A stretch of 64,000 nt of DNA, taken from the IMG/VR virus record IMGVR_UViG_3300029309_000013, positions 15,314 through 79,313 of that record. One strand, written 5' to 3'. The stretch comes from a virus. Below, one piece after another: positions 1-64,000 of this stretch (positions are counted from its first letter, which is position 1; each line of letters opens with the position of its first letter). The notes beneath the pieces were generated by a model. The model was not told the origin of the DNA, did no database searches, and worked only from the letters and a program-made list of their open reading frames with translations. A program made the position numbers and the translations under genes.

Positions 1-264
1 AAAGGTCAAATTGAAATTGCCGTGACCCGTAGAGAGAGGGCAGAAGCCCAAAAGGCTTTTGCTAAATACAGCCGAGCAATTACATTATCAGATAAATTTC
101 GAGACTTTGAACCCAAAAAAGTTGATGAGACCTCAGCCATGGCTGGTGCTGGTGGTGGTGTTCAGGGTTACGCAGGTGAACTCAAGGAGTCTCTTGAAAA
201 CCTAATCAACGAAGCGCTTACTAGCAATAAGAAAATTAGACAACTACTGAAAGGAAGAAAATAA
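1..264 (+). CDS. C-terminal part of a putative virion/head protein (5'-truncated by the window edge)
   Basis: Frame is open from base 1 (KGQIEIAVTRR...) to TAA 262-264, which overlaps the next ATG (TAATG). Contains VDE-TSAMAGAGGGVQGYAG and LKE/INE motifs. Confidence 0.6.
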   Translation, partial: KGQIEIAVTRRERAEAQKAFAKYSRAITLSDKFRDFEPKKVDETSAMAGAGGGVQGYAGELKESLENLINEALTSNKKIRQLLKGRK

Positions 265-1106
265 TGTCTATAATACAAATTACAGATATTGATAAATTTT
301 ATGATCTTACAAAGGGTAAAAGAATTATGAGAGAAGAAGTAATAGCCGAACAACTAATAAGAAAATTTATTAGAAAAAATTTACCTTCTGTTATGGAAAG
401 AGTAAATAAGCAAAAGAACAAACAATTACAAGAAGAACAAGAACTAAGAGCAATTATTCGACAAATGTTGATTGAGCGTGATATTGCTGATAACTATCCT
501 CATAGATCCACTGGTATTAATACCCTCGAAGATGTTCTCAAAAAAATGATTACTACCCTTCGTGGAGATTACAAAAGACTTACAACCGACAAGTCACAGC
601 GGGAGTCTTATCGAGCGCACTTGCTCAATGCAATTACAATGTCTCTACAGCCTGCCGAAGCAAATGATATGTCCGACGGTGGAGACTCTGCTTTGTTATC
701 TGCACCAACTGAGCCTAGTGAAGAAACTCCAACACCAAGAGAGCCCGCTTTCACAATGGATGACCTGGATGAAGATCTCGGAGTTGATATTGTTGATGAT
801 AAAGAAAAAATGATTGATGTTGAAGGCGATGATAAGCCAGATGAATTTGAAGAATTTAGAGCAGAGACTGGTGATGAAAGTTTAGACCGTACCGGTGCTC
901 GTGCTGCTTTTGATACCCATAAGAAAGTTGGCCAATACATTCTTGATGGTTTTGAAAAACTTGATAACCCAACTGATGCTGAGGATTTCAAGGATTATTT
1001 GGTTACCAATGTTAAGCTTTACATGGATAAATTCGAAAGTGAATTGGCTCAAGATTTAGATGAACCAACAACTTTAGAATATGAAAAAATTACAGGACAT
1101 AAATAA
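264..1106 (+). CDS. hypothetical acidic protein, putative head-associated
   Basis: 280 aa ORF coupled to the upstream stop. N-terminus has 'EEQELRAIIRQMLIE'-type leader helices. Confidence 0.6.
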   Translation: MSIIQITDIDKFYDLTKGKRIMREEVIAEQLIRKFIRKNLPSVMERVNKQKNKQLQEEQELRAIIRQMLIERDIADNYPHRSTGINTLEDVLKKMITTLRGDYKRLTTDKSQRESYRAHLLNAITMSLQPAEANDMSDGGDSALLSAPTEPSEETPTPREPAFTMDDLDEDLGVDIVDDKEKMIDVEGDDKPDEFEEFRAETGDESLDRTGARAAFDTHKKVGQYILDGFEKLDNPTDAEDFKDYLVTNVKLYMDKFESELAQDLDEPTTLEYEKITGHK

Positions 1107-1126
1107 TCTAACTAACTGGTGTTATC

Positions 1127-1459
1127 TTGTCAAGTAAACAATATAAAAATTATTCTTTAATAAACAAACTAAGAAAAGAGAGGCGTATAAATGAAGACTT
1201 CATAAACGTTCTCTCTTCTTTAACTTTAGAAGAACTGATTGGTTTAAAGCTAGAACAAACATCAAGATTATTGGGTGGTAAATTATTTAATTTTCCAATT
1301 TGGAAAGCTATGCCTGAAATCTGTAGAGCTGCATTATTTAAATTTGCTTTATCTGTCTCAGAGACTAAAAAAGAAGCCTCTAGAGTATTAGGAATTGATA
1401 GAGCAGAGTTTTATAAAATGATTAAGAAACATGGTACTGAAACTTACTTTGATAATTAA
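1127..1459 (+). CDS. Fis-family helix-turn-helix DNA-binding protein
   Basis: C-terminal 'ALSVSETKKEASRVLGIDRAEFYKMIKKHG' matches the Fis/NtrC-type HTH pattern (AL...N...AA..LGI.R.TL..K.K.YG). TTG start is uncertain. Confidence 0.7.
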   Translation: MSSKQYKNYSLINKLRKERRINEDFINVLSSLTLEELIGLKLEQTSRLLGGKLFNFPIWKAMPEICRAALFKFALSVSETKKEASRVLGIDRAEFYKMIKKHGTETYFDN

Positions 1460-1470
1460 GATTCTATAAT

Positions 1471-1486
1471 CTATTTATTATAAATA
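1471..1486 (+). promoter_or_regulatory. putative late promoter (CTATTTA followed by TATAAATA)
   Basis: CTATTTA at 1471-1477 and the T4 late consensus TATAAATA at 1479-1486, upstream of ORF 1534. Confidence 0.55.
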
Positions 1487-1520
1487 ATATTATATTATTA
1501 TTATATTATATATTATATAA
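1472..1520. repeat. 49-bp pure A/T low-complexity tract
   Basis: tatttattataaataatattatattattattatattatatatattataa contains no G or C and is intergenic. Confidence 0.85.
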
Positions 1521-1533
1521 GGGGTTCTTTACA

Positions 1534-2253
1534 ATGGATTTAGAAGAAAAGAAACGTAGAAAAAAAAGAAAAGTAAAAGCTAAAAAAACAAAAAGAGATG
1601 CCTGCTACCATAAGGTCAAAAGACGTTATAAGGTCTGGCCTTCAGCATACGCTTCAGGTGCTCTTGTTAAATGCAGAAAAGTTGGCGCAGCTAATTGGGG
1701 CAATAAATCCAAAAAGAACGAGTCACTGACTGAGGAAAAAGAAATGACTGTATCAGCAGTCAAAGCAATCTTTAAGGAAAAAGGTGGTGCTCTTGCGATG
1801 CAAGATCTTAAGGATGCCTTCCCAGACGCTTCAGAAAAAGAGATTGAAGAAATGTTAGCCAGTATGAAAGATGTTGGTGAGCATAAACATGGCGATCTTG
1901 TTCGTGCTGATGGTGATGAAATTGAGATAAACGAAGAGCAGCTAGCAGCTATTATCGCAGAAGAAATTGAGGCAGTCCTCAATGAAAAAAAAAAGAGAAA
2001 GTTAACTAAGAAGCCAAGTTCGGAGAAAAATTTACGTGATTGGTTTGGAAGAAAAGGCGCTAAAGGTTCTAAAGGCGGTTGGGTCGACTGTAATGCACCA
2101 GATGGTAAAGGTGGTTATAAAGCGTGTGGAAGGTCTTCAGGTGAAAAGCGAAAGAAGTATCCAGCTTGTAGACCAACTCCATCTGCTTGTAAGTCTAAAG
2201 GTAAAGGTAAAAAATGGGGCAAGAAGGCCGGTAAAGGCAAAAAGGGTAAATAG
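1534..2253 (+). CDS. Lys-rich modular protein (two basic Cys-containing domains with an acidic spacer), putative internal head/DNA-binding protein
   Basis: DACYHKVK.RY.VWPSAYASGALVKCRK and LRDWF...GGWVDC...CGR...KYPACRP modules, recalled as common in marine phages. They are separated by an acidic segment ending IIAEEIEAVLNE. Confidence 0.6.
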   Translation: MDLEEKKRRKKRKVKAKKTKRDACYHKVKRRYKVWPSAYASGALVKCRKVGAANWGNKSKKNESLTEEKEMTVSAVKAIFKEKGGALAMQDLKDAFPDASEKEIEEMLASMKDVGEHKHGDLVRADGDEIEINEEQLAAIIAEEIEAVLNEKKKRKLTKKPSSEKNLRDWFGRKGAKGSKGGWVDCNAPDGKGGYKACGRSSGEKRKKYPACRPTPSACKSKGKGKKWGKKAGKGKKGK

Positions 2254-2255
2254 AT

Positions 2256-2660
2256 ATGAATGAAATATTGATTTATGAAGGCGATGATGTTATACTAGAA
2301 TTGTTCGAAGGAGCAACACTTGAAGAAGGCGATTTAGTATGTGAAGCTTGTTTATTTGAGATGCTCCAAGAGGCCTCTTGTGGCTGCCCAAACTTAATGG
2401 GTGAAGCAGTCTATCAGGGAAAAACCGTGCAACTTAACAAACCAACTCGTGGTGATGTTAAGAAATTTAAAGTCTATGTTAACTCCGGTAAAAAAGACAA
2501 AGAGGGTAGAGTTATTGCTAAAAAAGTAAACTTTGGTGATAAAAACATGAAGATTAAAAAGTCAAACCCAAAGCGAAGAAAGTCATTTAGAGCAAGGCAC
2601 AAGTGCCACACTGCTAAAGACAAAACAACACCTAGGTACTGGTCTTGTAAGAAATGGTAG
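2256..2660 (+). CDS. conserved basic phage protein with acidic N-terminal propeptide
   Basis: C-terminal KKFKVYV...KKVNFGD.NM.IKK.NP.RRKSFRARHKC...RYWSC..W module. The first ~50 aa are acidic. Confidence 0.6.
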   Translation: MNEILIYEGDDVILELFEGATLEEGDLVCEACLFEMLQEASCGCPNLMGEAVYQGKTVQLNKPTRGDVKKFKVYVNSGKKDKEGRVIAKKVNFGDKNMKIKKSNPKRRKSFRARHKCHTAKDKTTPRYWSCKKW

Positions 2661-2670
2661 AGGATTTATT

Positions 2671-3414
2671 GTGAAGTTGTTAATGGAAAATTGGAGAAGT
2701 TATTTAAACGAGGCTTACGCTGGAACTGGCTTTGGAGGTACTTTAAACCCCCCAAGGTTCATGCTAAATCCTGGTGAAGCCCAAAAAGTTGTTAAAGAAG
2801 GGATTCAGCTTGAGGGTTGGGATAGATACGGTCAATTAGTAGCAGAGGCTTATTTGGCGGCACCGAAGAGTAGTGCCGATGGGTTGAAATCCTTTGAAGC
2901 TCTAAAGAAACACATCTACGTTAACTTCAAGAGAATTGTCGGTGGTAATGTGGACGTTGTTTTTGTTGACCATGATCCATACGAGTCAGCCGAACAAATG
3001 CTTGATGATGTTAGGAAGACGGGTGTGATGAAAATTTCATCTTTGTTCAATCAACCTGAGTACTTTGGACCTGAGTTGAATCTCCAATTCAGAGCAGTTC
3101 ATGACTATTATGCTCATATGAAAGCATCGTCACAAGCAGCTGACGCCCTCACTGGTTTTACCTACGAAGGAGAGATTAGAGCTTTCAATAACCACGCAGC
3201 ACTACTTGGTAAGACAGCAAAAGCCCTCCCAGCAGTTTTTACAGAGGTTGTTGGACAAGCATCTGTGTATTTTTATACCGGCAATTTCCCTGACCAGAAA
3301 TTAGTCACCCTTCCAGGGTTTGATCCTACTAAACTAGGTCAAGTTTCGGGGTATACGATAATTGATAAGAATTTAGTTAAGGCCGGTGAAACACCAGAAG
3401 AGGAAGAAGTATAA
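2671..3414 (+). CDS. hypothetical protein with head-type leader and FRAVHDxxxH putative metal-binding domain
   Basis: GTG start after AGGA. Begins MKLLMENWRSYLNE; contains FRAVHDYYAH...GEIRAF..H...TEVVGQ...FPDQK. Confidence 0.6.
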   Translation: MKLLMENWRSYLNEAYAGTGFGGTLNPPRFMLNPGEAQKVVKEGIQLEGWDRYGQLVAEAYLAAPKSSADGLKSFEALKKHIYVNFKRIVGGNVDVVFVDHDPYESAEQMLDDVRKTGVMKISSLFNQPEYFGPELNLQFRAVHDYYAHMKASSQAADALTGFTYEGEIRAFNNHAALLGKTAKALPAVFTEVVGQASVYFYTGNFPDQKLVTLPGFDPTKLGQVSGYTIIDKNLVKAGETPEEEEV

Positions 3415-3647
3415 TGCATATCGGTGATTTGGTTATATTGTCTAAAAGTATAAGTCAAAGATCGGGCATTAAATATATATTTGAATATATTCTTCAAAAT
3501 AATTTGATCGGTATTATAACAGATAAGAGACCTCTGTATTATTCTAAGTACGAGGGTCAAGTATATGAATTGACTATAAGATGGTCAGATGGGTCAATGA
3601 GTGATATGAGTGAAAAGTACCTGGAGAGATTGAATGGGTCACCATGA
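3414..3647 (+). CDS. hypothetical small protein (SH3/KOW-like beta-barrel pattern)
   Basis: M.IGDLV...GII...IRWSDG...LE.L pattern; TAATG coupling to the upstream gene. Confidence 0.55.
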   Translation: MHIGDLVILSKSISQRSGIKYIFEYILQNNLIGIITDKRPLYYSKYEGQVYELTIRWSDGSMSDMSEKYLERLNGSP

Positions 3648-3804
3648 GCAAAAGCTTTGGCTTATCTTAGATGAGGCAGAGAAAAAATTATCAAGAGCAA
3701 AACACATGGTCAACAAGTACGATGAATACTATGTTGAAGTAATTAACGCACTTGAGAAAGTAAAGATAGCAAAGGAAAAGCTAGAGAAAGAACTTGACAT
3801 ATAA
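3634..3804 (+). CDS. small hypothetical coiled-coil protein (56 aa, not in ORF track)
   Basis: ATG 3634 after GGAGAG; MGHHEQKLWLILDEAEKKLSRAKHMVNKYDEYYVEVINALEKVKIAKEKLEKELDI*; fills the gap between two genes. Confidence 0.55.
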   Translation: MGHHEQKLWLILDEAEKKLSRAKHMVNKYDEYYVEVINALEKVKIAKEKLEKELDI

Positions 3805-3822
3805 ATTAAATCATGTTACATT
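3794..3822 (+). promoter_or_regulatory. sigma70-type early/middle promoter
   Basis: TTGACA-17 nt (ending TGT)-TACATT. Confidence 0.7.
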
Positions 3823-3830
3823 TAATGTAA

Positions 3831-4646
3831 ATGAGGCATAACATGAATTTAAACAAAAAAAGAATTTTTCTATTTGATATGGACGGTACGTTGATAAAGG
3901 ACGACCAGCCATTTCCATGGACACTAGAAAGTGCCCTAAAAGACCTGATGCAGTATGGTGAACTTGGTATTGTAAGCGGGACAGATCTGGACACAATTCA
4001 GAACAAACTGGATAAGTTTCTTAATTATTCCTCCACGCGCTATCATCTTCACGTTTTACCGTGCAATGGTACCAAATGGTTTGCACCACCAGAGTTCAGC
4101 CAAAAGAGTCTGCACAGGAGATACAGTATTTCTATGGAGCAATTCATGGGAAAAAATGATTTCCAAAAACTTATGAAGATTTTAGTGGACCATCAATCAA
4201 TCGCAACTGATGATGAAAACATTTCCTTAAAAGGGTCTTTTATTCTAAATCGAGGATCAATTGTTAATTGGTGCCCAATTGGACATTCAGCTTCCTCTGA
4301 GGATCGTAACATGTTTGAGGATTATGATAATAAAATTAAATTCAGAGAATCACTGCTGGCCAACTTAAGGAAATCAATTGCGCTAACTCAGTTTTCAAAA
4401 AAATTAGATGTTAAGTTAGCGGGAAGAACATCGTTTGATATCTTCCCAACAAACTGGAATAAAACCTTTGCGATGTCTCATTTTCCTGATTTTGAGATTT
4501 GGTTTGTAGGAGACAGTTGTCGTGCAAATGGTAACGATAAGGAAATATATGAAGCATGTTCAGATAGGGCCTATGAAACAACAGGCCCTCACGCTACTGC
4601 TGATATAATTTATGATATTATAGATCGCATAGATCCAGAAGAATGA
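3831..4646 (+). CDS. eukaryote-type phosphomannomutase (HAD IIB, PMM1/PMM2-like)
   Basis: FDMDGTL motif I, VSGTD, RGSIVNWCPIG, SFDIFPxxWxKT, FVGD...GND.EIY. True start may be ATG 3843. Confidence 0.8.
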   Translation: MRHNMNLNKKRIFLFDMDGTLIKDDQPFPWTLESALKDLMQYGELGIVSGTDLDTIQNKLDKFLNYSSTRYHLHVLPCNGTKWFAPPEFSQKSLHRRYSISMEQFMGKNDFQKLMKILVDHQSIATDDENISLKGSFILNRGSIVNWCPIGHSASSEDRNMFEDYDNKIKFRESLLANLRKSIALTQFSKKLDVKLAGRTSFDIFPTNWNKTFAMSHFPDFEIWFVGDSCRANGNDKEIYEACSDRAYETTGPHATADIIYDIIDRIDPEE

Positions 4647-4652
4647 GTATTA

Positions 4653-4726
4653 GCACCCGTAGCTCAACTGGATAGAGCATCTGCCTTCTAAGCAGAGGGT
4701 TACAGGTTCGAGTCCTGTCGGGTGTA
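4653..4726 (+). tRNA. tRNA-Arg (anticodon TCT), CCA not encoded
   Basis: Acceptor GCACCCG/CGGGTGT, D-arm AGCTCAACTGGATAGAGCA, anticodon arm TCTGC-CTTCTAA-GCAGA, T-arm ACAGG-TTCGAGT-CCTGT. Confidence 0.95.
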
Positions 4727-4743
4727 CTTTTTTAGGAGTTAAA

Positions 4744-5166
4744 ATGTCGAATGATTTTATTTTAAAAGGTATAAAAGATATCCTAAATCATGGTATAAAT
4801 CTTGACCTGAATTCTATCGAAGAAGAGGAAGAGTACCTACAAGTCTTTATGGATTGGTATGTAACAAACACAAGTTATTATTGTTGTCAGATGGAAACAA
4901 ACTCTTGTATGATAGAAACAAAACAAGGAGCACCCTTAGCGGAAATTTACATAGAAGACTCAATAATGAGAATTGCCCCACATGATGATGATCTGTTTGG
5001 TATAATCACAGAAATACTCAGGTTTGTTGCAAAAGAACATCAAAAATTTATTGATAATTTTAGAGGCCTTGAGAAAAGATCTACAATAACCTCACCCTCA
5101 GAAATTAACAAGAAGACACTAGATAGTGAAGAAGAAATATCTACCGAAGAGGATGAATGGTTATGA
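4744..5166 (+). CDS. hypothetical acidic protein
   Basis: 140 aa ORF with an AGGAG Shine-Dalgarno sequence. Confidence 0.6.
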   Translation: MSNDFILKGIKDILNHGINLDLNSIEEEEEYLQVFMDWYVTNTSYYCCQMETNSCMIETKQGAPLAEIYIEDSIMRIAPHDDDLFGIITEILRFVAKEHQKFIDNFRGLEKRSTITSPSEINKKTLDSEEEISTEEDEWL

Positions 5167-5486
5167 AAATATTTTATTTAAAAAGAGAAGAAGATGAGAG
5201 CGGAATCTCTGGAACAGGAAGAGTCGCTCAGGGATTTGTTTTCGACAACGGTAAAGTGGCTGTTACTTGGCTATCTGAACACCCTTCCGTTACCGTATAC
5301 GATAGTATTGGTGAAGTACATGCAATTCATGGTCATGGTGGAAAAACAGTTGTAGAAATGGAACCAGATTACAAAAAGGCTTTTGGTGAAGTTAAATCTT
5401 TTTTGGACAATTTTGATCTAAAAGAAATTGCTGGTGCTAAGTTAACCCCGGAAGGAGCGGCGTCAAAACTAATGAGTAGAAACTAG
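5163..5486 (+). CDS. conserved hypothetical phage protein
   Basis: F.L.R.ED.SG.SGTG.VA.G..F..G..A..W...IHGH.G.T pattern, recalled from diverse phages. ATG 5163 overlaps the upstream stop (ATGA). Confidence 0.65.
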   Translation: MKIFYLKREEDESGISGTGRVAQGFVFDNGKVAVTWLSEHPSVTVYDSIGEVHAIHGHGGKTVVEMEPDYKKAFGEVKSFLDNFDLKEIAGAKLTPEGAASKLMSRN

Positions 5487-5507
5487 TTACATTGAGAGGT
5501 AAACATT

Positions 5508-6002
5508 TTGAGCCAGCTGACTCTAAAATTAGACGCCGCTTGGCAACCCATAGAAGTTATATCTTCTGACCGGGGCTTCACAATGGTTCATTCAGGAAGG
5601 GCAAAGGCTATTGAGTTATACAACGATGGTCCTTGCCCTTTTTATTTTTACCCCTCAGTTATAGTTTTAAACAAATATATCAGGACAAAAAGAATTATTA
5701 TGAGTCCTACAAGAAAAAATATTTACTGGAGAGACAAATATATATGTCAATATTGTGGTGATAGGTTTCCTTATTCTGGCTTGACCCTAGATCACATAGT
5801 ACCAAAAGCATCAGGTGGTCAAGGTGGTTGGCTTAACTTAGTAACAGCCTGTGTTAAGTGTAATCAGAAGAAGGGTTGTAAGTCTGTCTCTGAAGCTGAT
5901 ATGGAGCTGATAAAAGAACCTACCAAGCCTCACATTAATATTTTAAACTTTTACCACCTCAACAAAGTTCCAAAACAATGGGAAAATTACATTTCATATT
6001 AA
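5508..6002 (+). CDS. HNH endonuclease (McrA/HNH_5-like)
   Basis: RDKYICQYCG...TLDHIVPKASGG...WLNLVTACVKCNQKKG; TTG start after GAGG. Confidence 0.9.
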   Translation: MSQLTLKLDAAWQPIEVISSDRGFTMVHSGRAKAIELYNDGPCPFYFYPSVIVLNKYIRTKRIIMSPTRKNIYWRDKYICQYCGDRFPYSGLTLDHIVPKASGGQGGWLNLVTACVKCNQKKGCKSVSEADMELIKEPTKPHINILNFYHLNKVPKQWENYISY

Positions 6003-6011
6003 GGAGAAAAA

Positions 6012-6257
6012 ATGAAACTTGAAGATCCAATACTAGAACAACTGGTCCAGCGCGCCGAAGAGGATGAGACCGGACAACTAATGATGATGATGCAAGAACT
6101 TATCCATGTATCATCAAAGGCAGCAGAGCTTGGTTTTGAACTACAAGAACTAGCCAGTGTATGCACAATGGGCCACTTTCTGGGTAAAAACCCTGAGTAT
6201 ATACAAGCCTTGGCTTATTTGATGGAGAGGGGCGTAGATACAGACACAGAGCATTAA
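6012..6257 (+). CDS. hypothetical protein
   Basis: 81 aa ORF with strong AGGAG Shine-Dalgarno sequence. Confidence 0.6.
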   Translation: MKLEDPILEQLVQRAEEDETGQLMMMMQELIHVSSKAAELGFELQELASVCTMGHFLGKNPEYIQALAYLMERGVDTDTEH

Positions 6258-6266
6258 TCAGTATAT

Positions 6267-6292
6267 AAGGCAGGGGTAATTCCCTGCCTTTT
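6267..6292 (+). terminator. intrinsic terminator
   Basis: AAGGCAGGG-gtaatt-CCCTGCCTT hairpin followed by T residues. Confidence 0.75.
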
Positions 6293-6294
6293 GT

Positions 6295-6301
6295 CTATTT
6301 A
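6295..6301 (+). promoter_or_regulatory. putative late promoter CTATTTA
   Basis: Directly after the terminator and upstream of the leader-bearing ORF 6336. Confidence 0.55.
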
Positions 6302-6335
6302 AATGTGTAGATAAAATATTCATTGAGGGCTAAAG

Positions 6336-6623
6336 ATGGAAATCACAAAAGACAAGCTATTGCAAATTATCAAAGAAGAGATTCAAAAAGTAACAGAACA
6401 AGAGGGTCTTGGGGGTGACCTAGAGGCTGAACCTTCAAATTCTCAAGAGATGGCTGAAAAATTTAAGAAACTTTCTCAAATATTCCCACAACTAGTAGAT
6501 ATTGAAGATCGAGAACGTGATCTTCTTAATACAATTATTTTTGGATCAATTGATTTAGCTGCGAAAGGGGCGCAGTACAACAACCTAGCGGTTGTTAAAG
6601 CTGAGCTGGAGAAGTATTTATAA
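6336..6623 (+). CDS. hypothetical protein with head-type leader
   Basis: Begins MEITKDKLLQIIKEEIQKVTE. Confidence 0.6.
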   Translation: MEITKDKLLQIIKEEIQKVTEQEGLGGDLEAEPSNSQEMAEKFKKLSQIFPQLVDIEDRERDLLNTIIFGSIDLAAKGAQYNNLAVVKAELEKYL

Positions 6624-8626
6624 TGAAAAAACAAGATATAGCAAAACTATTGGTTAACCACCCAGCAATCAAGTTACTTAGAGAATCTGATGAAGATGGT
6701 CATTTACTTGGTATCATGGCGGAAGAAATTAAAGATCTAGAAGAGGCAATTTCAACAATTACCAGAAATAAGGGTGCTCAAGTAAAAAAAGAACTGGACG
6801 GCGCTATTGAGAAAAATGAAGTTGATAAATGGCTTGATAAGTATTTCCCAGGGGGTGAGTTTTCTTTTGCCGGGCTTGGTACCGGAAGGGGTACTGATAA
6901 GCAATCGATAGAACGGTACTTAGCCAACAAGCCAGAAGAGCTAGAATATTTGAAAAAAAGAATCATTGGCTATGTTAAGCAAGCTCTGGAAACTAAAGGT
7001 GTAGGGTTCGAAGGAGAAAAGGAAGAGTACTTTGGAAGTGAGTGGTTAGCAACACCTGCACAACTTCCCCCTACAAAGGATTCATCTTCAACCAACATAA
7101 CCCCAGAAATTAGGCAACAATTTGAAAACAGATTGAAAGATATCGTTGAAGCTCCAGCAGTTGAGCCTTTTTTATCTTTTTTCACTCTTTTGGTCAGACA
7201 ACAGGTAAGAGAGGAAGTAACACTACCGCAAGCGTTACAAGGAGCCAATCTTCTTGGGGGAGAAAACACTTCAAAGGTCAGAGAAGCATTGCTTCAAATG
7301 GAAAAATCCGACAGAATTACCATCCTTCAGGCATTTAAACAACTAGATTCTACAAAGCAAACATATTTGGTTGATATGATAAAAGATGTATTACCAGAAG
7401 TACCAGCTAAAGTTGAACCAGAGATTGTAGATGATGAGGAAGAAGAGACTGCACAACAAGATCCAGAAACTGAAGAAGGGACTGTACAACAAGAACCAGA
7501 AACTGAAGAAGGGACTGTACAACAAGAACCGGAAACTGAAGAAGTTGTTATATCCAAAGAAGATCTTGATCATCATAAGGAAAAGTTTATTAAATTTTTC
7601 TCTTCTGAGAGACGTGTTGGATTTATGCAACAAATGTTTCTAGATGAACAGTCCAAACTTCTGGTTTCTCTATTGAGTGCCTTAAGGGGTCTGCTTGGCG
7701 ATAGCTCTAGGGCTAAAGCAATTGGTGTCTCTGAATTGGATGAATCTCAACATGACTCTTTGGATGTCCCAATGGGAGAAAGACGAGCCATTGTTAAGGA
7801 TATGAAAAACATTAAAATCACAATGGAAGATCTGGTGTTTATTCTTAAGCGCTACAGGGAGCAAATGAATAAAGTGTCTGCCTACGAAAAATTTGATGGT
7901 ACTAAACTCAAAAAAAGAGTAAAGAATGATCTAGAAGATACACAGATAGCAATTGCAAAGCTTTATAGAAATATAGTCAAAGTTATACTCTCCGGAGAGG
8001 ATATCATTAAAGAGCAAGATGAGGGTCCGTCTGCTGAAGAAAAAGCAAAAAACGTTAGAAGAGTGTATGGTGAGCTTCTAACAACTTATAATGATTCTCT
8101 AGAGCCAATTATTAGAGGTGAGGTTGACTTTGATGGAGCAACAGTAAAAAACACAGCGCAGAGCATGCTAGATTTAATTCTAAGTTCAGGCATTGTTGAT
8201 TATTTTCCAAGTGAAAACATAAGATTCTCACCAAAAGTTGATGCTAGAACAACTTTAAAAGACGCAATGAATCATCTGGCTGATAGTCTAAAAGAATTAG
8301 CCACTTTTATTTCTCGTGTATTTGCAAGAGTCAACACAAATGATATAACAGAAGCACAAGCCAGAACATTTCTTAAAAAATTAAGAGACATCTCGATTGT
8401 ATTAGAGAGAGATTTTGGGGCTGAGTCTGTTATTAATGCATTACCAGAGATCGAAGAGGAAAACCCAGAGAACTCATTGGGCACCCCCCCTCAAAATAGA
8501 GATGATAGAACCATGATGGACAGGATTGATGATTTTGTTTTAAACCCACTTCTGTCCCAACCAGCCAACATATACGAGAAAATAATTCCAATTGTGGAAA
8601 AAATTATAAAGGACCAACATGGCTAA
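6623..8626 (+). CDS. large acidic helical protein, putative internal head protein
   Basis: 667 aa; repeated LRE/LEE/VREE/LDE/IKE junctions; internal 11-aa tandem repeat. Confidence 0.6.
   Translation: MKKQDIAKLLVNHPAIKLLRESDEDGHLLGIMAEEIKDLEEAISTITRNKGAQVKKELDGAIEKNEVDKWLDKYFPGGEFSFAGLGTGRGTDKQSIERYLANKPEELEYLKKRIIGYVKQALETKGVGFEGEKEEYFGSEWLATPAQLPPTKDSSSTNITPEIRQQFENRLKDIVEAPAVEPFLSFFTLLVRQQVREEVTLPQALQGANLLGGENTSKVREALLQMEKSDRITILQAFKQLDSTKQTYLVDMIKDVLPEVPAKVEPEIVDDEEEETAQQDPETEEGTVQQEPETEEGTVQQEPETEEVVISKEDLDHHKEKFIKFFSSERRVGFMQQMFLDEQSKLLVSLLSALRGLLGDSSRAKAIGVSELDESQHDSLDVPMGERRAIVKDMKNIKITMEDLVFILKRYREQMNKVSAYEKFDGTKLKKRVKNDLEDTQIAIAKLYRNIVKVILSGEDIIKEQDEGPSAEEKAKNVRRVYGELLTTYNDSLEPIIRGEVDFDGATVKNTAQSMLDLILSSGIVDYFPSENIRFSPKVDARTTLKDAMNHLADSLKELATFISRVFARVNTNDITEAQARTFLKKLRDISIVLERDFGAESVINALPEIEEENPENSLGTPPQNRDDRTMMDRIDDFVLNPLLSQPANIYEKIIPIVEKIIKDQHG
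7439..7544 (+). repeat. 33-bp in-frame tandem repeat x3.2 (EEGTVQQEPET)
   Basis: gaagaagagactgcacaacaagatccagaaact / gaagaagggactgtacaacaagaaccagaaact / gaagaagggactgtacaacaagaaccggaaact / gaagaag. Confidence 0.9.
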
Positions 8627-9962
8627 GAAGAACATCGTCATTGATACATCTGTCTTTTTGACCGATTCTCAGTGTATTTATAAATTTGAAAATAATGATA
8701 TTTTTGTACCACTTAAAGTTTTAGAAGAAATTGATAAGCATAAAAAACGACAGGACTCTGCTGGTTTTCATGCTAGAAATGCTATTAAAACATTTGACCT
8801 CTTACGTCTACGAGGATCGCTTGTAAAGGGCGTTAGACTTGAGAAGGGCAAAGGTATGGTTAAAGTGATTAGGGCGTCTGAAATCGCACTAGAGAAGCTC
8901 CCACGGGATCTTACACACAACATTGCTGATCATCTTATTCTTGCAACAGCTTTAACAGTCCAGGAGCAACATGAAAAAAGAAAAACAATTGTTGTCTCTA
9001 ATGATGTAAATATGCGAGTAATAGCAGATTCTATTGGTTTATTAACTGATGATTACTCCATTGACCAAGTTGTTGACGATGCAAATAAGATATATGATGG
9101 TTTCTGTTCCGTTTTGGTTGATGATGAATTAATAGATCAGTTTTATCAGGGAGAGGATATTATGTTAGACCCTGAACTGTTAAGCGATCAAAAAATAAAT
9201 ATATACCCAAATCAATATGTAATGTTGGTATCCTCTTCGTGCGAAAAAAAGACTGCACTTGCGAGATATTTGAATAACATACAGCCCCTACTACCAATAT
9301 ATGATAGGAAGAATGAGCTTAGTTTTAGGGTGCTTCCTAGAAACAAGGAGCAATCATTTGCCTTTGATTTACTATTCGACCCAGAAGTACCTCTTGTGTC
9401 TCTCATAGGTCGTGCTGGTTCCGGAAAGACCCTAATGGCCATTGCAGCTGGGATGGAGCAGGTATTGGGTCATGGTGAAAGAGTTTATGACCGCCTGATA
9501 GTATCAAGACCAGTTCAGCCTATGGGTAAAGATATTGGATTCTTGCCTGGTACGATGGAAGAGAAGATGTTACCATGGTTGAAGCCGATTGAAGATAACA
9601 TAAGATACACAATAGGTGATCACGGTGTAAAACTAGAAGAGTATATGGAAATAGGAAAGCTGGAGATCGAGGCGCTAACATATATTCGAGGTCGATCAAT
9701 CTCCAACGCTTTTGTTGTAATTGACGAAGCTCAGAATTTAACTGCACACGAGGTCAAAACAATTATTACCCGCATTGGTGAGAATACAAAAATTATCTTA
9801 ACTGGGGATATAGAACAGATAGATAACGTTTATACTAACGAGACAAGTAATGGTCTCGCTTATGCAATAGAAAAATTTAAACATTCAGACTTATCTGGTC
9901 ATGTTACGTTTCGCAAGGGTGAACGTAGTAAATTGGCTACTGCTGCTGCAAAAATACTCTAA
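8619..9962 (+). CDS. phoH: PIN-domain PhoH-family ATPase (PhoH2/YlaK type)
   Basis: N-terminal PIN (VIDTSV, EEIDK, DHLIL, SNDVNMR); Walker A GRAGSGKT; IGFLPG, YIRGRS, IDEAQN, GDIEQID. Confidence 0.92.
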   Translation: MAKKNIVIDTSVFLTDSQCIYKFENNDIFVPLKVLEEIDKHKKRQDSAGFHARNAIKTFDLLRLRGSLVKGVRLEKGKGMVKVIRASEIALEKLPRDLTHNIADHLILATALTVQEQHEKRKTIVVSNDVNMRVIADSIGLLTDDYSIDQVVDDANKIYDGFCSVLVDDELIDQFYQGEDIMLDPELLSDQKINIYPNQYVMLVSSSCEKKTALARYLNNIQPLLPIYDRKNELSFRVLPRNKEQSFAFDLLFDPEVPLVSLIGRAGSGKTLMAIAAGMEQVLGHGERVYDRLIVSRPVQPMGKDIGFLPGTMEEKMLPWLKPIEDNIRYTIGDHGVKLEEYMEIGKLEIEALTYIRGRSISNAFVVIDEAQNLTAHEVKTIITRIGENTKIILTGDIEQIDNVYTNETSNGLAYAIEKFKHSDLSGHVTFRKGERSKLATAAAKIL

Positions 9963-9966
9963 TCGC

Positions 9967-9995
9967 TTGACGGTCTACTAATTTTATGTTAAGAT
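9967..9995 (+). promoter_or_regulatory. sigma70-type promoter
   Basis: TTGACG-17 nt (ending TGT)-TAAGAT. Confidence 0.65.
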
Positions 9996-10018
9996 AATAG
10001 TAATTACGGAGAAATAAA

Positions 10019-10687
10019 ATGTGGATTACTGAGTCTGCTAAAAAAGGTAGGAGAATGAAAGACATGTATTCTATCAGTGGCGTTGATGTTTTTATAAAAG
10101 ATAAATTACCTGAGCATATTGATGCGGAGTTTGTTTTCAAATACATCTCATCTCGCGTACCAGCGAAGATGATTGACGGCGTTGATATTATCTACATTGG
10201 AAAGTTTCCGTATATGGACGAGAAAGGGTTCAATGCCTACTATGAAGATGGCGCAATTTATGTTACGAACGAACAGGACGATGATCGTGATATGATTGAA
10301 GACATTGTTCATGAGATTGCTCACGCATGTGAAGAAATGTATCATGAGCGAATTTATGGTGATGGTAGAATTTTTTCTGAATTCAAAAAGCGTAGACAAG
10401 TTCTGGGTCAGTTATTAAATGAACTATATGATGACGTGCCCCATGACTTTGAAACAAAAATGGAGTATGATGAAGACATAGACAAATTTCTTTATGAAAC
10501 CATCGGGTATGATATTCTAAATCAAATCTGTATCGGCATATTCATTTCAGCCTATGCAGCAACTTCTATAAACGAATATTTTGCTAGAGGTTTTGAAGAA
10601 TTTTTCTTGGGTAATGGAGATGAGGTTAAATCCATGCACCCTAAACTTTATGATGCAATACAAAGGCTCACAAATATGGAGGACTAA
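10019..10687 (+). CDS. zincin-like metallopeptidase (HEXXH)
   Basis: IVHEIAHA, plus downstream SAYAATSINEYFARGFE supplying a candidate third-ligand Glu. Confidence 0.7.
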   Translation: MWITESAKKGRRMKDMYSISGVDVFIKDKLPEHIDAEFVFKYISSRVPAKMIDGVDIIYIGKFPYMDEKGFNAYYEDGAIYVTNEQDDDRDMIEDIVHEIAHACEEMYHERIYGDGRIFSEFKKRRQVLGQLLNELYDDVPHDFETKMEYDEDIDKFLYETIGYDILNQICIGIFISAYAATSINEYFARGFEEFFLGNGDEVKSMHPKLYDAIQRLTNMED

Positions 10688-11472
10688 TGAGCAAAAAGAA
10701 ACACATCTCTTATTCAGAACTTAAAAATTGGGCAGAATGCCCATGGAAACATAATTTAGTATACATTCAGGGAATTAAAGGATTCACGGGTAATTTATAT
10801 ACAGCGTTTGGTACAGCTATCCACGCAGTCTGTGAAAATATAGCAAAAGGGTTATTAACAGAAGACACAGATCGAGAAGACTTTTTTGATGAGACATTTG
10901 ATCAAGAACTTGATAAACTTGATCTTGATGAGGAAGTTCAAGAAGTTGCCCTTAAAGAGTTTAGAAGAAACGCTAGGCTTATCATGCCTCTTGTTTTTCC
11001 CCAATTAGAAGAGCACTTTCCTGGCTATGAAGTTTACTCTACAGAAGAAATGCTATATCAACAGATAGATGAACTTGATTACGATTGGAATCTCAAAGGC
11101 TTTATTGATCTCGTGATAAAAACACCGGACGATAAGTATCACATTATTGATTGGAAAACCTGTTCATGGGGTTGGAACTTAGAGAAGAAACAAAGCACAT
11201 TGGTAACTTACCAGCTTACACTATACAAAAAGTTCTTCTGTGAAAAGCACAACATAGACCCCAAGATGGTTGAGACATACTTTGGCCTTCTAAAGAGAAC
11301 AGCTAAAAAAGATAACGTTGAAATATATCGAGTAACATCTGGCCCTCGTAAAACCAGAAGTGCAACTAAACTCTTGACTGATGGTTGTAAATCAATTAAA
11401 GCTGGTCTTAAAATTAAAAATAGAAAGAACTGTAAGTACTGTGAGTTTTATCACACAGAACATTGTCCATAA
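10687..11472 (+). CDS. PD-(D/E)XK exonuclease, Cas4/RecB-like, with Cys cluster
   Basis: ISYSEL...CPW; GTAIH; KGFIDLV...IIDWKT; QL.LY; C-terminal CKYCEF...C. Confidence 0.85.
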   Translation: MSKKKHISYSELKNWAECPWKHNLVYIQGIKGFTGNLYTAFGTAIHAVCENIAKGLLTEDTDREDFFDETFDQELDKLDLDEEVQEVALKEFRRNARLIMPLVFPQLEEHFPGYEVYSTEEMLYQQIDELDYDWNLKGFIDLVIKTPDDKYHIIDWKTCSWGWNLEKKQSTLVTYQLTLYKKFFCEKHNIDPKMVETYFGLLKRTAKKDNVEIYRVTSGPRKTRSATKLLTDGCKSIKAGLKIKNRKNCKYCEFYHTEHCP

Positions 11473-11476
11473 AAAA

Positions 11477-11495
11477 TTTAACTAATTTAGTTAAA
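11477..11495. promoter_or_regulatory. perfect 19-bp palindrome (candidate operator) upstream of the glycosylation operon promoter
   Basis: TTTAACTAA-T-TTAGTTAAA, 4 nt before the -35 box. Confidence 0.5.
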
Positions 11496-11499
11496 ATAC

Positions 11500-11528
11500 T
11501 TGACGCCTTATCTAAACCGTGTTATAAT
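11500..11528 (+). promoter_or_regulatory. strong sigma70-type promoter of the glycosylation operon
   Basis: TTGACG-17 nt-TATAAT with extended -10 TG. Confidence 0.8.
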
Positions 11529-11557
11529 GATAGCATAAATTAGATAAGGTGTTTTTT

Positions 11558-12823
11558 ATGTCGAATAAGTTAAAAGTATTAACATTAAGTGACCATCCAC
11601 TTTCCCCAAGTGGTGTTGGTACACAAACTAGGTATATTTGCGAGGCTTTATTAAAGTCTGGTAAATTTCAAATTATTTCTCTTGGTGGAGCGATAAAGCA
11701 TCATAATTATGATCAAGTCTTTGTAGAGCCATATGATAAAGACTGGAAAGTAATCCCAGTTGACGGGTATGGTAATGCTGATATGATTCGTTCCATTATT
11801 AGAAACGAGCGTCCTGATTTCGTATGGATGATGACCGACCCTCGTTTCTGGGAATGGTTGTGGGCGATTGAGAATGAGATCCGCCCCTTGTGTCCATTAG
11901 TATATTACCATGTTTGGGATAATTATCCATATCCTGAATTTAATAGGAAATACTATGAGTCAAATGACTATGTTGCGTGCATCTCTCGGCTAACTGCCGA
12001 TTGTGTTCGCTCAGTGGCCCCAACTGTTCCCTCTTCTTATTTACCACACGCAGTAAACCAAGATGTCTTCAGGCCACTAACAAAGGCCCAGAGGTTTCAA
12101 TTAAGAAAACAAAATCTTCACCCTGAAGATCAGGACAAATTTATTGTATTCTGGAACAACAGGAACGCTAGAAGAAAACAGTCCGGAACTTTGATTTGGT
12201 GGTTTAAGGAATGGTTAGATAAAAATAACTTGCATGATAAAGCTCAATTGATTATGCATACGCACCCTAATGATCAACACGGCCAGGATTTAAATAATAT
12301 TGTAAGCCATTTGGGTTTAAATAATAGACAAGTCTTGTTCTCTACGGCTAAAGTTCCTTTGGAAAACATGGCGACTTTCTATAATCTAGCTGATGTTACA
12401 GTAAACATTTCTGATGCTGAGGGTTTTGGCCTTGCGACACTGGAGTCTCTGGCTTGTGGTACTCCAATTATTGCTACCTTAACTGGCGGACTACAAGAGC
12501 AAGTTCTGCATAAAGGGAAGTATTATGGAGTTGGGTTAAAACCTGTCTCAAAGGCTATTATTGGATCACAACAGGTCCCTTATATCTATGAAGATAGGGT
12601 TTCCAAGAGTGATTTTCATAATGCTTTGACTAAGATGTATAGAATGGGTACAGACCGACGGCTAGAGCTTGGTATGAAAGGGCATGCGCACGTTACTAAT
12701 AATTATAATTTTGAAAACTTTCAAAAGAAATGGGTTGACTTGATGCTTGATATTCATGAAAAAGAAGGCTCTTGGGAAACTAGAAAGGGCTATAGTAACA
12801 TTACTTTTAAGGAGATTGTATGA
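11558..12823 (+). CDS. glycosyltransferase, GT-B fold (GT4-like)
   Basis: SDHPLSPSGVGTQ; NRNARRK; EGFGLATLESLACGTPII (EX7E motif). Start taken as ATG 11558. Confidence 0.9.
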   Translation: MSNKLKVLTLSDHPLSPSGVGTQTRYICEALLKSGKFQIISLGGAIKHHNYDQVFVEPYDKDWKVIPVDGYGNADMIRSIIRNERPDFVWMMTDPRFWEWLWAIENEIRPLCPLVYYHVWDNYPYPEFNRKYYESNDYVACISRLTADCVRSVAPTVPSSYLPHAVNQDVFRPLTKAQRFQLRKQNLHPEDQDKFIVFWNNRNARRKQSGTLIWWFKEWLDKNNLHDKAQLIMHTHPNDQHGQDLNNIVSHLGLNNRQVLFSTAKVPLENMATFYNLADVTVNISDAEGFGLATLESLACGTPIIATLTGGLQEQVLHKGKYYGVGLKPVSKAIIGSQQVPYIYEDRVSKSDFHNALTKMYRMGTDRRLELGMKGHAHVTNNYNFENFQKKWVDLMLDIHEKEGSWETRKGYSNITFKEIV

Positions 12824-14046
12824 AAAAGAATATTTTTATAAAAGGTCCATTTTTATCTCAAAGCGGATATGGTGAGCAAGCTAGGTTTGCCCTTAGAGCA
12901 TTACGATCAAGAGAGGATATTTTCAACATTTATCTTCACCCAATTAACTGGGGCCAAACTGGCTGGGTATGGGAGGATACAGAATTCAGAAGATGGATTG
13001 ATAAGAGAATTCTGCAAACTCAAATAGCGGCCCAAAATGGTACATTTAGACCAGATATCACACTACAGGTAACTATTCCCAATGAATTCACTAAAATGTC
13101 TTCCCTTGATATTGGATTTACAGCAGGAATTGAAACAACAAAAGTATCTCCGCAATGGCTTCAAAAAGGTAACCAAATGGATAAAATTCTAGTTGTATCA
13201 AATCATGCAAAAGTAACTTTTGAATCAACATCCGTTATATTACAAGACCAACTTAACAATCAGATACCTATTTCTCTAAAAACCCCAATAGAGGTAGTAT
13301 CTCAATGTACCCCAAAAGCCGCTGCTCAAGAGATTGATGAATTTGATTTACCGTATGATGATAACTTTTTAGTAATCTCACAGATGGGTCCACGTAAGAA
13401 CTTTGAAAACACACTTAAATGGTTTGTTGAGGAATTTAAAAATGAGGAAGTTGGTCTACTAGTCAAGACTGGATTTAAATCAAACTGTAGGATGGACAGA
13501 GAACATACAGAGAATTTTCTTAAGTCTTTCTTGAGAGGTTATGAAGATAGAAAATGCAAGGTGCATCTTCTTCATGGAGACCTCTCAGATGGACAGATGA
13601 ACTGGCTCTACAATCACCCTAAAATTACCGCATTAGTTAATATTGCCCACGGTGAAGGGTATGGTCTACCTTTATTTGAAGCGGCCCGAGAAGGACTTCC
13701 TGTGGCCACTATCGGTTGGTCTGGCCAGCTTGATTTTTTACATCATGATGGAAAAGATTACTTTGAAAAGGTTGAATTTACACTCGGACCAGTACAACAA
13801 GAGGCGGTCTGGGATGGTGTTGTGCAAGCTGACTCTATGTGGGCTTATGCTAATGAAGACTCTTATAAAAAGACCTTGCGGTCATTGATTATAAATAATG
13901 AAAGTGCAAGAACTAGAGCTTCTGAACTTAAGCAGATTATTGAAAATAATTTCTCTGATGAAAGACTGTACGAATTATTTGTTAGCAAGATCATTCAGGA
14001 AGATAATTTTGAGACTGTAGATGTTGGACTAATGTTTGAGGAGTAA
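12820..14046 (+). CDS. glycosyltransferase, GT-B fold (GT4-like)
   Basis: SQSGYGEQAR; PRKNF; GEGYGLPLFEAAREGLPV. Confidence 0.88.
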   Translation: MKKNIFIKGPFLSQSGYGEQARFALRALRSREDIFNIYLHPINWGQTGWVWEDTEFRRWIDKRILQTQIAAQNGTFRPDITLQVTIPNEFTKMSSLDIGFTAGIETTKVSPQWLQKGNQMDKILVVSNHAKVTFESTSVILQDQLNNQIPISLKTPIEVVSQCTPKAAAQEIDEFDLPYDDNFLVISQMGPRKNFENTLKWFVEEFKNEEVGLLVKTGFKSNCRMDREHTENFLKSFLRGYEDRKCKVHLLHGDLSDGQMNWLYNHPKITALVNIAHGEGYGLPLFEAAREGLPVATIGWSGQLDFLHHDGKDYFEKVEFTLGPVQQEAVWDGVVQADSMWAYANEDSYKKTLRSLIINNESARTRASELKQIIENNFSDERLYELFVSKIIQEDNFETVDVGLMFEE

Positions 14047-14052
14047 TAAAAG

Positions 14053-15672
14053 ATGAAAAAAGATTTAGTTAGTATTGTGATCCCAACTTACAATGATGCT
14101 CAATATCTAAGGCAAGCTGTTGATGATATTTTGAACCAAACATACGAGGATTTTGAACTTATTATAGTCAATGACGGATCAACAGATAATACAGTAGAAA
14201 TACTCGAAGAATACTCTACCATAGACTCTAGGGTCAAAGTGTTTCACAAAGAAAACGGAGGCACTGGCTCGGCTTTGAATTTAGGATTTAGCAAGGCCAC
14301 CGGTGAGTTTGGTACCTGGGTTTCTTCTGATGATAATAAAGAGACAAATTTTATTGAAGAGTTGGTTTCATTTTTGAAAAAAAACCGGGATGTTGAGTTT
14401 GTTTGCTCTGCTTTTTACAGTAATTATCTGAAATCTATTTTTAAGCCATACAAGAAAGAGAACGACAGATTTGTTTTCTGTAATGGCTTAAATCATAATT
14501 CTTTTCTATCTGGTGAATCAATAATTGTTGATGACTGGGCCGACATTAATTATGAGGCATGCTTTCAAGGTGTATGTTTTATGTTTACTATGAGATTAAA
14601 GAACGCTTGTGGTGATTACATCGAAATCCCCGGAGAAGACTATTACATGACTATGCTTATGGGTCTTAATTCAAGAATTGGATATGTTGATAAAATGCTC
14701 GGTACTCACAATAATCCTGTTGACTCTTTATCAATGATGGATCGGAACTGTGTGGCTGAAGCGAACGTAAAAACCAGGAGTCTTTATTTGAACTCTAAAA
14801 GATGGAAGATGAATAAAATACCAAAGATCGCCAGTTTTTATTGGGGATCTGATAAAATGTCTTTCATGAGGTATCTCACGATTTTTTCGTTCAAAAAACA
14901 AAACCCAGACTGGTCAATACACTTGTATGTTCCAAAAAGTGTTTCTGATAGTATTTCATGGCTAGATAAAGGAGCAGATAATCACCATAAGTGTGATCAA
15001 GTTTCCTATGAAGGTCAAGACTATTACGAAAAACTATTAAATGATGTTCCGGTAAAAGTTATTAAAGTTGATTTTTCAAATTCTTTCTTAACGAAAGAGG
15101 CCCCAGAGCCTCATAAATCAGATCTGTTAACATGGCAGGTTTTAGCTACTAGAGGCGGCTTATGGTGCGATATGGACATCATATTTCGTAAGTCAATGGT
15201 TACTATGTTTCGTAAGTATGATAGTAGTGCTGATACTGTTTTATGTTACGATAATCGCCTAAAATGTCCAGATGGAACGCCCTCAAAGCCAATTGGCTTT
15301 ATGTTATCTGCCCCCAAGAATAGATTTTTCAATAAAGCTCTTGTGGAAAGCAAAAAGAATTATGATGACCGCTCTTATCAAAGTATAGGCACAGTCACGC
15401 TTATGAGGATTGGTCGTACTATAAGAGAATGCGAGAGACTTTATAATCTTAACAAGTTTGAAAACATAGACCCAGAGGATATTTATTATTTTCATCATCA
15501 AATGATGGATGATATTTACAATAAATCACTAGAAATACCAGAAAAATTAATTGCTATTCACTGGTATGGGGGCCACCCCTTAAGTCAAAAATTCAATAAC
15601 AACATAAATCATGAAAATTATTTAGAATTCGATAATACAATTTCTAAAATTATAAAAGAGGTGATGTCTTGA
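14053..15672 (+). CDS. bifunctional glycosyltransferase: N-terminal GT2 plus C-terminal GT32/DXD domain
   Basis: VSIVIPTYN...IIVNDGSTD...NGG.GSALN.G (GT2); second domain IPKIASFYWG...KSDLL...GGLWCDMDII (GT32-like). Confidence 0.85.
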   Translation: MKKDLVSIVIPTYNDAQYLRQAVDDILNQTYEDFELIIVNDGSTDNTVEILEEYSTIDSRVKVFHKENGGTGSALNLGFSKATGEFGTWVSSDDNKETNFIEELVSFLKKNRDVEFVCSAFYSNYLKSIFKPYKKENDRFVFCNGLNHNSFLSGESIIVDDWADINYEACFQGVCFMFTMRLKNACGDYIEIPGEDYYMTMLMGLNSRIGYVDKMLGTHNNPVDSLSMMDRNCVAEANVKTRSLYLNSKRWKMNKIPKIASFYWGSDKMSFMRYLTIFSFKKQNPDWSIHLYVPKSVSDSISWLDKGADNHHKCDQVSYEGQDYYEKLLNDVPVKVIKVDFSNSFLTKEAPEPHKSDLLTWQVLATRGGLWCDMDIIFRKSMVTMFRKYDSSADTVLCYDNRLKCPDGTPSKPIGFMLSAPKNRFFNKALVESKKNYDDRSYQSIGTVTLMRIGRTIRECERLYNLNKFENIDPEDIYYFHHQMMDDIYNKSLEIPEKLIAIHWYGGHPLSQKFNNNINHENYLEFDNTISKIIKEVMS

Positions 15673-16730
15673 AAACAATTGTAACAATAACTGGTATACG
15701 ACCTGATTTTATTCGTATGTCTGAGATTTTTAAAAAACTAGATAATGCAACATGGTGCAATCATATTTTGATACACACAGGACAGCATTATGATAAACTG
15801 ATGTCTGATGTCTTTTTTGATGATTTGGAAATAAGACAACCAGACTATAATTTGTTGATTGGCGGACCAGGAAAAAAACACTATCATCAACAGGCAGAGT
15901 TGGGTATAAAAATAATTGAACTGTTCCAAAACCATAACATCAGCCCTGATGTCGTACTGTTTCTTGGTGATAGTAATTCTGTGTTAGCTTCTGTTCCCTT
16001 GAGGAAAGAGGGTTATAAAGTAGGTCACATAGAAGCAGGTATGAGAAGTTATGACGAAAGAATGCTTGAAGAGCTTAACAGAAAAGTGTGTGATCATATG
16101 AGTAATTTTCTATTTGTATATCATGAAAACTACAGGCAAAAAGCTTTAAAAGAAGGTATAAAAGATAATAGAATCTTTGTTGTTGGTAATACAATTGTTG
16201 AGCCGTTACTTAAGATAGCCAATGGGTCAAATAATAACAAAAAGCACATTCTACTTGATATACACCGACCAGAAAACTTTAAATACCCTGAAAGGATGAG
16301 TAAAATAATAAAATTTGCTAATCAAGCTTATGATAGCACCGGGATGCCTGTAAAGATGCTTAAATTCGGGAGAACAATAAAGGCCCTAGAAGAGTATAAA
16401 ATTAGCACCGGAGCAGTTGAAGTTGTTGATTTGATGGGCTACAAAGACTTCGTGAAGTTTATGAAAGACTCATTGTTTATTATAAGCGATAGTGGAACAG
16501 CCCAAGAGGAACCAGCATTGCTAGGAGTGCCCGTAATCGTACCCAGAGATTTTACAGAAAGACCAGAATCACTCGATAACAATAACAGTATCATGTTGTC
16601 CCCACTGAGTGAAGAAAATTACAGCAGAGCTATTTCTTGGGCCTTGAGAGACAAACATATGGAGACTGCTTGGCTAGGCGATGGAAAAACTAGTGATAAA
16701 ATAATCAATATTTTAAAGGATAAATTATAA
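15669..16730 (+). CDS. wecB: UDP-N-acetylhexosamine 2-epimerase (non-hydrolysing; WecB/WbjD/Cap5G-like)
   Basis: GIRPDFIRM, HTGQHYD, GDSNS, HIEAGMRS, EELNR, HRPEN, SDSGTAQEEP, TERPE. Confidence 0.88.
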   Translation: MKTIVTITGIRPDFIRMSEIFKKLDNATWCNHILIHTGQHYDKLMSDVFFDDLEIRQPDYNLLIGGPGKKHYHQQAELGIKIIELFQNHNISPDVVLFLGDSNSVLASVPLRKEGYKVGHIEAGMRSYDERMLEELNRKVCDHMSNFLFVYHENYRQKALKEGIKDNRIFVVGNTIVEPLLKIANGSNNNKKHILLDIHRPENFKYPERMSKIIKFANQAYDSTGMPVKMLKFGRTIKALEEYKISTGAVEVVDLMGYKDFVKFMKDSLFIISDSGTAQEEPALLGVPVIVPRDFTERPESLDNNNSIMLSPLSEENYSRAISWALRDKHMETAWLGDGKTSDKIINILKDKL

Positions 16731-17296
16731 TGGCTAATTGGTTAACAAGAACAGTAAATGGATTTTTGAATCCAAACGATTCAGTTTTGGATTTATGTTG
16801 CGGAATTGGAAATGTATCAGATGGTTTTTTATATTCTGAAATAACTGGGATTGATGCATGCGAAGAATATTTGGAAGTCTATAGGGCAAAGTTGCCCAAT
16901 AGTGAAACATTGTTGTTTGATTTGTCCAAATTGGCTGATAGTGAACTAGATATTTTTTCTGAAAAAAGATTTGATAATGTTCTCTGTATTGATGGAGTAG
17001 AGCATTTAGAGAAACAAGAGGCTATTAAATTAATAGAAAGAATGGAGAAAATGGCTAGAAAAAAAGTTATTATTTTCACACCAGAAAATGCCTCTAACCC
17101 AAACGCACCAACCTTGAATCACCCTAAAAACACCTGGGGTATTACTGCTGGTGATAGCTGGCAAATCCACAGAAGTGGTTTTTCTAGAGATTTTTTTAGA
17201 CAAAGAGGGTATAACGTGATACAATGTAATATGGCTAAAAATGTTTATGATGGATCAAATTATTATGAAATGCTTTATGTTTTGGAGAAAAAATGA
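16730..17296 (+). CDS. class I SAM-dependent methyltransferase
   Basis: VLDLCCGIG, TGID, FDNVLCIDGVEHL. Confidence 0.85.
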   Translation: MANWLTRTVNGFLNPNDSVLDLCCGIGNVSDGFLYSEITGIDACEEYLEVYRAKLPNSETLLFDLSKLADSELDIFSEKRFDNVLCIDGVEHLEKQEAIKLIERMEKMARKKVIIFTPENASNPNAPTLNHPKNTWGITAGDSWQIHRSGFSRDFFRQRGYNVIQCNMAKNVYDGSNYYEMLYVLEKK

Positions 17297-18237
17297 ATGA
17301 TAATATTTTAATTGTTGGCGGTTGTGGTTATATTGGAGGATTTCTAACAGATTATTTGAAATCGTTTAACTATAACATAACTGTATATGACAATCTTTTG
17401 TTTGAAAGTAGGTTTCTTAAAGATTGTAACTTTATATTTGGAGACATTAGAGACACTGATAAGTTGTCCTCTATTGTTAATGACTACGATACAGTCATTT
17501 GGTTAGCTGGATTAGTTGGTGATGGAGCCTGTGCTGTAAATCCTGAACTAACTAAAACCTTGAATGTTGACACAGTAAAATGGCTCGTAGATAATTTTAA
17601 TGGAAAAATTATTTTTCCATCTACCTGTTCTGTGTATGGGATCAATAATGATTTGATTTCTGAAGAGGCAACCCCTAACCCTCTATCATTATATGCAGCA
17701 ACTAAACTAGAGGCAGAGCAATATGTTTTATCAAAAAGACAAGACGCTTTGGTATTTAGGCTGGGTACTCTCTTCGGCCTGGGAGATAGACACTCAAGAA
17801 TGAGGCTGGATCTTGTTGCTAACATATTGTCTATGAAGGCCGCAAATGGACTCCCTTTGACCGTTTTTGGCGGAGAGCAGTGGAGACCACTTCTGCATGT
17901 TCGGGATGTCTCTACGGCCATTCTGCACGGCTTAAAGAACAACATCTCTGGTCTTTATAACTTATCCTATGGAAACTATACCATATCTCAATTAGCTGAT
18001 GAGATTAAGCTTGTAGTTCCTGATTGCGAGGTTGAATACACCGACATGAAATTTGAAGATTTGAGAAACTACAAAGTAAAAAATGAAAAATACATCAACA
18101 CTGGCTGGACGCCACACTACACAATTAAAGATGGAATAGACCAGATCAGCTCGTTAATTAAGGAAAATAGAGTAAAAGATTTGAATGATTTGGTTTATTC
18201 TAATGCTGCATACATGAGGAGAATAAATGATTTCTAA
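17293..18237 (+). CDS. NAD-dependent nucleotide-sugar epimerase/dehydratase (extended SDR)
   Basis: GGCGYIG, STCSVYG, YAATK, RLGTLFG, WRPLLHVRD. Confidence 0.9.
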   Translation: MNDNILIVGGCGYIGGFLTDYLKSFNYNITVYDNLLFESRFLKDCNFIFGDIRDTDKLSSIVNDYDTVIWLAGLVGDGACAVNPELTKTLNVDTVKWLVDNFNGKIIFPSTCSVYGINNDLISEEATPNPLSLYAATKLEAEQYVLSKRQDALVFRLGTLFGLGDRHSRMRLDLVANILSMKAANGLPLTVFGGEQWRPLLHVRDVSTAILHGLKNNISGLYNLSYGNYTISQLADEIKLVVPDCEVEYTDMKFEDLRNYKVKNEKYINTGWTPHYTIKDGIDQISSLIKENRVKDLNDLVYSNAAYMRRINDF

Positions 18238-18640
18238 GATATCTGGTGGACTATTTGCTGATGATAGAGGTTTTTTGAGATTTGTGAATGATTTTAATTT
18301 CTCAAATATAAAGAGATTCTATCAAGTGGAAAATCATTCAAGAGGATACATTCGTGCATGGCACGGTCATAACAAAGAATCAAAGTATGTTTACGTCGCA
18401 AAAGGTTCTGCTTTAGTTGGAGCTGTTAATTTGGAGAACGAAGAGGTTCATAAATTTACTCTTTCTTCGCAATCCCCAGCAGTTTTACACATTCCAGCCG
18501 GCTTTGCAAATGGTTTCAAAACACTAGAGGAGGATACGATAGTTATGTTCTTTTCAACTTCTACTTTAAGTGAGAGCCATGGGGATGATATTAGGTTCCC
18601 TTGGGACAAATGGAACATTTGGGAGGAAAATTACAGATGA
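18227..18640 (+). CDS. cupin sugar 3,5-epimerase/isomerase (RmlC/CapF-cupin-like)
   Basis: DDRGF, IRAWHGH, LHIPAGFANGF, DDIRFPW. Confidence 0.8.
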   Translation: MISKISGGLFADDRGFLRFVNDFNFSNIKRFYQVENHSRGYIRAWHGHNKESKYVYVAKGSALVGAVNLENEEVHKFTLSSQSPAVLHIPAGFANGFKTLEEDTIVMFFSTSTLSESHGDDIRFPWDKWNIWEENYR

Positions 18641-18927
18641 CCTTTTCAGAATATTACGAACACTACCTGACTTTACATACAAATAAGTGGTGTCGCCGGC
18701 TTCATGTATTAGGGCAATTGTTCACAATTGCGTTTGTTGTCCTTGTAATTAACTATTCGCTCTATCCACTATTAATCTTAGGACCTTTCATTGTATATCC
18801 TTTTGCGTGGAGTGGGCATTTTTACTTTGAAAAGAACAAGCCAGCAGCTTTCTCGCGTCCTATTTGGGCAAAAGCTTGCGACTGGATAATGCTAAAAGAT
18901 ATTTTAATTGGGAGAATCAAATGGTAA
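18637..18927 (+). CDS. DUF962/Mpo1-like small membrane protein
   Basis: YLTLH....RRLH..G, hydrophobic segments, FAWSGHFYFEKNKPAAF. ATG 18637 overlaps the upstream TGA. Confidence 0.8.
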   Translation: MTFSEYYEHYLTLHTNKWCRRLHVLGQLFTIAFVVLVINYSLYPLLILGPFIVYPFAWSGHFYFEKNKPAAFSRPIWAKACDWIMLKDILIGRIKW

Positions 18928-19742
18928 AGGTAACTATTTTAGGCAGCACCGGCATGCTAGGTAATTCTGTTACAAGACAGCTTATTTCGAATGAAAACTT
19001 TAACGTAACAACATCATTTAGAAAGGAACAATTCAGACAAAACGAAAATTCTTTCTATTTTGATGCTCTTACAAGTAGACTTCAGGATTTACCAGACAGC
19101 GACTATATTATAAATTGCATTGGTATTATTAAACCATATATGAACGACAATCCTCTTAATGCAATTAAGATTAATTCATTGTTTCCAAGAAATCTTGCAA
19201 ATTGGTGCAAAACTAATAACACTAAGCTAATTCACATCACTACTGATTGTGTATTTTCTGGTCAAACTGGTCGTTATGATGAGAGTAGTTTGCATGATTG
19301 TATAGATGAATATGGTAAATCAAAATCCCTGGGAGAGCCAACAGATTGCATGACGATTCGAACTAGTATTATTGGGGAAGAGATCCATAGCAACAGTAGC
19401 CTTGTTGAGTGGGTTAAGTCCCAAAAAGGAAAAACAATTAAAGGCTTTACAAATCATTTCTGGAACGGAGTAACAACATCTCAATATGGAAAAATTTGTT
19501 CACAAATTATAACAAAAAATCTATACCAAGAAGGCCTATTTCATGTACACTCAGATGATCTTAGTAAGTATGAATTGGTCTCTATAATCAATGATGTATA
19601 TGATTTAGGTATTACAATTGAACCATATAGCACATCAAATTCGTGCGATAGGACCTTAAGGACCAATAAGGAACTAAATAGCGTTCTAAGTATCCCAACT
19701 CTAAAAGAGCAAATTATATCAATGAAAAACTTGACGATATAA
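18921..19742 (+). CDS. NDP-4-keto-6-deoxyhexose reductase (RmlD/WbjC-like)
   Basis: GSTGMLG, NCIGIIK, HITTDCVFSG, YGKSK, RTSIIG. ATG 18921 follows GGAG. Confidence 0.88.
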   Translation: MVKVTILGSTGMLGNSVTRQLISNENFNVTTSFRKEQFRQNENSFYFDALTSRLQDLPDSDYIINCIGIIKPYMNDNPLNAIKINSLFPRNLANWCKTNNTKLIHITTDCVFSGQTGRYDESSLHDCIDEYGKSKSLGEPTDCMTIRTSIIGEEIHSNSSLVEWVKSQKGKTIKGFTNHFWNGVTTSQYGKICSQIITKNLYQEGLFHVHSDDLSKYELVSIINDVYDLGITIEPYSTSNSCDRTLRTNKELNSVLSIPTLKEQIISMKNLTI

Positions 19743-19759
19743 CTTAAATGAGTTATAAT
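19731..19759 (+). promoter_or_regulatory. sigma70-type promoter upstream of the late-sigma operon
   Basis: TTGACG-17 nt-TATAAT. Confidence 0.75.
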
Positions 19760-19789
19760 ATAGTAAATATTTCATATAAGGAGATAAAA

Positions 19790-19990
19790 ATGAAAGACCA
19801 CAAATTATCAAACCAAGCAGTTGGGGCCATTATGATGGCCTTGCAAAAATCCCTTCTGGAGCAGTCCGATATTACACCGGTTCTCCGAGGTTTCAAGGTA
19901 CAGGTGGACGATGCAGGGGAACTTGTAATTGTAAACCCACCAGTTGTTCAAGCCAAAGCTAATGTTAATATTTTAACCGGTGATGAGTAA
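19790..19990 (+). CDS. hypothetical protein
   Basis: ATG 19790 after AAGGAG; MKDHKLSNQAVGAIMMALQK... Confidence 0.6.
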   Translation: MKDHKLSNQAVGAIMMALQKSLLEQSDITPVLRGFKVQVDDAGELVIVNPPVVQAKANVNILTGDE

Positions 19991-20253
19991 TGCCCAAGTA
20001 TGTTTACAAATGTAAATCATGCGATCAACATTTCGAGGTCTATCATGGTATGAGCGAAGAACAAGAAACTTGTATCTTCTGCCCTACCAAAGACCTCGTT
20101 AGGGTGCCTCAAATGCCCCATATTAGCCGCGAAATTAAGTCGGAAGGTAGTAAGGCCGGCGATAAAGTAAAGGCCGCTATAGAGGAAAATAGAGCCATTC
20201 TAGAAGAGGCTAAAAAAGACGCTAGAAGCACTCTCTATGGAGAAGAAAAATGA
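19990..20253 (+). CDS. FmdB-like zinc-ribbon protein
   Basis: MPKYVYKCKSC..HFE......CIFC pattern. Confidence 0.75.
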   Translation: MPKYVYKCKSCDQHFEVYHGMSEEQETCIFCPTKDLVRVPQMPHISREIKSEGSKAGDKVKAAIEENRAILEEAKKDARSTLYGEEK

Positions 20254-20636
20254 CTTTATCAATTTGGTTATCGATAGCACTCGCATTTTCTGTGGGTGTA
20301 AATTTACTTTTGCTCTTATTCTCAGTCCAAAAGTCTAGACAGGTTGTCGCTTTTTCTGAAAACATCACTGAACTTATTGATCTTGTTGGTAACTATAGAG
20401 ATCATTTAAAGGTTGTTTATGAACTTGAAGCCTTTTATGGAGACCCAACTTTAGAGTCCCTACTACAACACACAATAGAGATATCAAAAATATTAGAGGA
20501 AGACTTTTCAGAGTTTGAAGATTATATAGCTGAATATATTTTAGAAGAGGAGCAGCAAAATGGCGAGACGCAGACGGAAGAACCCATCCGAGAAAAGGAT
20601 GTACTTTACGCAGGAGCACGAGAACGCAATAATTGA
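20250..20636 (+). CDS. hypothetical membrane-anchored protein
   Basis: N-terminal hydrophobic helix; 3' end overlaps the sigma gene by 77 nt. Confidence 0.6.
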   Translation: MTLSIWLSIALAFSVGVNLLLLLFSVQKSRQVVAFSENITELIDLVGNYRDHLKVVYELEAFYGDPTLESLLQHTIEISKILEEDFSEFEDYIAEYILEEEQQNGETQTEEPIREKDVLYAGARERNN

Positions 20637-21258
20637 GTATTGTAAAACTGATGATAGAAAAGTAAAAGAGCAGCTTTACATCAAATGGATTCAACCGGCT
20701 TTCAACGAAATGGTTGATAAAATTGTGTTTGCATACAAGTTTACTAGTCTACCAAACATCGACGATTTAAGAATGGAGTGTAAGGTCTGGCTCACAACAA
20801 TTCTGGACAAGTACGATCCTGGAAAAGGCTCCAAGGCATTCTCATACTTCTCAGTAATAACTAAGAATTGGTTTATTCACAAGGTAAAAAAGAACACAAA
20901 AAGACTTCAGAGAGAAGTTCCATATGAAGAAGCAGAGCTTGAATTAGAAACAACTTTCGTAGATCCCGGTCAAACATACTTTGTCGAGACAATCAAAGCA
21001 GAGTTTTGGGATAATTTATGGGTTGAGATTGATACTTGGGATTCTGATTTTGAAAAAGATCAAGAGCGTAAAGTTTATGAAGCTGTTAAGGTTATTCTAG
21101 AGTCTGCCGATCAAATCGATATTCTTAACAAGAAAGCGATATACCTTTATCTAAGAGAACTTACAGGCTTGAACACAAAACAGGTCGTAACTCAACTTAA
21201 CAAAATGCGTTCAAGATATCATATGTTTAAAAAGGACTGGGATGAAGGTAAAATCTGA
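20560..21258 (+). CDS. phage RNA polymerase sigma factor, gp55-like (late transcription)
   Basis: YFT...AI..Y; DL..EC.......KYDP.KGSKAFSYFSVITKNWFI..VKK resembles sigma region 2 and the T4 gp55 'AYFT.I...AF..RI.KE' motif. Confidence 0.75.
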   Translation: MARRRRKNPSEKRMYFTQEHENAIIEYCKTDDRKVKEQLYIKWIQPAFNEMVDKIVFAYKFTSLPNIDDLRMECKVWLTTILDKYDPGKGSKAFSYFSVITKNWFIHKVKKNTKRLQREVPYEEAELELETTFVDPGQTYFVETIKAEFWDNLWVEIDTWDSDFEKDQERKVYEAVKVILESADQIDILNKKAIYLYLRELTGLNTKQVVTQLNKMRSRYHMFKKDWDEGKI

Positions 21259-21278
21259 CTAAAATTCTAGTTATCTGT

Positions 21279-21578
21279 ATGAGTAATAGCAAAAAACACA
21301 TTAAACAAGCGATTGATAATATAGAAGAAGATCGTAAAATCACACGGGAGTTGCTTGATGATGCCATCAAGTGGCTCGCTGTTGACGAAGCGAGACATAA
21401 AGAAATTGGCGTTGTTTTAGCCAAATATGTAGAAACCCTGCAGAGGTCTAACGAGCAGTTAGTAAAACTGTGTTCTCTCATGTCTAAGAATGAGGATACA
21501 GATGAACTAACAGACAAAGACTTCGCAGGGATTTTTGATGCCATACAAAATTCTGAAAAAACGGAGAGTGATAAGTGA
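21279..21578 (+). CDS. hypothetical helical protein (possibly terminase small subunit-like)
   Basis: 99 aa two-helix pattern followed by an acidic tail; first gene after the sigma factor. Function is inferred only. Confidence 0.4.
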   Translation: MSNSKKHIKQAIDNIEEDRKITRELLDDAIKWLAVDEARHKEIGVVLAKYVETLQRSNEQLVKLCSLMSKNEDTDELTDKDFAGIFDAIQNSEKTESDK

Positions 21579-22759
21579 GCGGTCCTTTTGATCAGAGTAG
21601 CATCGCGGATGATAAAGCATTAAATCTACAGTTGAAAGAATTAACGGTAGACTTAATTTATGATAACTATTACAGTAAATTCAAGAATAAATCTGTTTTT
21701 AAGGCAGTGATATTGTCTGGTTATGTTACTGGTAATGCAACTGTTGATGACCCTGGTGATGCTGATCCTGCGACTTTTCCTAAGAAATATAAACTAAGAC
21801 CAATAGAGATACATGATCTGTTTTTACCAGATCCTTTAGAAGTAAAAGAAAATTCAGAGAACAGCTTCTTGCAGTTTAAACGTCTAGTGAAGCTACATCC
21901 ATTCGGTTTCCCGGAAATGGATATAGAAAATAACGCCAAAGCACAATATGTTTATGGTGATATAGTAACGTTTAGATTTGAAGAGGGTCCGTCAAGTAGG
22001 GGTTTCCTTAGATCAATAAGGATAATTCAAAAGGTTGACCATGTAACTGGACTCTTGCCTTTTCAAAAAACCCTAGGGTCAATTACGTATGAACCAGGCG
22101 CCAAGGATGCGTTAGATAATGGTGGTGCCACAACAGCTGCTGAAGCCAAGAGAGAAAAAGATGCTACACCATCGGAGACAAGCAGCACTGGTCATAGAGT
22201 TTCGTGGTCAGCAAAGCCGGGAGTTGTACTCACCACTGCCGCACAAAGAAATTTTTTAGATAATTTAACCAAGAGGTTATCAAAAACCTCTTGGTCTAAA
22301 ACATTAATAGTAAACAGTGGAACCAGATCTCCCAGTGCACAAATGAGAGCGATCATCAAGCAGTATGATAAAAGAGCATCCTGGTTCGACGATAAATATA
22401 AGAAATGGACGCCATACCGATCTGAAATTAAAAAAATATTGCAAAATAAAAGTATAGATAGAATAAAGACTGGAGCAGATGTTATTAGAAAAGCTATAAG
22501 TGCAGGTAGATATATGTCCCTCCACAATATTGGTCTTGCGGTTGATATTCAAACTATAAATTTTACTTACAATGAAGTAGTGGCTCTTCTAAAGGTAATA
22601 AGAGACATGCAGCAACCAACATATGTACGTTGGGAAAATATTGAAGGTAAGCGCAACACTCAATCAATGGAGAAGCGCAGATCAGGTACCGTTAAATCCA
22701 TTGCCTACGAGCACCTCCATATAGGACTTTCAAATATTGTCGATAAGGAAGATGAATAA
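21575..22759 (+). CDS. baseplate hub-associated peptidoglycan peptidase (C-terminal M15-type Zn peptidase)
   Basis: NSGTRSP..Q, SLH..GLAVDI and EHLHI are M15 motifs. The N-terminal domain may be a gp5-like OB fold. Located at the start of the baseplate cluster. Confidence 0.7.
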   Translation: MSGPFDQSSIADDKALNLQLKELTVDLIYDNYYSKFKNKSVFKAVILSGYVTGNATVDDPGDADPATFPKKYKLRPIEIHDLFLPDPLEVKENSENSFLQFKRLVKLHPFGFPEMDIENNAKAQYVYGDIVTFRFEEGPSSRGFLRSIRIIQKVDHVTGLLPFQKTLGSITYEPGAKDALDNGGATTAAEAKREKDATPSETSSTGHRVSWSAKPGVVLTTAAQRNFLDNLTKRLSKTSWSKTLIVNSGTRSPSAQMRAIIKQYDKRASWFDDKYKKWTPYRSEIKKILQNKSIDRIKTGADVIRKAISAGRYMSLHNIGLAVDIQTINFTYNEVVALLKVIRDMQQPTYVRWENIEGKRNTQSMEKRRSGTVKSIAYEHLHIGLSNIVDKEDE

Positions 22760-23787
22760 TGTTTCCAGATAAAAATAGCATCAGTGAAGCCGGAAAAACA
22801 GTAGACGGCTATTACATAGACTCTCAGGAGCTTGTCCCTGTGGGGGCCACCCCTGAGATAGAAAAACAAATCCAACAACGAATTGATGATGGTCTTGTGA
22901 TGAGTGGTCAATATTTGACCAAAGATGTTGATGATATACCTGTGTTTGGGCCACTTGGAGATTGTGAAATAGTATTCGCTAGGAAGGTTAGCAAGAAAGG
23001 ACATCAAGGTTCAAGAATTGTGTTAACAAGGGATAACTATGGACATCGCGGCACTGGCTTTGGTGGTATGGGAGCAACACGCTGTGAGGCAATTGATATT
23101 GTTGCTGGATCTTTGACCGGTGAAGAGAATAAAAAAAACTCAACAATCCAAGCTCGAGCTAGCTTTATTAATGATGCTGCTAGAATATATCTCACTGAGA
23201 GAGGCGATATTCAAAGGTACTTTGGACTACCAGTTGAAAACAGATCCAATTGTTCGGTATCTTCTCTTAATAAATCTGGTATAGGCATTAAGGCTGATCA
23301 TACCGCTATTATTGGTAGAGAGAAGATAACAATTTATGCTGGCTTTGCTGTTAATGCTGACGGTAAAGAGAATCTGACCAGCTTTTCCGAGTCACCACGT
23401 CCAAGAATTGAATTATCTACTGGTGCATCAAAAGGAACACAACCAGCAGTCCTTGGTAACAATCTGGAGGATGCGATAATAGTAGCAAGATCTGAAAGAG
23501 AAGGTTTATTAAAAAAGATACAAGAAATAGAAACAAGTCTTGTTAAACTGTACATCGCTTTAGGGGCACATACCCACCCAGTAGTTGCTCTTGGTGGCGG
23601 TGTAGCATTACCGTCACCTGACTTGATTGGTAATGTTGTGCAAAAATTCCCAGAGTATGGTAAGAAAACAGTCACCAACACAATTGATCTGATTAATCAA
23701 CAGATTGAAGCACTAAACTCAAACGGCTTGACTATAGCAAAGGGCGGAAAAGCACTAACCAGTGATTCTGTATTTATTGGAGATTAA
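22759..23787 (+). CDS. baseplate central spike protein (gp5 C-terminal/gpV-like)
   Basis: Beta-rich repeats (ARIYLTERGDI, GIGIKADHTAIIGRE), QPAVLG and an AHTHP metal-binding tip motif. Confidence 0.6.
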   Translation: MFPDKNSISEAGKTVDGYYIDSQELVPVGATPEIEKQIQQRIDDGLVMSGQYLTKDVDDIPVFGPLGDCEIVFARKVSKKGHQGSRIVLTRDNYGHRGTGFGGMGATRCEAIDIVAGSLTGEENKKNSTIQARASFINDAARIYLTERGDIQRYFGLPVENRSNCSVSSLNKSGIGIKADHTAIIGREKITIYAGFAVNADGKENLTSFSESPRPRIELSTGASKGTQPAVLGNNLEDAIIVARSEREGLLKKIQEIETSLVKLYIALGAHTHPVVALGGGVALPSPDLIGNVVQKFPEYGKKTVTNTIDLINQQIEALNSNGLTIAKGGKALTSDSVFIGD

Positions 23788-23789
23788 AG

Positions 23790-26700
23790 ATGGCGAGTGA
23801 AATAAGACAAAAGCAGACTGATGTATGTGCGGATATCCCAAAGGATACTCCATTAAAAAAGATATGCCCAACATGTAAGCCCAATCCAAACTTTATCGAA
23901 CCAAATTGGGTCACTTCTACCAAACCTTTTCTTAACGAAAAGAATTGTGAATACGAAATCACTGTTGATACAAATGAAGCAGGAGATATCTTTACAGCCG
24001 AAGCACTGGCCTCAGAGTTTGATCTTGATACATATCTAAGAACATTTGTGATACCTGGTATAAGATTAATGCTTAGGTACTACGGTAAATTAGAGCTTAA
24101 CCAATTATTGTATGCATCAATCCCAGGATTAACAATAGCAGGTCTAACAGCAGAAGAGCTACTTCGAGCATACCCAACATATGAATCGGCTTTCGAGCAA
24201 TTAATATCTGAAAATGAACCATCCGCAGCAGACCTTGCAGCAGCTGTGATACAGATTCCTACCAAAGAAACAATAACAGACTATTCCGGAGACACCTACG
24301 ACATATTCAGGCTAGATCCAACCATTGTAAATAATCCCGCAATAACCAATCCATTTGCTCTTGAAATTTATGCATACCCAAAAGACTTTGATATTGATCC
24401 GATAACAGGCTTGGGAAAAGTTCGTGTAGCGATCCCTGCATTTATTTTTGATAAGGTACCAGAAGCTCCTGGCGTTGCAGAATTGCAAGTAGAAGCTAGC
24501 GAGACGGAAGATTATGTTGAGATAAAAGCAGAAGAGGCGTTTGCTATTTTTACTAGATTCTCAACTGCAATGACGATCTACGGATCATACCAGTCCTATT
24601 GGTATAGTCAAAACCCAGAATCTGAGATTCAATTTAAAGAATCAGGCGACCCATACTATGCGATTGATTATGCTACTTTGGGCATCAACTTCTTTAATGA
24701 TCTAGCAAATCTCGCATTCGCAAATATGCCACACACAGAATTGTACAAAGTTAAGATAGAGTTTGATAATTCTGACCCTGATAACATGTATAAGATCACT
24801 AACGTAAAGGGTCGTCTACGAGGCTGTAAATACCAGAACTTTACGAAGGGTGGAATTGAAAATTTTAAACAAAAGTACTCAACAAGCAAGAAGACCCCAC
24901 TAATGGGTTATGTGGCTAAAATTAATCTCATAGATATTGATTTAACAGCAAGACAGTCTTATCCTTGGCTTGATTTCATTATGAAGTATACATTTCCGGT
25001 AATACATATCAATTATGGTGCCTTGTCTCAAGAGAGTCTACAAAAGAACGGCCTTGGTTGTGTTGTTGATGGCCTAATTACTAGCGGTGAGAGTATTCGA
25101 GATTACATTTTAAACCAAACATTGTCTCTAAGCGAAATACTTCAGTACGAATTTAATACAAAAAATTGTGCTGCCCTAAAAGATCCCACAAACCAGCCTG
25201 AGTTTAAGTTTTCTCAAGAATTTACCAAGCCTTTTAGTGATGCTAAAAAGGCAAGCACAGAGGCTAAACAATCGGTTGCACAAGAGTACGCGATAAAGAT
25301 TGAAGAGAAAGAGAAACAGTTGCCTATTGCATATCAGCATGCCAATGAATTGACTCATGCGTACCTAGAGGCACTACAAGAATATAATGCTGCAGCCTCT
25401 AGTCCTGATTATAATGAACAGCTTCGTTTATACGCTCCTCTCAAAGAATTAGAAGAGCAAATAAATGCAGCAATCCAAGCAGAGGCAGTAATCAAAAAAG
25501 ATATTCAGAAACTAAAAAAAGAAGCGAAGAAAAAAGCAGCCAGTGCTGGAAGATCAGCTGCATTTAATGCCTTTAGAAACGCCGGCCCCTTCAACGACAG
25601 GAATCTTGAAAACTCAAGAATCTCTGCTGTGGAACAATTTACATCTCAGAGCAGCTTACTCGAGAGTATAGTGGATCTAGAAACTTTTGGTAAGACCGGT
25701 AAATTAAACTTTGGTAATTTTGATGGACAATCAAAAGAGGCAAAGGGTGACTCTATTAAGAGAATGTCTCTTTGCAATATTAGGTCTTTATCTAACAAAG
25801 CTGTTAGGTGTCTTTTGTCTGGTGTAACTTACGAAGATGCACTGAGAAAGCTAATAAAAACTGTCCTAGAATCTTACGATATTGATTTGATAGGCATATT
25901 CATTGAGGGTTTACCATACGAAGAGCAACAAAAACTTAGAGAACAATATGAAAGAGATTTCGGAAACCTACCACTACCATGGGAATCAGGCTATGATCCT
26001 GGTGCTCTATCGTCTACAAACCCATACATAAAACATAAGTCTCGCGACCCAGAAAATGTTTTTCAGGTAAGAACTGCAATCGAGAAAACAAAACTCGACA
26101 CACAAAAAATATCAGACCTTGAACAAACAATAGAACAGATAGGGTCACAAATAAAGAAATTTGAAAAAGACTTGTTAACAATTGAGAAAAGTATTCAAGA
26201 TACGACACAAGAGTTCGCAGCCTTTGAGAGAGGAATGCTCGCTGCCGCCAAAGCGGATCTTGTTCCAGGACCATTCGGCTCAGCTTATGAAGCACATCTA
26301 GCCATAGAGGAAAAGCAAACAATTTTTGATGCTAAAATAAAATCATTTCAAGATATGTTAGTGCAAATCAATGAAGAAATAGATCCGCTAGTTCAAAACA
26401 AATTTAACTTAGAAAGACAACTGGATGGTCTTAGGTCTGGCTTAGAGCTTGATCCTGAGCTTCAAACTAGAATTGATCAATACAATAACCTATCAGATGA
26501 AGAAAAAAAAGAGACCAATAAGCAAGTGGCCGACGAATTAGCTCGTAATATAGGAGCAGGTTTATTCCTTGCTGATCCAAACGATCCTCACACACCGGGT
26601 ACTTACGGTAAAGCCCTTGGTAATATGCAAAAAGCTATCACCCAAGCATACATTAACTATGCTTTGGACTTAATCGATTATGATGTTTTAATGAAAAGAC

Positions 26701-29700
26701 TAGAGAGATTACCTGGCCCTCCGGTTATACAAAGAATATTAAAATCAGTTAGTTGTACATATCAGGGATTATTTTACCCACCGATAGATAGTTTTCTATC
26801 AACTCTAACCTACGACCCTTGTGGTGATAATAAAGGCGGCTTATTGCTACCAGTTGTACCTAAGATTCCAAACTTTTTTGATACATCCTTTTTGAATGTT
26901 GTTAAGAAAAAATTTGTTACTAAAATTGATGATGTGATAACCCAAGTACTAAGCAGTATGCTGTTGAAACTGTTGCAAGTTATTGATGAGGCTTTATGTA
27001 AAAGCATCAATGCGGTAGGTCAATTTGTTGCCTCTGGACAACCAGACCCTGGTGTTGGCCTAGCTGAGGCCTTTAATGATGCTTTCTGCCCGAACGGGAC
27101 AGAAGAAGAAAGAAGCAACACAATAAACTCAGTCTTTGGTGCTTCCGGTATGTCGAATGAAATTAAAGACAATGATTTCAACAATGCATTCAAAACAATG
27201 AGCAGTGTGGTTTCTGGGAAAGAAGCAGCTGCCCTATTTTCTAAAAACGGATCAGAACTGGACATAAATGTTCTTAATAGGATTGCTAGTGTAATTAACG
27301 CTTTTCATCCTGAGTTTAGTGAAGTGCTTGGTGATGCTGATGGTGTTAGAGACATTTTTACAAGAACACAGAAGTTTGTTCCCTTAAATGTTAGGAAAGA
27401 ATTGCGAGACTTCGCAGATAGAACAGATGATAGACCAATATATAACAACATTTGTTTAACAAAAGACGAGTACGAAAAATGGAACACTGATAGAATAAAT
27501 CTATTAACCGACAAAGGGTTAGACGAAAGTTTGGCTAAAGACATCATTGATAAAGCTAATGATAGGGCACTAAATGATCTCGAGGATGTATCGGCAATCA
27601 TCCAACAGGGACCTGATGGCCTGATGCAGGATGCATTAAATGATTTGCTTGGTTTTGCAGAGGACCCAAGCTGCTCAGTAAATAAATCCGCCATAACATT
27701 TGAAGACGAGCAACAAGCAGCATTAAAGGGTCAGTTGATAAATGATTACTTTAAAAATCTAGAGAGAGATTTCTTAAAAGATATTATTGGTGATTTCAGT
27801 TCCATCATGCAAAATGTCCTTCGGGATAAAAACGATCAATCTCTTGCATTTCACGAATTTTATGCTAATTTTCCATTGTTTTTTCCAAATTATGTTAACA
27901 ACAGAGAACACTGGGACATAAGAAAAGAGACCGCTCCATTTTTTATAGAGCCATTTATGGATGAAGATAACATCAACGGAGTGTTCCCAGACACAGTTGG
28001 TATTCATATGAAAAAACAGATCGATCAGAAAAGAAGTTTTAGGACAGATCATGTGAATAGCGGAAACTTTAAGTTAAAATTTCAAGATAGAAAAAATGGA
28101 GAATCAGATGATGATTATTCGTATGCTTTTGATATGAAATTCTCATACGACTTTGATAATCCGTTCCAATACAGCCTAAGTGTTATCCAGAAATATAAAG
28201 ACACAATATATAGCGAATCACAGGAGGTTGCCCTGGATAAGACAGTCACCCTTGATACGAGCGGATATTTAGGGGCTTATGAGAGATTGGATACTAACCA
28301 ACAAAGTCAAGTTGTGTTTAATCAAGCAAGAATGTTTAAAAATTTAATTTCACAAAATGTCTCAAACCTTTCTTTTGACGATCAATTACTAAACAGTGTA
28401 TTTGATTATCACACAACTGCAATGTTAAATTATGTTAAAAAAGCAACCGGAGAAACCGCAGATGGTTCAATACCACCGGGATATAGTTTTGGATATGATG
28501 CTAATCAATTATTGACCGCGCTAGACTTAACATATGTGGATCCCGAAGCTGACCCTAACGATACCTCTACGTGGAAATACACCTATGACGAAGAAGATGC
28601 GGTGCTCGGGAAGAGTGCAACAGAAAACCCCAGAGTTCACTTTTTGACCCCATCTGTGTATGGTGGCTCATACAAACGACCTCAGATTTATATTGAACCA
28701 GCTGTTTATAATGGCTGGATGTCTTTGATGCAAACTTTTGTACCAGAGGTTGAGCCATGCGAGGATAGAGACACTAACTTCTTAGAGATAGCAACAATAA
28801 GGCAGAGAGTTAAGTTTCTCGAAGAAAATATACCAATGGATGAAAGATTATCTATGCCTCCAGAATGCCGAGACGAGAGACCGTATGATAAACTTGCATC
28901 CCCAACAACACATGCTCTAATTGAAGGCACTGTTATAGCAACAGTGAGAGTTTATGTTACAGAATTTATTCTAAGAACAATGCCCATATTCTCAAGTGTT
29001 GAGTACAATTCTAAAAATGTTGATGATACCATGTTTGATACTATGGTTGATGAAATTGAAAAAGCATTAAAAGATGAGACAGCTTGGTTTACAACAATCC
29101 AGGGGTTTGTTTATTGGCTATTGTTTTTAGAACAATCAGCCCAAGTCGCTCAACGTCAATTAAAGGATGGTCTTATAGAGTCAACACAAGCCCTTGAGGA
29201 TGCGTTTACTGAGATTGGTGAGGTAGAAGCTAGGTACTCGGCAGAAGAGCCTATAGCGGTCCTTAACGGAGCTGCAATCGCTGCTTATGGTGAGGATTTT
29301 CAAAAGACATCTTTGTCTGTGCCCTATAAAATATTATTGGGAATACTTGAGGCCGGAGGTACAATAGGTCTTAGTTTAAATCTTATTAGATATGCATCTA
29401 AGCTATACAACTTATATGAATCTCAAGCTGCAGCTAAAATAGCGCTAAGAAGTATTATCAAAAAAGAATTTGAGACCTTGGTTGAAAAAGTAAACTTTAA
29501 CATGAGACCAAGACCACACGTTCACGATATCAATAAATATTTACTGGGTAGGAATGGATATGTCCGCAACTCAACAATCCGTGCCGGCGAACAGGTCATT
29601 GAGGCACCAACTGTTGAAAATGCCTCTATCCCTGCATATGGAACAATACAAAATGTTGCCGAGAGCAATGATGTTAATCCGTTGGATGGTATTGAACTAG

Positions 29701-30815
29701 CAATGTCGATTCACGACCTGGACCTCCCTGGAGGCAATTTAGTTGATTTTTTAGCAGACAATTTTTCACTTGACTTAAGCATTGATAGTTTATCAGATTT
29801 AGCTAATTTGGGCAATTATGAAATACCGAGCGTAGAAGATATACAGAATAGTTTAGTGTCTATATATTCTCCTCTACAAAACGGCTTCTTTTTCTTGGAG
29901 AAGTATATTCGTGTGCTGGGCAAAGACGAACAAGTCTATACAGTACCCCAGTTTCAAGATCTAATAAGAAACTCTGGGTTTGATCCTGCTTCTCATTTAA
30001 ACGAACATTTTGGTAACGCTGAAATAGTTAACGATGAACTTATAGGAACAATTGGAGTAAAGTATGGTGTTAGGCTGTCTTATGTTGCCCCAAAAGACGT
30101 ATCATATTCTGTGAGTGATAGTTTTTCTAGTCAAGAAAGGTCTTATAGATTCCCATCCGCAAAGGTATTCATAAAAATACCAGATAATGTTGTAAATCTT
30201 ATACCTTCTCCAATTAAAGAATTAATCGAGCCTTATACTAGTTTTGAGGTTGAAAATGTATTCCGTAATATTGTACCGCTAGTAAGTTTTGAACAAGACC
30301 TGCCGGATTACAAAATTGACGAAATAGACCTAGAGAGTCAAGACCTAGGACAGGATGTAAAATGTTACGTTGATAAGTTGGTGGAGCAAGAAGATTTTAA
30401 GTTATTGTTCGACTATATATTTCCCAACAAAACATTTGTATCAATGTTGGGCATATATTCTTTTTATGGGTTCTTTCAATCAATTGGCGAGGACGATTCA
30501 GAAAGAGATAGAGGGTCGATCAGCGATCCCGACTCATGGCAGGACAAAGTATTTAACGATACAAGATCAAGACTTAGAAAGATGTTTGCTAGTGCCTATA
30601 GATCTGATGATGATACATATGATGATGAAGAGGGTGCCTCCTCTTCTAGAGATAAAGATAGAAGATTTCTTAAAAATATCTTACCTCTAGCATATTTAAA
30701 CTTAGATTCTAGCATTAATTGGTTTATGAGAAGAAGAATTATTGAGGAGAAGCCTTTTGATTCTGATGGTAAGCCGTGTAAAAATGTCTTCCAGAAGCTA
30801 TTTGAGGATAATTAA
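23790..30815 (+). CDS. very large (2341 aa) virion structural protein of unknown function
   Basis: Long uninterrupted ORF between the spike and gp25 genes; coiled-coil segments; N-terminal CPTC. Confidence 0.6.
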   Translation: MASEIRQKQTDVCADIPKDTPLKKICPTCKPNPNFIEPNWVTSTKPFLNEKNCEYEITVDTNEAGDIFTAEALASEFDLDTYLRTFVIPGIRLMLRYYGKLELNQLLYASIPGLTIAGLTAEELLRAYPTYESAFEQLISENEPSAADLAAAVIQIPTKETITDYSGDTYDIFRLDPTIVNNPAITNPFALEIYAYPKDFDIDPITGLGKVRVAIPAFIFDKVPEAPGVAELQVEASETEDYVEIKAEEAFAIFTRFSTAMTIYGSYQSYWYSQNPESEIQFKESGDPYYAIDYATLGINFFNDLANLAFANMPHTELYKVKIEFDNSDPDNMYKITNVKGRLRGCKYQNFTKGGIENFKQKYSTSKKTPLMGYVAKINLIDIDLTARQSYPWLDFIMKYTFPVIHINYGALSQESLQKNGLGCVVDGLITSGESIRDYILNQTLSLSEILQYEFNTKNCAALKDPTNQPEFKFSQEFTKPFSDAKKASTEAKQSVAQEYAIKIEEKEKQLPIAYQHANELTHAYLEALQEYNAAASSPDYNEQLRLYAPLKELEEQINAAIQAEAVIKKDIQKLKKEAKKKAASAGRSAAFNAFRNAGPFNDRNLENSRISAVEQFTSQSSLLESIVDLETFGKTGKLNFGNFDGQSKEAKGDSIKRMSLCNIRSLSNKAVRCLLSGVTYEDALRKLIKTVLESYDIDLIGIFIEGLPYEEQQKLREQYERDFGNLPLPWESGYDPGALSSTNPYIKHKSRDPENVFQVRTAIEKTKLDTQKISDLEQTIEQIGSQIKKFEKDLLTIEKSIQDTTQEFAAFERGMLAAAKADLVPGPFGSAYEAHLAIEEKQTIFDAKIKSFQDMLVQINEEIDPLVQNKFNLERQLDGLRSGLELDPELQTRIDQYNNLSDEEKKETNKQVADELARNIGAGLFLADPNDPHTPGTYGKALGNMQKAITQAYINYALDLIDYDVLMKRLERLPGPPVIQRILKSVSCTYQGLFYPPIDSFLSTLTYDPCGDNKGGLLLPVVPKIPNFFDTSFLNVVKKKFVTKIDDVITQVLSSMLLKLLQVIDEALCKSINAVGQFVASGQPDPGVGLAEAFNDAFCPNGTEEERSNTINSVFGASGMSNEIKDNDFNNAFKTMSSVVSGKEAAALFSKNGSELDINVLNRIASVINAFHPEFSEVLGDADGVRDIFTRTQKFVPLNVRKELRDFADRTDDRPIYNNICLTKDEYEKWNTDRINLLTDKGLDESLAKDIIDKANDRALNDLEDVSAIIQQGPDGLMQDALNDLLGFAEDPSCSVNKSAITFEDEQQAALKGQLINDYFKNLERDFLKDIIGDFSSIMQNVLRDKNDQSLAFHEFYANFPLFFPNYVNNREHWDIRKETAPFFIEPFMDEDNINGVFPDTVGIHMKKQIDQKRSFRTDHVNSGNFKLKFQDRKNGESDDDYSYAFDMKFSYDFDNPFQYSLSVIQKYKDTIYSESQEVALDKTVTLDTSGYLGAYERLDTNQQSQVVFNQARMFKNLISQNVSNLSFDDQLLNSVFDYHTTAMLNYVKKATGETADGSIPPGYSFGYDANQLLTALDLTYVDPEADPNDTSTWKYTYDEEDAVLGKSATENPRVHFLTPSVYGGSYKRPQIYIEPAVYNGWMSLMQTFVPEVEPCEDRDTNFLEIATIRQRVKFLEENIPMDERLSMPPECRDERPYDKLASPTTHALIEGTVIATVRVYVTEFILRTMPIFSSVEYNSKNVDDTMFDTMVDEIEKALKDETAWFTTIQGFVYWLLFLEQSAQVAQRQLKDGLIESTQALEDAFTEIGEVEARYSAEEPIAVLNGAAIAAYGEDFQKTSLSVPYKILLGILEAGGTIGLSLNLIRYASKLYNLYESQAAAKIALRSIIKKEFETLVEKVNFNMRPRPHVHDINKYLLGRNGYVRNSTIRAGEQVIEAPTVENASIPAYGTIQNVAESNDVNPLDGIELAMSIHDLDLPGGNLVDFLADNFSLDLSIDSLSDLANLGNYEIPSVEDIQNSLVSIYSPLQNGFFFLEKYIRVLGKDEQVYTVPQFQDLIRNSGFDPASHLNEHFGNAEIVNDELIGTIGVKYGVRLSYVAPKDVSYSVSDSFSSQERSYRFPSAKVFIKIPDNVVNLIPSPIKELIEPYTSFEVENVFRNIVPLVSFEQDLPDYKIDEIDLESQDLGQDVKCYVDKLVEQEDFKLLFDYIFPNKTFVSMLGIYSFYGFFQSIGEDDSERDRGSISDPDSWQDKVFNDTRSRLRKMFASAYRSDDDTYDDEEGASSSRDKDRRFLKNILPLAYLNLDSSINWFMRRRIIEEKPFDSDGKPCKNVFQKLFEDN

Positions 30816-30816
30816 T

Positions 30817-31191
30817 ATGGCCTTATCACTATCACTACCGCTACTAGTAAATCGTATTGATGGATTCTCCACCTTCAGTGAATCAGATCTTATTGACGCT
30901 ATTAAGCAAAACATGAAAATGCTATTGCTAACAAATCCTGGGGAACTGCTTTTCAACGCTGAAGCTGGCTGTGGATTAGATAGATTTTTATTTGAACTTG
31001 AAAGCCAAGAGCTAGCAAACACAGTCAAGAGTACAATATTACAGCAGTTTTCAATTTACTTACCATATGTCGTAATAACAAGTCTAGATGTAACTTTAGA
31101 TCCTGAATCAAATAGTATGCGAATTAGTTATGTTTTTGATGTTGATAGGTTGATAACTCAAGAAACCTTTGCAATTGAGGTCTTTGCATAA
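30817..31191 (+). CDS. baseplate wedge subunit gp25-like
   Basis: IKQNMKMLLLTNPGE.......GCGL.RFLFE...YLPYV signature. Start taken as ATG 30817. Confidence 0.88.
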   Translation: MALSLSLPLLVNRIDGFSTFSESDLIDAIKQNMKMLLLTNPGELLFNAEAGCGLDRFLFELESQELANTVKSTILQQFSIYLPYVVITSLDVTLDPESNSMRISYVFDVDRLITQETFAIEVFA

Positions 31192-31207
31192 GAAACGCCT
31201 CAAAGAA

Positions 31208-31214
31208 CTATTTA
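31208..31214 (+). promoter_or_regulatory. putative late promoter CTATTTA
   Basis: Intergenic ACTATTTAAAT about 20 nt upstream of the gp6-like start. Confidence 0.55.
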
Positions 31215-31233
31215 AATTTACGAGGGACTATGG

Positions 31234-33033
31234 ATGCCTAAAGGTAAAAACATTAATATAAATTACACTAGTAGAGATTTTGACTCTATTAAGAGAGATC
31301 TGGAAGAGTACGCTAAAAGACATTACCCAGACACCTACAAGGATTTTAGCGCCTTATCCGTAAACTCATTAATCCTTGACTCTGTAGCTTATGTTGGTGA
31401 TATCTTGTCTTACTATGTAGACTACCAGGCCAATGAGTCTTTTTTGGACACCTCCATTGAGAGAGCTAACATAAGAAAAATATCCAGGTCTCTTGGTTAT
31501 AAATTTTCTGGTAAACCAAATGCCTATGGTCAAGTTGCCTTATTTTGCTTAATACCTGCTGATGAAGATGGGATTGCACCAAACGCTAGTTATTATCCCA
31601 TAATTAAAAGAGGAACTTCTTTTACAAATGCAAATGGCGCTACATACACACTAACTGAAGATGTTAGGTTTGATAGTGATACAACTGAGGTTGTTGCTGC
31701 TAGATTTGATTCCACATCCGGTCAAACAACATTTTTTGCAGCCAAGAACTATGGCCAAGTGGTGTCTGGGGTTTTTCAACAATCAACCGCTGATTTAACA
31801 AACTCAACGTTTAGAAAATTTAGAAAAATTAAAGTTGGTGACGTTAACACCTCAGAGGTTGTTTCTATAAAAGATTCTGATGGGAATGAATATTTTGAAG
31901 TTGACAACCTTTCACAAGAAGTTGTGTTTAAAGAGGTCACAAATAAATCAGCAGCCTCTGATGGTGTTAGGTCAATTATGAAACCGTTTATAGCCACTAG
32001 GAGATTTATTGTTGAACAAGACGACACAGGGACCTATGTCCAGTTTGGATTTGGTGATGAATCAAACGAGCCAGAGGGCCTTGCAGATCCATCTAAACTA
32101 GCTATTAAAATGCATGGAAAAAGAGAGATATCATCCTTAACGTTTGACCCAACTCAATTGCTAGGAACCTCAAAGCTTGGTTTTTCTCCACAAAATACAG
32201 TCTTAACAATTGTTACAAAAGTTAACGACTCAGCAAATATCAATTCTGCTGTTGATTCTCTAAGAACAATAAAGTTTAGGAATATAGATTTTGATAACAT
32301 ACAGGCACTATCAGCCCCCTTGGTCAGACAAGTTCTTAATTCAATTGAGGTCACAAATGAAGAGCCGATTATAGGCGGCGACTCTACTATGACCAATGAA
32401 GAAATTAAGCAAAATGCAAAAACCTATTATGCATCTCAAAGCAGGGCTGTGACCAAGCAGGATTATGAATCACTGGTGTATAGTATGCCTGCAAAATTTG
32501 GTAAAATAAAAAGAGTCAATGTTGTTAATGACCCATCATCAACAAATAGAAGAATAGCAATGTACCTAATATCGGTCGATAAAAATGGAAGATTAACAAC
32601 AGCAAACAGTAGAATTAAATTAAATGTTAAGAACTGGTTATCAAGCTATCAATCACTTAATGATAGAGTTGATATTTTTGACGCTAAGATAGTAAACTTT
32701 GGTATTGATTTTAAAATAACTGTAGATGAGAGATATAGTCAATATGATATTGTTGGTCGCTGTGTTGAAAAGTTAAAACAAGAGTATTCTAACCAGCTTT
32801 ACATTGGCGAACCTGTATCTATCACAAACTTATACTCTGTCCTTGGAAAAGTCGAGGGTGTCGCAGACGTTAAAAACGTTAATGTTATACCGAAAAAAGG
32901 CACTAATTATTCAGCGACTAGATTTAATTTTGATGAAATGAAAAGCACTGATGGTACTTTTATTAAGACACCAAAAAATGTTATAATGGAGTTAAAATTT
33001 CCAAATGCAGATATTAGAGGAAGGATTGCATAA
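31234..33033 (+). CDS. baseplate wedge subunit gp6-like (baseplate J family)
   Basis: YTSRDFDSIK..L, DF...AYVGDILSYYVD.QANESFL, LGYK, FGFG, SQSRAVTKQDY. Confidence 0.88.
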   Translation: MPKGKNININYTSRDFDSIKRDLEEYAKRHYPDTYKDFSALSVNSLILDSVAYVGDILSYYVDYQANESFLDTSIERANIRKISRSLGYKFSGKPNAYGQVALFCLIPADEDGIAPNASYYPIIKRGTSFTNANGATYTLTEDVRFDSDTTEVVAARFDSTSGQTTFFAAKNYGQVVSGVFQQSTADLTNSTFRKFRKIKVGDVNTSEVVSIKDSDGNEYFEVDNLSQEVVFKEVTNKSAASDGVRSIMKPFIATRRFIVEQDDTGTYVQFGFGDESNEPEGLADPSKLAIKMHGKREISSLTFDPTQLLGTSKLGFSPQNTVLTIVTKVNDSANINSAVDSLRTIKFRNIDFDNIQALSAPLVRQVLNSIEVTNEEPIIGGDSTMTNEEIKQNAKTYYASQSRAVTKQDYESLVYSMPAKFGKIKRVNVVNDPSSTNRRIAMYLISVDKNGRLTTANSRIKLNVKNWLSSYQSLNDRVDIFDAKIVNFGIDFKITVDERYSQYDIVGRCVEKLKQEYSNQLYIGEPVSITNLYSVLGKVEGVADVKNVNVIPKKGTNYSATRFNFDEMKSTDGTFIKTPKNVIMELKFPNADIRGRIA

Positions 33034-34460
33034 TGATTAAAAGATATTTTGCAGATGCTGATAATACTATCTCTAATGCCTTTGATGAGTCACTAAGCAC
33101 TAGGGCCACTGGATCAAACATGGGCCAGTCCGACATACTTGAAGTTTTCTCAATATATGCGCAAGTTTCTAACTCTTCAGGCTTATCCTCTGAATTATCA
33201 AGAGTTATAATACAGTTCCCAATGTCTACAGTATCATCGGATAGAAATGCCGGAACGGTGCCTTCTAATGCGTCATATTTTTTAAAACTATACAATGCCG
33301 AGCATCCATTTACATTACCTAGACAATATAATCTTGAAGTATTAGCAGTTTCTGCTTCATGGCAGGAAGGCCTTGGCTTGGACATGGATAATTACACTGA
33401 CTTAACATATGATGTTGTAGGCTCGAACTGGATAAAAAGGTCTGGTTCAACCTCCTGGAGTAGCCAAGGGGCAGACACACATGCCTCTCCAATATTTAAT
33501 CAAAATTTTGACGAAGGAACAGAGGACCTAGAAGTAGATGTAACATCTTTGGTAAATCAGTGGCATGCAGGAACTAAAGAAAATTATGGCTTTATGGTGA
33601 GACTATCCTCTTCTCTAGAATCTCAAGCTAAATCTTATTATACAAAAAAGTTTTTCTCTCGAAGCTCTGAATTTTTCTTTAAAAGACCTGTTCTAGAGGC
33701 ACGTTGGGATAGTTCAATAAGAGACGATAGGGCAAATTTTTACGCTTCATCATCTCTCTCCCCCGCTGAAGATAATCTTAACACTCTTTTTCTCTATAAT
33801 TATTCTAGGGGCAGATTGGCTAACATACCTGCAATTGGAACTGGGGAGATTTTTGTTAATCTACACGAAACACTGGGCGGAGATCCTAGTACTCTAGCCG
33901 TAAACACACCAGCAACTGGTGGATATGTTTCAACAGGTATATACTCCTGCTCAGTAGGAGTGGATACTACTGCGACCAACATACGAGATGTTTGGTTTTC
34001 TGGTAGTACTCAGTTTTTCACAGGCTCTATAGTGGTAAAAAGGCAGGAGGTCGAGCAGTATGTTACTGATTCTGACTATGTTTTATCAATGCCTGGTCTT
34101 AAAAAAGAATATCAATATGAACAAACTCATAAACTTAGACTTTACGCAAGAGAAAAAAAATGGTCACCTAGTATTTTTACAACAGCCACAACAATTCCTG
34201 CTAGTTTAATTTTTGAAAGTGCTTCTTATGAAATTTTTAGAGCTATTGATGGAGAGACAGTTGTGCCTTACGGTACCGGGTCCTCTCAACATACCAGATT
34301 ATCTTATGACGTTTCAGGTAACTATTTTTATCTTGATACTTCTGTTCTTGAACCTAATTATACATACGGAATACGTTATTCTATATATAATTCGAATGCT
34401 GCTAGCTATGAAGAGCAGCCATATACTTTCAAGATAAGAGTAGTTAAAAATGAGTATTAA
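33033..34460 (+). CDS. baseplate/tail structural protein (DNRLRE-like beta domain)
   Basis: ADNTI...SRVIIQF...W.EG.G...DVTSLVNQW....NYGFMVR...RPVLE pattern; rich in S/T-G/A/S-S tripeptides. Confidence 0.6.
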   Translation: MIKRYFADADNTISNAFDESLSTRATGSNMGQSDILEVFSIYAQVSNSSGLSSELSRVIIQFPMSTVSSDRNAGTVPSNASYFLKLYNAEHPFTLPRQYNLEVLAVSASWQEGLGLDMDNYTDLTYDVVGSNWIKRSGSTSWSSQGADTHASPIFNQNFDEGTEDLEVDVTSLVNQWHAGTKENYGFMVRLSSSLESQAKSYYTKKFFSRSSEFFFKRPVLEARWDSSIRDDRANFYASSSLSPAEDNLNTLFLYNYSRGRLANIPAIGTGEIFVNLHETLGGDPSTLAVNTPATGGYVSTGIYSCSVGVDTTATNIRDVWFSGSTQFFTGSIVVKRQEVEQYVTDSDYVLSMPGLKKEYQYEQTHKLRLYAREKKWSPSIFTTATTIPASLIFESASYEIFRAIDGETVVPYGTGSSQHTRLSYDVSGNYFYLDTSVLEPNYTYGIRYSIYNSNAASYEEQPYTFKIRVVKNEY

Positions 34461-37400
34461 GGATTTATTTGGGCGCAAAGTAAAAAGTTATGATGAGCTA
34501 AGCCAGGACGTAGAGTCCCCAGAGTTCATTGATAAAGAAGTTGAGGAGAGAGGGACATTTATTCCTCCTATTGACTTCTCTACGGCCTCAAATTTTGTTT
34601 CCTACGGATCTGCTGAGCTTTACTACAAAAATTCGCTAGAGAGAATTTATGGAGAATATCCATACGATGGATCTCAAAAAGAAAAGGTTGAGTTTCAATT
34701 ATCTTCATCTTATTTGGATAGGTATCTTTTTGATAACAAATACCCTAAGAGTACTGGGTTTGGAGTGTTTGGTCAATCTGGTCAAGCAACTGGAACTTCA
34801 ACTGGCTATGGTACGTCATACTCCAGCAGAGAGTACGTATATATTCCTGGTGGGGTTAGGGTAGGGAAAGACTTTTCTGAGACTGCTAGGTTATCGACAG
34901 CCTTTGAGCAAAATGCAGTTTATGATGCAGATAATAAAAGACAAAAAGTTTTTCCAGTTGATCTTTCTGTAGGTACAACAGTTGAATTTTGGCTTAGAAA
35001 ACAGACAACCCCTTCGACTGGTACAAAAGAGGTCATTTTAGATCTGTGGAATGGTGTTGCCTCTGGATCCTCAGATTATGCTAGGATGACCATAGAGATA
35101 GATCTCAGCTCTACATCTGGTGCGGCTTTTAACGCAACTATAGCACAAGGACAACAGGCTGTTAATGCAGTGGGGTTTAAAAGGCAAGATATCAGCACCC
35201 CCTCAGTAAATCCAGCGTCGCTAACTTCCTGGAATCACTACGCAGTATCTTTTATTCAAACATCTATTGATAAGATCAAAACTAGATTTTATGTTAATGG
35301 TGATTTGAATTTAGAACAAGATCTTACCTTGGCTTTTGGCGGCGCCAATATTAACTTCTCTGGGCTTGTAAATGCTTTTATTGGTGCTTTACAGACCAAC
35401 CATACAGCAGAGACACAATCTCAGGGAGATGGTAAACTAATAGCTGATATAGACGATTTTAGATTTTGGAAAACAAGACGAACCTCTAGGCAAATTAAGA
35501 TTAATTGGAATCGTCAAATAGGCGGCGGTGCAAACACTGATGACAATACGGTTGACTTGGGACTTTACTATAAATTTAATGAGGGTATCACCACAGACGC
35601 GACAACAGACTCCACAGTTTTGGATTACTCTGGTAGAATAGCCAATGGATCGTGGACAGGGTACCAATCGTCTTCAAGAAATACGGATTCCGCCTTTGTA
35701 CTTTCAGGGTATGGCTCTGAGCCTGGTGATCCAATTATATATGCAACACACCCAAGTGTTTCTGCTTTGATCACCGAGATGCAAATTTCAGGCTCAGAGC
35801 ATGATGCTGAATATGGTAATAGACTGTATCATACACTACCAAGGTGGGTCATTGAACAAGATCAACAGAACGAAAAGAATCTAGAAAAAATATATCAGAT
35901 TATAGCAACATATTTTGATCAACTGCATACACAAATAACGGCATTATCAACACTTAAAGATAAGACATATTATCAGGATAACGTTAAGGCGCCCCCTTTT
36001 GGTAGAAGATTGTTGGAAGAAAAAGGATTTGTAACATCAGATATACTTGTAGACAGTGATATATTAGAGTTGTTTAGCAACAAGGCTCTAGACTCCCAAA
36101 CATTTACACAAAACATAGACGAGATTAAAAATAGAATATATATAAACATCTATAACAACCTCGAGGCTATTTTAAAGTCTAAAGGCACAGAGAGGTCAAT
36201 TAGAAACTTTATTAGATGTTTTGGTGTTGATGATGAAATTATCAAACTTAATGTATACACAGACGAAGGTATGCATTATTTTTCTGATAAAGTAAGAGAG
36301 AATTCATCACGAATAAGATATATTGATTTTAACGAGGAACAATATTCATCAGCGACAATTTTTCAAACCTCTTCCCTAAACAATCCAAACACGTTTATAA
36401 GTGGATCACTGGTCAGTAAGCTTGAGCAATATAGCGCATTTACTTTTGAAGCTGACTTAATAGTCCCTTTTAAAATACCAGAAGGTCAAACTGGCTTTTA
36501 TCATACCCCATTTTTATCTTCATCAGTATTTGGTTTTCACGAAGCCAGGCCAGCAGATCCTTCTGATTATACATGGGAGACAAACGAAAAAGCAAATTTA
36601 CAAGTTTATCTGGTAAGAAATACAAAAGACTCACCAGACGCAAGATTTGTAATTGAGAACCAGGATGGCTCAATACTTTTAGAATCTGACTATGTTAAGG
36701 GTATATACGATAATCAGCACTGGAATCTTTCTTTAAGAATCAAGCCGGACACATATCCATATGCTAATGTGGCCACAAACACAACACCCTCAGCCAGTAT
36801 TGAGTTTTATGCAGTTAATCATAATTTTGGCGAACTGGAGAATGAAATATTATTAACTGCCTCCGTATCATACGCTTCAGGATCAGCATATCTTTCAAAC
36901 CCAAAGAGGGTGTATGCTGGTGCTCATTTACAGAATTTTACAGGATCGGTGATTGAAAATACTGACGTAGAGATTGGAGCAGTACGAGCCTGGTTATCTT
37001 ACGCAGATAATGATGTTATTAAACAACACAACTTGGACCCAATGAATTATGGTTTATCAAAATCAGAACAGTCCGACAATATTTTTACCATTGATAATAA
37101 GCAAATACCATCCAGTGAGCTTTCTATTTTACATTGGCAGTTTGATACAGTCACTGGATCAGATGGGTCCGGCAATTTTATTGTAGAGGATTTCTCAAGT
37201 GGATCAACTGATACTATATATGGTTGGCCAGACAACATCATAAGACGAGAACATCGGGCAAAAGGTTTTGGATTTGGCGCTAATAAAACAAGTTTTGCAA
37301 GACATGAAAACGTATTTTCTATGAAAAAACAGTTACCTGAATTGTCTTATAATTTTGATGCGATCACAATTAAAGGTGATGAAGAAATAAATTTCATAAA

Positions 37401-40400
37401 AGATGAAGACGTTAGTGATAGTTTCTTTATTTTAGAAAAGAGTATATATGCAATTGTGTCCGAGGAGATGTTAAAAACATTTTCTACTATTCAAGAGTTT
37501 TCAAACTTATTTGGACACAGTGTCGACAGATATAGGATGAACTATAAATCCCTTGATCACGCAAGATCTATTTTCTTTGAAAGAGTTGAGCAAGACATAG
37601 ATTTCGAAACGTTCATAAATTACTATAGATGGATAGATTCATCAATCTCTACAATGGTTGAACAATTATACCCAGCCTCTGTGAGACATAGTGAGGGAGT
37701 AATAGACGTTGTTGAGTCTCATATTTTAGAGAGAAATAAGTATCAAAATAAGTTTGGTTTACTGGAAAGACTCTCAAGTACTGAGGGTTCTGTTAGGGGT
37801 GTAAATGAGCTTAATTATAATTGGGCTGTTGGACATGCCCCAGATTATAAAAACTTCATAAATCAAAACGAATTTAGCTTAAGAATAGCACAAGCTAGCT
37901 CTGATATATCTCGTTTTAAAATAACATCAACAGAGCAGCACTTCGATAGGTTTGTTACATCAATGTGGGTTAAGTTGGAATCAAACCCTGCCGGTAATGC
38001 AGAAATCAAATATATGGTTCTTGCCGACAGTAACCCAAATAAAGAATTTGTTCTTGAAACTTCCGGTAGTCATTTCCGAGCGAGATCAAAAACAGCAGAT
38101 CAGACAAAACTACACACCACGAATAATAGTTTCACACTGACCAACTGGAATCATGTTGCTTTCTATTTCGAAGGAACATCATGGTCAACAGCAGCAGTTA
38201 ATATATATGTTAATGGTGTTGCACAAACAACTACTGTAACAACCCCCGCTACTGGTACTGATAACGTACTAGCCACAGTCCAACAGATGTTTATACGACA
38301 AAATCAGACATCTGCTGTTAAGCTCGATGAGCTAAATATCATAACAGGCTCACTAACTACAGACCAATTCTCTGAGCTTTACAATGGCGGAAAATACTTT
38401 AATGTAGCCGAGGATTTTTCTAATAGGTTGGATTTAATAGCTAGCTATAGACTTGGTGACGCCCCAGGTGACGACACCGCTACAGTGCTAAAAGACGTTA
38501 GAAACAATAATGATTTTGTACCAAGCACAGTTGGGTCTCTTGCGGCTGCATCTTTTGTTGGTGATGTTTTTGATGCTGGTGCGATTGCTAGTGATAGTGA
38601 GACAGTAGAAAATACTCATTGCTTGTGGCAGAGAGAAAGAAAAGAGAGAACAGACATAACGGCTAGAGAGACAATCAGGCAAGTATTTGTAACAGACATC
38701 AGTTCCTCAATTCCTAATTTAGCACAGCCAGATAAGACAATTTATCAAGGTTCAACTTACGCCACCAGAAGATTAAGTAAACCATATAGAGTTGGTATTG
38801 AACTTAAAAATACAATTCATGGCGGTATTAATTACGCTCCTAAAAAAGATAGAGATTTTATAGCAACTGTTGTAAACCCACAGGGCGGTGTATTCCCATC
38901 TGGAACTCCAAGAAATGTATTTGTAGTAGGTACGGGTCAAGGTGCTGGTATTAACGAGCAGCAAAAATGTGATGATCCAAAGCCGCCCAATAATAAAGAA
39001 TATTATGATTTTATAGCACAAGCTGGTAAATATTCTGACGACTCTAATGGTCAGCCATTATCAGAGCTAGACGGCTTTGTCTACAAACTAGAGGGTAAAA
39101 AATACTATCCACTAAACTTAAAGAGGGCGACCGTTGAAACAGGATATAACCAACAGATTAATCGTCTATTTAAGTCTGACGCTGTGATCGTAAATTTACA
39201 CTCGGACACAACTGATTTTACAAATGAAATACCAATGCAGGGGCCTTTTACAAACACCCACGTTGGAGGCCACCAATCTCGTCACGTCCCACTCAATAGG
39301 CACGACACAACATTAGTTACTGAAGGCGGCGGAGCTACTTTAAACAATTTGGATGATCAATACTCCAGACCAGAAAGATGGAGACTAAAGCTTGGAGAGC
39401 ACCCCGTTGAAGACAATCGTGATGGTGCTATGGGCTTTGTTAGTCCGTCATACGGAGGTGATCTTGCTGGAGGTGGTTACATAGATACATCTCGTGAATG
39501 GGCAATATACTATCGCGATGGTAGGATCAAAAGGGCAGTAAATGTTCAGAACATCCAAGATAGAGTTAGCGATAATGTTTTGGGTAACTACAATAAGCTT
39601 TATCAGGTATTTTCAACCTTTGGTAATAAAAACAAAAGAACATTCGTAAAAGCCGGAGGATTATCGTTACCAGCCAATCTTTTAAGTTTGCCGCAAACAA
39701 CACAGCCTCTTACCAGATTTGATAGACAAAGCACCTTTGCAACACCAGAGAATAACCTAACTAGTTCTGAAGCGATTATTACAACTAGATTTTCCGCACC
39801 AGGATCTAGAGACACTGGTACTCGTGGCTTTCTTGATATAGCTAGTGGAGAAAAATCAGTATATAATTCAATTAACTTTAGAAACCTTGCTGTGCGTGGA
39901 TCCGGCTCTGAACCTGCTGAGGAAATGAGAGTTGTTGATCAGCTAAATGAGGGTAGAGGTCTGCAAACACTACTATCTTTGCATTCTGGAAGATTTGGCC
40001 ATGACCCAACTTTTGGATCAGTTGTAAGTTCAACCTATGTTACCAAGCCATCATTCCATAAACAACACAGGAACGATTTATATAGAAGAACTACTGCTGA
40101 TATTCAATCCGTTGGTTTATTGAGAGTCTCAAGCTCTAACGATATATATCTTGAGACCGATAACCTTGGTGGATTTGATACGCAAACATCTACCATCTCT
40201 ATGTGGCTTAAGTTTGATGGAACACCAGATTCTGGAAACTTTACGATGTTTGAAACAAATAAAATACTTATTAGATTTGTAAGCGCGACATCAATACAGC
40301 TCACCCTTTTTGACGATGTAAGTTCTTCAAAGTTTTCTTTACATACATTTACCATAAGTCACGATATAACCAAGTGGAATCATTATAATTTTAATATCAA

Positions 40401-41046
40401 TACATTCTCATCAGGTAATTTTGTTCTATATGTAAATGCAGACACCGCATACACTTCTTCAGTTTCATCACTAAACTCACCAAGCTTAATGCCCGAATTA
40501 AGAACTGTTAGGTTTTTAACCGGATCTGCTGTAACTGGTGGTGTTAATATAATGAATTTGTCCCTTTTCTCTCAAATGGTTAGTGATCCAACAAACAGAA
40601 CGACCCTATATAACCACACAAACGGAAGTGAAATTTCTAGCATCCCCGGACTTACTCATTTTTGGTCTTTAGGTGAAAATGAAGGTGTTACTGTTGGAGA
40701 GAATATAACCAATGGATTTAAATTTTCAGAAACCTTCACTGCAGCGACCAAACAAGTCACAGCCATAGTAACAGGTAGTGATTTACAGGGTACCGATGGC
40801 TTCTATACTGGGGAGGGAACTGGATTTGCAGATGACACATTACGTAACAACGCCCTAATTACTTCACCACTGCCTGCTTCTGATTTCCAATACAGTTGGG
40901 TTATGAGTACAATTAGTGGTTCAAACTGGAGAGATAATCAAAAAGTGTTTGGCTATGCCCCAAGAGATGGTCTATTAAGTTCATCAGCAGGGATTACAGA
41001 GGCGATCACATTCCCATCATCATCAGCATTATTCGGAGAGGATTAA
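34450..41046 (+). CDS. giant baseplate/tail protein with several LamG/concanavalin-like domains
   Basis: TVEFWLR...WNHYAV...FYVNG...IDDFRFW and SMWVK...WNHVAF...YVNG...LDEL repeats; KSKGTERSIRNFIRCFG baseplate-type motif. Confidence 0.7.
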   Translation: MSIKDLFGRKVKSYDELSQDVESPEFIDKEVEERGTFIPPIDFSTASNFVSYGSAELYYKNSLERIYGEYPYDGSQKEKVEFQLSSSYLDRYLFDNKYPKSTGFGVFGQSGQATGTSTGYGTSYSSREYVYIPGGVRVGKDFSETARLSTAFEQNAVYDADNKRQKVFPVDLSVGTTVEFWLRKQTTPSTGTKEVILDLWNGVASGSSDYARMTIEIDLSSTSGAAFNATIAQGQQAVNAVGFKRQDISTPSVNPASLTSWNHYAVSFIQTSIDKIKTRFYVNGDLNLEQDLTLAFGGANINFSGLVNAFIGALQTNHTAETQSQGDGKLIADIDDFRFWKTRRTSRQIKINWNRQIGGGANTDDNTVDLGLYYKFNEGITTDATTDSTVLDYSGRIANGSWTGYQSSSRNTDSAFVLSGYGSEPGDPIIYATHPSVSALITEMQISGSEHDAEYGNRLYHTLPRWVIEQDQQNEKNLEKIYQIIATYFDQLHTQITALSTLKDKTYYQDNVKAPPFGRRLLEEKGFVTSDILVDSDILELFSNKALDSQTFTQNIDEIKNRIYINIYNNLEAILKSKGTERSIRNFIRCFGVDDEIIKLNVYTDEGMHYFSDKVRENSSRIRYIDFNEEQYSSATIFQTSSLNNPNTFISGSLVSKLEQYSAFTFEADLIVPFKIPEGQTGFYHTPFLSSSVFGFHEARPADPSDYTWETNEKANLQVYLVRNTKDSPDARFVIENQDGSILLESDYVKGIYDNQHWNLSLRIKPDTYPYANVATNTTPSASIEFYAVNHNFGELENEILLTASVSYASGSAYLSNPKRVYAGAHLQNFTGSVIENTDVEIGAVRAWLSYADNDVIKQHNLDPMNYGLSKSEQSDNIFTIDNKQIPSSELSILHWQFDTVTGSDGSGNFIVEDFSSGSTDTIYGWPDNIIRREHRAKGFGFGANKTSFARHENVFSMKKQLPELSYNFDAITIKGDEEINFIKDEDVSDSFFILEKSIYAIVSEEMLKTFSTIQEFSNLFGHSVDRYRMNYKSLDHARSIFFERVEQDIDFETFINYYRWIDSSISTMVEQLYPASVRHSEGVIDVVESHILERNKYQNKFGLLERLSSTEGSVRGVNELNYNWAVGHAPDYKNFINQNEFSLRIAQASSDISRFKITSTEQHFDRFVTSMWVKLESNPAGNAEIKYMVLADSNPNKEFVLETSGSHFRARSKTADQTKLHTTNNSFTLTNWNHVAFYFEGTSWSTAAVNIYVNGVAQTTTVTTPATGTDNVLATVQQMFIRQNQTSAVKLDELNIITGSLTTDQFSELYNGGKYFNVAEDFSNRLDLIASYRLGDAPGDDTATVLKDVRNNNDFVPSTVGSLAAASFVGDVFDAGAIASDSETVENTHCLWQRERKERTDITARETIRQVFVTDISSSIPNLAQPDKTIYQGSTYATRRLSKPYRVGIELKNTIHGGINYAPKKDRDFIATVVNPQGGVFPSGTPRNVFVVGTGQGAGINEQQKCDDPKPPNNKEYYDFIAQAGKYSDDSNGQPLSELDGFVYKLEGKKYYPLNLKRATVETGYNQQINRLFKSDAVIVNLHSDTTDFTNEIPMQGPFTNTHVGGHQSRHVPLNRHDTTLVTEGGGATLNNLDDQYSRPERWRLKLGEHPVEDNRDGAMGFVSPSYGGDLAGGGYIDTSREWAIYYRDGRIKRAVNVQNIQDRVSDNVLGNYNKLYQVFSTFGNKNKRTFVKAGGLSLPANLLSLPQTTQPLTRFDRQSTFATPENNLTSSEAIITTRFSAPGSRDTGTRGFLDIASGEKSVYNSINFRNLAVRGSGSEPAEEMRVVDQLNEGRGLQTLLSLHSGRFGHDPTFGSVVSSTYVTKPSFHKQHRNDLYRRTTADIQSVGLLRVSSSNDIYLETDNLGGFDTQTSTISMWLKFDGTPDSGNFTMFETNKILIRFVSATSIQLTLFDDVSSSKFSLHTFTISHDITKWNHYNFNINTFSSGNFVLYVNADTAYTSSVSSLNSPSLMPELRTVRFLTGSAVTGGVNIMNLSLFSQMVSDPTNRTTLYNHTNGSEISSIPGLTHFWSLGENEGVTVGENITNGFKFSETFTAATKQVTAIVTGSDLQGTDGFYTGEGTGFADDTLRNNALITSPLPASDFQYSWVMSTISGSNWRDNQKVFGYAPRDGLLSSSAGITEAITFPSSSALFGED

Positions 41047-44000
41047 ATGGCCAAATATTATCAAGACTTTGTTGGACTGAATACATTTGTGTATATTCCC
41101 AATGGATATTATTTACCTGGAACATCAATAAGTGCAGCCAATATATCTAACAGACCAGAAAGTAAGACTGCTGGTGGTCTATTTTATATGCAACAGAATA
41201 CTATTGGTGGATATTCACTAGAGGGCGGAGAAGTTATTTTTCCATTAGTCGAGGACAGCAATGCAGGTGAGTTTATTAAGAATTTTTTATTCCCCTTTGA
41301 TTTACCAAATACCGCATCTTTTTACAACGCGATGCATGTTTATCACAATGGACCTTATGGATACCCAGTCTGGAGACAAGTTAGGGCCTCTCATAACCCA
41401 CTATCTAGAAAGCAAAGGAAAGAGAATATTTTCACCTTTGTTTCTGAACCAGGCGAGAAATTTCAAACACAAATAAACGGAAAGTTTTTTGATCGAACAA
41501 ATAGATTTGGATCTATTAATGTCTTCAAAGAACCAGTTGTTCAAAGCACAGAATATCCATTAGAGTTATACGCCGGTATTGATACTTTCTCCCATGCTCT
41601 TAACGAACAGGTCAATAGGAACATTGTTCTGAGAACCACTTTTGGTAACGAAATCGTTTTCTTTGCTAACGATGAAATTAATCGTCATTACGGCACTGAA
41701 CTGATAACCGATGCGAACTATGAAGATCTCAAGGGGCTGTATTTAGATGGCGGTCTTGAAGATGCAGGTTCTCCACTTAATAGTTTTAAGTTGTTAAGAT
41801 ACAAGCAATCTGTGTGGCCAAAAGCAGAGCATTCTTTCATGCACTCAACAAGATCAAGAACTTTCTATGTTAACACATTCTGGAGAGACTTGAGATTAGA
41901 CAGAACAGAGACTGGGGTTAGTAACAAGCAAGGAGCAACGGTCCCATTCCAATCAATGTGGCCACTCGATGCTGCAGCGGATTTTGAAACTAGAAGTCAA
42001 CCAAACGCAGCAACCGGTGCAAACCGAGGGTTTTTCTATTATATTGGTGGTCGATCTGGCTCTTTAGATCAAGGAGGGTTTAACACTGGGGACGATACAG
42101 AGACAAATTCCGGCACTCCTAACGCTTCTCTTGGCGGCAGTGGTATATTGCAAAACTCATACGCTCAAGTCTGTCGTGGGTCTTACCCTTCAAACACGGC
42201 TGCGTTTAATAGCTTTGGTGGTCAACCGTCAGAAGCTCTAACTGGATCATGTTACTATTCCAGAAGACATACGCTAAATTCTATAGAATCTGTGGTTTCT
42301 CCTTCTGGTATGTATATTGAAGAAACGGGCAGCTTAAGCGAAGTAGCAAAAGCTAATCTATTTGAGGGTGTGGCCGCATGGGATGCTGGTAGGCAATCCG
42401 GCAAGAATCCATTTTATGACTCTTATGAAAGCTATGGATCAGACATTAAATTGAAAGGGCAGGGCTATTCAATCATCCCAGAATTCAGAATTAGTTCTCA
42501 CGTTGAGACCTATGAGACCAAAGGTGTTACTGAGGAATTAAAGGAAATTTTTGAATTATCTGGTGCCCTAGAACAAAACACAACAACTAGCGGATCTTCA
42601 ACGTTTTACAAAGTTTTATCAAATAGTGATTTTATGCAACACTTTGAATTAATCAAGAAGGACCACAAAGATTTTGCAAACCCTATAGCAATATCATTGA
42701 AATGTAAAGCAATTAAGAAGTTTTTACCTTATGAGGGCTTTTACCCAGCAGAAAGAACCGTTAATTTAGCAGAGCAATTTAACAACTCTTATGGGTCTAA
42801 TATTTTTACTTACATTAATGGAGTACAACAAGAATCAAGTGATAATTTTGCAAAACAAGCTATCATTGAGCCATTATTTGCACCCGGTATTTTGTTTAAT
42901 ACGATTAAATCTGGCGTTGCCTGTGATTATCCTTTAATTTTTGCTAATGGCGGAATGGGAGTCGAAGAAAGAAATTCAGACGGCGACACTTCTGGGGATA
43001 GAATAAATTTTCTGATCCAGTCATCTTCGTATAACTCGGCAGCGACAGATTTGTTTAGTACATTTATTAGAATACCCTTTGAGGCGATTGTTGAACCAGA
43101 GAGGTTTTTATCCACCAGGGAGCTTCAATTGATGGGGTCACACCCTTTTGAGCTAGCGGGACAAGACTTAACAGCTCAATGGTCAGGGGATGGAGATTCA
43201 TTATATACAAAAATGGCCAATAACTTTCTTGCAGAGACTATTGATTTCTTTATGAAGGACAAAAGAATTACAACATTAGCATCTTTACCTTCTGAAAACC
43301 CAGCCTTTGGAAACGCAGAGTCTGGCTCTTTCTATGCTATGAGAATCAAAATGAAAAGATCAAGGAATAAGCCTAATGACTTTTTGCCTGGATTTGGATC
43401 AGACAAGGTTATCCCTCCTCAAGATTTATACCCAAGGTTTGGTGTTAAAGAAAATTTCACTATGTACTCTAGACCATCTGCTTTTGGGCCACCAATTGAT
43501 GGCGGTGGAGATACGACTGGTAGTTACGGAAATTCAGCCCAGTTTACAATCAGTGGTTCTGATAGTCTATGGGGCTATAATTTTCCTTATACACCACCAT
43601 ACTATTACGGAGAAGGGTGGTGTGACTTAATCTTTGAAGCAACAGAAACTAGAAAATATACCATTGATGAGATCTTATCAGCAGTAAAGGAGTTCCCTTA
43701 TTATACTAGGTTCTGGTGGAATGGTACCATGGACGCTCTCAGGGATGTAAATGGATATGCTGGAAGCGGTCAGTTAACCTCAGACATAGGTATTCGTACT
43801 GGAGCATACGCAGGGTACATTAATTCACCTTGGCATACTCTAATAACATCTAGTATACATATTGGTTCAACTTTAACATGCTCTGATGGCTCTAATTACA
43901 CTCAAGGCAACTGGGGGGATGCAATCCCGTCATCATCGTTTGGTAGCTACCCGGATAGAGTTACTTATCCTGAAACTGCTGGTAGTAAATACCTTGCATC

Positions 44001-45309
44001 TCACCCATACTACCTAAACTATAATGCAATGCAGATTAATTCTAGTGTTAATTTATTTGGTAAGGGTGTTGCTCGTATAACCAGAACCACAGATTCCGGA
44101 GAAGAACAGATCGTTAGTATCGATACAGAAGCAACAAGTGAAAGAAAATCAAGATGGATCATTCAGCCAAAATTTGAAACACCAATGTTAAACTTTAACA
44201 GTTATACAAATTTAACTACTGACGAGAACCTAACTTGTCCAACATACGCCTCAGAGTCAGTACCCAGAGGTATGTGGCATCAATACGGACTAGTTGAAGA
44301 AGACCCACAGAAAGGCGTTTTTCTAGAGATAGGTGATATCCCCCCTACTTGGTGGAAGGGCGCACTAGGTGTGAATCAAGGACTTCAGAATGCTAAGATA
44401 AAATCATTGGCTGATCTTTGTGGCTTCTCAAAAGATCCAGTAAAACTAGGCCAAGTTGGACAATCTAGGGAAATATCAGAGGCTGTTGTGGCCGTACCAT
44501 TTGTCGAGAGAGAAGGCACGAGACAATTTTTCTCACTTTCCAGGAGAGATATTGAAAGAGCAAAGACGGTGTTGAATTTAGAAGTTGAGCCTGGTGTTTT
44601 TGTAGCTTTAGGAGATAAGGGAGTAAACGTTTCAGAAGGCATACTGGACATGGTTAGAAATATGCAAAAATACGTATTTCCTCCGTCAATGGATTTTGTG
44701 AAGACGACTGAAATGGATCCGTTTGCAATGTATGTATTTGAATTCAAGCATGAACTAGATAAACAGGATTTAGCCGACATGTGGCAGAACCTCCCCCCAA
44801 AAATTGGTAGATCTTTTGAGGAGGCTGAGGTAACAATAGCTCATCCATTGTTAGCAAAAGAATTGCTCGGCGGAGGATCCGTTCTTTCCGAAGGCATACT
44901 ACAGAAAAATGCAAAAGGAAATGATGTACCAACAGATATTCAGTGGATGATTTTTAAGGTAAAAAGAAAGGCAAAAACAAATTATTTTGATAAAGTTGTT
45001 ACAAAAAAGGGTGAAACCACAGATAGTTCTAGTATAATTTTGGAAAATGCAACAGGGGAACTTGGAGAACCAGAAGGTTTCACGTACAACTGGCCATACG
45101 ATTTCTTTTCGCTTGTAGAACTAGTTAAACTAGATGCAGAGGTGATGTTTTCTAATGTTGATCCAACTACTGAAGACAGTGATCCAAGGCTGATAAAAAA
45201 GACAAGAGAACAAGATAGAGCATTAAGAGCAGGTCTACCTAGAAGCACAAAAGCAAGAAATAGTTTTGCTGGGCTAGGCGACAAAAAGGATGACGGTTCC
45301 AGGAGATAG
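41047..45309 (+). CDS. large virion structural protein (1420 aa)
   Basis: Long ORF in the tail cluster; G/S/T/Y-rich. Confidence 0.6.
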   Translation: MAKYYQDFVGLNTFVYIPNGYYLPGTSISAANISNRPESKTAGGLFYMQQNTIGGYSLEGGEVIFPLVEDSNAGEFIKNFLFPFDLPNTASFYNAMHVYHNGPYGYPVWRQVRASHNPLSRKQRKENIFTFVSEPGEKFQTQINGKFFDRTNRFGSINVFKEPVVQSTEYPLELYAGIDTFSHALNEQVNRNIVLRTTFGNEIVFFANDEINRHYGTELITDANYEDLKGLYLDGGLEDAGSPLNSFKLLRYKQSVWPKAEHSFMHSTRSRTFYVNTFWRDLRLDRTETGVSNKQGATVPFQSMWPLDAAADFETRSQPNAATGANRGFFYYIGGRSGSLDQGGFNTGDDTETNSGTPNASLGGSGILQNSYAQVCRGSYPSNTAAFNSFGGQPSEALTGSCYYSRRHTLNSIESVVSPSGMYIEETGSLSEVAKANLFEGVAAWDAGRQSGKNPFYDSYESYGSDIKLKGQGYSIIPEFRISSHVETYETKGVTEELKEIFELSGALEQNTTTSGSSTFYKVLSNSDFMQHFELIKKDHKDFANPIAISLKCKAIKKFLPYEGFYPAERTVNLAEQFNNSYGSNIFTYINGVQQESSDNFAKQAIIEPLFAPGILFNTIKSGVACDYPLIFANGGMGVEERNSDGDTSGDRINFLIQSSSYNSAATDLFSTFIRIPFEAIVEPERFLSTRELQLMGSHPFELAGQDLTAQWSGDGDSLYTKMANNFLAETIDFFMKDKRITTLASLPSENPAFGNAESGSFYAMRIKMKRSRNKPNDFLPGFGSDKVIPPQDLYPRFGVKENFTMYSRPSAFGPPIDGGGDTTGSYGNSAQFTISGSDSLWGYNFPYTPPYYYGEGWCDLIFEATETRKYTIDEILSAVKEFPYYTRFWWNGTMDALRDVNGYAGSGQLTSDIGIRTGAYAGYINSPWHTLITSSIHIGSTLTCSDGSNYTQGNWGDAIPSSSFGSYPDRVTYPETAGSKYLASHPYYLNYNAMQINSSVNLFGKGVARITRTTDSGEEQIVSIDTEATSERKSRWIIQPKFETPMLNFNSYTNLTTDENLTCPTYASESVPRGMWHQYGLVEEDPQKGVFLEIGDIPPTWWKGALGVNQGLQNAKIKSLADLCGFSKDPVKLGQVGQSREISEAVVAVPFVEREGTRQFFSLSRRDIERAKTVLNLEVEPGVFVALGDKGVNVSEGILDMVRNMQKYVFPPSMDFVKTTEMDPFAMYVFEFKHELDKQDLADMWQNLPPKIGRSFEEAEVTIAHPLLAKELLGGGSVLSEGILQKNAKGNDVPTDIQWMIFKVKRKAKTNYFDKVVTKKGETTDSSSIILENATGELGEPEGFTYNWPYDFFSLVELVKLDAEVMFSNVDPTTEDSDPRLIKKTREQDRALRAGLPRSTKARNSFAGLGDKKDDGSRR

Positions 45310-45315
45310 TAAAAA

Positions 45316-46269
45316 ATGACATTCTTTAATAAGAAAGAAGATGTAATCAAGATTGAGCTAACTCCCTACGGCAGACATCTTCTCTCGAAAGGAAAGTTAA
45401 AGCCTGCCTATTATGCCTTTTTTGATGATGATATATTGTACGACATAGCTGCCACTAACGGAACTGAAGAGCAAAACGAGATAGTTCCAAGAATCCTAGA
45501 GCAAACACCAAGAATTAGGCCACAAACTTGCTTAGAGTCACCAGAAATAAGCATATTTGAGAGCGACATGCTTTCTAGTGATTTAAATAGTAGACCAAAA
45601 ACTAGAGAAAAAGTCAACTTCTTAACAGACCCACTAGGCTCATCTGATAACACTAAAGATACAGCTCCAGGCTTTAGATCAGTGTTTATCCAGGGAGAGA
45701 TAGACTCTGTTCAGGCCGCCCTATCTAGTTCATATGGAGATAAGCAAATACCTCAAATTAATGCAACCATAGAATATAAGATGCAAATTAGAAACGAGAA
45801 AAGTGATCCCCTCGTTAGGGGCAGAAGAGTGTCCCCGAGGACCCCAGCATCTCTAATATATTCAGACGGAACTTATGTTGATATTGACGAAGAACAGATC
45901 ATAACTTTTCTAAAAGAAGTTGATGGCTTTGAAGCCAAAGATGGATTTGAGGTTGAGGTATATTTATTTGACGATACTAACGAAGAGAACTTGATACCGC
46001 TAAAATTTACTCCAAAGTTTGACTCAATAATTAATGGTATTTTAGTCGAACCCGAAGAGCAGGAGGTTGATATAACTCCCCAATATGTCGAGCATTATGT
46101 TAACTTTACAACAGACTCAGCGATTCCAGACCGACAAATTTGCAAAGGAATATCTAAGCTTAAGGCAGAAAACATACATATTGATATTCAAGTGGAATGC
46201 GAAGAGATAGAAACTACAGAGTTTGATATTTATGGAACTAGAGTTACTGATGTGGAGGTTTGTGAATAA
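45316..46269 (+). CDS. tail/baseplate structural protein (tail-collar-like N-terminus)
   Basis: IELTPYGRHLLSKG...YYAFFDDDILYD; paralogous to ORF 51276. Confidence 0.6.
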   Translation: MTFFNKKEDVIKIELTPYGRHLLSKGKLKPAYYAFFDDDILYDIAATNGTEEQNEIVPRILEQTPRIRPQTCLESPEISIFESDMLSSDLNSRPKTREKVNFLTDPLGSSDNTKDTAPGFRSVFIQGEIDSVQAALSSSYGDKQIPQINATIEYKMQIRNEKSDPLVRGRRVSPRTPASLIYSDGTYVDIDEEQIITFLKEVDGFEAKDGFEVEVYLFDDTNEENLIPLKFTPKFDSIINGILVEPEEQEVDITPQYVEHYVNFTTDSAIPDRQICKGISKLKAENIHIDIQVECEEIETTEFDIYGTRVTDVEVCE

Positions 46270-49232
46270 TGAAGGCTTCTGTAGGATTAGAGAATTTACC
46301 AAACGTATATATTTCAAAAATTACACTAGAAGATCATTCAACCAATGGTTTTCTTTTAAACGTTGAGTTAGAAATACAAGACGCTCAGAAAGACTCTGGT
46401 TTTTATTGGTCTGATGATAAAGTGTTACTTAGTTTTTTGAAAGTCAATCTTGTCGCTACAAGGAACCCTAGGGTATCAAATTTACTTAAGGACGGCACAA
46501 TTGTTCCCATCCCCAGCGATATTTCCAGGCTAAATAATCCCGACACTAACATGAACACCTTTGGATTATCAGAATTTAAACATATGGACAGTGGTTCATC
46601 AAAAATATTTCGTAAAAAATTCACCTATAATATAGAAAATGGAGTTCAAGACTTGCATCTTTATGCTGTATGTTTTTTTGATACAATGCAGGCAAGTTCA
46701 GATTTAAACATTCGGTTAGAAAATATATACTCTAGATATAATGGAGCTGTATGTTCGGAGATAGTTTTTGTCCAAGGAGAGATTAAAAGCAGCACAACTT
46801 TGTTTTTGAGACCAGATAACACAGTCTGGGCAGGCCCTGTTCATGAGCACGAGGGCACTTACATGGAGGGTTCATTCCATAGCAGTGAACCTCACAATAA
46901 ACTACGTAGAATAACCGTTCAGAATTACAAGATAACAGATAATAGAAAAAAGAATTATGGATCTAGGCAAGGTATAAACAGGAAATTTACTCCAATCATC
47001 GGAGATCTAATGTTTTCTTTTAACAACAACACTGATTTATCAGGAATGTTTGTCTTTAACATAAAGCAGATGGCCCTAACTAGAACAAAATACGGCAGAC
47101 AGCTCTATAATCTTAGCAACAGGCTGTTTGTGGATTATCTTTCCACAATTAAAATCAGATCATTAACGATTAAGAGGCAACAGGTAAAGTCAGCAGTATA
47201 TAGGAATACTGCTGGTTCACCAAAATTTGGATCATCTAGATTGCTTAATACTGTTGTTGTTGCCGACAGTAGAGACATAAAATCATATCAATTACAAGAA
47301 GATGAGAAAATCAAAGAAATATTCCTTTTCCCAGATAAATCATTAAGGGCTTTTCAATTCATAGATGATGAAAAATCCTCCAAATCAAAAGGTGAATATC
47401 AATATAAGGTAGAAATTAGAATCCTAGATCAATCTCACGTCTTTTTAGAAAATAAGATAAATGATCTTAAATTATTGTTCAATGACTTGAAAGATTTGAG
47501 GTCAATTATAGGTAGAAATTCAAATTACGACTTTAAGTTGAGTAAAATAAAAGATTCAAACCTCCTTGATTCAAAAATAGTTAGCATTGTTAATGGTTAC
47601 TACAACCACCTACAGTATTTTGAGAATTTTACCAATTCAGAAAAAGAGTTTTTGATCAAAGAGAAGTTGAAAAACTTTACTTTCAACAATTATAACCTTC
47701 TAGTTCACGATAGATTCATAACAGAGTTTCAAAAACTAATGACCTTATTCTCTAAAAGATACAAGACATCTGATAAGGAAAATTACGCTGGTGCAGTTAC
47801 TGATAGAAAATCATTTGTTCCTGGCTCTATTGAGCTATCAAGAGTGTTTAGTGATATTATTAGCTTCAGAGATATGTTTAGATCTTATGATTATTTAGGG
47901 ATCAAGAATAATATTGGTTTTCCAATCATTACCACCGCAGAAATGAATGATAGAGCGACTAAGGAAGTGCAGAGATTCTTTAGCGGTAACTTTGTTAACG
48001 GTAATGATGATTTCTCTCAAATGGATGTGGATACAAAACAAGCTTTCGGGGATATTAACGCTTCTAGAATGAGCTTTTTTAGCCCCTTATCTTTGATGGT
48101 GAATAGTGAGGAAATAAATCTCGATAATCTAATGAATATTGATCATGATAAATTAACCACAAGATTCATGGAAGGGAAAGATATTTTCATATCTTATGTC
48201 CAGCCGAAACACAATTATGGTAAAAAACAAACCAAAGGTTTCAACCAGTCTAAGAAAAGAACCAGACAAACATTCAGTAAGAATTACAGCTTCTCAAGAG
48301 ATTCTGGCCCTCAATCAGCTGCCGATCCTAATAAAAATGATGATGCCCTATCTTTGTTAAAATCAGAGAATTTCCTTGGATTAAATTCTGAATTTGTTAA
48401 CGCTGAAGAGGGCTATAAAGAATCAGTGATAGAAGAGAGTGACCGACAAACTAACGCACAATTTGATTCATATTATAATTTTACCAGAGATACTTTTAAA
48501 TCTAATTTTGACTTGCAAAGCGCTGAAAATAGCTTTAGTAATTATTTGGGTAGCAAGCATGCTAGTAAAGAGAACACAAAAGGTGCTCCAAATCAATACA
48601 AAGCGCTTGTGGGATCTAGGTCAAGTAACACTAAAAATGATATCCTAGAGTCAGACACAGACCCTTTGAGATCTGTAAATACAAAAGTTGCTAGTGAGAT
48701 AATTTATAAATCATTCCAGAAGGTTGAGATATTTGTAGGCTACGAAAAGGACATCAACGGAATTGATATTTTAACATCTCCAATATTTGTAAAAGCCGAT
48801 AATGTTGATTTGGATGATAGTGTTAGTTATTTTTGCAGAATGAGTTACCACAGTGAAGAAATGTTTGGTATTAAAGTAAATCCTGATTTTAAGCTTCCCG
48901 TCATTAATCGTTTCTTCTTCATAAGCTCAACGGATCTAAATAACTTACAAGATCAAGCACTCGATGCTTCCAATCTTACTTTTAACATTAGTGCAGGAAA
49001 TGAGATATCTAAGAATATAAAGTTTGCAACTTCAAACATAGTTACTCAAAACAAAACTAAAAACCCCTTGGCTGCTTCTGGTTTCACTACAAGATCAGCG
49101 CCAAGGCCAAGAAATGCAGTGGCTGATCAAACAACTCCAAATCGAGGAACAGTATATTCTGGTAATAGTCGCTCGACAACATCAGGAGGAGGAACATCAG
49201 GAGGAGGAACACCAGGAGGGAGAGGATACTAA
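46269..49232 (+). CDS. virion structural protein, unknown function (987 aa)
   Basis: Long coupled ORF in the tail cluster; Gly-rich C-terminal tail. Confidence 0.55.
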   Translation: MKASVGLENLPNVYISKITLEDHSTNGFLLNVELEIQDAQKDSGFYWSDDKVLLSFLKVNLVATRNPRVSNLLKDGTIVPIPSDISRLNNPDTNMNTFGLSEFKHMDSGSSKIFRKKFTYNIENGVQDLHLYAVCFFDTMQASSDLNIRLENIYSRYNGAVCSEIVFVQGEIKSSTTLFLRPDNTVWAGPVHEHEGTYMEGSFHSSEPHNKLRRITVQNYKITDNRKKNYGSRQGINRKFTPIIGDLMFSFNNNTDLSGMFVFNIKQMALTRTKYGRQLYNLSNRLFVDYLSTIKIRSLTIKRQQVKSAVYRNTAGSPKFGSSRLLNTVVVADSRDIKSYQLQEDEKIKEIFLFPDKSLRAFQFIDDEKSSKSKGEYQYKVEIRILDQSHVFLENKINDLKLLFNDLKDLRSIIGRNSNYDFKLSKIKDSNLLDSKIVSIVNGYYNHLQYFENFTNSEKEFLIKEKLKNFTFNNYNLLVHDRFITEFQKLMTLFSKRYKTSDKENYAGAVTDRKSFVPGSIELSRVFSDIISFRDMFRSYDYLGIKNNIGFPIITTAEMNDRATKEVQRFFSGNFVNGNDDFSQMDVDTKQAFGDINASRMSFFSPLSLMVNSEEINLDNLMNIDHDKLTTRFMEGKDIFISYVQPKHNYGKKQTKGFNQSKKRTRQTFSKNYSFSRDSGPQSAADPNKNDDALSLLKSENFLGLNSEFVNAEEGYKESVIEESDRQTNAQFDSYYNFTRDTFKSNFDLQSAENSFSNYLGSKHASKENTKGAPNQYKALVGSRSSNTKNDILESDTDPLRSVNTKVASEIIYKSFQKVEIFVGYEKDINGIDILTSPIFVKADNVDLDDSVSYFCRMSYHSEEMFGIKVNPDFKLPVINRFFFISSTDLNNLQDQALDASNLTFNISAGNEISKNIKFATSNIVTQNKTKNPLAASGFTTRSAPRPRNAVADQTTPNRGTVYSGNSRSTTSGGGTSGGGTPGGRGY
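49179..49220 (+). repeat. 15-bp in-frame tandem repeat (TSGGG TSGGG TPGG)
   Basis: acatcaggaggagga x2 followed by acaccaggaggg. Confidence 0.8.
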
Positions 49233-51238
49233 TGTCTAAGATAAAAATATTAGAAACAAAAAAAGATCTTTTTCGTCTAGCTATTGGGTCTTCCCCCTTG
49301 GTAGCTAGGTCAAATGATGGTATATCAAAATTTGTGTACACCGAGCAGCCTGGGTATAAAGTCTCAGTCATGAGTTCAATACCTTCTTTTGACGATGGAA
49401 TTAGTGGTGAAGAGGTTAAAATTCTAATAAGACCAAACGGAAACACATCAGTTTTTCAAACAAACTTAAGAAGAGTAATATCTGAAAATGTAAACTTTAC
49501 TGATCATCTTTGTGAAATAATAACACCAATAAATAATGAAGAAGTAAAAGATTTACCGGCAACTCAAGGATTATCAATGTACAAATGCGACACACAATTT
49601 GCATATGTGGCTGAGGATTATGACGCACTACAGTTGGCCATAGAAGAGATAAATCTACCTACAATATTTGAAGACAAAAGAAGACAAGACTTTATAGATT
49701 TCAAAAAAGATAGTAAACCAGCCCCGATTGATTTAAATCCAATTAGTGCTCGTAGATATGAGAATGTTATCTTTCCTGCAAGACCAGTAGTTGATGGTAT
49801 TTATAAGAGAATCCCAAATGAGTTTCCATATTATAACAGAATCTCAATCTCTTCTAATACAAAAACTGACTTAACAGACTTTTTAAATAAAACAGATATC
49901 TTTTACTTCCTTCTTAATGATTATATAAACACAGATTCTCCATCTATTTCTTTTGATCTACAATCAGACGGCCTTGTAATACCAACAGAGGTACCGGTTT
50001 TTTCTTTAAATTCTTGGGTAACTGGAACTTCCTTCGCAGTGGGCGAGAATGTATTTATATCAGACAAAGTTATCGCTGCTAATTCAAAGATAAAAAGAGA
50101 TCTCAAAAAGCTATTGTTTGCTGGCTATCTCAACAAGCTTTCTCAGAGTTTTCGAAACTTTACGGCACTAATGAATAGAGAATTCTGTTACAATGAAGAG
50201 GTTGCATACACACTTGATAAATACCAAAATTTTGCAATTGATCCAAAAGTTCAACGTTTAGTTATGCCCGCAGTTGAAAATGAATCTGTATTTAACGATA
50301 CACAGATAAAGTATGGTCAAACTTACGTATATGTTTGTAATGGACACTATGTTATAGTTGGAAATCGTTACCGATATGAGAATTTAACTTTTCATAACTT
50401 AGGTACTGATGAAGTCCACGCAACTGTGACGGTAAAAAATTACCCGAATGTTGTTTTGGTTCCTCTGCAATTTTTTGATAAAACATTAAAAGTTATACAA
50501 CCTCCCCCTCTTTCCCCGCAGGTTAAAATTTTCACAGAAAACAATTCAGAAAAACAAATACAATTTTATTTGTCCCCAACAAAAGGAAAAGCTGAGGGTG
50601 AATTTATTCCAATTTTAGATACCGACAAGAAAATTGTCGAAGACTTATCGCAATACTTTAAAGATCCCGAGAATATAAAATTTGAAACAATACCAGAAGA
50701 TGGAAGTTACGAAATTTTCAGAACAGATAAGCCGCCCGAATCGTATGTTGATTTTTCTGATTCAAAAGTCGGAGAGGTAAACATTCAGATTGCTAGCACA
50801 GATGCACTGTTCGTTGATAATGTTATACCAAACAAAAAATATTATTACTGTTTTAGAAAACTGAACTCAAAAGGACTAGTCTCAAATCCAACTACTATTT
50901 ATGAGGTGGAATTGATCATCGATGCAGATGATGCTAAAGTCATAGTCAAAGATTATCACATTCCGGAACCCATTTTATTTAACAACTCAAGATCATTCGC
51001 GAGGCTATTTCAGATAACACCTGCTGTTGAACAAACAGTTTTTGACTCAAATCAAGAAGCATCAGCAGGAAAACCTAGCCTCAAGGGTACAGTAGATAAC
51101 CTTAAATTGGGAGTGGCCAAGGAAACTTTGTGGGGAAGAAAATTAAAATTTAGAGTAAAATCGAATGTGACTGGTAAAATTATTGATTATAATATTGACT
51201 TTACCTTAACAAAAAACAAAACACAAGAAGATTTTTGA
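49232..51238 (+). CDS. virion structural protein with possible fibronectin-III-like C-terminal domain
   Basis: YEIFR...F.DNV.PNKKYYYCFR..N..G.VSNPT pattern. Confidence 0.55.
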   Translation: MSKIKILETKKDLFRLAIGSSPLVARSNDGISKFVYTEQPGYKVSVMSSIPSFDDGISGEEVKILIRPNGNTSVFQTNLRRVISENVNFTDHLCEIITPINNEEVKDLPATQGLSMYKCDTQFAYVAEDYDALQLAIEEINLPTIFEDKRRQDFIDFKKDSKPAPIDLNPISARRYENVIFPARPVVDGIYKRIPNEFPYYNRISISSNTKTDLTDFLNKTDIFYFLLNDYINTDSPSISFDLQSDGLVIPTEVPVFSLNSWVTGTSFAVGENVFISDKVIAANSKIKRDLKKLLFAGYLNKLSQSFRNFTALMNREFCYNEEVAYTLDKYQNFAIDPKVQRLVMPAVENESVFNDTQIKYGQTYVYVCNGHYVIVGNRYRYENLTFHNLGTDEVHATVTVKNYPNVVLVPLQFFDKTLKVIQPPPLSPQVKIFTENNSEKQIQFYLSPTKGKAEGEFIPILDTDKKIVEDLSQYFKDPENIKFETIPEDGSYEIFRTDKPPESYVDFSDSKVGEVNIQIASTDALFVDNVIPNKKYYYCFRKLNSKGLVSNPTTIYEVELIIDADDAKVIVKDYHIPEPILFNNSRSFARLFQITPAVEQTVFDSNQEASAGKPSLKGTVDNLKLGVAKETLWGRKLKFRVKSNVTGKIIDYNIDFTLTKNKTQEDF

Positions 51239-51245
51239 AAGAAAT

Positions 51246-51252
51246 CTATTTA
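51246..51252 (+). promoter_or_regulatory. putative late promoter CTATTTA
   Basis: Intergenic, 23 nt upstream of ATG 51276. Confidence 0.55.
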
Positions 51253-51275
51253 ATATAAGAATTTGGGAGATTTAT

Positions 51276-52217
51276 ATGGCTTTTTTAGACAACAGTGGAG
51301 ACATCATACTAGATGTAGTCCTTACAGATCACGGAAGAAAACTATTAGCTAAGGGCGATGGTTCTTTTCAAATTACTAAATTTGCCCTTGGTGACGAAGA
51401 AATAGACTACTCTCTGTACAACAAAACACATCCTAGTGGTAGCTCCTATTATGATTTAGAGATCCTACAAACACCAGTCCTTGAGGCCTTTACTAATAAT
51501 GCCTCCTCTATGCACTCAAAGCTTATGACTTACGATAATCTTGAGCTGCTGTTTTTGCCTGTTCTTAGACTCAATGAGGTGGAGAGATCAAACAAGAGAG
51601 ATTCTAACGCGACTTTCCTTGTTGCGGTTGATGCACAAACAGAAGATAATGATGGATCCACAACCACTTTGACTGGCGTTGGTAAAGACTCTGCCGGTGA
51701 TATTAGGCAAGGATTTATTTTTGGCGAGACCCTGAATGGAGCTGTTATCAAGATCGACCAAGGCCTTGATACTACTGAGATATCTCCTAAAAGAAGATTG
51801 GATGCTGATTTGATTGAGACTAGCTTTACTGTTCAAATCGACAATAGGCTTGGAAAGCTTGTTGATACACAAGGCACAGAGGCCGCTCCAGATTTCATTG
51901 ATGATGATAACATTGCGTACTATACTGTAGATCTGGGCGATACTTTTGTTAGTCAAATAACCAATGATAGCACTGGCGGTAGTGAAGTAATCAGAGGACC
52001 ACGAGGAACAAGGATGGAGTTTAGAATTAAGTCCTCCCTTGATCTTAACACTAGTACTTTTTTGTTTGAACAATTAGGTAGCACTACCACTATGGACAAC
52101 AGAACAGCCTCTGGTACATCGAATGTTTTCTTTATTGATACAAATGTAAAGATCACCGGTATGAAAACAGGCGCACAGATTGATGTTCCTGTTAGATACG
52201 TTAAGTTAGCAGAATAA
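51276..52217 (+). CDS. tail/baseplate structural protein (tail-collar-like N-terminus)
   Basis: DVVLTDHGRKLLAKG...ITKFALGDEEIDY. Confidence 0.65.
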   Translation: MAFLDNSGDIILDVVLTDHGRKLLAKGDGSFQITKFALGDEEIDYSLYNKTHPSGSSYYDLEILQTPVLEAFTNNASSMHSKLMTYDNLELLFLPVLRLNEVERSNKRDSNATFLVAVDAQTEDNDGSTTTLTGVGKDSAGDIRQGFIFGETLNGAVIKIDQGLDTTEISPKRRLDADLIETSFTVQIDNRLGKLVDTQGTEAAPDFIDDDNIAYYTVDLGDTFVSQITNDSTGGSEVIRGPRGTRMEFRIKSSLDLNTSTFLFEQLGSTTTMDNRTASGTSNVFFIDTNVKITGMKTGAQIDVPVRYVKLAE

Positions 52218-52226
52218 GGATTTACA

Positions 52227-53321
52227 ATGACTTTTAAACCATTAAATGAAAATGATATCGTAGCGACAAGAACTCTGCTACATGAAGCTATTCCACTCAC
52301 TGGTACAATTGTATCAGGGACATATGACGATGGGAATATCAAAGATTACACTCACGGAATGTTTCAGTCTGTTTATGACTATCCATTTTTAAGTTCTTCT
52401 GCAAACCACATCTTTGATATTACAATTGGGATTAATCAAAGTAGCCCTCTTTATAGTTCAGTTTCAGCACAGCAATCTAAAAAAAGAAACATCTATAATC
52501 AAATGGCTCAAGTTTTAGTTGGTTACGATGCAACCGGCTCTGTTAGGAGATTTGACGAAGATGGTGATTTAATAGGGACAACTGATGATAAGCTAAATGA
52601 TGTTATTATTTTGCCTTTCTCGCGATTGTTAACTAAAGATGAGATCAAAAAAGAAACCTTTGAGATGACCCTGGGTGTAAACCCTGCCTTTGCAGAGGAC
52701 GGTTCTGTGTTCAATAAGCTAGTAACAATTTCAGACCTTAGTGCTTCCACAGAGTACAGAGTAAATTCACCTGCTGGGGAGTATGGAATTCTTTATGCAA
52801 CTGCGTCTGTAAATGATATCCTTGACCCTAGTAGCACTCACACTTCATCATTTGGCGGCGATCCTTACTGGCGCGCTGGTCTAATCTATTACCAGGCAGG
52901 TGTTGTAGTCCTAACTGGTTCTGTTTTTGGCTCCTTACTTACTCCGAATAGTTCTAGTATTGAATTTGATTCTGGTCTTAACTTCACGGGTTCTTTAACT
53001 GGATCAAACATTGATTTGATTGCAAACGGTTTACGAAACAGAATTCAAAACATACAGTTTAACAATACAACAGAATTAAATTCAACTGTATATTTCTGTC
53101 GTGTTAATCACAATGAGTTTAACTACTCTGCGAACCCAACTTATTTAAGTGGCTCAAAAATCAGAGTTAAAACTAAATCAACTGATAATCCTGTGGCTTA
53201 CATCACCTCCATTGGTCTATACAATGATAATAACGAGTTAATGGCTTCCGCCAAGTTATCAGAACCTCTTAAGAAGTCTTCTGATAACGAATACACGCTT
53301 CGTGCTAGAATTGACTATTAA
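52227..53321 (+). CDS. tail/baseplate structural protein
   Basis: C-terminal NYSANPTY...YITSIGLYNDNNELMASAKLSEPLKK...RIDY; paralogous to the next ORF. Confidence 0.65.
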   Translation: MTFKPLNENDIVATRTLLHEAIPLTGTIVSGTYDDGNIKDYTHGMFQSVYDYPFLSSSANHIFDITIGINQSSPLYSSVSAQQSKKRNIYNQMAQVLVGYDATGSVRRFDEDGDLIGTTDDKLNDVIILPFSRLLTKDEIKKETFEMTLGVNPAFAEDGSVFNKLVTISDLSASTEYRVNSPAGEYGILYATASVNDILDPSSTHTSSFGGDPYWRAGLIYYQAGVVVLTGSVFGSLLTPNSSSIEFDSGLNFTGSLTGSNIDLIANGLRNRIQNIQFNNTTELNSTVYFCRVNHNEFNYSANPTYLSGSKIRVKTKSTDNPVAYITSIGLYNDNNELMASAKLSEPLKKSSDNEYTLRARIDY

Positions 53322-53338
53322 TCCAATGAGTAACAAAC

Positions 53339-54496
53339 ATGACGTATTATCGATTTACAGACGACGATCTGTTCACCAACACTATTGAGGCATACCCAGA
53401 TTTAAGTTTCTTTATCCACAGTGGGTCAATATACGTCAATAACATAACCCCAATATCAGGAACACACTCAGACAACATCCTGGGTGTTCCAAGGGGCTTT
53501 ATATCCCTGTATGAATATAATATCAACAGACCAGAGGATCAAAGAATCCACCCTTTTGTTACAAAAGATGCTAACAAAACAACGTTCAAGACAATTTCTG
53601 CCGCTGATTGGAACACTCAATTTGGCTATGGAGGATCTACGATTACTTCTAGCTACAATTTGTCGGCGTCTATCACTAGATATAGAATAACCGGACCTGC
53701 AGACCCTGATTATCCAAGACTTAGGGCACTTAGAAATTCTATAAATAATTACTCCTATCTATCACCACATTATAACTTTGATACCTACTATTCGGATTCA
53801 GAAGTAAATATGATTTGTGTTCCATCAATTTTTTATGGATCATCAATTAGAAAAGGTTCAGTTAGTCTCAAGTGGTATGTTTCTGGAACAGTCACTGCAG
53901 AGGCAACTGATTATCGTTACAACGGAGAACTAGTTCAGGTTTCAGGCTCTACAACCGGATCCGTCGTTGGTACCGTTCTGTACAATGAGGGCATCTTTCT
54001 GTTGACCTCCTCGGCAACACTTGATAGTACCTCTATTGGTAACCTTGTAGATAACTCAACCGCCGGAAACCCAAAATGGATTTATTTTGGTAGAGGTGCA
54101 AATGACGGACTAACTGTTGCATCAACAACCTTATCTGCATCTTTTGATATGGAGTTCCAAGGAACCAATCACATACAGACGCTCACAATGCTCTCTAAGG
54201 CTCCAAAATATCAACTTAATCATTCCAATAACCCAACTTATTTAAAGCACTCTGGGAGCAATATTGGGAACGCTATGACTAGTTCTTATGAGTATGTGGA
54301 GACACCAAAAGAGATTAAAAACATTGTATCCTCAAGTTTTACAGATACGACCCCAACTTTTGATAAAGAAACTTATATTTCAAAAATCGCAATCTATGAT
54401 GAAGATAAAAATGTAATTGGCTTTGCAAAGCTTTCTACTCCCGTAAGAAAAACGGAAGAAAGAGAATATTTGTTTAAATTAAAATTGGACATTTAA
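53339..54496 (+). CDS. tail/baseplate structural protein
   Basis: C-terminal NHSNNPTY...YISKIAIYDEDKNVIGFAKLSTPVRK...KLDI. Confidence 0.65.
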   Translation: MTYYRFTDDDLFTNTIEAYPDLSFFIHSGSIYVNNITPISGTHSDNILGVPRGFISLYEYNINRPEDQRIHPFVTKDANKTTFKTISAADWNTQFGYGGSTITSSYNLSASITRYRITGPADPDYPRLRALRNSINNYSYLSPHYNFDTYYSDSEVNMICVPSIFYGSSIRKGSVSLKWYVSGTVTAEATDYRYNGELVQVSGSTTGSVVGTVLYNEGIFLLTSSATLDSTSIGNLVDNSTAGNPKWIYFGRGANDGLTVASTTLSASFDMEFQGTNHIQTLTMLSKAPKYQLNHSNNPTYLKHSGSNIGNAMTSSYEYVETPKEIKNIVSSSFTDTTPTFDKETYISKIAIYDEDKNVIGFAKLSTPVRKTEEREYLFKLKLDI

Positions 54497-54500
54497 AATA

Positions 54501-54507
54501 CTATTTA
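54501..54507 (+). promoter_or_regulatory. putative late promoter CTATTTA
   Basis: Intergenic ACTATTTAG upstream of the leader-bearing ORF 54525. Confidence 0.55.
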
Positions 54508-54524
54508 GCGTGTAGGAGACTATC

Positions 54525-55130
54525 ATGAGTCAAAAATTAATTATGGAAAACTGGAGACGGTTTTTAAACGAGAATAAAGAACAGCAGGTTTTAGATGAAG
54601 GCTTGTTAGCTCCACTAGCCTCCTTGGTGTTTGTCATCCCCTTCAACGGAGAACCAAAACAACTAGATGTACCACAAATTTACGATGCTGCTCTAGCTGC
54701 CCAATCTGACGGTGACGAAGGGGTGAGAAACGAATTGTACAACTTACTTAAAGATGCTTCTGCAAATGTTAAAAACGGAACACTGACAAAAGTTGATTCT
54801 AATAATGATGGGGTTCTAGAAATTAATCCCTTCCAAAATTCTTTTTCCCAAAACCCACTGTCCCCTGAAGCACAAGAATACTTGCTGGGACAGGTATCCG
54901 AAATCTCACCAGGCCTTGACACCGGAGACACAGGGGTTCCAGGGACCTATAGTAGCCAAAGAACAGTTACTCCAAATGTGAATGCTCTAATTAAAAACCT
55001 TAGTGGTCTTGTAAAATCTCCAGCCTCAAAAGCCCAAGCACTTGAGAAGGCGCAAAATCTTTTAGACAATGCTGATTTAACTCCTGAACAAGAAACTGCT
55101 TTAAATAATATTATTGCCCAAGCCAATTGA
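54525..55130 (+). CDS. hypothetical protein with head-type leader
   Basis: Begins MSQKLIMENWRRFLNE; hydrophobic segment after LDE; DSNNDG Ca-binding-like loop. Confidence 0.6.
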   Translation: MSQKLIMENWRRFLNENKEQQVLDEGLLAPLASLVFVIPFNGEPKQLDVPQIYDAALAAQSDGDEGVRNELYNLLKDASANVKNGTLTKVDSNNDGVLEINPFQNSFSQNPLSPEAQEYLLGQVSEISPGLDTGDTGVPGTYSSQRTVTPNVNALIKNLSGLVKSPASKAQALEKAQNLLDNADLTPEQETALNNIIAQAN

Positions 55131-55155
55131 CAAACACCCTTTTGTGTGTTATATT
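55127..55155 (+). promoter_or_regulatory. sigma70-type promoter
   Basis: TTGACA-17 nt (ending TGT)-TATATT. Confidence 0.7.
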
Positions 55156-55169
55156 ATATTAGAGGTTTT

Positions 55170-55340
55170 ATGTTTAAGTTTATTTATGAATTTTTGTTTC
55201 CAACTAGGGAGCAGAAGATAAGAAGAAAGATTGAAAAGATGTATGAAGTGGCCATTTCATTTCAAAGAAATGGAAACATTAGAGAATACTCAAGACTCAT
55301 GTCTGAAATTAGAGATCTTGAAGAAGAGCTAATGAAATGA
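55170..55340 (+). CDS. small hypothetical protein (DUF6435-like pattern)
   Basis: ATG 55170 after GAGG; A...QRNG.IR.YS.L pattern. Confidence 0.55.
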   Translation: MFKFIYEFLFPTREQKIRRKIEKMYEVAISFQRNGNIREYSRLMSEIRDLEEELMK

Positions 55341-55840
55341 TTCTAGGCCTAGATGTTAGTTCAAGTAAAATCGGCTATTCAATAATTGATCAAGATAAGA
55401 AACTTCTTATGTGTGAGTTTAAAAAATTTAAAACATCAACTTCTCTAGAGACTAGAGCGCTTGAATTTCACTCTACGCTCCTTGATCTATCCAAGAAGTT
55501 TCAAATTTCTAAAGTTATGATAGAGGCCCCTTTTGTTGCGTTTGGCGGAGGCCGTAGTTCGGCTCAAACCGTGGCCACTCTCCAACGATTCAATGGAATG
55601 ATTTCATTGTTGGTACCAATTGTGTTTGATATGGAATCAGAGATGATCACACCTGCAGCTGCTAGGAAAAAGCAGGGCATAAAGGTTCCCCGGGGAGAGA
55701 ACACTAAGAAAATAATTATTGAATGGGTTTCACAGACATATCCGAATGATTTTATTGTTGAATTAACGAGACACGGTAATCCTCGGCCCGGAACAGACGA
55801 TATGGCTGACTCAGTGCTTGTAGCTTTGGCTGCCTTATGA
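55337..55840 (+). CDS. RuvC-like Holliday junction resolvase
   Basis: ILGLDVS....GYS, IEAPF, L.RFNG, DDMADS..VA acidic catalytic motifs. Confidence 0.82.
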   Translation: MILGLDVSSSKIGYSIIDQDKKLLMCEFKKFKTSTSLETRALEFHSTLLDLSKKFQISKVMIEAPFVAFGGGRSSAQTVATLQRFNGMISLLVPIVFDMESEMITPAAARKKQGIKVPRGENTKKIIIEWVSQTYPNDFIVELTRHGNPRPGTDDMADSVLVALAAL

Positions 55841-55923
55841 GAGCTTTTGTATTAGTGTTCCTATTGCTGTGCTCTGGTTGTGATGTTAAGATATGCCCAG
55901 ACGGCCTATGTTTTTATGATTAG
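55837..55923 (+). CDS. putative 28-aa micro-lipoprotein (not in ORF track)
   Basis: MRAFVLVFLLLCSG-CDVKICPDGLCFYD*; ATGA overlap with the resolvase stop; signal peptide II-like sequence. Confidence 0.5.
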   Translation: MRAFVLVFLLLCSGCDVKICPDGLCFYD

Positions 55924-55944
55924 TAAAAAAGTTGATGAAAAAAT

Positions 55945-55973
55945 TTGACAGAATTTAGCCTCCATGATACGTT
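55945..55973 (+). promoter_or_regulatory. sigma70-type promoter
   Basis: TTGACA-17 nt-TACGTT with TG extension, upstream of primase. Confidence 0.6.
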
Positions 55974-55990
55974 TTTATGAGAGGACAAAA

Positions 55991-56929
55991 ATGCAACACA
56001 AAAAACTAAAAATTCTCACAGAAGTTCTAGGTTCTTACAGAAGATCCAATGATGAGTTTCTATTTCATTGCCCGTACTGCAATCACCATAAGAAAAAGAT
56101 GTCGATTAACTTCTCTGTTAATGCATTTAAATGTTGGATATGCGATCAGCGCGGCAAAAATATTTACCGACTCGTTCGTAAATTTGGTAATTACAAACAA
56201 AGACAGCAGTATCTAGAGCTAACTGGTCGATTAGATCTGTCTGAATTTGATAACATTATGAATGAAATGAACAATGTTGAAGAGAAGCAAGTTATTGATC
56301 TCCCACCAGAGTTTATTTCCTTGTGTAACAAACACCTCCCGTTAGAGTCCAAAAAACCGCTGAGATATTTACACAGCCGAGGAATAACAAGGATGGAGAT
56401 ATTAAAATGGAAAATTGGGTATTGCAGCAAGGGTAGATACGGCGGTAGAATAATCATTCCATCATTTAATAGTGATGGTGATGTTAATTACTTCATAGCT
56501 AGATCCTATGTTGGGCACAAACTCAGGTATCTTAATCCACCTTGTGGAAGAGACATAATATTTAACGAGCTTAGTGTTGATTGGGACGAACCTTTAGTTT
56601 TGGTAGAGGGCGTCTTTGATGCTATAGTCGCAGGTCAAAACTCTGTCCCTATACTTGGTTCATCCCTGAGAAATGATTCTAGACTATTTCAGGCCGTCGC
56701 AGCACACGACACTCCTGTGTTTTTAGCACTAGACCCAGATGCAGAAAAGAAAGCCAAGTGGATTATAAAATCTATGCTACAATATGATGTAGAAATACAC
56801 AAAGTACCAATTGATGATTATGAAGACATTGGTTCCATGAGCACAGCATCTTTTAATCAGAGATTAGCACGAGCAGAACAAGTTGATGGAGAGATGTATT
56901 TCTTAGAAAAAATGCTTAGAAGCATTTGA
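55991..56929 (+). CDS. DNA primase (zinc finger + TOPRIM)
   Basis: CPYC...FKCWIC zinc-binding domain; YL.SRGI; RIIIP; LVEGVFDA; ALDPDA. ATG 55991 follows GAGGA. Confidence 0.88.
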   Translation: MQHKKLKILTEVLGSYRRSNDEFLFHCPYCNHHKKKMSINFSVNAFKCWICDQRGKNIYRLVRKFGNYKQRQQYLELTGRLDLSEFDNIMNEMNNVEEKQVIDLPPEFISLCNKHLPLESKKPLRYLHSRGITRMEILKWKIGYCSKGRYGGRIIIPSFNSDGDVNYFIARSYVGHKLRYLNPPCGRDIIFNELSVDWDEPLVLVEGVFDAIVAGQNSVPILGSSLRNDSRLFQAVAAHDTPVFLALDPDAEKKAKWIIKSMLQYDVEIHKVPIDDYEDIGSMSTASFNQRLARAEQVDGEMYFLEKMLRSI

Positions 56930-56953
56930 CAATATAAATTCACATGTTACATT
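56926..56953 (+). promoter_or_regulatory. sigma70-type promoter
   Basis: TTGACA-16 nt (ending CATGT)-TACATT; closely similar to the promoter at 3794. Confidence 0.6.
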
Positions 56954-57013
56954 ATAATTACGGGATTGTGGTTAATACCTTTAGTCCTATTAGCATATTT
57001 AAAGGAGAAAAAA

Positions 57014-57328
57014 ATGCAATACATAAAAAATAGAGAGCAGTTTGAAGAACTTACTTTAGCGGGAAACGTAGTTGTACAATTTTCCGCCACATGGTGTGGT
57101 CCTTGTAAGACCTTATCGAAAACAATGGAGAACATTGTCCCAGAACAACCAGATGTTTATTTTTACAAAGTTGATATTGACTCAATGGATAGGTCTGTTC
57201 TGCAAGAATACAACATTAGATCTGTTCCAAGGTTGATTATGTTTGTTGACGGCTCTGAGAAAGCCGAGATTATTGGCTCTAAGTCTCAAGTTGAGGTTAA
57301 CGAATTCATAAACAGCAACAAGGCTTAG
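57014..57328 (+). CDS. trxA: thioredoxin
   Basis: FSATWCGPCK active site; KVDID; IRSVP. ATG 57014 follows AAGGAG. Confidence 0.92.
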   Translation: MQYIKNREQFEELTLAGNVVVQFSATWCGPCKTLSKTMENIVPEQPDVYFYKVDIDSMDRSVLQEYNIRSVPRLIMFVDGSEKAEIIGSKSQVEVNEFINSNKA

Positions 57329-57366
57329 TGTTGACTATATACTACTAGCTGTATTTGGGGATTGTC

Positions 57367-57711
57367 ATGAGCAAAGTTTTAATAGCAACGTTGTTTTTTA
57401 TTTTAGGACAGTTATGTGGCTGGTATCAATCAAACGGCGCAGTCATATCAAAATGGATGGCCGATAATATTTTACTAACCAGTATTTTGATTGCCCCAAT
57501 TACAGGAGTATTTTTTGCTTATGGTACAAAAATTATGTATGACCATACAGGGGACCTATGGTCTGTTAGGTTTATAGCCTTTGCGTGCGGTTATCTAATC
57601 TTTATCCCATTGGCTTGGTGGCACCTAGGGGAGTCACCTTTTACCATAAAAAACTTGACTTCTATGTTTTTATGTGTTACATTAATAGCTATACAATTTC
57701 TGATGGAATAA
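57367..57711 (+). CDS. small four-helix membrane protein (SMR/DMT-like)
   Basis: Four hydrophobic segments; 'W..LGE' loop before the last helix. Confidence 0.55.
   Translation: MSKVLIATLFFILGQLCGWYQSNGAVISKWMADNILLTSILIAPITGVFFAYGTKIMYDHTGDLWSVRFIAFACGYLIFIPLAWWHLGESPFTIKNLTSMFLCVTLIAIQFLME
57655..57683 (+). promoter_or_regulatory. sigma70-type promoter (inside the 3' end of the upstream CDS)
   Basis: TTGACT-17 nt (ending TGT)-TACATT, upstream of ORF 57722, Smr and sbcDC. Confidence 0.55.
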
Positions 57712-57721
57712 GGAGGAAAAA

Positions 57722-57940
57722 ATGTCAGAAGATCAAATTAGTCTTTACAGAGAAGAAGATGAAAGCTGGTATGAAGCCGGCCTAAGATATACAGAGCAAT
57801 CAAATCTATCCGGTGCTTTTGAGGATTATTATTTTGATGAAATAAGAAACGGTGAAGATGACTTTGCATCGTGCATGATTGCTTTAGAAAAATGTGGGTT
57901 TAATATTATTTCGGAAGAAATCCGAGATGAAGACGCTTGA
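57722..57940 (+). CDS. small acidic hypothetical protein
   Basis: 72 aa; AGGAGG Shine-Dalgarno sequence. Confidence 0.6.
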   Translation: MSEDQISLYREEDESWYEAGLRYTEQSNLSGAFEDYYFDEIRNGEDDFASCMIALEKCGFNIISEEIRDEDA

Positions 57941-58142
57941 CTTGCATGGTGTGAGATATCAAGAAGTACCCAGAATATGTCACACATTTATTAATAACAA
58001 CTGGGGCTTAGAACTAACAATAATAACAGGAAACTCTGATGAAATGAAGCGGGTTGTAGTTTCCGTACTGGTTCAGTACGACCTAGATTTTCATACAGAT
58101 AATTCAATTTTTGCTGGTTCTATAAAAATTCATGTAAATTAA
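57927..58142 (+). CDS. stand-alone Smr/MutS2-like domain protein
   Basis: MKTLDLHG...IITGNS..MK..V...L....G.I.I motif. Start taken as ATG 57927. Confidence 0.78.
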   Translation: MKTLDLHGVRYQEVPRICHTFINNNWGLELTIITGNSDEMKRVVVSVLVQYDLDFHTDNSIFAGSIKIHVN

Positions 58143-58152
58143 CGGAGGACAC

Positions 58153-61100
58153 ATGAGAATCGCACATATTAGTGATACACACATTAGAAATCTTAAGTAT
58201 CACGACGAATATAAGTTTGTATTCCAAAACATATACGAACAGTTAGAGAGAGACCATCCGGATATTATTGTGCATTGTGGTGACTTGGCTCACACAAAAA
58301 CACAACTCTCGCCAGAATACTTTGCCCTAGCCGCAGATTTTCTAAGTAAATTAGCGGATATAGCACCACTATATATTATCGCTGGTAACCACGATGGTAA
58401 TCTAAAAAATGGTAATCGCTTAGATGCGATCACGCCAATAGTGGAGGCACTAAATCATCCTAATATTAATTTTCTTTTAAACTCTGGCGAGACACATGTG
58501 GACAAAGATATTTGCCTAAATGTTCTTTCTGTGTTTGATAGAGACAATTGGGTAAAGCCCACCAATGATTCTAAAGTTAACATAGCTCTTTATCATGGCT
58601 CTATTAGAGGTTCTAAAGTCGGATCAGATTGGGCACTAGAGAATGGAGAGGATGATGTCTCTATTTTCGCAGGCTTTGATTACGCTATGTTGGGTGATAT
58701 CCACAGAATGCAGTTTTTAGACAACGAATGCAGGGTGGCTTATTGTGGATCAACAGTTCAGCAAAACTTTGGAGAATCTTTGTTAAAGGGTTATCTCTTG
58801 TGGGATATTAGAGACAAAGACAACCACTCAGTCGAGAAAAGATTCTTTATGAGCCCTCGTCCGTTTTTTACTGTAGATATTAACCAAGATGGAACCCTAC
58901 CCCATGTTGATGTTCCAAACAATGCTAGGTTGAGATTGGTCTCACATTACAATCTACCGCTTGCAAAGTTGCGTAGGGCCTGTGACTATGCCCGAACCAA
59001 ATGGAATGCCTATACGGTCAATTTCGTCAACAAGGCGGGCTATTCTGATGGTGGTCTATCAGTGGATAGTTCTGAGAGTCGAATCATCAATATGAGAGAC
59101 CCAAATATCCAAGAAGATTACATTAGAAAATTTTTGTCGGATAAAGAGACCACACCAGACGTTTTAGAGAGAGTTGTTGAACTCAACAGCAACTATAACA
59201 AGCTTCTAGAAGAATCAGAAGACATCTCCAGAAATATTATCTGGAAGGTAAAGAAGATGAAATGGAACAATCTTTTTAATTACGGAGAGGGAAATGAGAT
59301 TAATTTTGCTAATCTTAATGGACTGGTTGGAATATTTGGGAAAAATTACTCTGGAAAGTCTAGTATTATCGATGCAGCTTTGTTCGGAATGTTTAATACT
59401 ACCTCTAAGTCGGAACGTAAAAATGTCCATCTTATCAATCAAAACAAAGATAAGTCAAGAATTCAGCTTGAAATTGGAGTCGGTAATGACTCGTATAAGA
59501 TTACAAGAACACTTGAGGCGTATGAAAAGAAAAGTAAAGGTGCGGTAACAAGAGAGGCAAGAACTGATCTTGACTTCACTAAATACTCTCTGGGTACGAT
59601 GGCTGAAAGCAAAAACGGCACCACTCGAAACGAAACCGATGCTAATATTCGAAAAACTTTTGGTAGCTTTGAGGACTTTATGATCACCTCTATGTCTTCA
59701 CAGACAGACTCTTTTGGATTCATAAACGAGGGGTCCACTAAGAGAAAAGAGATACTTGCTAAATTCTTAGATTTGCAAATGTTCGAATCAAAACATAAGT
59801 TAGCTAAGAAAGACTCCTCAGAATTAAAAGGCATCATTAAACACTTGGGTGCAATTGATTGGAATAAAAAGTTTGTTCACAACACTGAAGCGTTACAAGA
59901 AATACTTGAGGAAATATCTGACCAAGAAGATAGATGTAATACTTTGGGCGAACGATGTGATGAATTACGTCAAGAGATATCTATAGTTCAGGATCAAATA
60001 GCATCAGTTGGAGAAGAATGGATCGATATCACCAGCCTCCTTAGCGAGCTAGAAGGCAAGCAAAATGAAATGTCTACTCTTATAGCAGGACTAAATACGG
60101 TAAGGGACAATATTATTGATTCACAAGATCAACAAAAGTCTCTTGAAGAAATGAATCAATCTGTTGATATAGATAATCTAAGAGACCAGCTCTCTGCGAT
60201 AGATACACTATCTGATGAACTTAGTGCCGCTAATTATGATCTGAAGTCGACAAGGACAAAAATTAAATCTTTTGAGAAAAAGATCAGCCTGTTACACTGT
60301 CATGAGTATGATCCTGACTGTGAATACTGTACTGATAATAAGTTTGTGCAAGATGCTCTAAAGGCTCAACAGGCCCTACCAGCACTTAAACGAAAGGAGG
60401 AGCAGCTCAAGAGCCTTATTGATTCTAAAAGGAGAACAATTGAGCATCTAGATGAAGGCTCTGTGAAGCTTTCAATATCCTCGTTTGAGTCCAATGAGAG
60501 AAACGTCGAGAAGATAAAAACACAAATTATGGCCTTTGAGTCTAAAGTTGAGAGCCTTAAATCTCAACGTAGATTATTGGTCAATGAAATATCAACTCTT
60601 CAAGATAAAAGATCTCATTACTTTGATAACCAAGAGGCGTATGATAATCATGACTCACTAAGAAGAGACCTAACAGCAATGCAGAAAATGCTTAAAGATA
60701 GGCTTGACGGCATAAAGAAGTGTGAAAAGAAAATCATGGGTCTCCGAACAGAGGAGGGTGCAACGATTCAACTAATAAAGGAGGCTAAATCAAAACTAGA
60801 AGAAATACAAAACTATGAACGTGATTACATCGCCTATGATTTATTCATACAGGCAATGCATCCAAATGGTGTCTCGTATCAGGTGATTAAGTCTATGCTA
60901 TCAATCATCAATTCGGAAATTTCTAGTATTCTTAATAGTATTGTTGATTTTGAAGTTTTCTTTGATAACGTCGGTGATAAGCTTGAGATCTACATTAAGC
61001 ATCCAAAATATGACCCAAGACCTCTTTCTATGGGGTCCGGTGCAGAAAAAACTTTAGCTTCAATGGCTATACGTTTGGCTTTAATTTCAATTACTAATTT

Positions 61101-61305
61101 GCCCAAAGCAGAGATATTTGTTATGGACGAGCCGGCTACAGCATTGGATGCAGAACATATGGATGGTTTCATTAGGCTTCTTCAAATGATTAAGTCACAA
61201 TTTAAAACTGTTTTGTTAATTTCTCACCTTGATTCGTTAAAAGACGTTGTTGATATGACCATTGATATACAAAAACTTGATGGCTATGCACATGTCCAAA
61301 TCTAA
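58153..61305 (+). CDS. fused SbcD-SbcC (Mre11-Rad50; T4 gp47-gp46) recombination nuclease/ATPase
   Basis: Metallophosphoesterase HISDTH, GDLAH, GNHD, LGDIH; then Walker A GKNYSGKS, coiled coil with CEYC zinc hook, LSMGSGAE signature, Walker B VMDEP, ISH. Confidence 0.92.
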   Translation: MRIAHISDTHIRNLKYHDEYKFVFQNIYEQLERDHPDIIVHCGDLAHTKTQLSPEYFALAADFLSKLADIAPLYIIAGNHDGNLKNGNRLDAITPIVEALNHPNINFLLNSGETHVDKDICLNVLSVFDRDNWVKPTNDSKVNIALYHGSIRGSKVGSDWALENGEDDVSIFAGFDYAMLGDIHRMQFLDNECRVAYCGSTVQQNFGESLLKGYLLWDIRDKDNHSVEKRFFMSPRPFFTVDINQDGTLPHVDVPNNARLRLVSHYNLPLAKLRRACDYARTKWNAYTVNFVNKAGYSDGGLSVDSSESRIINMRDPNIQEDYIRKFLSDKETTPDVLERVVELNSNYNKLLEESEDISRNIIWKVKKMKWNNLFNYGEGNEINFANLNGLVGIFGKNYSGKSSIIDAALFGMFNTTSKSERKNVHLINQNKDKSRIQLEIGVGNDSYKITRTLEAYEKKSKGAVTREARTDLDFTKYSLGTMAESKNGTTRNETDANIRKTFGSFEDFMITSMSSQTDSFGFINEGSTKRKEILAKFLDLQMFESKHKLAKKDSSELKGIIKHLGAIDWNKKFVHNTEALQEILEEISDQEDRCNTLGERCDELRQEISIVQDQIASVGEEWIDITSLLSELEGKQNEMSTLIAGLNTVRDNIIDSQDQQKSLEEMNQSVDIDNLRDQLSAIDTLSDELSAANYDLKSTRTKIKSFEKKISLLHCHEYDPDCEYCTDNKFVQDALKAQQALPALKRKEEQLKSLIDSKRRTIEHLDEGSVKLSISSFESNERNVEKIKTQIMAFESKVESLKSQRRLLVNEISTLQDKRSHYFDNQEAYDNHDSLRRDLTAMQKMLKDRLDGIKKCEKKIMGLRTEEGATIQLIKEAKSKLEEIQNYERDYIAYDLFIQAMHPNGVSYQVIKSMLSIINSEISSILNSIVDFEVFFDNVGDKLEIYIKHPKYDPRPLSMGSGAEKTLASMAIRLALISITNLPKAEIFVMDEPATALDAEHMDGFIRLLQMIKSQFKTVLLISHLDSLKDVVDMTIDIQKLDGYAHVQI

Positions 61306-61310
61306 AGCTG

Positions 61311-61350
61311 AACCCTATTTAGAGTAAAATCTAGATAGGGTTTTTCTTTT
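61311..61350 (+). terminator. intrinsic terminator whose 5' arm contains CTATTTA
   Basis: AACCCTATTTAGA-gtaaaa-TCTAGATAGGGTT followed by TTTCTTTT. Confidence 0.7.
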
Positions 61351-61363
61351 ATGGAGACTAAAA

Positions 61364-61789
61364 ATGAGACTTACAATGGCTAAATTAAAGCAAATTATCA
61401 AAGAAGAGATGGAGCTAGCTTCGGAGGGCCACGGTGGATTTGCCGGTGCGGCAAGACAAAAGCAGCGTGCCCAGATGCATACAGACAGAAGGTTTAGGGC
61501 TGGTCAAGTCAACAGTAAACTTATGAGTGATTATAAGGCAACCCCTCCAGAGGGTATTAATCAATACCATGTAGATAATGTTTTGGACATGTTTAAAGAG
61601 TTAATAAAAGAACGCAAACCAAGACCAGACAGAAAAAAGATACCAGAGACTTCAAAGGAGATGGAAGTAGTTAAGGCATGGATGGGCAACGCTATTGGTG
61701 AAATTGTGGCCGCTGCGTATGTCGGAGAAGAAGACATCACCAGCCCTAAGCGCCAGGCCGAGCTTGATTCAATATTTAAAAACATGTAA
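61364..61789 (+). CDS. hypothetical protein with head-type leader
   Basis: Begins MRLTMAKLKQIIKEEMELASE. Confidence 0.6.
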   Translation: MRLTMAKLKQIIKEEMELASEGHGGFAGAARQKQRAQMHTDRRFRAGQVNSKLMSDYKATPPEGINQYHVDNVLDMFKELIKERKPRPDRKKIPETSKEMEVVKAWMGNAIGEIVAAAYVGEEDITSPKRQAELDSIFKNM

Positions 61790-61801
61790 GAGGACTAAAA
61801 A

Positions 61802-62092
61802 ATGGATTTAAAAGAAAAAGTTATGGATAAAGTACACGATGCTGTTGAAAACATTGATGGAGAAGATCTGTGTGAAAGTGTTATGGCCGAGTTGCATTTT
61901 GACGACCCAGACAAAGGCGCACTTGATGCAATCCAAGAAAAACTAATCTCAAGAAAACTTCTTGTGTTTGGTGTAGCAACCGCTCTTATGATCTGGTCAA
62001 CCCTTGACCCGGATACTTGGGGCCTTATTGCAATGATGTACATCGGAGGACAATCTGCTATTGATCTTGCAAAAACTTGGAGACATGGTTAA
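61802..62092 (+). CDS. putative holin-like membrane protein
   Basis: C-terminal SRKLLV + two short hydrophobic helices + YIGGQSAID, with a basic C-terminus. Confidence 0.55.
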   Translation: MDLKEKVMDKVHDAVENIDGEDLCESVMAELHFDDPDKGALDAIQEKLISRKLLVFGVATALMIWSTLDPDTWGLIAMMYIGGQSAIDLAKTWRHG

Positions 62093-62484
62093 TGCTTTGG
62101 TGGAAAAAAGTAAAAAACTGGTCTTTTCATCATTGGCGATTGTTGGTAGTGTTAGGTATTGGCCTGACTGCTTTTTTGCTCGGAAAAAGAAATGCTAGCA
62201 AATATAAACTCCAAGCACAGATAATTAAGAAATTGTATGAAGAGGAAAAGCAAGTTATTGAGAAAGCTCACGCCAACAAGTCAACAAAGAATAAACAAGC
62301 CGTTGAAACATACAGAAAGGCGATTGCTGTTGCTAACAGAAGATACATAAGATCTAGAAGTGATATAGACAGAAGACAAGCATCTCGAGTTGCAGAATTA
62401 GTAGAGCAAAATAAAGACAACCCAGATGCTATTGATGATATATTTAAGAAGCAATTTGGATTTAAAATTTCGGAGACAGAATGA
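62092..62484 (+). CDS. membrane-anchored coiled-coil protein (i-spanin-like)
   Basis: N-terminal TM helix followed by a charged helical domain. ATG 62092 is coupled to the upstream stop (TAATG). Confidence 0.5.
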   Translation: MLWWKKVKNWSFHHWRLLVVLGIGLTAFLLGKRNASKYKLQAQIIKKLYEEEKQVIEKAHANKSTKNKQAVETYRKAIAVANRRYIRSRSDIDRRQASRVAELVEQNKDNPDAIDDIFKKQFGFKISETE

Positions 62485-62882
62485 TTCTACTACTATCTTC
62501 CATGGCGTTAGCCGAACCAGAATTAACAAATTTAAAAAAAGGACAACGAGCACCGTATGATGGTAAGTTGTTTAACTCTGAGGCTGTAGCTGAGATTATT
62601 TCGCAAAAAGAAGCAGCTGCAATGGAGTGTGACTTAAACATAGAGTACAAAGAATCTATTCTAAAAACAGAACATCAGCTTGAAATGAAATATTTAAAGA
62701 CAGAGTTAGAATTTGAAAAAGAAAAGAACGAACAATTACTTAAGATTAGAGACGCTCAGATAGAAAAGCTTCAAGAAAACTATAAACCATCCAGAGCTAT
62801 TTGGTGGGCACTTGGAGGATTTACTGTAGGCACTTTATCATCTTTGGGCATATACTACTCGGTAGTGGAGATCAATAAATGA
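62481..62882 (+). CDS. exported coiled-coil protein with C-terminal TM helix (spanin partner-like)
   Basis: Short signal MILLLSSMALA, LKKGQRAPYDG motif, coiled coil, C-terminal WWALGGFTVGTLSSLGIYY. Confidence 0.5.
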   Translation: MILLLSSMALAEPELTNLKKGQRAPYDGKLFNSEAVAEIISQKEAAAMECDLNIEYKESILKTEHQLEMKYLKTELEFEKEKNEQLLKIRDAQIEKLQENYKPSRAIWWALGGFTVGTLSSLGIYYSVVEINK

Positions 62883-63307
62883 TTAGAGTTAAGATTTTAA
62901 AAACAGTTAAGAAGCTAATGGGGCTTGCATGCCCGGCTGCTACTCAAGATTTGGAGCTAAACACAAAGAATCGTGATAACGCAATTCACGCTGAGTATAT
63001 TCAGTATGGACCTCTTAATGTAGATGAGCCTGGTGATTACTGGAAGGATATTGCTGAGTATTGGAATACAACCGAGAAAGCAGCGAAAAAGTCTCTTTGT
63101 AGTAATTGTATTGCTTTTGATATTAGTCCGAGAATGGACGAGTGTATGCCGGGTGTAACATCAGATAAAGATGGTCGTCTTGGATATTGCTGGATGCATC
63201 ATTTTAAATGTCACAGTGCAAGAGCCTGTAGGACGTGGGCAAAAGGTGGTCCAATAACAGAAGATACTATCTCATATGATTGGCAAGAGCGAGGTGAGAG
63301 TGCCTAA
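62879..63307 (+). CDS. conserved Cys-rich phage protein (possible Fe-S/metal binding)
   Basis: CPAATQD...CSNCIAF...C...GYCWMHHFKCHSARACRTW. Confidence 0.6.
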   Translation: MIRVKILKTVKKLMGLACPAATQDLELNTKNRDNAIHAEYIQYGPLNVDEPGDYWKDIAEYWNTTEKAAKKSLCSNCIAFDISPRMDECMPGVTSDKDGRLGYCWMHHFKCHSARACRTWAKGGPITEDTISYDWQERGESA

Positions 63308-63674
63308 TAAAGATCCTAATTACGCTGTTAAAGTAGAGCAAGCGATTGCGAAAAAATATGGTGAAGAGACCGTTGTTAACCCAAAATCTTTGTGGGATGA
63401 TGAAAAAGAAAGAGAATACTTGATAGGACTTAAGCAGACCTATGTTAAGGAGATCGCTGAAGACTTTGATAAGGTAGAGGTTCAAGGCGTTTTTATTCCA
63501 AGAAAACTAGTTAAGGAAGAGTCTAGTCGCTCTTGTCCTATTTGTAACACATATTCATTTAAATCCAATGATGATGTATACATGACCAAATTTGGCTGTT
63601 GCGAAAAATGCTACATTCAGTGGGTCGAGGGAAGAGAAGAAAGATGGAAAACTGGATGGAGACCAAATAAATGA
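63300..63674 (+). CDS. hypothetical zinc-finger protein
   Basis: CPIC...CCEKC. GTG 63300 follows GAGG. Confidence 0.6.
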   Translation: MPNKDPNYAVKVEQAIAKKYGEETVVNPKSLWDDEKEREYLIGLKQTYVKEIAEDFDKVEVQGVFIPRKLVKEESSRSCPICNTYSFKSNDDVYMTKFGCCEKCYIQWVEGREERWKTGWRPNK

Positions 63675-64000
63675 GTAAAAAAACACTGGAAATTATCCAA
63701 GGACTAGCGCAAGCAGCATCTAGTGCCTATGATGGATCACATGATGAAAGATATACCCTCGAAGGGCAAACAAAAAGCGTTGGTCTTAATCGAGAACAGG
63801 GACACCCAATTCTTGATAAAAGAGTTAATGATGGTTTCTCTGTAAAGTTCTACGGAAACTCAATGATTATTAACTATCAAAGTGATGTTCGTCTTCAAGA
63901 AGTAAAAAATCCAAAGTATGATGAAGAGATTGCTAGAATGCTAAATGAAATTAAAAAGTTCTTGCAAAAAGAATACAAAGCGATTACTGGTAATTCTGTT
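63671..64000 (+). CDS. hypothetical protein, 3'-truncated by the window edge
   Basis: ATG 63671 (ATGA overlap); MSKKTLEIIQGLAQAASSAYDG...; open to the end of the window. Confidence 0.65.
   Translation, partial: MSKKTLEIIQGLAQAASSAYDGSHDERYTLEGQTKSVGLNREQGHPILDKRVNDGFSVKFYGNSMIINYQSDVRLQEVKNPKYDEEIARMLNEIKKFLQKEYKAITGNSV

Follow-up and report, generated by a model that had tools for sequence, protein, structure and literature searches.

Mycobacteriophage virions are glycosylated by phage transferases, according to the part of PMC12363180 that cites Freeman 2023. Like mycobacteriophages Che8, Corndog and Myrna, as described there, the phage analyzed here encodes soluble glycosyltransferases (a GT4 enzyme, a divergent GT4-like enzyme termed GT4', and a GT2 fusion, at 11549-15672), with its own virion proteins as putative substrates that would be modified in the cytoplasm and carry the glycan on the particle surface. 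The mycobacteriophage substrates are reportedly major capsid and tail-tube subunits, whereas the candidates here are distal baseplate and fibre proteins with a dispersed tripeptide, and, unlike in actinophage systems, the hosts of the present lineage are Bacteroidota, Cyanobacteria and Rhodothermus-type bacteria.

Among bacterial enzymes, TibC glycosylates serines in turn loops of a folded beta-helix (PMC4358343). The arrangement proposed here would share with TibC and Aah, acting on TibA and AIDA-I, the cytoplasmic O-glycosylation of many serines rather than threonines, located at turns of a folded substrate with much beta structure, and local sequences such as the TibA peptide SASKVIQNSGGAVITNTSAAVSGTN resemble the phage motif sites (PMC4358343). 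However, TibC and Aah are iron-binding dodecameric heptosyltransferases, whereas the phage transferases match the GT4 and GT2 families only, and a TibC/Aah-family enzyme was rejected on this ground; furthermore, TibA has a regular 19-residue beta-helix repeat, whereas the phage sites are dispersed over several folds. GtfA/GtfB O-GlcNAcylate serine-rich repeat adhesins, and SdgA/SdgB act on Ser-Asp repeats. In both, serines of surface proteins are modified in the cytoplasm by GT4-fold enzymes, an adjacent GT4-like pair being followed by extending transferases. The phage has such an adjacent pair, conserved in all relatives, and cytoplasmic serine modification is predicted here. By contrast, the phage sites are not low-complexity Ser-rich repeats, and the GtfA-type analogy drawn in the initial annotation fails, because EX7E is retained in each of the two GT4 proteins of the phage, which leaves no inactive GtfB-like partner. 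The phage transferases did not match the GtfA model, and the SdgA match (E = 3e-5) is far under the cut-off.

The chlorovirus PBCV-1 capsid and the mimivirus fibrils are decorated independently of the host by a virus-encoded nucleotide-sugar pathway and transferases, which may also hold here, but giant viruses infect eukaryotes, follow other acceptor rules and are backed by experiments. Finally, S/T-A/G-S tripeptides recur at turns of the YadA/Hep_Hag left-handed beta-roll of trimeric autotransporter heads, as part of a periodic 14-residue repeat. The five phage proteins considered below have dispersed sites, without periodicity, self-hits or low-complexity Ser-rich repeats, and a periodic turn repeat of the beta-roll or beta-solenoid type was rejected for all five.

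A directional tripeptide in the distal tail proteins

The analyzed window is a 64,000-nucleotide part of a 79.3-kb contig from an uncultured marine phage (Table 1). The genomes of its relatives measure approximately 158-203 kb, mostly 185-200 kb, near or just below the usual threshold for the jumbo phages with which the initial annotation had grouped it. Replication relied on 2 complete genomes of approximately 190 kb (G001 and G009) and on the cultured Flavobacterium phage immuto, Microcystis phage Mel-JY01 and Rhodothermus phage RM378, with T4, P2, Flavobacterium phage 11b and Synechococcus phage S-CBS4 for comparison.

Table 1. Features of the window discussed in the text. Sites, matches to [ST][GAS]S; core, [ST]GS; z, excess over 1000 composition shuffles.
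Feature	Coordinates	Strand	Evidence
Sigma70-type promoter TTGACG-17 bp-TATAAT, before glycan operon	11500..11528	+	Read from sequence
GT4 glycosyltransferase GT4-1	11549..12823	+	PF00534, 50 bits (cut-off 26.4); EX7E
GT4', divergent GT4-like glycosyltransferase	12820..14046	+	Weak Pfam hits only, below cut-offs; EX7E
GT2 + DXD sugar-binding (GT32-like) fusion	14053..15672	+	PF00535, E = 1e-35; PF04488, E = 2e-4
Non-hydrolysing UDP-GlcNAc 2-epimerase (WecB type)	15669..16730	+	TIGR00236, 212 bits (cut-off 210)
SAM-dependent methyltransferase	16730..17296	+	Methyltransf_25/11 matches; module-conserved
SDR epimerase/dehydratase, RmlC-like cupin, RmlD-like reductase (6-deoxy-sugar route)	17293..19742	+	Profile matches
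2341-aa structural protein	23790..30815	+	1 site vs 3.6 expected
gp6-like baseplate wedge protein	31234..33033	+	phrog_219, E = 3e-27; 0 sites vs 1.9 expected
475-aa baseplate protein	33033..34460	+	Directly 3' of gp6-like wedge gene; 9 sites, 5 core; z = 3.2
2198-aa LamG-containing distal tail/fibre protein	34450..41046	+	Laminin_G_3, E = 3e-26; 27 sites, 13 core; z = 5.8
1420-aa tail protein	41047..45309	+	12 sites, 7 core; z = 3.3
364-aa tail protein	52227..53321	+	Paralog of 53339; 10 sites; z = 5.9
385-aa tail protein	53339..54496	+	Paralog of 52227; 10 sites; z = 5.2

The initial hand counts of the motif in the 5 tail proteins were exact on recount, as were the low counts in the 2341-aa protein and in SbcCD (0 sites). 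The suspected excess survives whole-protein, windowed and dipeptide-preserving shuffles. With composition shuffles, the motif is significantly enriched in none of the remaining 42 ORFs. In the outer tail proteins of this phage and of distant relatives, its excess is 3- to 5-fold. Shuffling within 40- and 20-residue windows yields z values of 2.7-6.0, and dipeptide-preserving shuffles give p values of 0.000-0.037 for the broad motif in all 5 proteins, with the core being marginal in 2 of them (p 0.06-0.07). Among approximately 8000 tripeptides, ranked where the expectation exceeded 1, TGS (16 versus 3.0 expected) and SGS (18 versus 3.8) occupy ranks 1 and 2 in the 5 proteins, together amounting to 34 occurrences where 6.8 are expected; SSS is found 16 times versus 5.6, and SAS, TAS and TSS each reach just about twice the expectation. 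The motif is ordered and directional; the reversed or permuted SGT, GSS, SSG, GSG and SGG display weak or no enrichment in the same scan, and the third residue is S rather than T in a ratio of 34 to 10. The hydrophobic residue previously noticed before the motif is present at position -1 in 54% of sites, and likewise at +3 in 56%, against a background of 32%. As also stated earlier, the motif does not stem from DNA tandem repeats: the sites are encoded by varied codons, and the sole tandem repeat within 33033-54496 is an unrelated 15-bp array (49178-49219).

Comparison of the 5 proteins detected no homology except between the 385-aa and 364-aa proteins (BLAST, E = 4e-8), suggesting that the motif is independent of fold and may be recognized by a trans-acting factor. 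The tail-block neighbours of 987, 668, 317 and 313 aa are not enriched; the first of these contains 10.6% Ser, yet has 1 site versus 3.4 expected. The gp6-like wedge gene forms the proximal boundary of the motif-rich block, and its orthologs in G001, immuto and LR756508 are motif-poor too, as is the ortholog of the 2341-aa protein in G001 (0 versus 3.7). Orthologs of the 475-aa protein (17 versus 5.0 in G001, 8 versus 3.5 in G009) and of the 2198-aa protein (29 versus 10.6 and 38 versus 17.6, respectively) are enriched, and that of the 1420-aa protein in G001 is not clearly so (6 versus 3.3). Of the 27 sites in the 2198-aa protein, 15 persist at 46% identity and 5 at 32%; sites turn over between orthologs while their density stays. 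One of its sites, TGS at residue 1299, presumably replaces the exposed 'NRA' turn of the Laminin_G_3 consensus.

Enrichment is confined to distal tail proteins, with G001 having 4 sites versus 2.2 in the major head protein (not significant), 0 in the portal and 6 versus 2.4 in the sheath. Freeman et al. reportedly showed glycosylation of actinophage capsid and tail-tube subunits by mass spectrometry in 2023; acceptors of this kind were rejected here on the basis of the head and portal counts and the distal location of the enrichment. SGS or TGS is the top-ranked tripeptide in the synteny-picked tail blocks of G001, G009, Mel-JY01, immuto and RM378, with per-protein z values of up to 10. T4, P2, 11b and S-CBS4 lack SGS/TGS-type enrichment in their tail and fibre proteins.

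A conserved glycosyltransferase module

The glycosyltransferase and nucleotide-sugar annotations assigned earlier to 11549-19742 were confirmed by Pfam/TIGRFAM-type matches (PF00534, PF00535, TIGR00236). GT4-1, which exceeds the PF00534 gathering score and contains EX7E, has orthologs in immuto, Mel-JY01, RM378 and LR756508, matches a transferase of actinophage TJE1 at 24% identity, and has PBCV-1 GT4 B736L among its PDB sequence matches. GT4' does not reach the Pfam cut-offs, yet it is linked to the GT4 class by EX7E and by Atlas clusters in which 40-90% of members bear PF00534; these clusters are 100% viral, with some members fused to GT2. A tblastn search of 50,697 phage records recovered orthologs of GT4' in immuto and Mel-JY01 only, along with a weak match to RM378 p014 (E = 3e-5), and GT4' is a virus-only family. 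Its GEG[YFW]G-x4-E signature (EX7E) is kept in 5 of 6 aligned sequences, the exception being the divergent third GT4 of G009, with D-S-F-G.

The order nuclease-GT4-GT4'-GT2-methyltransferase is syntenic across phages of 3 host phyla, with the methyltransferase following the transferases also in immuto, Mel-JY01 and S-CBS4, and the adjacent sugar genes varying across the lineage. The module is present in the 3 cultured phages and in all 30 relatives with a contig covering the region (the GT4 pair by PF00534 in 10 of 10 large relatives and GT4' in 20 of 20 further contigs). The suggested co-occurrence of motif and GT4 pair thus holds throughout the lineage, but no relative without the module was found to provide a contrast, and with both traits universal in the clade, their association counts as effectively 1 evolutionary event. 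At the margins, S-CBS4 has a GT4-GT2-methyltransferase triad without the motif, and LR756508 retains a weak motif signal without GT4', observations that speak against a sequon. The absence of a ThyA-type hydroxymethylase from 5 complete relatives argues against classical DNA glycosylation.

The glycan operon promoter is early-type, unlike the motif upstream of tail genes: the late-type CTATTTA lies upstream of 31234, 51276 and 54525 and is absent before the glycan operon. This difference between the sigma70-type promoter and the tail genes also goes against the sequon reading.

Acceptor signal or structural turn

We assign a probability of roughly 0.4 to the tripeptide being an acceptor signal (sequon) that is read by phage glycosyltransferases on distal tail proteins. 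The signal would be hydrophobic-[S/T]-[G/A/S]-S-hydrophobic, with [S/T]-G-S as its core, placed at beta-strand ends and turns of exposed distal baseplate and fibre proteins. Conserved soluble phage enzymes, namely, GT4, GT4', the GT2 fusion and the methyltransferase, would act in the cytoplasm of the infected cell and equip motif serines with a short O-linked glycan that might be methylated, using nucleotide sugars from the adjacent lineage-variable genes; the glycan might serve in shielding, solubility or host attachment. The motif statistics, conservation, distal-tail restriction and lineage-wide coexistence with the module are demonstrated; we infer that the transferases act on proteins, that motif serines are the acceptors and that the glycan has any such role. 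For a sequon speak the top ranks of SGS and TGS, their directionality, interchange within class and density kept despite turnover, as well as the ever-present syntenic module with its virus-only GT4', the lack of enrichment in the 4 comparison phages, the missing ThyA-type hydroxymethylase and the mycobacteriophage and TibC precedents. All computed features are compatible with the sequon originally proposed, which is plausible and partly supported, although the plain GtfA analogy fails, the lineage offers no contrast, the operon is early-type and many sites resemble strand-end turns.

Alternatively, and in our view only slightly less probably, hydrophobic-[S/T]-small-S-hydrophobic may be a structural device that this lineage favours for ending strands or making tight turns in its beta-rich distal tail modules, and that its members inherit and exchange, in which case the transferase module would act elsewhere, for example, on the host envelope or another glycoconjugate. 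In medium-confidence AF2 models, many sites fall in two-residue hairpin turns, short inter-strand loops or strand ends (loops and strand ends in the 364-aa protein, pLDDT 67; strand termini or hairpin turns in the 385-aa protein, pLDDT 62), so that mapping the sites on structures, as initially proposed, fits surface acceptor loops and structural turns alike. Among 120 homologs of each paralog, SSS56 and T[GAS]S230 of the 364-aa protein and S[AS]S109 and T[SGA]S223 of the 385-aa protein are conserved in all 120, TGS103 of the former in 112 and SAS266 of the latter in 118, with aligned sites swapping within class alone (TSS/TGS/TAS; SAS/SSS). Several sites being invariant and flanked by strand-forming hydrophobics, as structural turns would be, counts against a sequon, and a middle residue limited to G, A or S between hydrophobic flanks would suit a sterically constrained turn. 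The immuto tail spike, the only protein with a periodic repeat containing the tripeptide, has F-[ST]GS-F and [ST]AS-[YF] arrays in what resembles a YadA/Hep_Hag-like beta-roll (BpaC match, E = 6e-10), where such S/T-A/G-S turns are structural, again contrary to a sequon; the early-type promoter of the transferase operon would also agree with a purely structural role. Against such a role stand the lack of detectable homology and the differing fold types of motif carriers, the absence of enrichment in the comparison phages and in the 4 tail-block neighbours, the site turnover with density maintained, and the strong bias toward Ser instead of Thr as third residue, which is odd for beta structure.

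It is improbable that another trans-acting factor is responsible, such as a different modification (e.g., Ser phosphorylation or acylation) or a tail-fibre assembly chaperone docking strand-turn elements, with the transferases being unrelated. An ordered, conserved, fold-independent motif limited to late-assembling distal tail parts would fit such a factor, as would the lack of a physical link between transferases and motif proteins, but no kinase, acyltransferase or dedicated chaperone co-varying with the motif was found in the window, and the transferase/methyltransferase module holds the sole conserved virus-specific modification enzymes found. An artefact of Ser/Thr/Gly-rich composition or sampling was rejected as extremely unlikely: the degenerate motif was picked post hoc by a reader of the sequences and SAS, TAS and TSS alone are little enriched, but the excess outlasts all shuffles, SGS and TGS lead an unbiased scan and take ranks 1-4 in 5 other genomes with synteny-picked tail blocks, and equally Ser-rich neighbours are unenriched.

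Returning to the sequon, we tentatively suggest, while regarding it as rather doubtful, a deep virus-exclusive self-glycosylation system, in which GT4, GT4', GT2 and the methyltransferase would read the tripeptide at strand-end turns in distal tail proteins unrelated to one another, common to phages of Rhodothermus, Flavobacterium, Microcystis and uncultured marine hosts. If true, sequon-directed O-glycosylation of virions would for the first time extend beyond actinophages, and the motif would provide a rule to predict glycosylated phage surfaces from sequence.

A serine tripeptide concentrated in tail proteins

The initial annotation singled out 5 tail-block proteins as rich in the tripeptide [ST][GAS]S and read it as a sequon for O-glycosylation of the virion. 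Its hand counts proved exact (see the table), and all 5 proteins are enriched relative to 1000 composition-shuffled controls (z = 3.2 to 5.9), with none of the other 42 window ORFs reaching significance under the same shuffling. The excess also survives shuffling confined to 40- or 20-residue windows as well as dipeptide-preserving shuffles, which together rule out a composition artefact. An unbiased scan of all tripeptides in the 5 proteins placed TGS (16 observed vs 3.0 expected) and SGS (18 vs 3.8) in the first 2 ranks; SSS was found 16 times vs 5.6 expected, and SAS, TAS, and TSS were raised only about 2-fold. The permuted forms SGT, GSS, SSG, GSG, and SGG were weak or absent, and the motif is therefore ordered. 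Hydrophobic residues are enriched at positions −1 and +3, a preference that the window shares with all relatives.

The sites are, as first described, no product of DNA tandem repeats, since their codons vary and a tandem-repeat scan returned nothing relevant. A shared domain can likewise be dismissed as the cause: all-against-all BLAST of 11 tail proteins linked only the paralogous pair 52227/53339, the sole similarity among the motif-rich proteins, and 47 N-terminal residues of ORFs 45316 and 51276. Avoidance of the motif elsewhere in the proteome, apparent in the window (12 vs 25.6), was rejected because it did not replicate in 2 complete relatives of ~190 kb, G001 (94 vs 83) and G009 (106 vs 94). 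We give almost no credence to the signal being an artefact.

The window is the terminal 64 kb of a viral contig of 79.3 kb, with a GC content of ~37% and almost all genes on the + strand. ORF 31234 encodes a gp6-like baseplate wedge protein (phrog_219, E = 3e-27), which places the ORFs from 33033 onward at the positions of peripheral baseplate or fibre proteins. None of the 9 tail-block proteins searched (33033-54496) matched a PHROGs family, and metagenomic homologs of the tail protein families number in the thousands. The match between ORFs 45316 and 51276 spans their first ~45-47 residues (34% identity, E = 0.005) and suggests that a common attachment module may be borne by 2 otherwise different tail proteins. 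Elsewhere in the window, a tRNA-Arg gene lies among the early genes, and a short tandem repeat, AACATCAGGAGGAGG, which includes a Shine-Dalgarno-like GGAGG, occupies the 3' end of ORF 46269 just ahead of the start of ORF 49232.

Coordinates of features in the window and in other phages; ORFs are named by start position
Feature	Genome	Position	Length	Motif copies	Details
ORF 33033	window	33033	475 aa	9	
ORF 34450	window	34450	2198 aa	27	LamG protein
ORF 41047	window	41047	1420 aa	12	
ORF 52227	window	52227	364 aa	10	paralog of 53339
ORF 53339	window	53339	385 aa	10	paralog of 52227
ORF 45316	window	45316-46269			
ORF 51276	window	51276-52217			
Glycan operon	window	11549-19742			GT4; divergent GT4'; GT2 fused to DXD region; WecB-type 2-epimerase; methyltransferase; SDR epimerase/dehydratase; RmlC-like cupin; RmlD-like reductase
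GT4'	window	12820-14046			divergent GT4-like transferase
CTATTTA	window	31208, 51246, 54501			24-30 bp ahead of start codons of virion genes 31234, 51276, 54525
CTATTTA	window	61315, 1471			49 and 63 bp ahead of starts of ORFs 61364 and 1534
tRNA-Arg	window	4653-4727			anticodon TCT
Tandem repeat	window	49178-49219	15 bp unit		2.8 copies
UvsX-like recombinase	G001	132668-133951		4	0.8 expected
Tail spike	immuto (L087)	25537-28698	1053 aa	60	16.7% Ser
GT4, GT2-like, SAM-methyltransferase	S-CBS4 (L113)	9916-12282			between portal and head-protease genes

Recurrence of the motif in related phages

IMG/VR relatives have genomes of ~158-203 kb, several of them rated 100% complete. The closest cultured relatives, Flavobacterium phage vB_FspM_immuto, Microcystis phage Mel-JY01, and Rhodothermus phage RM378, are distant but syntenic, as is the uncultured 484-kb phage LR756508; in immuto, Mel-JY01, and LR756508, as in the window, the primase and SbcCD genes follow the tail block. 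G001 and G009 reproduce the enrichment in their orthologs of the 475-aa, 2198-aa, and 364/385-aa proteins, and their counterparts of the gp6-like and 2341-aa proteins are likewise motif-poor (in G001, 0 vs 3.7 for the 2341-aa protein). Neither the major head protein nor the portal stands out, and the count in the sheath is only slightly elevated. The tail blocks of the 3 cultured relatives display the same pattern, with z up to 10.6, and with tail blocks picked on synteny instead of score, SGS or TGS ranked first among 1200-3500 tripeptides in 5 of 5 genomes. Nothing comparable was seen in T4 (25 proteins), P2, Flavobacterium phage 11b, or Synechococcus phage S-CBS4, ruling out a generic property of tail proteins. 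Thus, the signal is genuine and specific and characterises a deep lineage of phages, and the original observation is not only confirmed but considerably strengthened. A single-protein z near 3.5 also arises outside the tail, as in the non-structural UvsX-like recombinase of G001, whose motif count is probably due to chance or P-loop-type sequence.

Individual sites were scored across 2 sets of 120 homologs, one for 53339 and one for 52227, at 50-96% identity. A number of them are present in 94-100% of homologs, with substitutions only within the class at conserved sites of 53339 (TSS/TGS/TAS at 223, SAS/SSS at 109) and TGS/TAS/TSS interchanging at residue 230 of 52227; the remaining sites are lineage-specific. 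Conservation of motif serines (0.66-0.76) is modestly higher than that of other serines (0.50). Of the 27 sites in the 2198-aa protein, 15 persist at 46% identity and 5 at 32%, yet the orthologs themselves have 29 and 38 sites, indicating that density is maintained through turnover.

The glycosyltransferase operon and its phylogenetic distribution

The sugar-gene annotations hold: the operon encodes transferases, a methyltransferase, and nucleotide-sugar enzymes. Its core order, PD-(D/E)XK nuclease, GT4, GT4', GT2, methyltransferase, recurs in immuto and Mel-JY01 and, in reduced form, in RM378 (p012-p014, p016-p017), and the sugar-nucleotide genes vary from phage to phage. In the Atlas, GT4' falls into clusters that are 100% viral, some of them with a fusion to GT2, and structure neighbours include viral proteins of 650-665 aa in which the GT4' fold is fused to a GT2 domain, implying that the 2 enzymes work together. 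Both GT4 proteins retain EX7E; hence the GtfA/GtfB analogy, with its inactive partner, fails. DNA glycosylation is an unlikely role, given that none of 5 complete relatives encodes a ThyA-family hydroxymethylase.

Every relative covering the region has the module, leaving the suggested co-occurrence of motif and transferases with no negative cases in this clade: PF00534 detected the GT4 pair in 10 of 10 large relatives, and GT4' was present in 20 of 37 further fragments, the other 17 of which also lack the flanking nuclease and so do not extend over this region. Motif and module are both carried by immuto (host Flavobacterium sp. LMO8), Mel-JY01 (Microcystis), and RM378 (Rhodothermus), and conservation of the module across hosts of 3 phyla argues, by inference, for a phage-intrinsic substrate. 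We found no report of glycosylation in the literature on these 3 phages.

One observation counts against a late, virion-directed role of the operon: it is preceded by a promoter of a different type (TTGACG-17-TATAAT) from the candidate late-promoter element CTATTTA of the tail genes, which is missing upstream of the operon. The cyanosiphovirus S-CBS4 carries a GT4-GT2-methyltransferase triad within its head module, its GT2-like member annotated as "galactosyl transferase", yet lacks the motif; this triad may serve in head glycosylation.

Site geometry and the meaning of the motif

In AF2 models of 53339 (pLDDT 62) and 52227 (pLDDT 67), motif sites fall in a 2-residue hairpin turn (S28-G29), in short inter-strand loops (203-208; 101-105), and at strand termini (223, 266, 192, 230). 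This geometry is as compatible with an acceptor loop at the surface as with a structural turn. Foldseek and VIA-align returned only weak beta-sandwich or phage-part matches for the 2 folds (best Z 5.9 and 4.4), and a PDB profile search gave none. In the 2198-aa protein, TGS at residue 1299 appears to replace the exposed "NRA" turn that follows the last strand in the Laminin_G_3 consensus.

We place the probability that the motif is a sequon at roughly 0.4; glycosylation is a plausible, putative reading that is sharply testable, and directly so in the 3 cultured relatives carrying both motif and module. That the motif is instead a purely structural idiom is a serious possibility, if short of even odds: turn-like geometry suits it, and the immuto spike, with periodic [ST]AS-[YF] arrays, shows that tripeptides of this kind can have a purely structural role. 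Periodic F-[ST]GS-F...GDGSxLTGI arrays lie in the N-terminal part of this spike, and SHAEG repeats matching the YadA-like BpaC/Hep_Hag beta-roll lie in its C-terminal part. Recognition of the motif by another trans-acting factor appears improbable.

Were the motif only structural, it would still mark the lineage sharply and hint at a so far undescribed turn idiom of tail proteins. If it is a sequon, then a highly abundant aquatic phage group would cover its host-recognition apparatus with a glycan of its own making. This would have consequences for adsorption, for withstanding proteases and grazers, for sticking to marine polymers, and for how receptor-binding proteins are interpreted from sequence, and glycosylated virion proteins could then be recognised by a sequence rule.
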